From Chiloscyllium plagiosum (lineage: Eukaryota), in the NCBI RefSeq assembly GCF_004010195.1, contig NC_057753.1, positions 7,560,130-7,624,129 of the forward strand: DNA of 64,000 nt. The letters run 5' to 3'. How positions within the stretch are numbered: position 1 is the stretch's first letter; every line of letters begins with the position of its first letter. Below, one piece after another: positions 1 through 64,000 of this stretch. Both the position numbers and the translations under genes were made by a program. The notes under the pieces were generated by a model, which had not been told where the DNA came from, searched no databases, and saw only the letters and a list, made by a program, of their open reading frames with translations.

Positions 1-149
1 ATTCACATTTAAGGTTCAGAGTTACATGACCCAAAAAGTTATAATTTGGGAATAGAGAATGAGTCAGATTATTGCACAGAGCAAGGAGAGAATATATATC
101 AGGGTGGAGGGCTAGTGACTTATTTTGAGAAAAAATAAATATGCAATTT

Positions 150-2005
150 GTCAGTAACAGAGCACGTGCGGAAATAGGAAATATTCAAAAAAATTTAAAA
201 TTTAATTTTCTGGTGGTTAAATGTGTTCTTGTGCCAAAATAAAATGGTACACAAAGATTATGCATGGACTATCACAACGTCAATGCAAATGCAAAGTTTG
301 ATTCATGTCCGATTCCACGTTTAGAAGACTGTATTGATAAGGATGGATACTCAACCTTTATTTCTAAGTTGGACTTACTCAGAGGATACTGACAAATACT
401 GTTATCCGAAAGAGCGAAAACAATTTCAGCTTTGTGACACCAAATGCACTAGACCAATTTAAATTCATGCCATTTGGTATACAAATGCTCCAGGAAATTT
501 AAAATACTAACCGATTAAGTCAGTTCTGGTTCATTCAATTGTGTACTGTGCACTGATGGCCGAATGATTTTTAATCACACACGGAAGGAACACTTGCAGC
601 GTCCATTCGAATTGTTCAATTGACTTCAGGAGACCAGCTTTGCGATCAAATTACTGAACACAGAATTCAGAAAAGCTCCAGTTGTATCACTGTGCCATGT
701 TATTGGAAATGGACGCTTAACCCCATTCGATGTGAAAAAAGGTTACTCTGGAGTTTTCCATACTGTCGACTGAGAAGACAGTAGTATGATTACTGGGTTT
801 ACGGGAAGCTTTGTCCTTTAATGAGCAGTTTCGTCGATCCACTAACTGACTTACTGAAGTAGTACAGATTTCAGTACATGGCAAACTGTCAGAATGCATT
901 GGATAGCCTGAAATCTGTGTCAAAAATTGTACAATATTAGCTACATCTAATTTACGCAAAGCCATTGAGGGTGGCTATCGACTGGAGTGACGTGGCTGTT
1001 AATGCTTTGCTCTAACAACAAAGGGGCGAGAAGATATTAAACCAATTGGATATTTTTTCTAAAAAAATAAATAGCTTGAAAAGAAATATTCCATGATAGA
1101 GAAGGATCGCTAACTTAGTATTGGCATTGCAGCTTTTCACAACCTAAACTGTCAGTGATGCATTCGAGACAATTGCATATTGTCAGCAAGCTAATTCTTT
1201 TCTAAAAGCAATTCCTTTTCTCAAGGATACTACGTCTTTGTTTTTTTTTCAGTGAGTAATAAACATTTTTTGATGCTGATTAGACTGTTATTTTACAGAG
1301 ATTAAAGGTTACTGAGATTATTTTGTGTTTATATGAAAACAGATGAGACGTCAGGGCAAAGTGGACAAGTTTTAGAAATGACCTGTATAACCAAAAGGGA
1401 GAGGTCAGCTCTCCAGTTGAGCAGTTTAGTTCAGTGCAGCAATAGTTGGAGTTCAATAATGAGATATGTGGAAACTCCCTCTCTCTGTCTCTCTCTCTTT
1501 CCCTCTCTCTCTCTCTCTCTCTCTCTTTCTGCCCTTCTAACGTCAATGAGTAGGCATGTGTTCCATTTCTACCAGTGTTTAAGGAGGTTTGTTTATTGGA
1601 ACTGTTGTATGCATTCAGAGCAGCGTAATTAAGCCTAGTTTGATATGACTGAGTTCTGTAGGGGTTCATTAATTTGTTCTTTGTGTTTCGATGTGCAATT
1701 TTGTTGGTTTTAAAACCTGGTAATTAACCTCGCTAAATTAATCCTAGTAATTTTCACTGCACACTTACAGATAAAAATTGCAAAGTTGTGATCTGGGCTG
1801 CCTGACCATAAGAATGCTGTGAATGTTATGGCCCAGTTCATAACAATATAGTATTGGTAACACATTCAAATCATTCTAGACGTTATAAGACAAAAAATAG
1901 ACTGTTTTAACTGGAGTTTCCTATTTAAGCCATGCAAGTTTAAATTTACATAAATGGCAGGACGAGAAAATTTAATTGCTGGGACGTTTCCAAGACTTTG
2001 CTGAA
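150..2005 (+). mobile_element. Decayed Gypsy-type LTR retrotransposon RT-RNase H remnant, split by a solo LTR
   Basis: Manual translation gives VLVPK*NGTQRLCMDY (~225-270), FKFMPFG (~458-478), an RNase H start like PLRVAID (~960), and the RNase H end (AGRENLIA) resuming after 1850. Many stops and frameshifts. Confidence 0.85.
1181..1845. mobile_element. Solo LTR inserted in the RNase H region
   Basis: Starts TGTCA at 1181, ends TAACA at 1845, and is flanked by ATAT at 1177-1180 and 1846-1849. RNase H coding sequence lies on both sides. Contains a (CT)n tract at ~1478-1530. Confidence 0.75.
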
Positions 2006-2221
2006 GAAAGACGGAGGTGTTGGGAGGTTGGAGTAAATGGACTTAAATGGATTGTAATAGTGGATGTTATGTATATGTATTGTAGTGTAATAATAGAATA
2101 AGACGAAGGTTTCTGTGATTAAAGCCAGTTTTGATGTTGATGGTTCAACTTTCAAGGGGAGAAAGGAGTGAAGATACTGTCACTTCTCGAAGTTATTATG
2201 AGCGTGTTTTATTATAAGAGA

Positions 2222-2316
2222 ACTGATCTGACGAAGAGGCACTGGATGTGAAACGTTAACTCTGATTTCTCTAAACAGATGCTGCCACAGATGCTGAACC
2301 TTTCCAGCAAGTTCAG

Positions 2317-2320
<4 letters not shown>
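2222..2320 (+). mobile_element. PLE terminal fragment with degenerate hammerhead core
   Basis: CTGACGA...GAAACGTT at 2228-2257, followed by the cagatgctgcc...ttccagca tail seen repeatedly in this window. Confidence 0.6.
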
Positions 2321-2375
<55 letters not shown>

Positions 2376-2385
2376 TATATATATT
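2318..2385. repeat. (TA)n microsatellite
   Basis: Direct reading. Confidence 0.97.
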
Positions 2386-2659
2386 TTTGAATAAAGTTAA
2401 ATTCACTGCTGTACACCGAATAAAGTTACCACTTTGATGTTTCTCCCTTTATCAAGTAGCCCTGTGAGCTGGGTGCTGAAACACTCTGTTATCGCCTATG
2501 CGGACCTTAAGCAGGTATGCTTAATATTACCAACATTTAGATCGAGGGGAAACTCCGTCATCGATTCTAGCTGCAATTTCGTACGATGTATGATATGCTC
2601 TAAAACATAGAAGTGTGTTAGGTTCAATGGACAATCAGGTCCATGCTCGTCAACAATGC

Positions 2660-3770
2660 ACTCTCCCCTCCCGGCAAACTTCCCTGCCACCGCAGGAACT
2701 TCAAATCCTCTGCCTACACCTTCGCCCTCACCTCCATTCTAGGCCCCAAAGGACCCTTCTACGTCCATAAAAGTTTCACCTGCACTTCCACGCATGTCAT
2801 TTACTGTATCCGTTGCTCACGATGTAGACTCCTCTACATTGGGGAGACAGGACACCTACTCGCAGAGCGTTTCAGAGAACATATCTGGGCCACCCGCACC
2901 AACCAATCCCAACGTCCGTCGATGAACAGGGCGGCACAGTGGCACAGTGGTTAGCACTGCTGCCTCACATCGCCAGGGACACGGGTTCAATTCCCGCCTC
3001 AGGCAACTGTCTGTGTGGAGTTTGCACATTCTCCCCGTGTCTGCGTGGGTTTCCTCCGGGTGCTCTGATTTCCACCCACAGTCCAAAAACAAATGTGCAG
3101 GTTAGGTGAATTGGCCATGCTAAATTTCCCGTAATGTTAGGTGAAGGGCAAAATGTAAAGAATTGGGTCTGGGTGGGTTCCTCTTCAGAGGGTCGGTGTG
3201 GACTTGTTGGGCCGAAGGGCCTGTTTCCACACAGTAAGCAATCTAATAAATAAATTAATTTATTCTAATAAACAGTTCAACTCCCCCTCCCAGTCAGCGA
3301 AGTACATGCAGGTCCTAGGCCTCCTCCATCTCTGTTCCCTTACCACAAGACGCCTGTCGGAAGAACTGTCATCTTCCACCTCAGGACCCTCCAAACCAAT
3401 GGCATCCATGTGGAATTCACCAGTTTCCTCATTCCCCTCCTCCCAACTTATTCCAGTTCCAAACTTCCAGCTCAGCACCCCCTCACGAATCTTCCCACCT
3501 ATCAAATTTCCTTCCCACCTATCCACTCCCACCTACCACATTTACTCCCATCTTCATCCGCCTACTGCACTCTCAGCTATCTTCTCCCAGCCCGAGTCCC
3601 CTCCTGTTTATCTCTCCACCCACAATTCTTCACAGCCTTATCCCTGATGATGGGTGTTTGCCAGAAATGTCGATTGTTTCTGCTCCTCGGATGCTACCTG
3701 ACCTGCTGTGCTTTTCCAGAACCATGCTCTCGGCTGTGATTTCCAGCATTTGCAGTCCTCAGTTTCGCTT
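2660..3770 (+). mobile_element. PLE 3' part (GIY-YIG endonuclease plus terminal repeat), interrupted by a SINE
   Basis: ORF 2643-2954 has FTCTSTHVIYCIRCSRCRLLYIGETG...ERFREH (GIY-YIG). Homology resumes at ~3270. The tail has CTGATGA...GAAA at 3644-3667. Confidence 0.88.
2929..3250 (+). mobile_element. tRNA-derived SINE, shark HE1/V-SINE type
   Basis: A-box TGGCACAGTGG, B-box GGTTCAATTCC, central gtgtggagtttgcacattctccc domain, and 3' tail gggccgaagggcctgtttcc resembling the local CR1 3' ends. Confidence 0.9.
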
Positions 3771-4449
3771 AATCAATGAAGCGAAATTAACACTGTGCCC
3801 AACAGACAGATGGCTAAAGCTGGTGGAGCGACTGCACTGGGGAGGGATTTAGCCGCACTGCACAACAGCTAAGGACTGAGGAGAGTCTACTTTGGGGGTC
3901 GGGAGGGGATTGAGTCCAACATTAGGATGCATAGAACTCGCGGAGATTCTACACCGAGGAGGGTTGAGCACCACAGCAGACCTGATAAAGCCAGAGGATA
4001 GTCCGCACTGTGGAGGGATTGAATCCACAGCAGGAGGCAAATGGGCACGAAGAAAGGCATGGTACTATTTCAAACTGAAGGATTATGGAGGTTTTGATTA
4101 AAGGAAAACGGTAAAATAATATGCGGCCCAGAGAGTTGTTGTCAGGAAGAGTACTGGATTGCAATCAGAAGCTGATTGATTTAATGAGCACGAAGGGGAT
4201 TTACTTGAATGCCCTGATCCCAGAGCAGAAAGATTCGTGCAAGCCGGAGGAAAGGATATAAATGAGAATATGTATTTAATTATGACAGTCTTATTCATAA
4301 ATATAAACAATGAGAAATGGGAACAAACGATTGTGACGGCTCACAGACTTAAGAGTTGAAGGACAAAGGGCCGTATGGAAGCTGATGTCAGGAAGGAACC
4401 TCGTGCCCCTTTTATCTATAGGAGAGTGAAGACAGGGACTTTGTCTGGA

Positions 4450-7400
4450 ACAGTAAGAGGAGGATGCAGACGCGTTTGGATAAAGAGACATTGACACATA
4501 GGATGAGACAATGCCTAATTATTCAGAATACAAACTCGGTCATTGGTGCCGTTATGATCCGTTAGAAAGAGATGGAGGGATGGCCTATAACAACAGAATC
4601 GGTAAGTAGATATTAAACTAGAGCCATTTAGTCCAGCCAAAACATAAATGTAAATAAATGAGTTACCCACATTTTAAAAAATCAAACACAGTTCCATACT
4701 GGGGAAAGAGGATGAGCTTTTGGAGGATCATAGTATCACCAATAATTGCATATATCTCCTCACTAACGTAACATGCCCCACAGTGCGTGGCAAACTCTGC
4801 AGTCACTCGTCAACGTTATTCCATCCCAGGTACGTAGACAAGCGTCCATACATTAGATACAGAGGTTTCGGTATGCCTGTGAAAATGGTTTAGCTAAGGG
4901 CACCCCTGTTTGGACTAAGGAGATATTTATAACACAGGGTGGAAGCAGAAACTTGAGGACGATGCAGACAGAAATTATGAAACTTCTAAAAGCTGTTTGG
5001 GCTGAACAATCCCGATAAAGGTGACGTGATATTGCTAAAATTGTGAAAGACTGTGATGGGATTCTTTGAAATAATGGTTGGAAATAGTTAGAACTAGTTC
5101 ATTGCCGAGGCAATGCCAGAAACCAACGCAGCACTGCCTTGACGGCGGCGGTCCAAGGGGGAGAAACAGACCTGGAATTTTACATGTGCAACAGGAAGGA
5201 GCATATCACCAAAGAATGTGGGCAGAGAGACGGGTTCAATGTTTAAATGCAGAAGTCCAGCAGCACAAGGGGGTGATGTGTGGGCAAAAGGAACATTTAA
5301 AGTAACACAGAAAGCAGGGGAACAGGATGCGAAACTCCCAGTCATGCAATCCAGCGATGGTACTCTGCCATTATCGGGGTAACGGCGCCAAAACCGTCAT
5401 TCAGGCCTTCATGGATGACTTGTTCCAATGACAGACTACAGCCCTTGGATTGGATCGTGGGCAGTGGTGAAGGGCCCCAAAATATTCATTGTCGCTCTGT
5501 TAGGTGATGGCAGTGCTCCATGTTAATAGATAAAGAAATATCTATATCAACGAACATGATGGAATTGGCGCGCAGCCCCTGGACCACAGAATTATTTAAA
5601 GATGTGTAATCCCAAGAGCATTTTTTCTTTTAGTTTTACACCTTTCAGTCAGATTCCAACCTTTATCTGTGGATCCAGAGTCACAGAGCAAGCTTGTTTT
5701 TCCTGTTGGCGAAATCATGATAAATGGATAGGGTTACCTCAGGGATTCCATAGAAGTCCAAACATATTTCTGCGACATCTGACTGATGTAGTCAGCCAAA
5801 CTAAGCTTACGAAAAACAAAAGCACTATCTTGCAGTCTGTACACGATATACTGATTTCGCCTCAGTTGATATGAAAATGACACATCAGGGTATTTAACAC
5901 AGTACTGAGATAGGTCAGCCAGGTTTGAGTTAAAATTCACCCAAGAAAACCCAGTTGGAAAATCTGGAAGTTGTATACTTGCATTGTTAAATCAGGAAGG
6001 CAGGTGAATGAAAGGGCGCATTTTTAAGAGTGCCACGCCAAAGTTACCTGAGATATGTAAGGGGAACTTTAGCATCGTTTAATTACTATACTTATAGAAA
6101 AATACTCAGAATTAGCAAAACCATTACAAACCCGAATAAACAGGGGATAAATCGTCCAGACAGAGAATAAAGTGAAGTTGACAGATGGACGACGTTTTAG
6201 CTTCCGCTTCAGCTCTGGAACTATTAGAGTCATGAAAATCTTTTTCATTTCTACTGTGATAATGAAAATAAATGAGATACAACAGTAGTTTGTCAGAAAC
6301 GCAGCGATCAACTGAGAGTGATAGCCGACTGGACCACGCAAAGTTGATCCATAGTCGTCATGTCATTGTGTGCTCAGGCTTTTGAGTAGCAACGTGAGTA
6401 ACTGAGGTGTTAGAACCCATCACCAAGATGGGTCAAGTTATCCGAAAGGGCTCCCTACAACTCCCAAACGCCCTCCCCCGACCCCGTCACATAACCTTAT
6501 GGTTTTACGTAAGGTGGTAAAATTAGAATTAGTATAGGCAAACCACAGGGCTAAATGGGAGTCAAATTGCTATTTCCCTAAGATAAACATAAACAGATAG
6601 TTAAGTATAAAATAGTTGACCCGCTGGATGGATGATGAAGGAAGGAAATGAGCATGTGTGGGGGAGAAATCGAAGATCGAGAAGGTTTTGCGGTGTTGGA
6701 GTTACAGGGCGATGGATCAAGGATATATAAGGAGGGAATACCCCGCACTACATAGACGGTGTTAGATGTAAAGAGAAACTGGATGGCTAGAGACAAAATT
6801 GCTGGGTGATACTCAGCACATGTAACAGATTTAACAGACATGAAAGCAACACTAAAATTAGCCAGTGGTAAGGACTTCCATATATGTACAGATAGTAGGT
6901 ATATTTTGAGGTAGTGCTTGAATCTATGATGAACCTCTCTCGAAGAGGATATGTCACCTCCTCTGAGGTCGATGAACAGCACGAAGAGCAGGCTAGAGAG
7001 TTGATGGAACCAACTAACTTGCACCGTCAAGCCGCAGTCAGTATGATGAGAGTTCACAGGGAATTCGAAATGCCTCAACCTCGGAGATAATGATTACACA
7101 GATAAGGAAGCTAAAATGCTTGCTGAAACGGCACAGCCATTTGATGAAATTCCAGTAATGGTAGTTACTGAAACATAAAGAGGCACCCCAAGAAATAGCC
7201 TCACAACTCGAAAAGCAAGAATGTCGAAAGGGCAGAACAACGAGAGAAAATATATATCATAGTGTCCTTTTAAAGATTTAAAGATTCGGAATTGGTAAGG
7301 AACAAAGTGATGTGGTTTACCCTATACACCAGAAACTGAAATCAAGGAAGTACAAGTGAGATCGAAAAGCAAGTGCTAAATTACCATTCATTGAGTCACT

Positions 7401-7650
7401 ACTACAGCAAACTATATTGTTACTATTCTTGTGCGAAACTTTAATAAGATCACGGGTCAAGTATTGTGTGCATTTTTGATCAATGTGTAGAATGTAGCGT
7501 TCTGTTAGAGAATGACTACAGCCACAGATCACGCAACTATTAGCTTGAAGAGCAGACTTGAGGAAACGTGAGATTAACTTGGTCGAAATACACTTCTGCT
7601 CAGAAGAACAAGCGATGATCTCATTGAAACATAAATTTAGAAAGGCCTAG
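4450..7650 (+). mobile_element. Decayed endogenous retrovirus, gag-pol remnant
   Basis: Two degenerate zinc knuckles at ~5175-5285. RT motifs LPQGFHRSPNIF and ILQSVHDILI (ORF 5602-5874). Tether-like segment at ~6200-6270. RNase H YSAHVTDLTDMKATLKLASGKDFHICTDSRY at ~6810-6903 and DNDYTDKEAK at ~7085-7116. Possible integrase traces at 7330-7500. No LTRs or env recognised. Confidence 0.72.
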
Positions 7651-7689
7651 ACATGCAGTGCACCTTTGATGTTTCACTGGCTTAGGGGA

Positions 7690-7850
7690 TCCAGACAGAA
7701 AGAACAAGAGGAGTCACGGTCTTGGGGTACGGGGTAGGTTATTTCGGGCGGAGAGGCGATAAGTTTCTTATCTTAGATGGTCGTGAGTCCGTTGAATTCT
7801 CGAATAGAGATGACTGTCATTCAATGCATTCAATAAGAGATACGAAAATT
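7690..7850 (+). mobile_element. CR1 LINE 3' fragment
   Basis: Degenerate match to the TRGH...FFTQRVV 3' region of other CR1 copies here. Confidence 0.55.
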
Positions 7851-8149
7851 TCCTGTCATAATAGTATGTACATGTAGTCTGTGGAACTTAAAGATAAAAT
7901 ATAAATTCCCAGACGAACATTGGGCTGCTCTCCCATTAAATGGAGAAAGAGGGAGAGAGAAAATACTGTTGCTGAGTTTAATTGTAGGATCACCCCACCT
8001 CAGATGAGCACTGGCATTGAGAAAGCAGACCGCACAACATTTTCCCAGTTGATGTTTGAAAGTATAAACTCACTTGGCTGGCCACCTAGTTTGCGATTAG
8101 CAAGTATTTCAGAATGGTGTTTACATATGGGTCGTAGTACCATACATAA

Positions 8150-9000
8150 ACTATGTGAAACAGGCCCTTCTTTCCACCATATCTACAATGACCAACAAAC
8201 AGTAAACTACGGGAGGGTTATCTAACTGAACCCAACTATAATAATCCTGTTTACCTGCACTTCTTTTTCTTCCATGTTCGACTATTCCGTCACATATTAA
8301 ATGGTTGTATGGACTTCTCTTAATTGTTTTGAGTACACCTGCCTCCATCACCACTTCAGTCCGCACATATCATATTTCTGCTGGATTTGGTCAGATCTCC
8401 TGTAAGTCATTTACTCTTCACTATAATTTTGCGCTGGATATTCTTATACGCGTAGGCCATGGTGGATAGATTCTCAAAATCTACCCTGTCAATGTCCCTT
8501 ATCATTTGAAATACCTCAATCAAAATTTCTTTTTGCTTCCTCTTCGCAAGGAAAAGAAACCTTGCTGATCCAATTTAATCTCATATCTGAGATTTTAATC
8601 CCAGACAAGCCCAGTAGATCTACCCTGCACTCTCTCCAGTGCACACACGTCCTTCTGATTCTGTAGAGACTAGAACTGTAAACAGAATCTGTAGCCTAAA
8701 CGATTGTTTATGAATTAATAACAAAAATTCCTGGCTAATATGTAATCTATCCCGAATAGTACAGGCCAACAGCCCATAAGCCTTCTTCGTCAACTTGTCG
8801 AACACTGTTGACAATTTCAGGGATCTCCATAAAGTAAAGCAAAGTGCCTTTCTTTTTTGGTACTCACCTGAGACTTACTGTTCAAAGGAATAGACTTCCC
8901 TGATTTGGCTATGCAAAATGCATAAACATTAACTGGTCAGGATTTAACTCCACGGCTCAATGATCTGCTGAATTTTCCAACTATTCACCATCAGTTTGTA
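8150..9000 (-). mobile_element. Old CR1 LINE 3' fragment
   Basis: Minus ORFs give TKKAYGLLAC (8620-8814) and MRTEVVMEAGVLKTIKR (8151-8366), matching the CR1 ORF2 C-terminus. Confidence 0.7.
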
Positions 9001-9089
9001 TTCTGAGACCATTACTTTCAACAAGAAAAACAACCAAATTTCGATTTCAGAAACCCCCCCACTAATTATACATTCCAGTTCGTATCCGA

Positions 9090-9640
9090 TTAATAGAGTC
9101 AGAGAATCAGACAGCACGGAAGCAGACCCTTCAGGACACCCAGTGCATGCCAACCGTAAACACAATTCAACTATTACTACATGCTTACATCTGACACATA
9201 TACATCCAAACGTGGCCTATTCATGCAGCTATCTGTCTTTTTAACGTTACAATTGTACCCGCTTCTATAACTTCCTCTGGAAGGTCATTCCACACACGAC
9301 TCACGCTTTGTGTAAAAAAATGCGTCTCAGCTCTTTTTTATACCTGCCTCCTCTCACATTAGAAATGTTAGCCCGAGACATGAAATGTGCTATCCTAGGA
9401 AAACTCAACTACTGTTAACTCTATATATACACTTTATTATAAAATACAAACTTCCATGAGGTCAACTGTTAATAAAAAAATTCCCTGCCTCTCAAACCTT
9501 CCATACCCGGTAACTTCCCGGTAAATCTCTTCTGAAACCTCTGCAACTTCATAATATTCTTCCCGCAATTATGTGGCCAGGAATGGATACTGTGTTACAG
9601 GAGAGTCCTCACCAGTATCGTGTATAAACTCAAGATAACG
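9090..9640 (-). mobile_element. Old CR1 LINE 3' fragment
   Basis: Tail agagtcagagaatcagacagcacggaagcagaccct, then degenerate antisense ORF2 C-terminus (ctttgtgtaaaaaaa reads FFTQ on the minus strand). Confidence 0.7.
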
Positions 9641-10255
9641 CAGTGACAGCATCAATAAAACACAAAGTAGTTTATGCTACTAGATTAGCTGGTTGCCCAG
9701 AAGGGAAAATATATTAATCAGATTTGTATTGGGCCAATCAGTTGAAATTATACGCCTAAAAGTACTAAATATCAATCAAGTTTGAATTGAGTATATCGAC
9801 AATCTTAAAAGCCAATGACACAATGCGATCGTCTGTGGAATAAACTGGGGAAAAATTGAACAGTTGAAGGAGAGCAGCCAAGTCCCAGCATGTAAACGGA
9901 TTGCCTGAAAATAGCTCTCTTAAAAGGTACCTTTTTAGAACACGAACCTGTGATGCAGACATCTCCAAGAAGAAAATAGAAGAGCAGTAGGCTGCCTGGT
10001 TTTGAGATAAGAAGTTTCTTTTCTAAATTTTAATTGAGAGTTTTACCAGAGTGGTATTACAGAAAGAAATGTGGAAGGATAGTTAGAGTAAGTACTTGTG
10101 AATAGTTCTTAGTTAATTATTCTCGGCTTAACTGTAAGAAATAAAGTTGTTAACTAGTACTTTAAATAGTTCTTGGCCCGTCGAATTTTTATAGATAAAT
10201 CTCTCCTGTGCTGCTGGTTTAAAAAAAACAGAAGTGCTTACCCCGTGTTGTAACA
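9641..10255 (+). repeat. 5' LTR of copy 1
   Basis: Homologous to 17343-17985 and 27192-27887. Ends TAACA, followed by a degenerate PBS at ~10259-10283. Confidence 0.85.
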
Positions 10256-12215
10256 GTTTTAGGGACTCAGCCGGATTCTGAACAGTCGGATTATAATGTA
10301 TTTGGGAGTGTGAAAATCCCGGCAGATATAAAATCTTCCAGGCTAATGTCCTAGATATTTAAATAAAAAGTAGGTGATGCAATTTGTTTAATTTCGGTGA
10401 CTTGTGTTTGATTAAATTAAATGTGAGATAAATGGGTGTTAACATTGCAAAAGAGATTCTGGGATTTGAAGCTGATTCTCAAATTTGCCAAGAACGTTTA
10501 GAAGGAAAGAAAAAGGGCGTACCTTTACAATTAACAAATAAGTTCGATTTGGGTTGAACCAAGGAAAACGGAAAGCTGAAATTGTAAGGGAGCTACTCAA
10601 ATACTTAGGTGTGTCAGAGAAACAGGCAAGTGCAGTAGAGGTTGAAATACTTACGTTACAATTGATGAAAGTGGAGGTAGAAGCTAGAGAGGAAAGAGAG
10701 AGCGGGAGTGAAAGAGAGAGAGAACAGAGGGAGAGAAGAAAGAGAGAGAGAGAGAGAAGAAAGGGAGAGAGAAAGACAGAGAGAAGACCGAGAAAGAGAG
10801 AGAGAGAGAGATGAGGGAAAAGAAAGAAGAGAGGAAGTTCTCAGCTAAGCAAAAAGAGAGAAAATTTGAAATTGAGAAGTTGCGACTTCTTTAGCAAAGC
10901 TAAATTCACAGATTACAAATACGTCAGAACTCTGCCAGATTTTGTAGCAAAAGATGTGGAAGGTTTCGGTATTTCATTTGAAAAATTGACTAGGCAGATG
11001 GTGTGCTCCGAGGATTCATGGATATTGCTAGTTAAGACTAAACTGGTACGCACAGATAATGAGGTATTTGCCACAGATGAGCTCTGAAGTGATTATGAAA
11101 TGGTCGAACAGGCTATCCTAATTGATTATGAATTGGAATCGGAAGAATATAGACAGCGGTTCAGAAACACAAAAAAGGAACCATGTCAGACATTTTGAGT
11201 TCAAAAGAATTAAAGAAAGTCATTTGATCGATGGGTGCGTCCTTTGAAAAGTGAACAGTTGACGGTCTAAGAGAGATTATCCTGCTAGAGAAGGATGCAC
11301 TTTCAAAGATGATAGGAATTCACATGGAGGAGCAGAAAGTTCAGGAAGTGAGAAGGGCAATAGACTTAGCAGATGAGTGTGCACTGGTACATAAGACAAG
11401 CTTCTGCCAGAACGTCGTCCTATGAGGGACAGAAATTGGGAAAGGGTAGATCCTACACTAAGAAATCAAGAGTAGAGATTACTGTAAGAGTTTACCAGAG
11501 GATGAAAAAGAAGCGCAAGAGGGTGGGAAGGAGGTGAAAAGCCTCAGGTGTTTTCACTGTAGTAAAGTGGAACACGTAAATTCACAGCGCTGGCCGTTAA
11601 AGAATAACGCTGGGAGAAAAGATGTGATAAAAGAAGCTAAGCCAGTGGTATTAATGATGGTAGTAAAGGAGACCTCAAGAACAGCCGATGGACTGCAGCA
11701 GAGTGTACAGCATAGACAGGGTTTGGGTGTGGAAATAGTACCTGATCTCTAAACAGAATTCGCCTCTGTGGAGAAAATGTAACAGAAAGAACAAGTGAAG
11801 AGGACAGAAGTTTTACTTTTGAGAGATACATGATCTTACCAGTCGCCGATAGTGAGGGATGAGTAAATATGCACCCTATTTAATCTGTTACCCGTGAGTG
11901 TGTTAATTTGTGGGTTAGATGGACAGAACCTTAGCGTACTCCTATGTAAGATCAGGTTGGAGTGCCAACATAAGACTAGGTAAGTTCAGTGGGAATGATT
12001 CGCAGAGTGTCACTTCCAGGAATTCAGTTTGCTCTTGGGAATGATTTGGCAGGATCCAAGGTGGGAGTGGCACCCCTTGTTGAGGAGAAGCCCAAGGAAG
12101 ATCAAGAAACTGGGGAGTTAAAACAGATATATTCTGGCATTTTCCCAGACTGTGTGATAACCAGATCCCACTTTCATAAGTCACACCACGAAGCAAAAGA
12201 TGAAGGTGTTCTTTT

Positions 12216-12455
12216 AGATTACATTACATTACAGTGTGGAAACATGCCCTTCTCTCCAACAAGTCCACACCGACCCGCCGAAGCGCAACCCATCCATACC
12301 CCTACATTTACCCCTTACCTAACACTACGGGCAATTTGACATGGCCAATTCACCTGACCTGCACATCTTTGAACTGCGGAAGGAAACCGGAGCACCCGGA
12401 GGAAACCCACGCAGACACGGGGAGGACGTGCAAACTCCACACAGTCAGTCGCCTG
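12216..12455 (-). mobile_element. HE1-type SINE, 5'-truncated
   Basis: Reverse complement of the body and tail of the SINE at 2929-3250; absent from copy 2 at the equivalent site (~32445). Confidence 0.9.
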
Positions 12456-13575
12456 TTCTGTTTCAGTTGGCGGATACCCTTCTTGACGTAATCGTGCAGG
12501 AAAAAACACGAACAAGCAAAGCGTCAGACGGAAGTTTTTGGCCCTGAAAAACTAAGATGGTTGCAACAGCAAGACAAGCCGATGAAAGATATATATGTGG
12601 ATGGGCACTCTGAAAAAGAAGCAGATATTCTGGAAGGTTACCATCTGAAATATACAACCCTTAGATGGAAATGAAGACCACGCCGGGTTAGCACAAAGGA
12701 GAAATGGGTCGAAGTGCACCAGATTACGTTGCCGGCAGCATACAGGCAGGATGTATTACAAGTAGCACATGAACGACCTAGAGGAGGTCACCTCGGGGTA
12801 TGAAAGACACAGGCAAAGGTACCAAAACATTTGCATTGGCCTGGAATGAACAAGGATGCGGTTAACTTTTGCCAAACGTGTCAGACATGCCACATGGTAG
12901 GTAAGCCACAGGCGATAATAAAACCTTCGCATTTGTTGCCATTTCCCACATTTGAAGAACCTTTCACGCAGGTCATAATTGATTGTGTCAGTCGCCTTCT
13001 GAGAACTAAACGTGTATACCAGTACTTGTTAAACATAATGGATGTGTCTACCAGATTTCCAGAGACAATTCCATTTCGGAGGATCAAGGCATAAAACGTG
13101 ATATAGGAGTTACTCACCTTCCTCACATGGAATGGGCTACCCAGAGAGAATCAGTCGGACCACGGGTTAATTTTCACTGATTGGCTGTTGAAGGAGGCTA
13201 TGGACAGCTTAAGTATACAACACGTTAAATCCAGTGAGTTTTATCCTGAATCGCACGGAGCTTTAGAAAATTGGCATGAGACCATAAAGACCATGTTTTG
13301 AGTGTACCATCAAGATGACCCGAATGACTGAAATAAAGGTATCCCATTACTATTGTTTCCCAACAGAGATGCCACAAACGAATCTAATCAATTTACTGAC
13401 TTCGAGTTGCTATTCGGTCACGAAGTGAGAGGCCCTTTGAAACTAATTAAAGAAGTATCGACAGCACCAAAATCGGTGATCTTACACTTAGATTATATAA
13501 CGGAGCTGAGGGAGAGATTAAACCGAGTAGGTGAGTTAGCTAAATAACACCTAAAGATGGCACAGTTTAGAATGA

Positions 13576-13711
13576 GATTTGAAAAAGGGTCAGTTAGACT
13601 CGAAACGTCAGCTCTTTTCTCTCCTTACGGATGCTGCCAGACCATGCTGATATTTTCCAGCATTTTCTCTTTTGGTTTCAGATTCTAGCATCCGCAGAAA
13701 TTTACTTCTAT
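13576..13711 (+). mobile_element. Short PLE-tail insertion with 14-bp TSD
   Basis: ACAGTTTAGAATGA (13562-13575) and ACAGTATAGAATGA (13712-13725) flank it. Degenerate core TTGAAAA...GAAACGTC. Confidence 0.85.
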
Positions 13712-14465
13712 ACAGTATAGAATGAAGGCAGGTGGCAGATAAAAGCTCTGAGACTCGGAAGTTTTCCCGAGGACATGACGTGTTAGTACTGTTAATGTAA
13801 TAGGATATCCCTTCAAAGGCAAGTTTGGTGGTCCCAGTGAAATGGAGAAAAAAAATTGAGTCAGATTAATTATTTACTAAAGATGCAAGATTGAAAGAAA
13901 AGGTATCGAGTATGTTATGTGAACGTGTTGAAACTTTATTACACGATAGGGACAACTGGAGAAACAGGTGTTAGTTACTGCCTTGCTGAGTGAGGAATCA
14001 AATCCAGACGATGCGGATTTTGAGTGCCTCAAACTCGGTTAAGAAATGAAAAATTCCTTGAGGAGTCCAATAGGTTTGTATGCTTTTTGTCTCAGGAGCA
14101 TAGAACAGAGTTGAAAGAGTTGTTACTTCAGTGCAAGAACATATGGAAGAATTAGATGGGGAGGACCTATGCCATTTTACAAGAGGTAGATTTAAGGAAC
14201 ACTGCTCCGATAAAACAACACCCCTATAGGCTATATCCTTTCAAAGGCAGACGGGTCTAGTAAGAGGTGGATGCCATGCTCGAAGAGGACCTCATCGAAC
14301 TTGGCCAGAGCGAGTGGAGTTCACTGATCATCTTAGTTCCCAAACCGGTCTGGACTCAATGATTCTGTGTGGATTACCAGAGGACAACGCAGTTCCAAAA
14401 TCTGACTCATGTCCAATTCCTAGATTGGAGGACTATATAGAGAAAGTCAGGCAAGCCAGTTACAA

Positions 14466-16146
14466 GCACTAAATGAGCTTTTTGCTTCGATACTCACCAA
14501 GGAAAGGGAACTTGTTATAAGTGAAAATTTAGAAGAGCTGGGATACAGTCTTGACCAGATCAAGATTGATAATGTTGATGTGCTAGAAATTTTGGAAAGC
14601 ATTAAGAATGATAAGTCCCCAGGGCCAGACCAAGTTTATCCTGGTCTGCTCCGGGAAGCGAGAAAGGAGACTGCTAAGCCGCTGGTGAGGATATTTGCCT
14701 CCTCACTCTCCACGGGAATTGTACCGGAGGATTGGAAGGAAGCGAATGTTGTTCCTCTTTACAAGAAGGACAATAGGGAAATCGCTGGCAATTACAAACC
14801 AGTCAGTCTTGCGTCTGTGGTCAGCAACGTTTTTGTAAAGAATTCTGAGGGATAGGATTTATGACTATTTGGTAAAGCATAGTGTAAGTAAAGGCAGTCA
14901 GCATGGCTTTGTGAGGGGCAGGTTATGCCTCACAAAGCTTATTGAGTTCTTTGTGGAGGTGTCAAGACAGGTCAACGACGGTCGAGCAGTGAATGTGGTA
15001 TATATGGATTTCAGCAAGGCATTTGATAGGGTTCCCATGGTAGGCTCATTCATAAAGTCAGGAAGCATGGGGTACAGGGAGATTTGGCCGGCTGACAGAA
15101 GGCAGGGAGTGGTTGTAGATGGAAAGAATTCTGCCTGGAGGTCAGTGTTGAATGGGGTCCCTCAGGGCTCTGTACTTGGGCCTTTACTCTTTGTAGTTTT
15201 TACAAATTACTTGGATGAGGAGGTCCAGGGGAGGGTTAATAAATTTGCAGATGACACAAAGGTTGGAGGTGTCGTCGAACGTATAGAGGGCTACTGCATG
15301 CTTCAGCGCGACATAGGCAGAATGCAGAGCTGGGCTGAGAAATGGCAGATGGAGTTCAACCTGGATAAATACGAAGTGATGCATTTGGGAAGGTCGCACT
15401 CGAATGCTGAATTTAGGATTAAAGACAGGATTCTTGGCAGTGTGGAAGAATAGAGGGATCTGGGTGTGCAAGTACATAGATCCCACAATATCGCCACCCA
15501 AGTGTATAAGGATGTTAAGAAAGCATATGGTGTTCGGTCTTTCACCAACAAGTGGATAGAATTTAAGAGCCTTGAGGTTTTGCTGCCTATCTACCAGTCT
15601 CTAGTAAGGCCACTTGGAATATTGTGTCCAGTTCTGGTCGCCCTACTATAGGAAAGATACAGAGGCTTTGGAGAGGGTGCAAAAAAGGTTTCCCAGGATG
15701 CTGCCTGGACAGGAGGGCTTGCCTTATGAAGAAAGTTTGAATAGACTCGGATTTTCCTCTCTGCAGAGGAGAAAGAAGAGAGGAGGCCTCATACAAGTGT
15801 ACAAAATGATGAGAGGAATAGATAGAGTCAATAGCCAGAGACTTTTCGCCAGGCCAGAATTGACTGGTACGAAAAGTCATAGTTTGAAGATATTAGGAGG
15901 AAGTTATAATGGAGACGTCAGAGGGATGTTTTTTACACAGAGAGTTGTGAATGCATGGAATGCGTTACAAGCGGTGGTGGTGGAAACAGAGTCATTGGGG
16001 ACATTTAAGCGACTGCTCTTCATGTACATGGAGAGCAGTGAGTTGTGGGGTATGTTGGTTGTTACGATATTTTACATTAGGATTAAATCTCGGCACAACA
16101 TCGTGGGCCAAAGGGCATGTTCTGTGATACACATTTCTGTGTTCTA
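14466..16146 (+). mobile_element. CR1 LINE (5'-truncated) nested in the RT of copy 1
   Basis: [45 protein letters not shown] in ORFs 14580-16429. The host RT resumes at tcacaaagttgg. Confidence 0.95.
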
Positions 16147-16323
16147 TCACAAAGTTGGGCTTAATGTGTTTTTAATGGCCGGTGCCTTTATCAGAGATGG
16201 TGAAAGTAAATCCTACGTTTGTAACTACAAATGTGCTGTATCAGGTAGAAGTGACGCGCTTTGGAATAGAGAAAGCACTCTCCACATTCCAAAGAGTTTT
16301 GTCTTGGTTATCAAACTGTGCAG

Positions 16324-16409
16324 AAAATGTGTTGATGGAAAAGCGCAGCAGGTCAGGCAGCATCCAAGGAGCAGGAGAATCGACGTTTCCGGCATGAGCC
16401 TTCTTCAGG
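16324..16409 (-). mobile_element. 86-bp PLE-tail insertion with hammerhead core and 11-bp TSD
   Basis: AAACTGTGCAG (16313-16323) and AAACCGTGCAG (16410-16420). Minus strand reads CTGAAGA A GGC TCAT GCC G GAAA CG TC. Confidence 0.85.
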
Positions 16410-17342
16410 AAACCGTGCAGTCCATGTGAACGATGCAGTGATCTTTAGTATGTCCTGGCAATATCACATTGTACAGTTGGCAGAGCTCTTTTAACGACTA
16501 CGAGAAGCAAAACTGGAAATAAACCTAAATAAAGTGGAATTCGCGAAACCAGAGGTTACGTTCCTGGGACAAAAAGTTGATCATGGAAGGTTGACCCACG
16601 GAATGCAAAGACGGAGGTCATCAATGAATTTTCACGACAAACCTCGAAGAAGGATTCAGCGGATTCTATCAGAAGACCGTTACAAACGTCAGCAGTGTAG
16701 TGGGACCGTTAAACATTTTGCTGAAGAAGACTCACAAAGATGCAGTGGACAGGACCATGCCACGAGGCATTCGACCATTGGAAATCTATACGAACCAACA
16801 AACCAGTTTTAGTTGCATCAAACATTACAAAGCCTTTTAAGGTCGCCACCGATGCTAGTGGCACTCCAGTTAGAGCTGTACCCGGACAGGAAGATGTGAA
16901 TGGGAATGAACTGCCAGTTAATTACTTTTGAAGAAGACCAGCATCCACGTGAGGAAAGCCTATTGAATTTGGCACTGACCTTACAACAATTTAATGTGTA
17001 TGTCACGAACAATGTGTCAGACACGGTTGTGTACACTGACCACAATCCGCTGACATTCTTAGAAGGTTTTTGAGATGAGATCATGAGACCATTTTGTTGG
17101 AGTCTCATTTACAGATTTGTAATTTAAAAATCATAAATGTTACTGGTCGGAAAAATGTAATCACAGATTTGTTATCGTCAATTTAACTGATTAGTTAAGA
17201 TCAGATTTGTTTTTATTTGATGTTATGCATATATAGGTATCTCTGAAGAAGTTAAGGGAGACTCATCTAATGTGTCTGAAAAAGTAGAGAAAAAAATGAA
17301 GCAATCATTTCATTATGTTGGTTCTTTTCTTGAGGATGGAGA

Positions 17343-17985
17343 TGCTATATAGGTGTGAGTGAACTATACCTTTTAAGAGAGTTAAAAGCGAGCAGTGGCA
17401 GCACCACGTGTTCTCAGTAAGACATAATCTAACATGCGCTCCAGCTACTGGAGTAGCTGGTTGCCCAGAAACGGCAAAAAAATTCTAATATGGCCAATCA
17501 GTTAAAATGATACCCCCGGAAAAAATAGTCGAATCAAGTCTGAATTGAATATTTTGACAATCTTAAAAACAAATAATACAATCTGATGCTCTGGAGTATA
17601 AGACCGGGTACACAGCCAAGCCCAGCATGGAAACAGCCTGCATGATAATAATTCTCCGAAAAGAAGAAAAGATGACACAGGAAGAGCAGGTCGAAGAAAC
17701 AAAAGCTGTCTGGTTTTGAGAAAAGAAGTTTTGTGTTGTAAATCTTAATTGGGAGTTTTATCGGACGAGAATTAAAGAAGGGAAGTTAAAAGCTAGGTTA
17801 GAGAAGGAATTGTAAATAGTTGTCAGTTAATAATTCTCTGTCATCCTTTACAAAATACAATTCTTAATTTTTACTTTAAATAGTTCTTGGCCGCTCGTTT
17901 TTGTTTACTGATTTCTGCACTGGATAAATATTTTCTATTTTGCTGATGTTAAATTAAACAGGAGTATTTTCCCCATTTTGCAACA
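17343..17985 (+). repeat. 3' LTR of copy 1
   Basis: TG...CA termini, preceded by purine-rich GAGGATGGAGA; homologous to the other LTRs. Confidence 0.88.
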
Positions 17986-18170
17986 GTATTAGTGTGAGAA
18001 CCTGAGAGTTTGTAATGGTGTTCATGTGTTAGCGTGTGGTTTTGTCTGCCTGTATTCATCTGTATGTGCACCTGTGAGTTTGTACCCATCTTTAAGCATG
18101 TGTATGAGTGCGTGCATTTGTGGTGTCTGCCTCAGTGTGCATATAAGTGCGTGCATTTCGGAGTCTGTGT
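17986..18170. repeat. Degenerate GT-rich simple repeat
   Basis: gtattagtgtg / tgtatgtgca motifs. Confidence 0.75.
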
Positions 18171-20300
18171 GGCCTACCATGGTGCCAGGAGTTCTGAGTA
18201 GTCTGGCAGTAATTTCCGAGATGTTGGGGATAGTGGCTATGGTTGGGAATAGTGGCTTTGGTTTCTGGAACTGCTTTAGCTACTTGATTGAATTTGCTGC
18301 TGAGAAATCGGCAGACTGTGTTCATTAGGTACCCGTTGTTTTTGAATATACTGTGTAGGTGATTTTTCTCTACACTTCGTAGTTTCTCTGTGCTGCAGTG
18401 TGTAGTGGATCATTGAAGTAACGTTCGAAGGCAGCTTCGTTTGCAAGTGTTACAGTGATTGATTCTACATAGAACATAGAACATAGAAGAATACAGCGCA
18501 GTACAGGCCCTTTGGCCCTCGATGTAGCGCCGATCCAAGCCCACCTAACCTATACTAACCCACTATCCTCCATATACCTATCCAATGCCCGCTTAAATGC
18601 CCATAAAGAGGGAGAGTCCACCACTGCTACTGGCAGGGCATTCCATGAACTTACGACTCGCTGAGTGAAGAACCTACCCCTAACTTCAGTCCTATATCTA
18701 CCCCCCCTTAATTTAAAGCTATGCCCCCTTGTAATACCCGACTCCATACGCGGGAAAAGGTTCACACTGTCAACCCTATCTAACCCCCTAATCATCTTGT
18801 ACACCTCAATCAAGTCACCCCTAAACCGTCTTTTCTCTAATGAAAACAGCCCCAAGTGTCTCAGTCTTTCCTCATACGATCTTCATATTTCTGTTCAGTC
18901 CACCAGTCTATGTCCTGCTGAAGTCTGTGACCATCTTACTCATTCTTCAGCATGAAGATGAGTGGAGTCGTTATTTTATAATCTAAGAATTATGTATTTC
19001 ACTTGCATTTCTGCCCTTGTGTAAGTTGGTTGTAAGTCTGAATCTCACTCTGGTAAGAATGGATCTTCAGATTTGCCACCTTTCTGCCCAGCTCTGCAGC
19101 TTCTCTATATCCTGCTGTAACCTGCCACATCCTTCCTCAAAGTCAACAACTCCTCCGATTCTGTAGTTCAGTACTTTATCCATATATGTTGTTGTGCTGT
19201 TGACGCTGGTTTGAAGTTCTCTACTGGTTGTTCGCTCTATTTCGACATCTAGGAATGGCAGCTTGTTATTGTTTTCCCCCTGTTTGTGAATTTTATGCCA
19301 ATTAATGGTAATTGAAGTAATGGTAATAGTAAGGCATAGGTCCACTAGTTTGACGATATTGTCCTTGCTGTTGAAGTGGGTGGTGTTTGGTAAATGTGTC
19401 TTTGGTTATTCTGATAAAGTAGTCAGTCTTTCCTTGGGCAGGTTGATGTTGTTGGTTATGAACAGGACTATTACATCAAAGGAAAGCATAATTTCATCCT
19501 CTTCTATCTTAGTGTCTTTGATGAGCTTCAAGAACTCTTGGGTGGAGCGGACGGAGTGGCATGAGTTGTCTGTTAAGTGCTTTAGGCTTTAGTATATCTT
19601 GTTGGCCCATCTGTAAGTTGGTGTTCCATGTAGCGAGACGTTGGTCTGGGAGGGGCTCCTGGTTTGTGAAGTTTGATTATTGCGTAGAAGTGTGGTGTGA
19701 TGGACCCATACCGTTTCATTATTTTCGAAGTCAGTCTTATGTATTTATCCCAGTTTCTGAAGTTGTTTTGAGTAGGGCTGTGATTCGTTTCATTACTTGT
19801 GGGGTTGTGTCCATCACCGCTTGTTGGTAAGTGTGCTATCTGCAAGTAGTGCATTCGCTTTGCCAGTGTAGTCTCTTTGATTTCAAATGACTGTCAAGCG
19901 TCCTTTGTCTGCATGTAGGATAAAAATGTTTTTATGATTTTTTACTCTTTCTCGTGCTTTCATTTCTTGTCTTTTGAGTGTGTTTCCTTCCTTGTTCCTG
20001 CTTAATATAGGTGTGGCTGTCTGTCTGATGGTTGGCTGTGTTTCTTCTGTGAGTTGGTACTATTTCAGTGTTGTTTCTAATGCTGCTAAGAAATCTTCCT
20101 TGTCCGCATCCTGGAAGTTGTAATTTAATCCTCTTAATAAGACAGCTTCCTCATTGTTGGTTGACGTTAGGTGAGGTAAGGATTTTTAAAATCCCTCATT
20201 CTGTGTTGTCTGTGCTGTTATTTTGTGTAAGTTTGTCCAATTATTTTTCTACTGTTCTAGTTTTTGTTTCATTTTCTGACATTATTCACAGACGTTAAAT
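18170..20300 (-). mobile_element. Decayed PLE (RT region), interrupted by CR1
   Basis: Minus ORFs give TPHFYAIIKLHKPGAPPRP, ENNNKLPFLDVEIER and MNTVCRFLS; related to the PLE at 35450. Confidence 0.85.
18466..19160 (-). mobile_element. Young CR1 3' end plus an RT fragment
   Basis: ORF 18550-18855 GLFSLEKRRFRGDLIEVYK...FFTQRVV. Tail repeats (atagaac)n. Very similar to 62691-63090. 19068-19160 encodes GCGRLQQDIEKLQSWAERWQ. Confidence 0.92.
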
Positions 20301-20379
20301 GAAAAAATAAGTCAAATTGGGAGTGGTTAGGCCGAACCCTGAGGGTTTTTTTTGTCTTCTTCTGCTCATTTCTCAGCAG

Positions 20380-21420
20380 CAACATCCATCAGAGAAAACT
20401 GTTCTGTGTCTTCAAAGACATTGTTTGAAGAAGGAATCGTCTGTACAAAGAAGGTTCAGAAACCTGAAGGCGACGGTCGGCTCATTGTTACAGCCTGCTC
20501 CTGCACCACTGAACTTGTTTCTGCATATCTTGAAATCGTCCTTTCTCCCTTCATCCCAGAACTCTCACCTCCGTTATGGACACAACCACCACCCTCCACC
20601 TCCCTCTGAATTTTCATTTCCCCACACCACAACTTCTCATCCAGTCCCCGTATATATCCATCTGCCATGACAAGAAGTACAAAACCTGCGCCGATACTAA
20701 CCCCCCCCCCCCCCTCACGCCCACCACATTCATTCCAAGACCCCAAAGGTTCATTCCACATCTGACAGACATTCACCTGTAATTCCACACACATCATTTT
20801 TTGTGTCCATTTCTCCCAATATTGTCTTCCCTGCGTTGTAAACATAGGATGCCAGCTTTCCGATCGTTTCAGAGAACATCTCTGGGACACCTCAAAGAAA
20901 TAACCTCACCGCCCAGTGGCTGAACGCTTCATATCCCCTCCCACTCAAGTAAAGACATGCGCATCCTGGGCCTTTTCCACCGCCAAAGGCCTATCAGCCG
21001 ACGCCTGCAGGAGGAACGCCTCAACGTCGGAATTTGGACTCTCCACCATTCTGGATCATTCTGAATATCACCAGTTTCCACATTTCGCCTCCCCATCTTA
21101 TCCTAGGTCCAAACATGCAACTCAGCATCACCATCTTGATTGTCCTACCTTTCCAGCTTCCTTCTCACTGATATGCTCCACTCTCCTCTCCAACCTGTCA
21201 ACTTTATCTCACCTTCATCTGCCTATTGCATTCCCAGATACATTCCCACAAGCCCCATCTTCCCCCATTTGTCTTTCAGCCCCCTTTGGACGCTCGCCTC
21301 TTTCCTGATGAAAAGCATATGCTCGGTTATCCTGTTCCTCGGATGCTGCCTGACCGGCTGTTTGTTTCCAGCACCACGTTTTTTGACACTGGAGTATTCA
21401 CAGGCTTTCATATTTTCTCC
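20380..21420 (+). mobile_element. Decayed, internally deleted PLE
   Basis: GRLIVTACSCTTELVS (RT), CHDKKYKTC linker, FTCNSTHIIFC...DRFREH (GIY-YIG), and a tail with CTGATGA at 21305. Confidence 0.8.
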
Positions 21421-21799
21421 AGAAATGGATCGTCGGTGGTTTGGTGACATAGTGATTCCAACAAAGGGTTGTATTGTTTCACTGTAAAAGAAGGACCTGA
21501 TGAGAGACTCTGAGACTTTGATTAATTACTTTATTGAAACCATTAGTTAATTAATTATTACATTCATTAATTATTTTGTTCGTTCATTCCTTCCTTCCTT
21601 CATTCATTCATTCCAATTTACTTCCAAAGAATCCCGCTGAAGCCAGAATAACACAGCGACTCAACAGTCATAGAGACATGGAATCAAACAGCACACAGAC
21701 AGGCCTTCCACGCAAAAACATGACCATCAGTATTTTATCAGTTAAATACAGAATGGACAGACGGGAGAAAGCAGGAAATGGCTTAAGGGAATTTAATAT

Positions 21800-22185
21800 A
21801 TTGACACTCAAAGCAAGAGAAAGCTCAGTACACAGATACACGGAGGCATATACAGGAGTACATGAAAATAATCTAATGCACATATTCGTATACACTAGTA
21901 AACACATACAGTGATAAACAGACACAGATAGTTCAGCAGATACAGAAACAAAAACACACAGGCACACATAATCGCACGTATGCACAACTAAGTACAGACG
22001 CACGCAAACAGAAATAGAAACGAACACACACAAACATGGATACATACAGGCACTCGGAAACACTCACAAAGACAGACACACGAGAACCAAACACGCAGAA
22101 ACATATGAACGGACAGACACACTGACAGCCGCAGAGAGACACAGAAACATAGACAGATAGGGACACACTGAGCCACACATTTAGA
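21800..22185. repeat. Degenerate CA-rich simple repeat
   Basis: Direct reading. Confidence 0.85.
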
Positions 22186-22194
22186 CATTTATTA

Positions 22195-22600
22195 GGTAAG
22201 ATTAGAACAGGGACGGCTGACTGGAGACGTCACTAAAATGTACAAGGTTGTGAAGCGTTTTGGCAAAGTCAGCAAGAATGTTCTATTTCTCACAGTGACG
22301 TCTTCAATAACTTGGGAATCAGGTTTACATTATTTGTTGAAGGAACAAAGAGGAGATGAGGAAAACTGTTTTTTTCTTTTAACGCAGAGGATAACAGATC
22401 TCTGCAACTCACAGTGTGAAAGTAGAGTAGACGGAGAACATTCAACCTTTTTACAGGTGTATCGGTCTACATCTAAGGTCTCATAATCTCCAGGGAGTTG
22501 GGCTACGTACTGCAAAATGTGTGAGGCTAGATGCTCAATTGTCCATGCAGATATGATGGGCAGTTTGGCTGCCTTCAGTGTGATAAATCAACGATTTATA
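22195..22600 (+). mobile_element. Old CR1 3' fragment
   Basis: ORF 22238-22486 MYKVVKRF...FFLLTQRITDLCNS, preceded by GDVTK. Confidence 0.65.
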
Positions 22601-25027
22601 GATATTTCCAGATATTGTAATTATCGGAGATGAGCATGTGCAGGGATGAGGCGAGCTCAGTGAGGAGCAACATGAGACTTGCCCTTGAGGAGAACCAGCA
22701 CAGTTTTGATGGGTCAGTGATATTCTTCACTGACTTAATATTTCTATGGTTCTCCATGCACATGATGTATCTATCTGCAATGCCGACAATATTGAAAGAT
22801 GTTGCACAGCACGTTAATGTTGGACCACTTTGCAGCCTGTGACTCTAAAAACGTTCTGGTACAAATCACCCTGTACCTGTAGATATTGAACTGTACTACA
22901 GAAGGTTTCAATACCTTAATGTCAGAAGTAGCATTTCTTTCAGGAGGATAGGTTGTGCAGCCAACTAAAAGTCATTCATTTCCTACCCCGCTTCACCCCC
23001 GGCCCCCCTCCGCCCCACCAACCATACTGTGCTGAATGTCATTATCGCTGAGAACAGATGATATTGATATGATATTAGATTTGCTTCGTAAACGTCGTCT
23101 GACGAGAAAATTAAAGACTTGGCTTGGTGTATTGTCGAGATATGTTTGTAAGTACAGTGGAAAGCTTTGTTTTGTGAGAAACAAAGATCGTAGTCAGATC
23201 AAGCGAGACATAAAAGTTTACAAGTGTGCAGGAGTTGCGCGAAGCAAGGTGAACATTAGTAAAATTAATATTAGTTGAATTTAGAGAGTCTGTTCATTAG
23301 TCTAATCGTAACAGGGAAGAAGCCCTTGTCCATGTGTTCAAGGTTTCGTGTTTCTGACTGATGGAAGAGTTTGGAAGACAGCATTCAGATGCTATCTTAT
23401 TCATTCTGAATGTTCAGATTTGTTTTGTTTTGACATCCACAATTTATGTACCTGTAATTCGATCGTCACACTGCGACAGCGGGGAATTTATTTAGACCAC
23501 TTCTCCATATATGTAATTTAATATTTACCTCTTTGAATGTCATTGCCCCGGCATAAAACTGACTTTACTGATGAGAATGTAACAGCATATTCTGATCAAA
23601 AACAATAGCAATAATAGCGTACGAAATGATCTAATTCCCAACGAATTCACTGCAAGGATGCTCAGAATATTGATGGTATTAAGGTAGGCCTGAGTTTTAA
23701 AGTGTTTCTTAAGGGATGTTGCATGGTCAAATTGCACTTCATTCCCTACTACTCATCTTATTGCCCCTGGTGAGCCAACATACTGACAACAAACTTAGTA
23801 ACACGTTTGCTACTTAATGGAAGTGATCATATTTCAAAAAAAAACTTACCTTGGCTGAAAAGGAATTTTGGAGTCTATACTAACAAATGCATTATTTCTT
23901 TAAATTCGTCGAATTAGTTGATCTCTCCCTTCCCGCACCTGTGTTTCAATAACCTGCTGAAATGAAATGTCATTTGGAGCGTCTCACTGTCATTCCAATA
24001 TGGCCAGTGACAGGCAATGTCCCATCACGCATGTCTGATAAGTACCATGCTGTGAGATATTGCTTTAAACATCTAAGAAATTGGACAGCTTTCATCTTGA
24101 AGATAGGATGCAGATAATGATGAAAGACATATTAAATGATGATTGTCCATGTCAAAAGGTCGTTTTGCTTCCCTGATCAGCTTGTCGCTATGAATATTTT
24201 TAACAGTTCTATGAAAATGGATGATGTATTGTATTTTTACAAAGTTATTTTCAGCTCTTTCGCAAATGCATTTGGTCGTTGAATTTGCATAATAACTATA
24301 AGTTGTAGTCAAAATTACCTGGCTCAACGTCATCTTGTCTATTTTCTCAATCAGTTATTATTAACCAGTGGTGGCTTGTTTAGTGCCTTCTGCAGATACA
24401 GTTGAAATAACTTAGATTATATTATAACAAAGAACACCTGATTAGGTAACTTCTGTATAGAGAGAGAAAAACAGAGATAAAGTTTCGAGTCTGTGCGTTG
24501 TATTAGAAAAGGGAAATTTGAAAATGTAACAGTATTCTGGTAGGATAAAGTCTAGAAGAAATGTGTGACACAAGAGAGGCTGAATGACAGAAGAGTGAGT
24601 GCTTCAGGTTCAAAATGAATAGTGAAGGGACAAGCAAAGAAACAGACACAAAATATGTTCCTCTAGCAGATGTACCACTAACTAAAAAGCATCAAAACAA
24701 AACTTAGATATGTAAACACATTTTCAGTGTAGCATCTGAAATTTAAGAAGTCAGTGATGAAACAGACGCTGCTCAGTGTGTATTTGAAATTTAACTTTTT
24801 CTAAATTTTACTTTGAGCGACACATGTATAATGCAATACCGTCAAGAACATAAATGCCAGTGTGAGACCAGTGAAATTGAATAAAATGAGAGGAGGCTAG
24901 TAGAAGGTCTGAATGCAATCAGAAAGGGAACGTTACACAAAACGGTCGTTCAATCAAAGTCTGGACTCCACAATGTAGAGATAATCACGTTACAGCGAGT
25001 TTTTCTTAAGCGAGAAAGAGTTCGACT

Positions 25028-25305
25028 ACTGACAGTGTGGAAACAGGCTCTTCGGCCCAACAAATCCACACCGACCGTCTGAAGCGCAACCCATCCAGAC
25101 CCATTCCCCTACACTTAACACTACGGGCAATTTAGCATGGCCAATTGACCTGACCAGCACATTTTTGGACTGTGGGAGGAAACCGGAGCAAACCCGCGCA
25201 GACACGGGGAGACTGTGCAAACTCTACACCGCCTAAGGTGGGAATTGGACCCGGGTCTCTAGCGCTGTATAGCAGCACTGCTCGCCACTGTGCCCACCGT
25301 GCCAC
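25028..25305 (-). mobile_element. HE1-type SINE
   Basis: Reverse complement of the full SINE, including head and tail. Confidence 0.9.
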
Positions 25306-26544
25306 TCTTTAACGCTGAAAATCCTGAAGGCTAGCGGTAAAAAAAATTAAGATTCTGAAAAATGCGTGCTGGAAGGTTGACTTTTTGGGACTCCTTCTAC
25401 TATCTCTGAACGTGAAACACTAGGAGATGTACCTCGTGCCTGGAAACACTCAACAGTGAAATGGCGAACTTTTATTTTGCAGTTCAAGCCATTTCAGAAA
25501 GTAAGTGAAATACCAAAATAAAAAGCCTATGTAAAAGATCCGGAGGGAGTGATCTGTGCTTTTCAAAACAATTCAGGCTACTCTTTATGTTTTATTTCAT
25601 ATAACAATGCATTTTCAAATGCTGCAACTCGTAGATTATTGGACAGCAGTCTGTCTGCAGAGGGAATTTCACCACAGGCGAAATTTGAATTCCAAACAGA
25701 TTGTCTCAGAGAATTCCAGTTACCATTGACAGAAACTGAACCACATTGAGGCGTGAGAGTCGAAATTTCATGGGTTTGTTTTTGTGATAGCTGATTTAAA
25801 TATGTACAACAAGGGGAGAAAATATATTATGTAGTACCTGAAATCAGCTCCCAATATCCCAAATCGCCACAGACAGTGACACTGTTTTTTTTTTGATATG
25901 TCAATTTTGTAGTCATTCTGGAATCTGAGAGGCCACTTGTGCAGAACTATATCTCACTAAAGCAAGAATGCATTAATCACATCTTCTTTACCTTCGGTTA
26001 TGTGGTCAAATTGCATATGAACGTGATGGAAAATATTCCACTGTAGCACTATGATGATAGATGGATTGTGACAAGACGAATGTCTTTCCTGCACCAAATC
26101 TAGGAGTAGTTGTGTTATTGACTAGAGTTGAAATCCCCTGGAAATATACATGTGTTCAGTTACAGTACGATGGTCTGTGTTGTTCACGTGGATTGAAATT
26201 TGCTGGGCGCATAGTTGCTTGCTGTTACTATAAGAGGGGAAAAGCCCAGAATACTCTCTGGTGAACATAAAACAGTTCTCTTGTTTTCACCACTTCCCCT
26301 ATTGATTAGTCTGAGGACATGTTGAAAAGTGGACTGTTCTCCAATCACTAAATTCTTTTCCACATATCAAGAGCTACGAATTATCAAACTCAAGGGATGC
26401 GTGACGTCAAAAGATGCTTTTTTTATGTTTTGCAATTCCACGTCCAGCCGAAAGTACCACGTACATCGGCATCCCCACTTGATGAGCAAAACATCACCAT
26501 TAAGGAGACCAGTGGAGAACAGTCAGAGAAGCGCAAAACGCCGA

Positions 26545-27191
26545 ATGTGAATGTGCATCAGCATGTTCATATTAGCATATGTATCTATGAATCTGTATTC
26601 GTGTGTATCCATCTGTATTAGTTTGATATCTGAGAGTCTGTGTTTGTGCATATGCTTATTAGTGTGCACTTATCTTTGTAACCGAGTTAGTGTGTATATC
26701 TTGGTGTCAGTAGTCGTGTGTGTACTGTAACTCTGCAGTAATAGTGTGTGTGAATACGTGTGTGGACCTGTTAGTCTGCATTAGTATGTGCATCTGCCTG
26801 CATGTATTGTTGTGTGCATGACAGTCTATCTGTATGTGCATTTGTATTCCTCTGTGTATTAGTGCAGGTACATGTGTGCGTTTATTAGTGTGTGCGTCTG
26901 TGAGTTTGTGTTAATGTGTGTGCATTAGTGTATGGACCCGTGAGTCTGGATTGGTGTGCATGTGTTAGGATGTGTATCTGCGTGTCCATATTAATGGGTA
27001 TGTTAGTCTTTGCAGCTGCGAGTTTGTATTCAGCCTTACACATGTGTATGGGAGTGCTCTTCTGTGTGTCTGCATCAATGTGTGTATATTACTGTGCATA
27101 TTTGTTAGACTGTGTTAATGTGAGTTAGTGTATTAGTGAGTTTATCTGTGTGTTCAAGGTGTGTTTATCCGTGAGTATATATCAGTGGGGT
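26545..27191. repeat. Degenerate GT-rich simple repeat
   Basis: Direct reading; gtattagtg motifs as at 17986-18170. Confidence 0.85.
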
Positions 27192-27887
27192 TGTTATGAA
27201 AATGTGGGTGAGCCGTACATTTGAAGAGAATTAAAAACTACCAGTGACAGCATCAAGTGTTCTTAATAAGACAAAAAGCAACACGTGCTCCAGCTACTGG
27301 AGTAGCTGTGTGCGTGGGAACGATAATAAAAAAACAATCAGATTCAAATACAGCCAAACAGTTTAAATTATATCTCAAAACATACGAAACTCCAATCAAG
27401 TCTGGATTGAGTAAATTGACAATCTTAAAAGCGTTGCTCTAGGTTATAAGACGAGGAAACAATTGAACACTTGGGAGGAGAACTGCCAAGTCCAGCATGG
27501 AAACGGGTTGCTTGTAAAATAGCTGTCATAAAAAGGTACCTTTTCGATCAGTAACCTGTGAAGCAGAAATTCGGAAGTAGAAGAAAACAAGATCGAACTA
27601 GAAGAACCTAAAGTTGGCTGCTTTTGAGAGAAGAAGGTTTAGTTTGTAAATCTTAATTGGGAGTTTCATCGGACGAGAATTATATAAGGGAATGTAAAAT
27701 ACAGATGAGAGTAAGGAATGGTAAACAGCTGTTAGTTAACCATTTTCTGTTATCCTTTACGAAATAAAGTTTTTATTTTTTACTTTAAATAGTTCTTGGA
27801 CACTCGAAATTTTTAATGTTACTGCACGGGATAAATCTTTTCTGTGTTAATGGTTTTAAGCAGGCGGGTTTACACCATTTCATAACA
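27192..27887 (+). repeat. 5' LTR of copy 2
   Basis: TGTTATGAAA...TTTCATAACA terminal inverted repeat; homologous to 17343-17985. Confidence 0.9.
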
Positions 27888-30457
27888 AGACCAGAATGGT
27901 GCTGGAAAAGCACAGCAGGTCAGGCAGCATCCGAGGAGCAGGAAAATCGTCGTTTTGGGCAGGAGTCCTTTACCAAGAATAGAAGCATGGTGCCTGCAGA
28001 GTGGAGAGATGAATTAGTGGGGCGTGGGCGTGGTGATAAAGTAGCATAGAGTAGCATAGGTAAGTAGGGATGGGGATGGAGGTGATAGGTCACAAAGGAT
28101 TGTGGAGTGGCAGAGGAGATGACCTGGGGGTTGCAGTGAGAGAGAGATTCACTGAGATTCTTGTAGAGAGAGGAGGAAAACTTCTTCAAGGCAGGCATCC
28201 TTGCAAGAGGATTCGGGTTAAAATCAACTAGGTAAAAACAAGAAGCACACTAACCGAGACTCTGATCTCCGGCATCTGCAGTCCTCACTTTCATCTAGTT
28301 CATTTTAACCTTATTGTGAAAACTCTTGCAAGGATGCCTACCCTGAAGAAATTATCCTCCTCTCTCTGGAAAGATCTCAGAAAGTCTCCCTCACTCTCTC
28401 TCTCACTGCAACTCCCAAGTCGTCTCCTCTCCACTGAAACACGTCTGCTCCTCAATCATGTTCTGAAATGGACTGACTACCACAGCCACATCTGCTTCCT
28501 CAGTGCTTGCCTCTGGAACTAACTGATCCCACATGGACTCTGGACTACATTCACACCAGCACTCTTCGAATCTGAACAGGACACCCAGTGCAGACTACAA
28601 ATTCAAAAACACTAGCAACAGTTCTCCTTCAGGATTCTCCACTCCACACTCACAGTCATGCACCACCACCTAACCTCTCTACAGTCAGCTATGCCTAAAC
28701 TGAGGCCATACTCTCACATAACTGCAAAGGACTATTTCTGTACTATATCCTAAGAAGAATTCATACTCTCCAAAAACAACATTTCTACACCACCTCAAAC
28801 ATCAAAAGCTATAAGTACAACTAACTATTATATACCCACCTCCATAACCAGCGTTCCTCAAACATTCCAGAAGCTTTCCCCGGCCTCCGGAACTGCTCAA
28901 CTGCCATTAGCCTCGAGACCGGTACAGGCACCATGCCTATGGCGATCAATAACATCACTTCCCCCTCATCGTGGCCACTTCCACAGCCACTTCTGCCCTG
29001 AAAGATTTCACATGCACTACGTGTGATATCACTTTCGCCCCTCACGTCTTCGCTGACGTAATGTGTTACGCGACTTCTGCCCCCTACTGATATTATCGCC
29101 AGCACTTCCGCCTCCAAATGACTCCACCCCCATTCCCACAACCAAACTCCCAGTCAACTTACAGGCTCCGCCCACACTCCCAGTTCCATACCATGTCCTA
29201 GATGCGAGCCTTGCCGAGTTTTCACCATCTCCCCAGACCTCCCCCACACCGAGGACTAACGATCAGTCCTCAGCAAACGACTTACATTTATCCCCCTCCA
29301 TCCATGCATCAACTATTTCATTACGCTTTGTGATGTCGAGCACTTCTTCCGCCGTCTCCGTGCTTACCTTTTCAATCAGGACTCCTGCCCACCTTCCGAG
29401 GACCCCTGAACCCGCCTTCAACTCACTCCATCCACCTGGGCACACCGCGCTGGCCTATTACCCGCTCTCGATCTCTTCATTTCTAACTGCCGCTGAGACA
29501 TTAAATGCCTCAAAATGTCTACCCCACTCCCCAACTCCAACTTCTCATTCTCACAACACGCAGCCCTCCAGTCCCTCTGCTCCAACCCCAACCTCACCAT
29601 GAAACCAGCGGATAAAGTGTGTGCTGTGGTAGTTTGGCGCACTGACCTCTATATCGCTGAAGCCAGACGCCAACTCGAAGACTCCTCCTCCTTTCACCCC
29701 CTCGACCAGGACCTCACCCCCATCACCAAGCCATCATCTTCCAGACCATACCACAACCTCAGTAACTCAGGAGATCACCCACCCACAGCTTCCAACCTCA
29801 GTTCGGGAGCCGCACACCACCCAATTTTACCTCGCTCCGAAGATTGACAAGCTTGACCACCCCGGCCGACGTATTGTTTCAGCCTGCTCCTGCCCCACCA
29901 AACACATCTCCACCTATCTAGATACTGGCCTACACCCTTTTCCAGGAACTCCCACATACGTCCAAGACACCACCCACGCCTTGCATCTCCTCAAAGATCT
30001 CCGTTTCCCTGGCGCCCAAAGCCTCATTTTCACCATGGACACCCGATCCCTCTACACCTCCATCCGCCATGACCAGTGCCTCCAAGCCCTCTGTTTCTTT
30101 CACTACTGACATCCCCACCAGTACCCTTCCACTGACAATCTCATTCCTTTGGCTAAACTGGTCCTCACTCTTAATAATTTCTCCTTCGTATCTTCCCACT
30201 TCCTCCAGGTGAAAGGGGTAGCTATGGGCACTCGCATGGGCCCCAGTTATGCCTGTCTCTTTGTTGGCTACGTAGAACAGTCCATCTTCCGTAGTTACAC
30301 CGGCACCACTCCCCATTTCGTCCTCCGCTTTCCTGAAGAAGGGCTCCTGCCTGAATTGCCGATTTTCCTGCTTGTCGAATGCTGCCTGACCTACACTGCT
30401 TTTCCAGCACCACTCTAATCTTGACACTGATCTCCAGCATCTGCAATCTCACCTTTG
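27888..30457 (+). mobile_element. PLE with inverted 5' segments, inserted at the LTR/PBS junction
   Basis: RT motifs MKPADK and QVKGVAMGTRMGPSYACLFVG. 28100-28240 is the reverse complement of 28290-28435. Terminal repeats occur at both ends in opposite orientation. Confidence 0.88.
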
Positions 30458-30474
30458 CCCATGTTATACCAGTT

Positions 30475-30498
30475 TAGTGGCTCGTCCGTGATCTGAAC
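30475..30498 (+). promoter_or_regulatory. Primer-binding site, tRNA-Pro-like
   Basis: TAGTGGCTCGTCCGTGATCTGAAC versus the tRNA-Pro 3'-end complement TGGGGGCTCGTCCGGGATTTGAAC; lies just upstream of gag. Confidence 0.75.
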
Positions 30499-33400
30499 TG
30501 GTCTCAACTTTTTTCCATAGATTTGGAGGTATGAAAAATCACAACAGATTTAAACACTTGCAGGTTAGTGTCCTTGATCCTTCAATAAAATGGAGGTGAG
30601 GCAATGTGTTTAATGTCGTTGACGTGTGTTTTATTAAATTAAAAGTTAGTGAAATGGCTCTTAAAATTGCGAAAGAGATTCTGGGATTTGAAGATAATTC
30701 ACAAATTTGCCAAGAACGTTTTAAAGAAAAGAAAAATGCCATACATTTAGAATTACCAAACAAGTCTGATTTGAGTTTCCCCATGGACAGAAGTAAAGCT
30801 GAAATAATAAAGGGTTTACTCAAACACTTAGGTGGGTCAGAGAAACAGAAAAGTACAGTAGAGGGAGATAAATCTAAATTACAATTGAGTAGAATGGAGT
30901 TAGATAGTGAACAAAGAGCAAGAGGGAGATAAGTAAGCGAAAAAGCGAGAGAGGGATGTGAAAGAGAGGGAGAAAGAAAGAGAGAGAAAAGATAGAGGAA
31001 CCAAGAGAGAATTTGAACTTGAGAAGTTGCGACTTAGGCAGCAAAGCTATGTTAACAGGATGGAGATTAACAGGGAAGGCAGTGATGTATACAAATAAAA
31101 AAACCTCTGCCACATTTTGGAGAAAAAGATGGTGAAACCTTCTTTATTTTATTTGAAAAATTGGCTTGGCAGTTGGGTTGTTCCGGACATGCATAGGTAA
31201 CGCTAGTTCAGACTAAACTGGTAACCAGAGATAATGAGATATTTGCCGCACTGTCAGATGAGGTGTCAAGAGATTATGAAGAGATTAAACAGGCTATTTT
31301 AAGTGCTTATGAATTAATACCAGAATCATGTACATAGCGGTTCAGAAACATAAAGAAGGAACCCAATCAGACTTATGTTGAGTTCGAAAGAATTAAACAT
31401 TGTCATTTTGATAGATGGGTGCGTGTTTTGAAAATAGGTAGGACATCTGAGGCTCTAAGAGAGATTATTCAGCTGGAGGACTTTAACAACTCAGTTCCAG
31501 AGATGGTAAGAATTCACGTGGAGGAATAGAAAATTCGGGAGGTGAGAAGGTCAGCAAAATTAACAGATGAGTACATGTGGGTGCATAAGACAAGTCTCCG
31601 CCAGAATTTCGTCCATGTGAGGAATAGAAGTTGGGAGGAGGGGAGATCCTACACTGCGAAATAAAGAGCCGAGAGCACTGGTAAGAGTTTATCACAGTTT
31701 AAAGAAGTTACCGTGGTGGACAGGAGCTGAAAGGCCTCAGTTGTTCTGACTGTAATGGAGTGGGACACAGAAAATTACAGTGCCAGTGGTTTCATAAGGG
31801 TTCTGGGAAAATGTATTTTCAGTACCAGAAAGTGGGACACGTGAAGTCTCAGTGCTGGTCGTTAAAGAAAGGCGCTGTGGGAAAATATGTGGTTAAAGAA
31901 GCTAAGCTAGTGACATTAGTGAAGGTAAAAAATGAGACTCCAAGAAGAGCCGAGGAGCTGCAGGAGAGCGCACAGCCGAGGAAGGTGCTGGGTATGGAGT
32001 TAGTCCCTGATCTCTGTAAAGAATTCACCTCCGTGGGTAAAATGTACTCAGAAAGTACTGCCGGAGAGGGACAAGAAGGTATAATTTTTACAGACACGTG
32101 ATCTACACAATCGCTTAGAGTGAGGGATGAGTGAATATGCACTCTTTTTGATCTGCGACCCGTGAGTGTGGTAATTTGCGGGATAGAAGGTCAGAAATAT
32201 AGCGTTCTCCTATTTAAGATCAGATTGGAGTGCCAACAAAAGACTGGGGAAGGAACAGTGGCAGTGATTGACAGAGTGTTAGTTCCAGGGTCCAAAGTGG
32301 GATCGTATGCCCCCTGTTGTGGAGAAGCCCAAGAAACGGAGGTGTTGAAACAGAGATATCCAGATATTTTCCCAGATTTTGTGGAAACCAGATTCCACTG
32401 TCATAAGTCACAGCATGAAGCAAATAGTAAAGAGAAAGATGAAGGAGTTTTTTTTTTCAGTTAGCGGATACCCTATTGATGGAATAGTGCTGTGAAAGAC
32501 TGAACAGGCAGAGTATCAGACAGAAGTGTTGAGCCTTGAAAGGCTCAGAGATTTGCAACAGCAAGACAAGACAATGAAAGATATAATTGCGGATGCGTAC
32601 TCTGAAAAGGAAGCAGAAAATACTCCAAAGGATTATTACATGAAAGATGCAATCCTTAGACGCAAATGTACACCACAACAGGTTAGTGCAAAGGAGAATT
32701 CGGCCGAAGTTCACCAGATTGTGTTGCCGGTAGAATATGGACTGGGGTGTTACGGGTAGCAGATGAACTACAGGCAGGTGGTCACCTAGGGGTATGACAG
32801 ACTCAAACTAATGTGCAAATACATTTTTATTGGCCTAGAATGCACAAGGATGTGGTTAACGTTTGCTGTACGTGTCAGACATGCCAAATGGTAGGTAAGA
32901 CACAGGCGGTAATAAAACCAGCACCCTTGTTGCCTATTCCCACATTTGAAGAACGTTTCACGTGGGTTATAATTGATTGCTAGGTCCCCACCCGAGAACC
33001 AAAAGAGGGAACCAGGACCAGTTAACCATAATGGATGTGTCTAACAAATTTCCAGAGGCAATTCCAACACGGAGTATCAAAACAAAAAATCTGGTAGAGG
33101 CGTTAGTAGCTTTCATCACACGGTATGGGCTACCCAGAGAGGTTCTGGCGGACTAACGGTCACATTTTACTGCTAGGATGTTAAAGGAGCTTATGGATAC
33201 CTTAGGTATACAGCACGTTAAATGCAGTGCGTATCATCCTGAATACCAAAGAGCTTTAGTAGGGTGGCATGGGACCTTGAAGTCCATGTTGAGAGCATAC
33301 CATCTCGATTACCCGAATGATTGGGATAAAGGCATCCCATTCCTATTGTTTGCCATTAGAAATGCCCCAAATGAATCTACTCAGTTTTCTCCCTTTGAGT

Positions 33401-36400
33401 TAATATTTGATCATGAAGTGGGAGGCCCTTTGAAATTAGTTGAAGAAGAATTGACAAGACCAAATTCGGAGATCTCACACTTTAGATTATGTATCAGAGT
33501 TGATGGAGAGATTAAACCGAGTAGGTGAGTTAGCCAAACAGCACCTAAACAGGGAACATTATAGAATGAAACTGGTGGCACGTAAAAGCTCTGAGATTCG
33601 GACGTTTTCCCGAGGGGATAACGTGTTAGTATTATCGCCAGTGGAAGGAGATCCCTTCAAAGGTAGGTTTGCTGGTTCCGATCAAATTGAGAAAAAGTTT
33701 AGTCAGGTGAACTATTTAGTAAAGATGCCAGATAGAAAGAAAATGTATTGAGTATGTCATGTGAACATGTTGAAACCTTATTACACTAGAGAGAAAGAAC
33801 TGGAGAAACAGTTGTTTGTTACTGCCCCGCAGAGTGAGGAATCAAATCCAGACTAGTTGGTTTTTGTGGTGCCTCAAAATAGGTTAAAATAAAGAAGTAC
33901 TGAGGAGTCGGACAGGTTAGTAAGCTGTCTGTCTCAGGAATATATAATGGAGCTGAAAGATTTTTTACTGCAGTACAAGGACATACATGTAAGAATTAGA
34001 TGAGGCAGACTTATGATATTTTCCATGAAGTAGGAGTTGGGAACTCTGATCCGATAAAACAACACCCCGATTGGCTCAATCCTTTCGAAACCAGACAGGC
34101 CGAGAAGGAGCTGGAGGCCATGCTCAACGAGTACCTCATTAAATCAAGACAGAGTGAGTGGAGTTCGCCGATCATGTAAATTCCCAAACCGGACTGAACT
34201 CAAATATTCTGCGTGGATTATTGGAGGTCAAAGCCGTTACAAAATCGGCCTCATATCCAATTCCTAAATTGGAGGACTGTATTGAGACAGTCGGACAAAT
34301 CAGTTACATCACCAAATTGGAATTAATGCGTGGTTCCTGGCCAATACGTTTATCCGTGTCGTGAAAGAAAATGCTGCGTTTGTAACTACAAATGGGCTAT
34401 ATCAGTTTAAAGTGATGCCCTTTGGAATGAAGACCACACCCACAACATTCTAAAGACTCATGTAAAGAGTTTTGTCTGGGTTACCAAACTGTGCCGTCTA
34501 TTTGGACGATGTAGTGATCTTTAGTAAGTCCTAAAAGATCACACGGTACAATTGGCAGAGCTCTTTGAACGACTGTAAACTTTAAAATGGAATTCACTAA
34601 AGCAGACGCCTCGTTCTTGGTACATAATATTGGTTATGGAAGGTTGACGCCACAGACGCAAAGACGAAGGCCATCGAGGAATTTCCACGAACAACCTCGA
34701 AGAAGGAGGTGCTTCGATTATTAGGACTCAGCTGATTCTATCGGAAGTTTTATTCCAGACTTCAGTAGCATAGTGTCACGATCGACAGATTTGCTGAAGA
34801 ACAGGACGATGCCAGGAGGTATTTGACCATTTGAAATCCATATGAACCACCAAAACAGGTTTTGCGACACCAATCGTTTCAAAATCTTTTTTAAAGTTGC
34901 CATTGATGCTCATGATACTGGAGTTGGAGATGTACACCTACCAGAAGACGATGATGGGATTGAACTGCCAGATGGTTTTCTTTCAAAAAAGATGAACTTC
35001 CACGAGAGGAAATACCTCGCAATCGAAACGGAACTATTGAGTTTGGTACTGGCCTTACAGCATTTTAATGTGTATGTCACGTAAAATGTGTTGGAGATAG
35101 TTGTGTAAACTGACCACAATTCTTAGAACGCTTTTAGATAAGAATATGAATCTATTTCATTGGTGTCTAATGTTGCAGATTTTTAATTTAAATATCATAC
35201 ATGTTGCGGGTCAGTAGACGGATGTGTTGTCGCATTTCAAACTGATAGAATTTCGATGAAATTTATATTTAATGCGATATAGCTCTGGGTATATGGGAAG
35301 ACGTATAGGTGACATCCTCAGAGCTTGGGAGCCTCCTGTGAAGCGCTTCTGTGGTGTTTCCTCCGGCATTTATAGTGGCCTGTCCCTGCCGCTTCCGGTT
35401 GTCAGTTTCAGCTGTCCGCTGTAGTGGTCGGTATATTGGGTCCAGGTCAAAAACGGCACTAAAAGAAAAAATGGCCAAACTAACACACAACAAAGAGGAC
35501 ACCACAACACACACCTGGGTTAAAAACCTCTCCCACAGACAGCTCACAGACACGGAAAGAACAATACTGGCCAAGGGACTCAACTACAACCATAGGGACG
35601 CCAAGACAGCAGACTTCCTAGCAGCACTAGAATGCACACTCAGGAACAATGGACTGACAGAAGAGGCACAACAAACAGTGAGACAAAGTATCGTACCCCT
35701 GATAACAAGGAAAAGACAAACACGGAGAGGGAAGCACTAAACTCACTAAGAAACGATAAGAACATAATCCCACTACCAGCAGACAAAGGCAGAATGACGG
35801 TCATCCTGGACAAAGCAGAGTACACCCAAAAAGCACAACAACTACTTGCAGATACCAACACCTACCAAAAGAGGGAGTTTGACCCCACCCCACAGCTCAC
35901 CAATATGATAAACAACACACTGAGGAACCTACAAAAAAACGGAAAGATAACCAGGTCTGACCTACAAAGAATGAAACCTGAAAGCAACAACACCCCCAGA
36001 TTCTATGGACTACCTAAAGTGCACAAACCAGACATCACACTCAGACCCATAGTATCACTACCAGGGACACCATCACACAGACTGGCTAAAGAACTACAGC
36101 AGAAACTGAAACACCTGATCAGCGGATCCAGACACTCTGTACAATCAACACAGGAATTCTTGGACATCATCAGAAATATACACATAGACAAGGAAGAAAC
36201 CATGGTCTCATTCGACGTAACGACACTGTTCACCTCTATTGACAAAGCCCTAGCCAGAGAAACAATAGCCAACCTGCTGAACAGACATAACAGACAACAA
36301 GACGGGGAACCTATCAACAAAGACTGCATACTCAAACTACCGGACCTGTGCCTCACAACACACTTCACATTCAACAAACAGGTATACGAACAAATCAACG

Positions 36401-36446
36401 GAACACCCATGGGCTCACCGATCTCGGGACTCACAGCAGAAGCAGT

Positions 36447-37085
36447 NNNNNNNNNNNNNNNNNNNNNNNNNNNNNNNNNNNNNNNNNNNNNNNNNNNNNN
36501 NNNNNNNNNNNNNNNNNNNNNNNNNNNNNNNNNNNNNNNNNNNNNNNNNNNNNNNNNNNNNNNNNNNNNNNNNNNNNNNNNNNNNNNNNNNNNNNNNNNN
36601 NNNNNNNNNNNNNNNNNNNNNNNNNNNNNNNNNNNNNNNNNNNNNNNNNNNNNNNNNNNNNNNNNNNNNNNNNNNNNNNNNNNNNNNNNNNNNNNNNNNN
36701 NNNNNNNNNNNNNNNNNNNNNNNNNNNNNNNNNNNNNNNNNNNNNNNNNNNNNNNNNNNNNNNNNNNNNNNNNNNNNNNNNNNNNNNNNNNNNNNNNNNN
36801 NNNNNNNNNNNNNNNNNNNNNNNNNNNNNNNNNNNNNNNNNNNNNNNNNNNNNNNNNNNNNNNNNNNNNNNNNNNNNNNNNNNNNNNNNNNNNNNNNNNN
36901 NNNNNNNNNNNNNNNNNNNNNNNNNNNNNNNNNNNNNNNNNNNNNNNNNNNNNNNNNNNNNNNNNNNNNNNNNNNNNNNNNNNNNNNNNNNNNNNNNNNN
37001 NNNNNNNNNNNNNNNNNNNNNNNNNNNNNNNNNNNNNNNNNNNNNNNNNNNNNNNNNNNNNNNNNNNNNNNNNNNNNNNNNNNNN
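36447..37085. other. Assembly gap
   Basis: Run of N. Confidence 1.
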
Positions 37086-37238
37086 TTGTTCCCATTGAAC
37101 GAAATCATGACTCAAAGTTTGTGAGAAGGTACCGGCCACTACAGGGGACAGCTGAAACTGACAACCGGAAGTGGCAGGGACAGGCCACTATAAATGCCGG
37201 AGGAAACACCACAGAAGCGCTTCACAGGAGGCCCCCAA

Positions 37239-37278
37239 GCACTGAGGATGTCACCTAGACAGGGGACGAAACGTTTGC
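37239..37278 (+). ncRNA. Minimal type-I hammerhead ribozyme motif
   Basis: gca CTGAGGA T GTCACCT agac AGGGGAC GAAA CG TT tgc: 3-bp stem I, stem II 6/7 paired, palindromic ACGT in place of stem III. Confidence 0.75.
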
Positions 37279-37639
37279 AACAAAAACTTCCAGCTCGGCG
37301 AACAGAACCACAGCAACGAGCACCCGAACTACAAATCTTCTCACAAACTTTGGAAGCTAAGTTCGAAAATAAGTTCGAGTAAGAACTTGTGAATAGGTCT
37401 GAGTTAATTATCCTCTGTTTAACTGCTGGTTTAAAATCAAGCAGGAGAGCTTACCCGTGTCTTAACAGTTTCACATTATAAACACTCAAGTAGTCAAGGT
37501 TCAAATTGGACATGTATATGTAGAAGCACATACATTGGGTTCAGACCTCAATTAATATTTCTCTCCTGTGTTAACAGTTTACAGTTTAGAAACAAAATGA
37601 AGAATTGAGAACTTGAGCGAGTTAAAGTTAATGTCTTGG

Positions 37640-39245
37640 CACCTGTCCAAATGGCAGTAGAGGAGGTATGGGACGTATCAGAATGTGTATACCTTTCCTG
37701 ATCCTAACCAAATATATCCAAAAACACTGCAAGTGGCTAGAGAAGAAATTGCAGGGATCCTTGCTAATTCTTTTTGCATCATTGTTAGCCACGGGTGAGG
37801 TCCCGGAAGACTGGAGACTAGCGAATGTTGTGTTTTTATTGAAGAAGGGCTGCAAAGGAAAACCTGGAAGCTAGAGATTAGTACGCCTAATATCTGTGGA
37901 TTATCAACTGCTTGAGAATATTTCACAGAGATAACATGTACATGCATTTGGAAACACAGGATTTTATTAGGAGCACTAAGCATGGTGTTGTGCGTGGATG
38001 AAATTTTTTAGAGTACTTTGATGAAGTGATCAGGAAAGTTCATGAGGACAGGGCGGTTGATGCAATCTGTGAGGTTTTCAGTGAGGCCTATGATAGAATT
38101 CCACGCGGTAGGCTGCTCTGGAAGGTGTGGTCGCATTTAATCCAGGATGAGCTGGCAATCTGGATACACAATTGGCTTGATGGTAGGAAACAGAGCGTAT
38201 TAGTGGAAGCATGTTGGTGGGGTTGGAGGCAGTGACTAGTGGAGTGTCTCAGGGGTCGTTGCTAGGCCCATTACTGTTCGTTATTGAATCAATGATTTCC
38301 TTGAGAACTTGCAAGAAATGGTTAATAAGTTTGCAAGTGACTCTAAGATAAATGATATGGTGGACAATGAGGAAAGCTATCAGAAATTATAGCAGGATAT
38401 TGGTTAGTTCGGCATGGGGTTCGAGAACGGCAAATGTAGTCTATTACAGATACGTGTGATGTCTTGCATGTAGCAAACTCAAATCAAGGTCCGAGTTTCA
38501 TGGGTGAATGGCACGGCCGTAAGTGCAGTAGCGGAGCAGAGGGACCTTGAGTTCACATGCACGGTTCTCTGAAAGTGGAATCACAGGTAGACAGGGCAGT
38601 GAAGAAGGTTTGTGGCACAGTGGCGTTCGTCAGTCAGTGCATGGAGTATCGACATTGGGAAGTTATGCTGCAGTTGCACAGAACATTGGTGAGACTGCAC
38701 TTGAGTAGGTGTTGAGATTTGGTCACCTTGCTGAAAGAAGGATGTCGAAACAGCACAGAGCAATTTACAAGGATGTTGCCAGGACTGAACGTTTCGAGTT
38801 TTAGGGAGAGTTTGGAAAAGCTGACACTTTTTTTTCTTTAAAGAGTTGGAGACTGAGGGTAGTCTTTTAGATTTGCAAAAAATCATGACAGGCACAATGA
38901 GGGTGAATGCACTCATTCTTTTTTTGCCAAGGATGGGGAATCACTGACTAGAGTGCATCAGTTCAATGCTATAAGGGGAAGAGTGAAAGGGAAGCTGAGC
39001 GGCAGCATTTTTACACAGAGCGTTGTACGAAAATGAAATGAGTTGCGATTTGAAGGTGTTGAGGGGGGTACATTAACAATATTTAAAAGGCTTTTGAACA
39101 TACACATGGCCAGGAACAGTTTAGAAGGATATGGGCTTCGTGAAGGAAAGAGGGTGAGTGGAGTTTGACATTTTGGTCGGCATTGACCAGTGTGGTCCAA
39201 AAGGCCTGCATTCGTGCTGACGGACTCTATGATCCCATGACACTA
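37640..39245 (+). mobile_element. Old CR1 LINE, RT region to 3' end
   Basis: GEVPEDWRLANV, RAVDAICEVFSEAYD, GVSQGSLLGP, FFTQSVV; many stops. Confidence 0.9.
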
Positions 39246-39699
39246 TCAACGACAATGACTATATGAACAGAGGACTGGACGAAAGAGTGGAGACGTGCGA
39301 GTCAATATCCTTTTGAGTGTTGTGTAGATTCACCAGAATGGTAATTGGAACGAGGGGATTCAACGTTGAGGGAAAAAAAAAAATGACACAACGCCAGGAA
39401 TGTACTCCTGGAAGAACAGAGGCAATGGTAGTTTTGGAGACAATAACAGAAACCATTCTGATAAATAATTATGCTTTTTTGCTGATTCTGGATCTCGGAC
39501 TCTGATCATCGTCCAAAAATCTGTCAGTGATCTGAATCTTTTTCAACATTAAAATGAAGGAAAAAGGCCGAATTTTTCTCTACATCTGAGAATACCAGGT
39601 ATGCATTGCAGAATGTATCCCTAAAGACCATTACGAAGTAGATGAGATTTTCCAACAATCTTGGAATTATAATAATTGCGGAATGATTGCTTTTGAAAT

Positions 39700-42600
39700 A
39701 CCACACTGTTCCCTGGCAGATGCCGAGCCTCTCCATCCCTTTTGTTCCCTCACAACGAACTGTAGACCCTGGCAATAGCGTCCTGTCCCACACCCACTCA
39801 CTCCTGGAGCAACTGGCAATGGTCCTTTGCACATTGTCCACATAGAAACAGTCTGTGACCCGTACCCTCTGTTTCGCTAGCACACACATTCGTCCCACAT
39901 CCAATCATTTCCCTCAGGCTTGGCCTCTGTCACATCCCAACTTTGTTAGCGATCAACGACTACTTCTTTCCCCTAGTAACAGCCAATTTATCAACAATGA
40001 CTCGGTTTCCCCAACTAAATCGCCTGCACACCTTCTTCCAGTCTGCCCATCTAACAGCACCCCCTGTCCAAACACCTACAATGTTCTGTAACAATGGACT
40101 GCTGCCCACACGGCACACTGTTCTACCAGCAACAACCAATTGTCCAACACCCATTCTTTTGCCCGAGCAATGTCTCTGAAATCTCCAGTACGCTATTCCT
40201 CTAGCAAAAGACAGTGGCTTCCACAACCACACTGTTCCCCTAGAAACGATTGAGAGCATAATCATCCACTGCTTTAACTAACGGCCTGCAAACGCACCCA
40301 CACGCCTTTCCATATATAAGGCCTTTTAAATCACGATCCACAGTTCCCCGAGCAACAGTCAATAAACCCACATCCTCTCTGTTCTCGTAGCAATAGCCTC
40401 CGACACCACTCTCACACTGTTCTCCAATAACTTTCTTGACCCCAACTGTCAGACCGCACCCATACACCAACCAATGATTATATATCCAATCTGTTCCACG
40501 AAAAACTGCCTGCAGCCAATTTCCATACTTTTCCTGAGAAAGCATATTCAAGTTAACTTCTCATTTGACCCAGTTGCTGCGCGTTTCATGAACAACAGCC
40601 AGCAATCCCACATGCTGACGGATCAGTGTAAATGGTCTCAGGTCCCGTAACGAATCTGCACTGGTAGAAACGCCACGCGGCCCCAAACACATTTGTTTCC
40701 AAGTCCACGGAAGGTGTGAGGGAATTAGGGTAAGAGAAGCACGGACAACGTGAAGAACCTGGGAGAGAGAGAGAGTTTAGAAGGTAACGAGAGTGCAAGA
40801 TAAAGAGAGCGTGAAGCAAATTCGGGGGAGGGTCAGTGAGAAAATGTAAGGGAAATGGCTGGAAGAGAGACAGAGAGATACAGTGAGAGTCGGGGCAGAT
40901 ATGGAAGATGAGGGAACAAGAATGAGATGAATTCTGACGAGCCCACGTCATATTGGGTAATACCACAGGAGAAAGCAAGGCTACAAAGCCCGAAACACAA
41001 CTCTCGATTCGGACTTTGTTCCCTCCCCATCCATGTGTGCCAGAACCTGGGGCCATATCTGATTGTCTCTTGCTCAGCTTCAACGAAGTAAAGGGAGTTC
41101 GTCTGCTTGGCACTTGTTAACGAACATTTTGTTCTTTTAAAATTTAAGTGCAAGACAAAGTATGTGGAATGCTGCCTTTTTATCTCTGGCTTCTGAGTTA
41201 GATACACCTTCCACAGTGAATCATCTGGCAACACGCAACGGTCGCACAACTTCTCCGGTGCTCCAGCAAAGGTCTGTGAATTTCCCTCGTATTCTGTTCG
41301 CAGACAACAGACAGTAGTTCCACAATTCTCCAGATGTATGTGACTGAGAACTAAACCGCACACACTCTGCATACCCTTTGCTACATTCTGAGGCCCTACA
41401 CACCACTGTATTCTCCTTGTAACAACCCGGTTGTCCCACGATAACTCTGTTACATTAGCCTGTGTACTCACCTTCAATTTGTTTGCTTAGCAATAGCCAG
41501 TGGTCCCACACTCCTGCTTCCATAGCAATGCCTTGTGGTCCCATTCAGTCTCTTTTCCTAATACCAAGGCGTGTGGTTCCACCCACACTCTGCTTCCCTG
41601 GACACGAAGTATGATGCCATCCATGCTCCAAGCTACAGTGGGTACCGAACACGGCACACCTCCCTAGCAGCATGATGCTGCCCCACAACCAGTCAGTCTC
41701 CAGAGTATTGGTTGTTGTCCCATCACAATCTTTTCCCTCTCAATTGGCAATGTCTCACACTCAATCTATTCCGTCAGTAATTGCCTTGAAACACTTCCCA
41801 CTATATTCCTAAATCAATGATCAATGGTCACTCACCAACACGGTTTCCCAAGCAAACGCCTCTGTATCCATTCATATTCTGTTCCAAGAGCAATGGCATG
41901 CACTCTTCTCTCCTACCAGCTGCTTGCTGCTATAACTCCCACACCGTTTTCCCCTTGCAATATACAGGGATCCTCCACTCAACCATCTCCCCAAGCAGTG
42001 CGTGTGGTTCAATCCTCGCAAAGAACTGCGGTCTCATCTAATCTCTTACAACAGTTTGTGGTCCCATTCATTCTCTCCCATTGACGAGGCCTGCACCCAC
42101 ACCCGCGTTCTTTTCTCGTCAACAGGCTTGCTGCAAATGGCCTACATTGCTCTCCAGCAACAGACTGCATCCGTTCACCCACTCTGCTTCCCTACCATGG
42201 CCAATCTGATCTTGGGCAATCGTCAGTCATCTAATGTCTTCTCTTTGCAATGGCCTAAGGAACTCACAGCCACTGTGTTCCTGTAGTAATGGCCAATGGT
42301 CACACATCCATTTCGATTGCCTTCAAAAGTGAATTGTCCCAATCCCACACTCTTCTCCTGCCAATAGTTATTTGTACTCAAGCCACTTTCTTCCCCATGC
42401 AACACCTAGCGTCTCCAACTCCCACTGATCCACTTTGCAGTGTCCTGTAGTCTCACCTTCACACTTCACACCGAGCAACGTCCTGTGAAATCATCCCCAA
42501 TTTCTTCCGATAGCAACAGCAGTGGTCAACCACACAGTCTTATTGCGTGCGCGACAACCTCTGTATTCAACCAACAAACTGATGCTACACTCACTTAAGT

Positions 42601-43080
42601 CTCCCAGCAACGATCTGCTGCAACCCATTACTTTGTTCCATTAACACCAGGTTCTGTTTTCACCCATACCATGTTTCTCAGTAACGGTCTGTGGCCTCAG
42701 AGCTCTGTTCCCCTAGCAACGGCCTGAGAACACATTCTCACTCTGTTTCCCCAGCAATAATCAGTGATCTCATATAGAGTGCCTTCTGCTCCCAACAGCC
42801 TGTGGTCCCAATTCCAAACTCTTCCCCAGCAACGACGTGTGGTGACAGGCCAAACACCTCTGGCAACAGCCTCTGCTGCCACTTCCACATATCCCCCTCT
42901 GGAAACAGCCAGTAGTTTCAGACCCACAGTGTGTCCTAGCAATAACATTTGATCCGAGGCTCATACTGCTATTCTAACAGACTGAACCTCCACATCCGCC
43001 CCCTGTTTATATACAGTCCCTCGCTTACTCTGTTCTCCAAGTAATGGCTTGTATTACCCCCACTCTGTGCCGTGTGCAAC
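39700..43080. repeat. Highly diverged ~37-bp tandem array in two blocks (~39700-40550 and ~41340-43080)
   Basis: Approximate consensus ccacacccactctgttcccctagcaacggcctgtggt. The gcaa anchor recurs at 42716, 42754, 42792, 42829, 42863, 42902 and 42939. Confidence 0.7.
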
Positions 43081-43615
43081 GGACGTTGTGAGAGAATAGG
43101 CGAAGTAATTAATGAAACATGATATTGGGAGTTACAGAGTAGGAAGTAGCAAGAAAAAATTAATCATAATGGAGAGGGAGGGTCAAAAAGAGCATGAAAA
43201 CAGGCGGAGAAGCGGCAGAGCGGGACATTGTGAGAATGGGCGGGGGATAAAGAGGAAAATGGAGCAAGGGAAGTAGACAGGACTCGGTCAGAATGGTTGA
43301 TGCTAGAGGCGAAAGCCAGACCAGAGTTACAGAAAGACAATTGCTGAGCTCGGCACTGGTCCACTCTAATTCAATGAGGACAAGGACCGAGGGTATTTGA
43401 TCTCTTGCAATTTTGCTTCTTCAACAAAAGGACAAACAAACTACAGATCTCTCTGCAGTTAGTAATTTTTTAATAGATGTTTTTGTTCTTTACAAAGTCA
43501 AGTGATGAAACACTCGATTAATGTTGCCCTTTCCAAATTACTTCCGAGTTGAGAGAAGCATGGAATGTGCCCCTCTAGCCTGTGTGGGGTAGATTGCTTA
43601 AATTGAGAATTTGAT

Positions 43616-44616
43616 TTATTGATAAATTTGAGTAAAGGGATATTTTAATACATTCTTCAGCTCCTTTCTGAACTTAGTCTTGGCCAAGGCACATGTCACT
43701 GTGTGCAGCAACTGACGAGCTGCAGCACGATGCTCAAATACAGTAGAACGCTGTCCCAACCTATGGAGATAGGAGGGGGTGTCGACCGAAACGTCAGTTC
43801 TCTTGTTTCTCGGATGCTGTCTGACCTGCTGTGCTTTTCCAGCACCACACTCTAGACTCTATTTTCAGTATCTGTAGCCCTCACCTTCTCCTATAGAGAT
43901 ATAATGCAAATCATTCATGTGGCTCCATATAGAGCATACCATTAATTACGTTCATAAAATGATCACCAAGACAAAAATCACAAACGGCAAAAATAAGGGT
44001 TTTTTTTATTTTTCATTTCGGTGTCACACTGGAAGTCCCCACTAGCGTGAGCCCGGAGACTCCTGCAGCTCTGCTGGTCAATGCAATGTGCCTACAGTGA
44101 AAGTATTGAGCAGTAGCATCAGGAAAAATGGAATATCTGGGTTTAGAATGTTGGGCAGGAGTTCGATTGTGACCCAGACCAGAGCGTAAATGATATCGAT
44201 TGTTCCCCAACAAAACCACCGGAAGTTCATCAGTCACGTGCGAGCATAAAATACGAAAAGAAAATCTTTACACAGCTCAGCACAGTCAATGTTCCCACGA
44301 CCACAGGCGCCATTTTCCGTTTGCAATATTTACTATTCAGCTTCTGGCAATAAGTGGCCAGAAATCGATCAAGGTGAAAGTGATAGTGAACCAGCCAGCA
44401 TAATCATTGGCTGCATAAATCAGGTTGGCATGAATATATCACACAGGGATAGACTTCAAGAAGTAAAGCTGAGAGAGGCAATCGGAATGTGTCTCAACAG
44501 CAGGTCGAGGAAAATAACCAGAAGATCCGCCACTGCCATGACCATGAGGTAGAGGCTGCCACATGGAGACAACCCGCAATCTTTATAAAACAGGACAAAG
44601 ATCGTCACTATATTAA
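43616..44616 (-). pseudogene. Rhodopsin-class GPCR pseudogene, GPR139-like family (main coding exon)
   Basis: Splice acceptor tgcctacctcacAG at 44617. Joined frames read VNIVTIFVL..CGLSPC..YLMVMAVADLLVI, WFTITFT.DRFLATYCQKLNSKYC, PFFLMLLLN, LQLVSCCT, KFRKELKNVLKYPF. Multiple frameshifts and stops, plus a TE insertion. Confidence 0.9.
43772..43889 (+). mobile_element. PLE-tail insertion with 12-bp TSD inside the GPCR pseudogene
   Basis: CCTATGGAGATA (43760-43771) and CCTATAGAGATA (43890-43901). Contains GAAACGTC...ggatgctgtctgacctgctgtgcttttccagc. Confidence 0.85.
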
Positions 44617-45319
44617 CTGTGAGGTAGGCAAACAAAGTATTCATCAGCTTGGAGGGAAAGCTAACAGTTTGGCTGAGGACGTAATGATAATTTCACATGT
44701 GTCACTGCATTCAGAAATTTAGTGAAATATTTGAAGTTGTAATAACAAATAGGAATCTCTGAATTACTCAGAAAAAATGTGATGCAACTCACAAGACACA
44801 CTCGATCTCGAAAAATACAAATTAAACATTTATAAGAGTAGATATTTTACAAAATTCTACATATTTGATTACTTGCCCTTAAATAATCTCTCCCAAATCC
44901 TTGAAGAAAACTGGAAATGGAAAATATGACTTATCGTCTAAATTATAGCTGATCTTCTGTATTGAAGAAATGTAAACGCAGGGAAAGAATATTCAAACTC
45001 TTTACCTGCCTGAGGAACTTCAACTCAGTATCTATTTCTCCATGAAACGGGATCTCTTCACTGAGGAATTATTTTTTTGTTCAATTAACTAACTTTGGGC
45101 CAATCAAAAAATAGTCAGTTGTAGAATATTTTGGAGAATTATGGTTAAAGAATACTCCAGAGAATGTTGGTTATAGAATGTTATGGATTATGTTATTTAT
45201 AGAATACGACTGCGCCATAAATGGCTACAGCACAGAAAAAAAAAATCTTACTTTCCATAAAGCATTCTTCAGTCCAAAACAATTGCCTAACCATTTTCCA
45301 ACCAAAAGAAAAATCAGGG

Positions 45320-45610
45320 AAATGACAAATGGGGAAGTACAGAGACAGTCCACCCTTCAAACGTACTCGGCCATTCAATATCATTATGGTTGAAATGAAT
45401 GTGACCTGATATCTACATTCTCTCCCATTCCACGATAACCATTGACCCCTTTGTTCTTGATGAATCGATCTGTCTTGACTGCAAAAAATGTTCAATTACT
45501 TTATCTCCGTTGGTCTCTGGCAAAAGTGTTCCAAAGACTTATGTCAAGTTGAGAAAACAAAAATAATTATCTCCATCACCACATTAAATCGAAAACGCTT
45601 GTTCCAAAAC
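45320..45610 (-). mobile_element. Old CR1 3' fragment
   Basis: Degenerate antisense CR1 3' end (gccattcaatatcattatgg...). Confidence 0.55.
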
Positions 45611-45814
45611 AAATATGCACACCCTACCTGTAATCTCGCCATGTTGTTTCCTTCACTTTGTGATTAGACACACTTCTGGACATCTTTGTTAAATGCTAGT
45701 GGTTCACTTTCTCAATGAAGCCTTCTCTGCTTTTAAATATTATTTTCCTGCCTTCCCCTTGATTACTGACTCACTTTTACATGGGCATACTTTCGATTGC
45801 GACTTTAGAGAAGA

Positions 45815-47203
45815 TGTAATTACCCAGGTAATTATGGACCAGTGAGCCTTACTTCTGCTGTAGGAAATGTTTTGGAAAATATTATCAGAGATGAGATTTA
45901 TAATCATCTAGCAAGCACCAATTTGATTTCAGATTGTAAACATGGTTTCTTCAACGAAAGGTCGTGCCTCACAAACTTCACTGAGTTTATTGAGAAAGTG
46001 AACAAGAATGTAGATGAAGGTAGAGCGGTTGATATAGTATACATGGACTTCAGTAAAGCCTTTGATAAGCTTCCCAATGGTAGGCTGTTGGAGAAAATGA
46101 AGAGGCATTGGATTGATGGTAATTTAACAGATTGGATTAGAAACTGGCTTTCTGAAAGAAAGCAGCAACTTGTGGTTGATGGAAAATATTCAGCCTGGAG
46201 TCCAGTTAGGTGTGGTTTGGCACAAGGATCTGTTTTGGAAACACTGCTGTTTGTCATTTTTATAAATGACTTAGACGCAGGCATAAATGGACGGATTCGT
46301 AAATTTGCAGATGACTCTAAATTCGGTGGAGTAGTGGACAGTTTGGAAGAATGTGACAGATGGCAGGGGGCTTTAGATAAGCTACAGGATTGGGTTGAGA
46401 GGTAGCAAATGGAGTTCAATACAGCTAAACGTGAGGTGATTCATTTTGGGAAGAATAACAGGAAGGCAGAGCACTGGGACAAAGCAAAGACTCTTGGTAG
46501 TGTAAATGTGCAGAGGGATCTTGGAGTCCATGTACTTTGATCCCTAAAAGTTGCCACCCAGTTTGATAGTGTTGTCAAGAAGGCATGCGGTGTGTTAGGT
46601 TTCATTTGTAGAGGGATTGAGTTCCGGACGCGCAATATCATGCTGCAACTATACAAAACGCTGGTGCGGCCATATTTGGAATATTGCGTACAGTTGTGGT
46701 TGCCATATTTCGGGAAGGATGTGGAAACATTGGAAAAGATGCAGAGGAGATTTACGAGGATGTTACCTGGTCTGAAGGGGAGGTCTTATGAGGAAACGCT
46801 GAGAGACTTGGGTCTGTTCTCATTGGAAAGAAGAAGGTTAAGAGGGGATTGGATAGAGACATACAAGATGGTCAGGGGATTAGATGGGGTAGACAGTGAA
46901 AGTCTTTTTCCTCGGGTGATGTCATATTCTTGTACGAGGGGGCATAACTGCAAATTGAGCGGTGATAGATTTAAGACAAATGTCAGAGGCAAGTTCTTCA
47001 CTCAGAGAGTGATAATGGCGTGGAATGCCCTATATGCCAATGTAGTTAACTCAAACACATTACGGAGAGTGACACAATCCTTGGATAAGCACATAGATAA
47101 TGATGGGATAGTGTAAGCGGGCGAGCTGAGAATAGTTCACGGGTCGGCGTAACATCGAGGGACGAAGGGCCTGTTTTGCGCTGTATTGTTCTATGTTCTA
47201 TGT
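45815..47203 (+). mobile_element. CR1 LINE, RT to 3' tail
   Basis: ORFs 45842-46405 (YMDFSKAFD, KFADDSK) and 46592-47116 (LEYCVQLW, FFTQRV); tail (gttctat)n. Confidence 0.95.
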
Positions 47204-47524
47204 AATTATTAGCTTCAATTTCCATTCTGATTCGTTCCAATCCTTCAGCCTTGACTTCCCTGTGCGGCTGAACACAAGATCATTTGAGTGCAACTGCACT
47301 CTCCCATTTACTTTGTATCTGTCACATTCCATTAGATGACGTCGGATCCCAGTAGGGTACCTCCTTTTCCCTTGCATGCGCATTCCATGCCACAACTCTG
47401 GTGGACAGGGATTAAGCTGTGGCTGACCCATCTCCTGCACGAATGTCATTGTTACTTCTACTGCTTTCCAGATCAAACGGTTCACTAATATTGCAGCATG
47501 CAAAATGCTTGCCCATGCGCAGTA

Positions 47525-47670
47525 AAACAAAGACCTGTACATGCTGGAGATCTGATACCAAAGCTGTTCTGATGAAGAGTCTCCAGATCTGACATGTTAA
47601 CTTTGCATTTGCTCTTCTGATGCTGCCAGAGCCGATGCGTTTCTTCAGCAATGTATGTTTTTGTTTGTGG
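47525..47670 (+). mobile_element. PLE-tail fragment with degenerate hammerhead core
   Basis: CTGATGAAGAGTC at ~47569 and gatgctgccaga tail, preceded by a short inverted piece. Confidence 0.6.
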
Positions 47671-49493
47671 AAATTCCTGTTCTTGATACGTATAAAACTT
47701 CCCCTGCACTGTTGACTTCGACCTACAACTCCTACCAGTGTTTACTTCACCATGTTGTTTCAAAGCTCCCGATGAACTGTTTCTATGTAATCTGACGGAG
47801 ATGGGCTCTGGCAGGATTAATGGCAGGTTCGGAGACATATTTTTTGAAGCCTGCATCGATGCTGACATCATCGTGCAATCGCTTCCTTGCTATCCCCAGG
47901 AGGAATGGCATGTTTCCCAGTGTATGTACACTTATGGTGGCGGAGTGAAGAAGGACAATGGTCTCCCTACAATACTATTTATTCCTCCAGTTATTGAACA
48001 ATTCAAATCTGGTTTGCATTTTTCATGCAGTTAGGTATCTTCTTGTGCCATGGTATCTTCTGTTGTCATGGTCTCTACCACTGGTCATGGGGGAAGAGGG
48101 AATCCTTCTGAAGCACAAGTCCATACAAGAGGTTGTTCATTATTATGCCCAGAATGCATTGTTGGCGGGCACCACTCGTTTCCCTGCCTGACACGTTAAG
48201 GGACAATCTCACAAACTGTGAAAAGTAGTTCCATTTGAAATGGTTGTTCAGCTGCACCATGGACTTTCAGGTACTGGTTCCAGGGATGCTGGTGAATTTC
48301 GGTAGCTTTGTTAAGGGACGAGCTGCTGTGGGAATGGCACACAGTAACGGGTGGCGGTAAACCAACATCATTCTCGCCACGAGGACTCGAAAGCAAATTA
48401 ATGCCATGATTATTTGAGATCCACACAAGTTCGCTGTGGTAATCTCTTCATGCCGTCGCATCAGCTAGCACTTTTCAGACTATGTCTCCCCTGTGACATT
48501 AAATCATATCGATTTTCCTGAATGTATTCGTCGAATTCCTCTTTTTTTTTGAGAATATAGCACACCATTCCTTTCTCTATCTTTTTTCACCATCAGGACA
48601 GGTCCACTTGGCACTGTTTTATACAGTAAAGTAAGGATTGTACCTGGAATTACTTAACATTGATTGCAGAACCTGCGATATCTCATGTTATTTAGTGTCC
48701 GTAACTTCAAGGGAGCTAACGATTGCAATGAGACAGTGAGCAATTTTCTGTCCTCATAAACTTATATCCTATATCAAAGATATGAATGAATGGAACAAAC
48801 GTTCCAGACTAAATCTCTGGACGAAACTAGGATGGATAGGAATCTAAGTTATCAATGGGAAGTAGAGAACGTGTCAATGAATAACTAATGGCAACAATTG
48901 GTAGATGCAAAATTACATGGGTAATTGGATATGTCAATTTTTCAGGGACAAAACACGACTGTCTATTTCGTACATTGTGAGGTAAAGTATGACAAATTGG
49001 TACACTGTGTACTGGAAGTTTCACTTCTTCATGTTCCGAAATCAGAAATGTTGCTTCAAATCACCTGCTGATGTTCTCAGTGTTTCAATTCCCGTCTATG
49101 CACAGGGCACGTTATAATGCGGTTGGTCGGAATTGGGTGTGATGTGGGCACAGATGTTTTGAACCGTGCATCAAGCAGAAGCTTTTACCAGCATGCCATG
49201 CTTTTCTTCTAAGTGGAGACGTGAAGAGAGTACGAATGGTAGTTTGTTTGCACAGAGACGCTGTGGCTGCTACTGGGAGAGTAGGAATTGCTCAAAGTGA
49301 TATGCTGTGTATGGATGCGCTTCAGTATTAATGCAGTGATAGCGTTGACGGTGCAATCACAAGAATCAGAACATAAAATAAATGCATTGCAGTTGCAACT
49401 GAAATACAAGGTCGTATCACATTCTCAATGCACCTCATAGAAATAGCCCAGATGCCATAAAACTAGATGAAACATTTGTTCATCATGTAAAAA

Positions 49494-49625
49494 CTCTTCA
49501 GGAATCCTGAAGAAGGGCTCATGCCCGAAACGACGATTCTCCTGCTCCTGACCTGCTGCGCTTTTCCAGCAACACATTTTCAGCTCTGATCTCCAGCATC
49601 TGCAGTCGTCACTTTTTCCTAGAAG
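49494..49625 (+). mobile_element. PLE-tail insertion with hammerhead core
   Basis: gaatc CTGAAGA A GGGC TCAT GCCC GAAA CG AC gattc (49502-49539); the conserved U before the cleavage site is A here. Confidence 0.8.
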
Positions 49626-50471
49626 ACCAGGCCAGTGTACAGTTCAATGGATTAACAGTGGAATCGCGTGCTAACCACACTAGAGCATTGATCTCGAAGG
49701 TTGGGCAAGGTATATGACCAGAATGGAAAGCTTCGCAGCCCAATGTGGCTCCCAGATGTAACTATCTCTCTGTCTCGCTGTCTCTCTCCCTCTCTCTGCG
49801 TCTCCATGTCTTGCCATCAACTGTTTTTCTTTCTTATTCCCTGCCCCTGTTTCTCAGTGGCTTGCCTGCAGACAATGCTACTGTACCGCTCACTTCAAAA
49901 CGGCATTGTATCCAGAGTGGAACACTGTGCAAACCACACCTGACCAAAATAAGGAGATGCACAGTCCGTATATTGGTCGCCGAATGTAACTCCCTCTCTC
50001 TCTCTCCATCTAAGTCCGTGCTTCTCCATGTCTTCCCCGGCATTACATGCAGCCATTTCAAGCTTAACTGTCAAACTATGAATCATCCCCCATTGGATAG
50101 CATAGTAGAGTTTGACAATTTAAAACATTTATCACATTCCTGGCGTCAAACATTCACCATTCACCTTTCACCGCACAAATTAATCTAAAACCAGCCTGGA
50201 ATGAAAACGAGATCTTTGCACAATCTGTTTGGTTCTCCACCTGGATAATCCTCACAATCTGTGCAATTGCGTTCACATGCTAGAACTCTCCGTATTTCTG
50301 GAACATCATATACGAGAGCATTTATAGTAATCCTTATTTTTTTTTGTTCATGCAATCCCTGCAACCACCTCTGCCTTTTGTTATCTCGTTTACTATTCAC
50401 ACCTCTTCCGAAAATTCAACTTTCAGTATCTATGCAATCTTCTCCTGCCCTTTCAAACCTTCTAGACTGTA

Positions 50472-50971
50472 NNNNNNNNNNNNNNNNNNNNNNNNNNNNN
50501 NNNNNNNNNNNNNNNNNNNNNNNNNNNNNNNNNNNNNNNNNNNNNNNNNNNNNNNNNNNNNNNNNNNNNNNNNNNNNNNNNNNNNNNNNNNNNNNNNNNN
50601 NNNNNNNNNNNNNNNNNNNNNNNNNNNNNNNNNNNNNNNNNNNNNNNNNNNNNNNNNNNNNNNNNNNNNNNNNNNNNNNNNNNNNNNNNNNNNNNNNNNN
50701 NNNNNNNNNNNNNNNNNNNNNNNNNNNNNNNNNNNNNNNNNNNNNNNNNNNNNNNNNNNNNNNNNNNNNNNNNNNNNNNNNNNNNNNNNNNNNNNNNNNN
50801 NNNNNNNNNNNNNNNNNNNNNNNNNNNNNNNNNNNNNNNNNNNNNNNNNNNNNNNNNNNNNNNNNNNNNNNNNNNNNNNNNNNNNNNNNNNNNNNNNNNN
50901 NNNNNNNNNNNNNNNNNNNNNNNNNNNNNNNNNNNNNNNNNNNNNNNNNNNNNNNNNNNNNNNNNNNNNNN
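50472..50971. other. Assembly gap (500 N)
   Basis: Run of N. Confidence 1.
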
Positions 50972-51639
50972 CCCTGCTGCTTCCCTCCTGGGTACAACAC
51001 GTTTGTCCGGGTGGGGAAGGAAATAGGGATGTAATCGTGCTGGGAGCAGTAAGCTTGTAGAAGCAGATACTCAAAAGACAAGCAGTCCCTGTTCACTCCA
51101 AGCAGGGAATACAACATAGGTGCCTTGTTTCTTCTCTTCTTGTGTAAAAGTTAGTGGTTTTAACCGTTTGAACTGTTTCCAACGTGTAATACTCCCACAA
51201 TGACCAATGACTCGAACGCAATACTGGGGAAGTAGAGACACTCCCTGAGACAGAGATTTGATGTCGTCTGGTGCTGAGGACTTGTAGCCTGAGTTTTTTA
51301 GCTGCCTTTACTATGATATGGGATGGTGGAAAGTACGAATATATTTCTGAATGTGAGTTTCTATTTTCCTGTGTTGTTTCTCTCACTGCGTGCCCCTCTG
51401 ACAGGCTTTTTCTGACTGGCAGTGATTAACCTGATGCACAGCTTGGCTTTACACAGGGGCTGGTGGTCAAAATCCCAGACCATCCCGGCAGTGTCACTGG
51501 TGAGAGCAGACAGAGTGCCACAGAGGCCTGTGGGATGTTGGTAATGAGGTGAAACTCACCAGAGCTCACTGGGAGAAACGATCCGTGAAATTCAGAGAAA
51601 TTTTGGTGTAAAACCGAGCCTGTGTTTTTCCTTATTGTG

Positions 51640-51890
51640 GGTGAGTCCGGAATTAGAGGGCACCGTTCTCGAATTAGGAGTTGCCTTTTCAGGATAAAGG
51701 GAGAGGAGAAGGGATTATTTTATTTTTGTCTCAGATGGTTGGGCGACTTTGGGACTCTATATCGCAGAAGGTGGTGGAGACGCAAGCAGTGAGTAGTTTC
51801 TAGGCACAGGTAGTTTTTTTTGTTTGGCAGTGGGATCAAAGTTAATCGGGAGTGGGTGGAAATTTGGGAATTGGAACTCAAGTGGAGTCA
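51640..51890 (+). mobile_element. Old CR1 3' fragment
   Basis: GESGIRGHRSRIRS...SQMVGRLWDS, degenerate CR1 C-terminus. Confidence 0.65.
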
Positions 51891-51954
51891 AAAAGCAGAG
51901 TGACCTGTATCTTCAGAAAAGTACCTGTATTTTATAAGTACCTGTATCTTCTAA

Positions 51955-52410
51955 TGAGAACATTCTGTCTGGATGTATCACGACCTGGTATGGCAACTGT
52001 ACCATTCAATATCGGAGACTGTTACAGAGAGTGGTGAACTTGACCCGGACAGTCACAAAGGCCAACCTCCCATCTACCAGGCCCATTCTCAAGGAAAGGT
52101 CGCCAGCATTCTCAAAGAGCCATCCCACCCTGGCAATGCTTTTCTACAACCTCTACCATCGGGGAGAAGGTACAGAAACCTGAACACACGCACCAGCCGG
52201 TTTTGAAACAGTTTCTACCCAACTGTTGTTAGAATACTGAATGGACTCTCAAACTCTTAACATTCGCCTGTCCCTGTGTTTTTGTTTTTGCCGCTGTTTA
52301 CCTACTAATTACTATCTGTGCTACTTAACTCTGCGATCTGCCTGTATTGCTCGCAAGACAAAGCTTTTCACTGTGCCTCGGTACATGTGACAATAAATTC
52401 AATTCAATTC
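51955..52410 (+). mobile_element. Rex1/Babar-type LINE 3' end
   Basis: ILSGCITTWYGNC, LQRVVN, ILKEPSHPG...LPSGRRYR..RTSRF.NSFYP; ends AATAAA(ttcaa)n. Confidence 0.8.
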
Positions 52411-52429
52411 TAGTCATATGTCTGTTGGA

Positions 52430-52620
52430 AGCTGGGTAATTGAACTGAACGCAGATCAGCAATTGACCAAAGCTCCTGAGATAGCATGTTCCAATCCCAG
52501 GACCTCTGCTTTCCAGAAACACAAAGGGGGCAGACACGTGGGAATATCACTCCCAGGTCTCCACGTCATCTGACTTGGAAATCTATCCCCTTTGCTTCAA
52601 TGTCACTGGGTCAAATCTGT
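52430..52620 (+). mobile_element. Old LINE 3' fragment
   Basis: Resembles a common shark LINE C-terminus (ctgacttggaaat...gggtcaaatc); recognised from memory only. Confidence 0.4.
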
Positions 52621-53223
52621 CAGCCACACTCCTCACTTAAACCTCTGTTTCTGCCTGGAGGCCAATTAGCGCGTTCGGTTAAGTGCAGGGTGTCTTTCTC
52701 ATTCCGACGTTAGTCTCAAAATGACTTACTTCACCTTCTCAGCTTATTTCAGTCGAAAAACAAATGGTAAATCGTCAGAAGGTGGTGACATTGGACTGAA
52801 ATTTCTGGCGCAGGCCCATCTGCAGATCGTTGTTTATCCCCCCAGACATGGTCCAGGGACCGGTCACATGGTTAAAAGCACTTCTCTTTAACAGTTCGTA
52901 GACAAGGAGTCAAACAGCTCCAACAGAAGCTTTCCATTTAGAAGTGTCTCCTACAATTTCCTTTCACTGGAATGTCCATCAGCAATGGGCTGGCAAATGT
53001 ACCACATCAAAGGTGGCTCATCCCAAGTCCCATTCGGTGCTTCATTCCTTCACTCTCAGTCACTTCCATACAATTTGACACGTCCCATTCTAGCTGCCGT
53101 CCTGTCACATTCATGAGCCCTGGAGAATATTATACCCAACGCTTAGAATATCGTTCAGACAGGATTCTGAGCTTTAATGCAATGGGTTTATTCGTTTTTT
53201 TTAATTTTATTTGGCATCTATTC

Positions 53224-53458
53224 CAGGCATGGTGGCTCAGCGGTTAGCGCTGCTGCCTCACAGTACCAGGGTCCCAGGTTCGATTCCAGCCTCGGGTGAC
53301 TGTCTGTGTGGGTTTCCTCCCAGAGTGCAAAGATATGCACATTAAGTGCAATCATCAGAGAGAAATGGGTCTGGGTGGGTTACTCTTCGGAGGGTCAGTG
53401 TGGACTTGTTGGGCCGAAGGGCCTGTTTCCATACTGTAAGGAATCTAATCTAATCTTA
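53224..53458 (+). mobile_element. HE1-type SINE (internal deletions)
   Basis: TGGCTCAGCGG, GGTTCGATTCC, tail with (aatct)n. Confidence 0.9.
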
Positions 53459-53466
53459 AAGAAAAG

Positions 53467-53755
53467 GGGTAGTGCACGGTGGCTCAGTGGTTAGCACTGC
53501 TGCCTCACAGTGTCAGGGACTCGGGTTCAATGCCAGCCTCAGGCGACTGTCTGTGTGGAGTTTGTACATTCTCCCAGTGTCTGAGTGGGTTTCCTCCCAC
53601 AGTCCAAAGATGTGCAGGTTAGGGTGGATTGGCCATGCTAAATTGTCCCAAAATGTTAGCTGAATTAGTCAGGGGTAAATATAGGGTAGGGGAATGGGTT
53701 GGTGTGGACTTTTTGGGCCGAAGGGATTGTTTCCATACTGTAGGGAATCTAAAAA
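53467..53755 (+). mobile_element. HE1-type SINE, in tandem with the previous copy
   Basis: TGGCTCAGTGG, GGTTCAATGCC, central domain and tail. Confidence 0.9.
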
Positions 53756-54299
53756 AAAATTCCTTACTCTTTTCCTGGTAGGTTGTACTTGGCATTGTTT
53801 TTATTTTAATCTTTGCCCAGTCTCAGATAGCTGACACGTTCACTTAATCTTCAGATGAATTTTGACTAATTTTAGTCGAAATTCAGGAATGGCCTAAACT
53901 ATTCCACAATTGTTTTTGTTAACTTCTGATTCTCTGCTTAAGCTTCGGGTAAATTTCCCACAAATGTTTAAGGTGTAAATTCACCTCAGTTTATGTTTCA
54001 GAAGCATTTATGCCCACATTTGATAGTTTTCATGTTGCTTTAACATCAGGGACAGTAGTGCTTGCTGTCAATTTTGACGTAACTGCCACAGCCCCTGTTC
54101 TGAAGCATTTTGTTTTGAATCACAACAAAGGATCTGAATGGTTAAGGCCCAATCTTTGTAAGTCAATGTTTTTCATTCAAGTCTTGTTCTGTCATCCCAG
54201 TCGTTAGGTTAATGAATTCATTTTTAAAATATCCACAATTCCTGTGGCAAAATTAGTCTGGAAACCATCATCACCTCTTTAAAACTGCACACTGGATCG

Positions 54300-54530
54300 A
54301 GGCAAACGTGAGGACTGCAGATGCTGGAGATTAGAGTCAAGATTAGAGTGGCGCTAGAAATGCACAGCAGCTCAGGCAGCATCCGAGGAGCAGGAAAATC
54401 GATGTTTCAGGCAGGAGCCCTTCATCAGGAATCAATGCATTCCTGATGAAGGGCTCTTTCCTGAAACATTGATTTTCCTGCTCCTTGGATGCTGCCTGAG
54501 CTGCTGTGCATTTCCAGCGCCACTCCAATC
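54300..54530. mobile_element. Palindromic PLE-tail element with two opposed hammerhead cores
   Basis: 54341-54432 is an imperfect inverted repeat of 54439-54530. Confidence 0.88.
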
Positions 54531-54534
54531 ACAG

Positions 54535-55045
54535 ACAGGATCTACTTGGCCATGAACAAGTCCTCAGGAGTGAGAGCTGAAATAACAATGCTGCAAGTTG
54601 GGTTTTGCTGGGCAGGCCGCGATGCCTACCATTTTCAGGTTGAGGAGAGCTCCTCTCCTACTTCTCCCTCCCCCCGTTATTTCCTTTCTGCTGACGGCCA
54701 TCCCTCGGCAAATCTTCCCCATCAGAGGAGCTGCTGGTGTGTCCGTCATGCAGCTGCCACTTCCCCTGATGCTGTGGAGGATGGGGTCCCGAAGTGGTTA
54801 TCTTCCCTTGAGCCCGTCATTCCCTCCTTCTCTCATTGACTGGTTTCCCGGGTGGAGGTGGATGGTTTGCTGGGACATTGCATTGCGATTGCTTCCTTCC
54901 TTTCCTCTCCTCACTTCAGGGTTCTTGCCTGGGGGTGGCACCTTCAGTATAGCGAGGGTCATCAGCTCATGTTGGAGCAGAGGAGCCCCCCCCCCCCCGT
55001 CCTCTGTTCTTGGGCAGGTCTTGTACACATCGTTGCCTCTTCAAA
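54535..55045 (-). mobile_element. Possible Tx1-like LINE ORF1 C-terminal fragment
   Basis: Minus strand VYKTCPR resembles the end of a CCHC knuckle, followed by low-complexity coding-like sequence; weak. Confidence 0.3.
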
Positions 55046-55051
55046 CTCTTT

Positions 55052-58000
55052 GGTCTGTTGTTGTTTTTAGGTAGTGAGTAGTCCCAGTCTTATCCGAAAG
55101 ATGATATACAAATGCACACAGTTGTTAGTCAATCTGGGTAGTGACAGTCACAGACTGAACCAAAGGTGTTATATAAATGCACATTGTTATTGTTGTCTCT
55201 GAGCAGTGAGCAGTTCCAGTCTGAACCGAAAGTCGCTATCTAAATGCACACTTGTTGTCGGTGGGTAGTGAGCAGTTCCACTCTGAGCCAAACGCTGCTA
55301 TATAAATGCACTGTTTTGTTGTTGTTGTCTCTGGGCAGCGAGCAGTCCCAGCTTGAATCAAAGGGTGCTATATAAATGCACTCTGTTGTTATCTCTGGGT
55401 AGGAAGAACTCCCAGTCTCAATCAAGAGGTGCTATATAAATGCACACTTGTTCTTGTTGTCTGTTGGCAGTGGGCAATCCCAGTCTGAATCAAAAGGCTA
55501 TATCAATGCAGACTGTTGTTGTCTCTGGGCAGTAAAGCAGTCACAGTCTGAACCAAACGGTGATATATAAATGCACAATGTTGTTGCTGTCTCTGTGTAG
55601 TGAGCAGTCCCAGACTGAAGCAGAAGGTGCTATATCAATGCAGACTGTTATTGTCTCTGGGTAGTAAGCAGTTGCAGTCTGAACCAGAAGGTGCTATATA
55701 ACTGCACAATGTTGTTGTTTGCATCTGGGCAGTATGCAGTCCATGTCTGAACCAAAAGGTGCTGTATCAATGCAGACTGATGTTGTTGTTGTAGCAACAA
55801 AAGTTACTACATAAATGCACGCTGTTATTGTTGCCTCTGGGCAGTAAGCAGTCCCCGACTGAAGCAGAAGGAGCTATATCAATGCAGACTGTTGTTGTTG
55901 TTGTCTCTGTGTAGTGAGTAGTACCAGTCTGAAACAGAAGGTGCTATACCAGTGCAGGCTGTTGTTGTCGTCGTCTCTGGGTAGTGAACAGTCACTGTCT
56001 GAACCAAAAGGTGCTATATAAATGCACACTTGTTGTTTGCCTCTGGGCAGTGTGAAGTCCATGTCTGAACCAAAAGGTGCTATATCAATGCAGACTGATG
56101 TCGTTGTTGTCTCTGTGTAGTGAGCAGTCCCAGTCTGAACCAAGAGGTGCTACATAAATGCACGCTGTAGTTGTTGTCTCCGGGCAGTATCAGTTCCAGA
56201 CTGAAGCTGAAGGAGTTATATCAATGCAGACTTGTTGTTGTTGTCTCTGTGTAGTGAGTAGTACCAGTCTGAAACAGAAGGTGCTATATCAATGCACACT
56301 GTTGTTGTTGTCTATGCACTGTGAGCAGTCTCAGTCTGAAGCAAAGGGTGCTATATAAATGCACACTTGCTGTTTGCCTCTGGGCAGTGTGCAGTCCATG
56401 TCAGAACCAAAAGGTGCTATAATCAATGCAGACTGATGTTGTTGTTGTCTCCGGGTATTGAGCAATCCCGGTCTGAACCAAGAGTCGCTATATAAATGCA
56501 CGCTGTTGTTGTTGCCTCTGGGCAGTAAGCAGTCCCAGACTGAAGCATAAGGAGCTATATCAATGCAGACTGTTGTTGTCGTAGTCTCTAGGTAGTGAAC
56601 AGTCACTGCCTGAACTAAAAGGTGCTATATAAATGCACGCCATTGTTGTATCAGAGCAGTAAGCAGTTGCCGTCTGAACCAAACGGTGATATATAAATGC
56701 ATAATGTTGTTGTTGTCTCTAGGCAGTAAGCAGTCCCAGACTGAAGCAGAAGGTGCTATATCAATGCACACTATCGGTATTGTCTCTGGGCAATAAGCAG
56801 TCGCAGTCTGAACCAAACGGTGATATATAAATGCACAATGTTGTTGTTGTTTTTGGGCAGTGAGCAGTCCCAGACTGAAGCAGAAGGTGCTATGTCAATG
56901 CAGACTTGTTGTTGTTGTCTCTGGGCAGTAAGCAGTCACAGTCTGAACAAAACTGTGCAATACCAATACACAGTGTTGTTGTTGTATGTGGGTAGTGAGC
57001 AGTCCCAGTCTGAATCAAAAGGTGCTATACAAATGCACACTGTTGTTGTCTCTGGGCAGTAAGCAGTCCCAAACTGAAGCAGAAGGTGCTATATCAATGC
57101 AGACTTGTTGTTGTTGTCTCTGGACAGTAAGCAGTCTCAGTCTGAATCAAACAGTGATATATAAATGCACAATGTTGTTGTTGTCTGTGGGCAGTGAGCA
57201 GTCCCAGATTGAAGCAGAAGGTGTTATATCAATGCCAACTACTGTTGTTGTTGTCTCAGGGCAGTGTACAGTCCCTGTCTGAACTGAAAGGTGCTATATA
57301 AATGCACAATGTTGTTGTGTCTGGGCAGTGAGCAGTCCCAGTCTGAACAAAACGGTGCTATATAAATACACACTGTTGTTGTTGTGTGTGGGCAGTAAAC
57401 AACCCAGACTGAACCAGAAGTTGCTATATAAATAGACAGTGTTGTTGTCTTTAGGCAGTGGAGCCAACCCAGTCTGAAACAAACGGTGATATAGGAATGC
57501 ACAATGTTGTTGTTGTTGTCTGTGGGCAGTGAGCAGTCCCAGACTGAAGCAAACGGTTCTATATCAATGCAGACTGTTGTTGTTGTCGTCTCTGGGCAGT
57601 GGGCAGTCCATGTCTGAACACAAAGGTGCTATATAAATGCAATGTGTTCTTGTTGTCTCTGGGTAGTGAGCAGTCCCAGTCTGAATCAAAAGGTGCTACA
57701 TAAATGCACACAATGTTGTTGTCTGTGGACAGTGTGCAGTCCCGGTCTGAACCAGAAATTGCTATATCAATGCAGACTGTTTTTGTTGTTCTTGTCTCTG
57801 AGCAGTGAGCAGTCCCAGTCTGAACTAACAGGCGATATATAAATGCACAATCTTGTTGTTGTTGTCTCTGGGTAATGAGCCGTCAATGTCTGAATCAAAA
57901 AGTGCTATATCAATGCACAGTTTTGTTGTTGTTGTCTCTGTGGGCAGTGAGCAGTCCCAGTCTGAACAAAAAGGTGCTATATAAATACACACCGAGTTAT

Positions 58001-58280
58001 TGTTATTGTCTCTGGGCAGTGAGCAGTCCTGTTGTGAACCAAAAGGTGCTATATAAATGCACACTGTTGTTATCATCTCTGGGCAGTGAACAGTCCCAGT
58101 CTGAACCAAAAGGTCTTATATAAATGCACACTTGTTGTTGCATCTTGACAGTCAGCAGTCCCTGTCTGTGCATTTATATAAGACCTTTTGGTTCAGACTG
58201 GGACTGCTCATTGCCCAGAGACAACAGCAACAACAGTGTGCATTGACATAGTACCGTTTGGTTCAATATTGTTGTTGTTG
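55052..58280. repeat. Tandem array of ~60-66 bp units, roughly 50 copies
   Basis: Consensus (gtt)n gtctctgggcagtgagcagtcccagtctgaaccaaaaggtgctatataaatgcacact; unit length varies with (gtt)n. Confidence 0.97.
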
Positions 58281-59035
58281 TTGTCTCTGGGCAGTGAGCC
58301 AGCGTGTACACACACCAGGGAGTTCATAAGTGAACCCAGTGCCCCATGGACTGCAGCAGTAGTTCCCCACCATCTTCTCAAGGGCAATGGGTGATAGACA
58401 ATAAATGCTGGCTCTTCCTCCATGAAATTATTCTAAATCAGGAGCTGAACGAGTTAGATTCTCTTGTTTTTGCTGCTCTCGTTTAAGGATATTTTTAACA
58501 TGAAGCCATTGCATTCACAAAAGCAAAGGTTACAGAGTCAATTAAACCAATGCTTTGTCGAGAGAAGCTCTTCAGTCTGAGCTGATCATTTTGTCATGTG
58601 TTGTGGAGTCTGAGTCACGACACCCGACAGTGTCAGGGTTAAGACTGGCATGAAAGAGGACTGTGTGTAATCCTGCACTCGGTTCAGTACATTCCTGTCC
58701 ATTTCCCTCTCCCTGGTGTCCCCTGCAGGTATGAAAGGAGTTTATCTGTACACCAGGTCAGAGGGCAAGATTCGCCAATTGCTCCAAACTGAAAACAAGG
58801 CCAAAGCTATAACTCGATTTCACTCAGAGGATTGTTCTGGACTGAAGATTCTGCATTCGTAATGCACACAGAAACTCAGCTACAAAGGAATTGTCTATCT
58901 CTCTCCTTGTCTGTCAGGGAAACTGTGTTGGACTGCGATTTACAGCTTTTCAATATGTTTCCTGAAAACTAAAATGGTCTGTTCTGAATTCCTAACCTCG
59001 GCTGACAGTGTTGACTTGACTAAACTCCTTCACAG

Positions 59036-59830
59036 GATATTAGAAGGGGAGGGTTCATGATTTGGAAACTCAATCTCACGTTAACATTAACAGAGCCTCA
59101 ATCGATCAGGACTGGAATCCCATTGATCTTTGAAAGTGGAAGGAGAAATGTTTGCTCTGTCTGCGGGAGAATGGTTCAAATATCAGTGAAAATTGCTGAG
59201 AGACACACACACAATCTGAGTTAGTGGGTTGCAGTGCAGCGGTGACTGTGGAAGGAGCTTTAATCAGTCTCACAGTGTGAAAAACCCCTCCATCACACTG
59301 CTCCCAGCAGGGAGCCCCAGTACATGTGAGGGCATGTGAGTTCAGGGCTTCAACTGATTGTCCAACCTGGAGAAATGCAGAAACACTGGCACCAGGCAGA
59401 AACCTTGGAAATATGAACGCTGTAGGAAAGGATTCACTGGAAAGCCTTTGACGCAGTCCCACTGGAGAGAAACCGTGCATCTGTTCCCTATGTGGGAAGG
59501 GATTTACTCAGATATCTCCGTGATCTCTCACCAGAGAGTTCACACTGAGGAGTGACCCTGCAAAACTGCATTTCCCGTGAAAAAAAATTCAACAATTTAT
59601 CCCCCCTCACCGTACCCCAGTGAGCTCACACGGGGGAGAGAGGGTTCACTGGACCGGGTGGGGGAAATGATTCATTCAATCATTCGAGCTGGTCACACAG
59701 TGACCACACAGTGGGGAGACCATTCACCTTCCCTGTTTGTGCGGAAGGGTTCACTCCGTTGTTCCATTTCCTGTCACACCACCAGGTTCACACCGAGGAA
59801 AAACAATTCATCTGCTCTGCCTCTTGGAAG
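59036..59830 (+). pseudogene. C2H2 zinc-finger gene relic
   Basis: Acceptor aaactccttcacAG at 59035. Fingers QKPWKYERCRKGF, HTGEKPCICSLCGKGFTQ, HQRVHTEE*P, RPFTFPVC, HHQVHTEE; frameshifts and stops. Confidence 0.85.
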
Positions 59831-59844
59831 AGTTTTTAGGGAGT

Positions 59845-59945
59845 TATGCAAATCTGCTGGAGAAACTCAGCAAGTCTGGCAGCATCTGTGGAGGGAGAAA
59901 CAGGGTCAACATTTTATGTCCAGTGCCCCCTTCTTCAGAAGCTCT
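59845..59945 (-). mobile_element. PLE-tail fragment
   Basis: Antisense CTGAAGAAGG core and cagatgctgccaga tail. Confidence 0.65.
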
Positions 59946-60677
59946 CTGTAGAGTAACATCCTGAAACTGGGTAACGTGTGTGTCTGTGTGTGTGTGGGAG
60001 AGGGAATTTACTCCATTGTAATAATACCTGCTGAGATATCAGCCAGTCCAGAAGTGAAGGTTGGGTTCTGCTTCTGCTGCTAGTGCCCGTGTTAATCATC
60101 CCGTAAACCTATTTAGTTTGTTCCAGCATCCATGAACAACCCTGTAACTGTCCAGAGGTTAATATTCTGGAAAGTCTTGCTGATTTGGTGGAGCTCAATC
60201 TGAAATCTTTTCCCCTCGATGCAAAAAGATCATGTAAACATATTCACGGTAAAATTGTGAACTTTTACTTGGATTGCCAATGGACCAATGGTAGCAGATA
60301 TACAATTCAGTCTCTGAAAGGCGGCACCGATGAACATCTCCAACGAGAAAGCGCTGATTAATCTTCACTGACAATTCTGGCTGATGGGCACATTCTTGAT
60401 TGTGGCAGGTCCACTCTGAAATGAAATCATGAAGGAGCATGAAACCGAATCAGGAAGTATTTTGCAGACACATCAACAAAACCTCATTGTTGTGGAGTGG
60501 GGGGTGGGGGAGGCTCACTACCAGTTCTTCAGTCTTACACTCGAATAGCTCTCCCCTGATTGCCCCAGACACTTGATCCCTGTTTCTCACCACCTCCCAC
60601 CCCCCACCTCTGCACTGTGGGCTCAGCAGCCCATCTCTGGTTTCTGTAGGTCCCCACCGATCCTCTGTAATCCCTGT

Positions 60678-60862
60678 GTGGTCTTACCAGACCATAGGGG
60701 CTGCTCTCTCATTAGAGAGAGAGATGCGAGAGGCGGTGTGTTAACCTGAAGTCCGGTGGCCCTCAGGCCAGGGAAGAGAAGTTGAGAAGGAGAGTCCTTC
60801 GTTGGAACCTCAAACCCACACTGCTGGCGTCACACCACTCTGTAAGCCAACTGAGCTAAACT
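60678..60862 (-). mobile_element. tRNA-derived SINE of a second family (degenerate)
   Basis: Minus-strand A-box TAGCTCAGTTGG and a following GTGGGTTTGA; body unlike HE1. Confidence 0.55.
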
Positions 60863-61059
60863 GATTCCTATGCACATATAACAAAGCGGGGAGCTCCCAA
60901 TGGGTTTCCTGTACACAGTGGACTTGTCATTACAACTGAAAGTGAGTGTTTGTACTGGCTGAACGGAATCCTGTGCTCAACCCACAGACCCACCAGGTCC
61001 CTGAGCTTCCCATGTGACCGCGCAGATACAACAGCTGCACACACACTGATGTAAAAGCA

Positions 61060-61765
61060 GTGATGTGCTACTAAGATGGTATAAAACTCTGGTTAGGCCC
61101 CATTTAGAATACTGTATCTAAATGTGGGCCCCACACCTCAGGAAGGACAGACTGGTACTGGAGTGTATCCAGCGGAGATTCACATGGATGATCCCTGGAA
61201 TGGTAGTCTAGATGAGAGTGGTGCTGGAAAAGCACAACAGGTCAGGCAGCATCTGAGGAGCAGGAAAATTGATATTTCTGGCAAAAGCCCTTCCATCAGG
61301 AATGGGCCTAACATACGATGAATGGCTGAGGAGCCTGGGATTGTATTCATAAGAGTTTAGAAGGTTGAGGGGAGATCTAATAGAAAATTACAAGATAATG
61401 CATGGCTTAGAGAGGGTGGACGCTGGGAATTTGTTTCCATCAGGCAGGGATACTAGGACCCATGGGCACAGCCTTAAAACTAGAGGGGGTCAGTTTAGAA
61501 CGGAAATGAGGAGACATTTCTTCAGCCAGAGAGTGGTGGGCCCTGTGGAATTCATTGCCACAGAGCACAGTGGAGGCCGGGATGTTAAATGTCTTCAAGG
61601 CAGAGATTGATAAATTCTCAATCTCGCAAGGAATTAAGGGATATGGGGAGAGTGAGGGTAAGTGGTGTTAAAATACCCATCAGCCATGATTAAATGGCGG
61701 AGTGGACTCGATGTGTTGAATGGCCTTGCTTCCACTCCTGTTTCTTATGGCCTTATGGTCTTATA
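61060..61765 (+). mobile_element. CR1 3' fragment containing a PLE-tail insertion (~61210-61303, minus strand)
   Basis: YKTLVRPHLEYC, RGDLIENYK, FFSQRVV, tail (cttatgg)n; the insert is antisense PLE terminal repeat. Confidence 0.9.
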
Positions 61766-61844
61766 ACTGTAGAGGGGCAGAGCAACATACAGACTGCAGT
61801 CCATCTGCCCAGTTGCAAATTTCCTTGAGGTAGGCTGTCTCAAA

Positions 61845-62325
61845 ACAAATCAAGCGTAGTTTCTGTGAACATCACGGTTGAGTGACCCATCTTCAGAATT
61901 GATGGGAGCGAGGAAAGGGTTGCTGTTTGTGCAGAAGATAGAGTAATGGCGGGGGGGGGGGGGGGGGTGCAGGGAGAAATAAGCAAGCAATAGGTGGGAA
62001 TAGATCCCAAAGAGAGAGAGAAAAACAGTTGGATCCACAGTGGTGTTGGGGGAGACCAGCTTGGTAAAATAAGGGTTACTCCTGAAACATTGACCTCTCC
62101 ACCTCCTCATGCTACCTGGCATACTATGGTCTTCCAGCCTCCTGTTTGTCTACCTTGGATTCCAGCACCTGCAGTTTTTTTCTTATCTCTAACTTTGATA
62201 AAATATTGTGGACTATTAGGTGTCACTCATACCAAAATGTGAACTCTGATTTTTCACCACAGATGCTGCCAGATTTGCTAAGATTTTCCAGCAATTTGTA
62301 TTTTTGTCTCCAAGTTGCAGCGCTT
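61845..62325. mobile_element. Cluster of degenerate PLE terminal fragments in both orientations
   Basis: Antisense CTGAAGA at 61889-61895, GAAACATTGAC at ~62084, cagatgctgccaga at ~62260. Confidence 0.55.
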
Positions 62326-62606
62326 TTTCATTAGTCACTAAAAATGGGTTGCGTGTGGTAGCAGCCGAAATGAGGAGAAGGTCTAGTGGGGTTTGGGGTA
62401 TGAAGATATGGGAAAAGCTGTTCAATCCCTCAGATTGTTGACTTTCCTATTCATACACCCATACAGATACCTTTTTAAATGTTGTAATTTAATACTCACT
62501 CACTGCTATTGGTTGGACTGATTTGCAGGTGCTGATGTTGGACTGGGGTGCACAAAGTTAAAAATCACACAACACCAAGGTATAGTGCATCAGATTTATT
62601 TGGAAG

Positions 62607-62641
62607 CACTAGCTTTCGGAGCGCTGCTCCTTCATCAGGTA
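62607..62641 (-). ncRNA. Minimal type-I hammerhead ribozyme motif (further family)
   Basis: tac CTGATGA A GGAGC AGC GCTCC GAAA GC TA gtg: 5-bp stem II, palindromic AGCT. Confidence 0.8.
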
Positions 62642-63214
62642 GTCGTGGAGTATTAGCTCAGAGGACACAATTTTTAGCAAAGGTTTACAGTATAGAACAT
62701 AGAAGAATACAGCGCAGTACAGGCCCTTCGGCCCTCGATGTTGCGCCGATCCAAGCCCACCTAACCTACACTAGCCCACTATCCTCCATATGCCTATCCA
62801 ATGCCCGCTTAAATGCCCATAATGAGGGAGAGTCCACCACTGCTACTGGCAGGGCATTCCATGAACTCACGACTCGCTGAGTAAAGAACCTACCCCTAAC
62901 ATCTGTCCCCCCCTTAATTTAAAGCTATGCCCCCTTGTAATAGCTGACTCCATACGTGGAAAAAGATTCTCACTGTCGACCCTATCTAAACCCCTAATCA
63001 TCTTGTACACCTCTATCAAGTCACCCCTAAACCTTCTTTTCTCCAAGGAAAACAACCCCAAGTGCCTCAGCCTTTCCTCATACGATGTTCCTACCATACC
63101 AGGCAACATCCTGGTAAACCTCCTCTGCACCCGTTCCAGTGCCTCCACATCCTTCCTATAGTATGGTGACCAAAACTGCACACAATACTCCAGATGTGGC
63201 CGCACCAGAGTCTT

Positions 63215-63415
63215 GGATCAGTGGTGCTGGAAGAGCACAGCAATTCAGGCAGCATCCGAGGACAGGCAAAATCGACGTTTCGGGCAAAAGCCCTTCATCA
63301 GGAATCCTGAAACGTCGATTTTGCCTGTCCTCGGATGCTGCCTGAATTGCTGTGCTCTTCCAGCACCACTGATCCAGAATCTGGTTTCCAGCATCTGCAG
63401 TCATTGTTTTTACCT
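63215..63415. mobile_element. 201-bp fold-back PLE-tail insertion with perfect 14-bp TSD
   Basis: CGCACCAGAGTCTT at 63201-63214 and 63416-63429. Inverted arms 63215-63281 and 63309-63375. Confidence 0.95.
63269..63305 (-). ncRNA. Minimal type-I hammerhead ribozyme motif, intact core
   Basis: attc CTGATGA A GGGC TTTT GCCC GAAA CG TC gatt. Confidence 0.8.
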
Positions 63416-64000
63416 CGCACCAGAGTCTTATACAACTGCAACATGACCTCAGGACTCCGGAACTCAATTCCTCTACCAATAAAAGCCAGTACGCCATATG
63501 CCTTCTTCACCGCACTATTTACCTGGGTGGCAACTTTCAACGATCTGTGTGCATGGACACCAAGATCCCTCTGCTCATCCACACTACCAAGTATCCGACC
63601 ATTAGCCCAGTACCCCATCTTCTTGTTACTCTTACCAAAGTGAATCACCTCACACTTAGCTACATTGAACTCCATTTGCCACCTTTCTGCCCAGCTCTGC
63701 AGCTTATCTATATCCCGCTGTAACCTGCCACATCCTTCCCCACTGTCTACAACTCCTCCGACTTTCGTATCATCTGCAAACTTGCTCACCCAACCTTCTA
63801 ACCACTCCTATAGGTCATTTATAAAAATGACAAACAGCAATGGTCCCAAAACAGATCCTTGCGGAACACCGCTAGTGACGGCACTCCAAGATGAACCTTT
63901 GCCATCAACTACTACCCTCTGTCTTCTTTCGGCCAGCCAACTCCTAATCCAAACCTCCAACTCACCCTCAATGCCATACCTCCGTATTTTTTGCAGTAGT

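What the first reader, a model, noticed from the sequence alone, without database searches (positions are those of the whole stretch)
2222..63415. Dispersed hammerhead-bearing mini-elements (86-230 bp) that appear to insert as discrete units
Seen: more than a dozen short pieces carry a complete or partial CTGANGA-N-stem II-GAAA-(CG/GC)-TH core, at about 2228, 3644, 13579, 16400, 21305, 30333, 37242, 43788, 47569, 49507, 54425, 54443, 59935, 61295, 62635 and 63298. At least four different stem-II sequences occur, and pairing is preserved in the best copies (GGGC/GCCC, GGAGC/GCTCC, GTCACCT/AGGGGAC). Four pieces have their own TSDs (14, 11, 12 and 14 bp at 13576, 16324, 43772 and 63215) and no coding sequence, and several begin only a few bases upstream of the core. 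Established: PLE terminal repeats carry minimal hammerheads with a palindromic stem III, proposed to cleave as dimers. Inference: these may be a non-autonomous, retrozyme/SINE-like population mobilised by PLE RT-endonuclease rather than random truncations. I do not know of a description in sharks but cannot exclude one.
Basis: partly seen in the sequence, partly recalled or inferred. Interest (0 to 1): 0.75.

Follow-up and report, generated by a model that had tools for sequence, protein, structure and literature searches.

The report
Hammerhead-headed stubs of Penelope retroelements
The short pieces are real inserts made of the ribozyme-bearing end module of Penelope-like jumping genes in a shark-like genome; most begin a few bases in front of the hammerhead motif rather than at its cut site, likely because the enzyme ran off the front end of the element's RNA, so they are probably dead by-products of a known element and not a separate mobile family.

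Summary
Real, mostly known. All 16 listed sites lie in end modules of Penelope-like elements (PLEs) from four families. Only 3 of 16 keep a complete hammerhead core (0 in 100 shuffles). The four TSDs are confirmed, three with empty-site paralogues. At least 4 of 16 are attached to PLE coding sequence, so they are not mini-elements.

Truncation is not random: 9 of 14 scorable insertions start within -6..+4 of the core (P<=5e-4), about 30 nt upstream of the cut site, whichever of two 3' ends they have. A separate lineage is not supported: short and long copies interleave, cores decay at the background rate, and no tandem units exist.

Best model: reverse transcription starts internally at the tail sites of the first module of a PLE transcript and runs off its 5' end. 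Dispersed single PLE hammerheads are published (PMC4209133); I found no paper on the fixed 5' edge. This scan has noted the same pattern repeatedly on other pieces of this genome.

The parts
2225..2312 (+). Family B module; core letters intact, stem II decayed; 5' end not scorable
2679..3765 (+). Long family A copy: GIY-YIG region (interrupted by a ~320-bp dispersed repeat at 2934-3250), 3' UTR, module at 3640-3765 with tail
13576..13711 (+). Family B short insert, 136 bp, 14-bp TSD, starts at -3; U3/A8 core variant, 5-bp stem II; empty site in Gypsy paralogue near 33560
16324..16409 (-). Family A short insert, 86 bp, no tail, 11-bp TSD, starts at -1..-3; empty site near 34490
20451..21385 (+). 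Long family A copy with RT piece, EN piece and 3' UTR; module 21301-21385 lacks GAAA
27887..28245 (-). Inverted arm of a complex insertion: piece of the 5' region, ~130 bp of 3' UTR, module without tail (27887-27979)
28246..30329 (+). 5' part of a family A PLE: tail, 5' region, decayed RT ORF ending just before the YIDD motif; shows the module tail leads into the ORF
30330..30459 (+). Family A module with tail, starting at -3, joined directly to ORF-internal sequence
35303..37352 (+). Family C PLE: 131-bp inverted arm (95%), RT ORF with assembly gap, complete hammerhead at 37242; the 3' module encodes residues 1-55 of protein P0001
43772..43889 (+). Family A-type short insert, 118 bp, 12-bp TSD, starts near +4 (no CTGANGA)
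47544..47670 (+). Family B module preceded by a short inverted tail piece; module starts at -3..-6; GAAA mutated
49493..49620 (+). Family A short copy with tail and a ~8-bp fold-back centred at -2; no TSD found
54299..54530 (.). Head-to-head pair (54428- with tail, 54443+ without), both starting at -4, 93% identical; candidate decayed TSD
59850..59941 (-). Family B module, GAAA mutated
61207..61305 (-). Family A short insert in a CR1-type LINE, no tail, starts at -4..-6; TSD doubtful (paralogue spacing fits a blunt joint)
62062..62312 (+).
62520..62691 (-). Family D module with complete hammerhead at 62638; about 50 bp upstream, then cut by a CR1-type LINE; 3' end approximate
63215..63415 (.). 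Fold-back insert, 201 bp, 14-bp TSD: minus arm with complete hammerhead (63301) starting at -4, plus arm with tail; empty site in CR1 paralogue near 46660

Best explanation
The short pieces are inserted copies of the hammerhead-plus-tail end module of protein-coding Penelope-like elements, likely made when the element's own reverse transcriptase starts internally at the tail sites of the first module in the transcript and runs off the RNA's 5' end a few bases before the hammerhead core. SHOWN: the module occurs at the 3' end of ORF-bearing copies, and its tail leads into the ORF at the 5' end; short copies are TSD-flanked insertions; they have two 3' ends (about +85-93 without tail, +121-133 with tail) but one 5' edge (-6..+4), about 30 nt upstream of the predicted cut site. 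FROM LITERATURE: a lizard PLE protein nicks DNA, starts reverse transcription at two internal sites that match the tail ends, uses uncleaved RNA, and needs RNA about 55 nt beyond those sites (PMC11167929). INFERRED: the RNA begins at the front of helix I; copying from the second (3') module gives the long truncated copies, copying from the first gives the 86-136-bp stubs; on reaching the RNA end the enzyme joins the target, folds back (49507, 544xx, 632xx) or jumps template (30330). The stubs would lack the downstream RNA needed for reuse and so would be dead on arrival.
For: Tail piece at 28246 leads into an RT ORF 67-75% identical to shark PLE proteins P0121/P0122. The family C module encodes residues 1-55 of P0001 at 89% identity. 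3644 and 21305 share EN and UTR sequence upstream of the module. 9 of 14 scorable insertions start in an 11-nt window, P<=4.5e-4 over nine exponential-truncation nulls; the shared 5' edge across both 3'-end classes argues against a fixed processivity length. Contigs of three public runs clipped at 27961 (866, 924 and 157 contigs) agree through the -4 base and then give different consensus letters in each run. Summed word depth peaks at 12.1 million in the module against at most 0.11 million in the adjacent UTR (run X1). Short and long labels are not clustered on the tree. Core divergence 10 of 102 equals downstream 48 of 488.
Against: No RNA 5' end was observed. In Drosophila Penelope the start site (371) lies well upstream of the intron end (491) where helix I begins (PMC2377424, PMC4209133), so a start at helix I is not the rule. 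The initiator-like motif at -4 of copy 27975 is uninformative (5 such motifs in 130 nt; absent at -4 in 3644 and 21305). The depth step is confounded: the reference copy is diverged, UTRs differ by subfamily, and the tool says depth is no copy number. In X1 the loose-end consensus continues GAGG, which may be a long-copy UTR of another subfamily. The tree has 129 columns, 8 of 11 inner branches open, AU p=0.043 only. Boundaries were read by eye; four copies (2228, 59938, 62071, 62235) were dropped as unscorable, and the 63306 arm may start at +17.
Confidence: 0.6

Rival explanations
1. Non-autonomous SINE/retrozyme-like lineages: short master copies are themselves transcribed and recopied by PLE proteins.
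For: Discrete size, TSDs and fixed 5' edge; module far more abundant than neighbouring PLE sequence; 16408 and 49507 are both short and 91% identical; an internal pLTR promoter is reported for Penelope (PMC2377424); solo retrozyme monomers are reported in vertebrates (10.64898/2026.07.22.740005).
Against: Short copies are not one clade (AU p=0.043) and the labels are unclustered; same edge in two families; no tandem units; ends not at the cut site; by analogy with PMC11167929 the stubs lack the RNA downstream of the initiation sites.
Confidence: 0.17
2. Same PLE by-products, but the fixed edge is set by something other than the RNA 5' end: endonuclease trimming at the ATT just before the core, a protein or structure block, or an antisense template whose 3' end lies there.
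For: The lizard PLE endonuclease prefers ATT near its ORF-pLTR junction (PMC11167929) and family A stubs start ATTCC; head-to-head palindromes were read as self-priming on an antisense template (PMC3846280 passage).
Against: Family B 47569 has GTT, not ATT, at the edge; a hammerhead-fold block would stop the enzyme at the fold's 3' side, not after it; sense-strand initiation at tail sites was shown in vitro (PMC11167929).
Confidence: 0.17
3. Random 5' truncation, with clustering an artefact of searching for hammerhead cores.
For: Heavy 5' truncation is typical of PLEs (PMC8557442 passages); Cervera and De la Pena read single motifs as truncated PLEs (PMC4209133).
Against: The profile search does not need the core and finds a 49-bp tail piece, yet finds no free copy starting between +5 and +60 except possibly the 63306 arm; P<=4.5e-4.
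Confidence: 0.05
4. Ends made by hammerhead self-cleavage (monomer or dimer), as in circular-RNA retrozymes.
For: Complete cores with palindromic stem III in 3 copies.
Against: 0 of 14 scored 5' ends and none of the 3' ends lie at the predicted cut site (about +28); copies contain the whole ribozyme with 60-105 nt beyond the cut.
Confidence: 0.01

Closest known systems
Minimal hammerheads (min-HHR) of metazoan Penelope-like elements (Cervera and De la Pena 2014, PMC4209133; parts 1-2 of 4 read)
   Same: Type I core, unpaired base before stem II, G10.1-C11.1 pair, palindromic 15.2-16.2; several families per genome; mostly single dispersed motifs (about 4,000 in coelacanth, 9,000 in Xenopus) read as truncated PLEs; opposite-strand pairs nearby.
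   Different: Sharks are not named in the parts read; no TSD or end mapping there; density here is 18 module-bearing loci in 63 kb (about 3.5% of bases).
Canonical EN+ PLE insertions with inverted pLTR and 30-40 bp tail (PMC3846280, PMC8557442; passages read)
   Same: Head-to-head arms, tail on one arm only, TSDs of about 9-14 bp or microhomology joints, solo pLTRs.
   Different: Here most inserts are only the 86-136-bp module, with one fixed 5' edge; in rotifers several solo pLTRs lacked TSDs and were ascribed to recombination.
PAc Poseidon element of Anolis (Frangieh et al. 2024, PMC11167929; main text read)
   Same: [quoted passage not shown]
   Different: No report there of genomic stubs with a fixed 5' edge; in family A the recognisable RT ORF lies well downstream of the tail.
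Animal non-LTR retrozymes (PMC7761336 passages; bioRxiv 10.64898/2026.07.22.740005, parts 1-3 of 5 read)
   Same: Type I hammerhead, non-coding, pLTR-derived, solo monomers, found in one cartilaginous fish.
   Different: Defined by tandem units each with a hammerhead and cut-site-to-cut-site circular RNA; neither is seen here.

Membership tests
EN+ Penelope-like element | Module linked to a PLE-type RT ORF | tested here: met
   Family A 28246-30329 and family C 35396-36447 match shark PLE-type RT proteins at 67-88%. Families B and D have no linked ORF in the window; B is homologous to A.
EN+ Penelope-like element | C-terminal GIY-YIG endonuclease upstream of the 3' module | tested here: met
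   Frame 2691 reads VIYCIRC...LYIGET...FREH; weak tblastn hit to P0008 599-634, E 6e-4; motif name recalled.
EN+ Penelope-like element | pLTR with optional 30-40 bp tail, inverted arms, TSD | tested here: met
Neptune clade (family A) | Cys-rich linker CX2-5CxxC before the EN | tested here: inconclusive
   At 2679-2720 only the first Cys is intact; the other two positions read F and S; no RT tree built.
Minimal type I hammerhead | Core, stem II, palindromic 15.2-16.2, NUH | tested here: met
   3 of 16 listed copies complete; helix I only 2-3 bp in families A, C, D.
Minimal type I hammerhead | Self-cleavage as monomer or dimer | not testable with these tools
   Folding gives stem II but not a full hammerhead as the lowest-energy fold, which says little.
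Non-LTR retrozyme | Tandem units each with a hammerhead | tested here: not met
   None of 6 TRF rows overlaps a module.
Non-LTR retrozyme | Unit bounded by the cleavage site; circular RNA | tested here: not met
   Insert ends are not at the cut site; circular RNA itself not testable.
SINE-like non-autonomous family | Own lineage from short master copies | tested here: inconclusive
   One short clade rejected at p=0.043 on 11 family A copies; several small lineages not excluded.
SINE-like non-autonomous family | Independent transcription of the short unit | not testable with these tools
   The one raw RNA run laid no reads.

The most novel reading that the evidence does not exclude
The dominant product of PLE retrotransposition in sharks is a strong-stop-like run-off cDNA of the RNA's first 90-135 bases, so a very large number of stubs record the transcript's start at hammerhead helix I and both RT initiation sites to the base; and some stubs that kept the internal promoter have become self-propagating hammerhead-headed SINEs.
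Probability: 0.2. Interest if true: 0.6.

Novelty: new member of a known kind. Interest (0 to 1): 0.3.

Why it matters
PLE replication and the role of their hammerheads are still open questions. The inserts show that uncleaved RNA is what gets copied in this genome, in line with the one in-vitro study. A fixed 5' edge at helix I gives a cheap, precise prediction for the transcript start and a possible route by which pLTR stubs (and later retrozymes) arise. It also matters for repeat annotation, as the modules fill about 3.5% of this window. It is not a new class of element.

Tried and rejected
No whole genome is held, so no genome-wide table of ends could be made. Rfam gave no hammerhead hit, only weak miRNA matches to the fold-backs far below their thresholds, rejected as hairpin artefacts. 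Pattern scans of metagenome, prokaryote genome (51) and viral (52) contigs found 0 loci. Run search: no RNA holder listed; raw single-cell run X22 laid 0 reads, so no test of expression or start site; X23 is contigs, RNA only by guess. Candidate TSDs at 20283/21395 (150 bp outside PLE homology), 61195/61297 (paralogue spacing fits no duplication) and all 7-8-bp repeats (within the null) were rejected; 544xx and the 27887-30459 complex have only decayed candidates. An initiator motif at -4 was rejected as evidence. A splice acceptor at the edge was rejected: no AG precedes it in the three long copies and TSDs abut the module. An upstream alternative cleavage site was rejected by inspection (no G-U-H). 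Lunse et al. 2017 on dimer cleavage is not held; seen only as a citation. Paper searches showed no paper on a fixed 5' edge of PLE stubs or on shark PLE hammerheads in detail; subscription papers, Repbase/Dfam entries and the 2026 preprint's supplements (which list its cartilaginous-fish families) were not seen and may bear on novelty.
Full report
Setting. The window is repeat-rich vertebrate DNA (42% GC, 1,139 N). The closest named relatives of its PLE proteins are from the shark Chiloscyllium punctatum (88% and 69-75% identity). No whole genome was available, so the tests rest on the window, public-run contigs and papers. Offsets below count from the C of CTGANGA as 0; the predicted cut site is at about +28.

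Observation. All 16 listed sites lie in hammerhead-type modules. A strict core occurs 3 times against 0 in 100 shuffles; the other 13 listed copies are mutated or partial. The four TSDs are as stated. The inserts at 13576 and 16324 are absent from the paralogous Gypsy copy and that at 63215 from a paralogous CR1 copy. These are true insertions of 136, 86 and 201 bp.

What the module is. It is the terminal repeat of coding PLEs. At 3644 and 21305 it follows shared endonuclease and 3' UTR sequence. At 28246 the tail of the same module leads into a decayed RT ORF matching P0121/P0122, so the module also heads the element. In family C the 3' module encodes residues 1-55 of P0001, with an ATG at the start of stem II as in the Anolis element PAc (PMC11167929). 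So at least 4 of the 16 listed sites are attached to PLE coding sequence. Families B and D have no linked ORF in the window.

Ends. 3' ends fall in two classes, about +85-93 and +121-133; the 35-40-bp difference matches the published PLE tail (PMC8557442, PMC3846280 passages). Fourteen independent insertions had scorable 5' ends. Nine start at -6..+4 (13576, 16409, 30330, 43772, 47566, 49503, 544xx, 61305, 63305) and five run on for 50 bp or more (3644, 21305, 27975, 37242, 62638). None starts at the cut site. Four decayed copies were dropped, and the 63306 arm is ambiguous (-1 plus a deletion, or +17). Under exponential truncation with means of 5-1000 nt, such a cluster had P<=4.5e-4 (end positions approximate, read by eye). 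Both 3' classes share the edge, so it is not a processivity length.

Beyond the window. Laying four public runs on 27866-28300 recruited 69,659 (X1), 91,360 (X9, a related organism), 0 (X22) and 7,897 (X23) records. Among the listed loose ends (18 shown, 898 not shown), those clipped at 27961 agree on the intact family core through the -4 base and then differ between runs. Summed word depth peaks at 12.1 million in the module against at most 0.11 million in the 3' UTR and 0.20 million in the 5'-region piece (X1). Both results fit a genome-wide step at the edge, but they are only suggestive: the reference copy is diverged, UTRs vary by subfamily (3644 against 21305 about 67%), and depth is not copy number.

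Separate lineage? A tree of 11 family A copies with 3 family B rows needs 3 changes between short and long, no fewer than shuffled labels, and one short-copy clade is rejected at p-AU 0.043. Support is weak (8 of 11 inner branches open; one long branch). Core positions have decayed as fast as the 50 bases downstream (10 of 102 against 48 of 488). No tandem array contains a module, so the published retrozyme criterion of two or more hammerhead-bearing units (10.64898/2026.07.22.740005) is not met.

Mechanism. PAc protein starts reverse transcription at two internal sites that match genomic tail ends, works on uncleaved RNA and needs the first 172 nt of the ORF, about 55 nt past those sites (PMC11167929). 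A PLE transcript holds the module twice. I infer that starting in the first module and running off an RNA 5' end at helix I gives the stubs, and that the free end explains the fold-backs at 49507, 544xx and 632xx and the jump into ORF sequence at 30330. Stubs end at the initiation sites and would lack the downstream RNA, so they should not move again. The RNA start is not shown: no RNA reads were obtained, the initiator-like motif is uninformative, and Drosophila Penelope starts further upstream (PMC2377424, parts 2-3 of 4 read). I put about 0.8 on 'PLE by-product', 0.6 on run-off specifically and 0.17 on self-propagating short lineages.

Novelty. Thousands of dispersed single minimal hammerheads from truncated PLEs, including opposite-strand pairs, are published for other vertebrates (PMC4209133), as are inverted pLTR-plus-tail insertions. 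Retrozymes are reported in one cartilaginous fish. My six paper searches found nothing on the fixed 5' edge, which is the one feature worth following. Earlier notes of this scan (156 notes in this genome fit the look-up) report the same pattern on other pieces, and some suggest the RNA begins there; they are not independent evidence. Verdict: real, a new member of a known kind, interest 0.3.

Noticed in passing
window 13579: Core reads TTGAAAA, the U3/A8 pair that PMC4209133 reports as a covarying variant, with a 5-bp stem II; could equally be two chance transitions.
   Followed up: partly
window 55055-58168: 67-bp satellite, about 47 copies, with one inverted unit at 58168-58265; no CTGANGA...GAAA hit inside it.
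   Followed up: no
window 18115-20185 (-): A further decayed PLE (37% to P0001) interrupted by a CR1-type LINE; no hammerhead end found for it.
   Followed up: partly
window 27887-30463: Complex PLE insertion sitting at the end of a Gypsy LTR, with at least two internal jumps and a decayed ~13-bp candidate TSD.
   Followed up: partly
window 9676-17978 and 27203-35212: Two old paralogous Gypsy-type LTR retrotransposon copies, 70-79% identical, which served as empty-site controls.
   Followed up: partly
window 2934-3250, 12192-12455, 25021-25303, 53227-53776: A dispersed ~250-320-bp repeat family, probably a SINE; not identified.
   Followed up: no
window 47544-47565: Short inverted copy of the family B tail directly in front of the module, the mirror of the usual arrangement.
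   Followed up: partly
window 18476-18887 and 62692-63093: CR1-type LINE 3' ends 91% identical; each interrupts a PLE copy.
   Followed up: no
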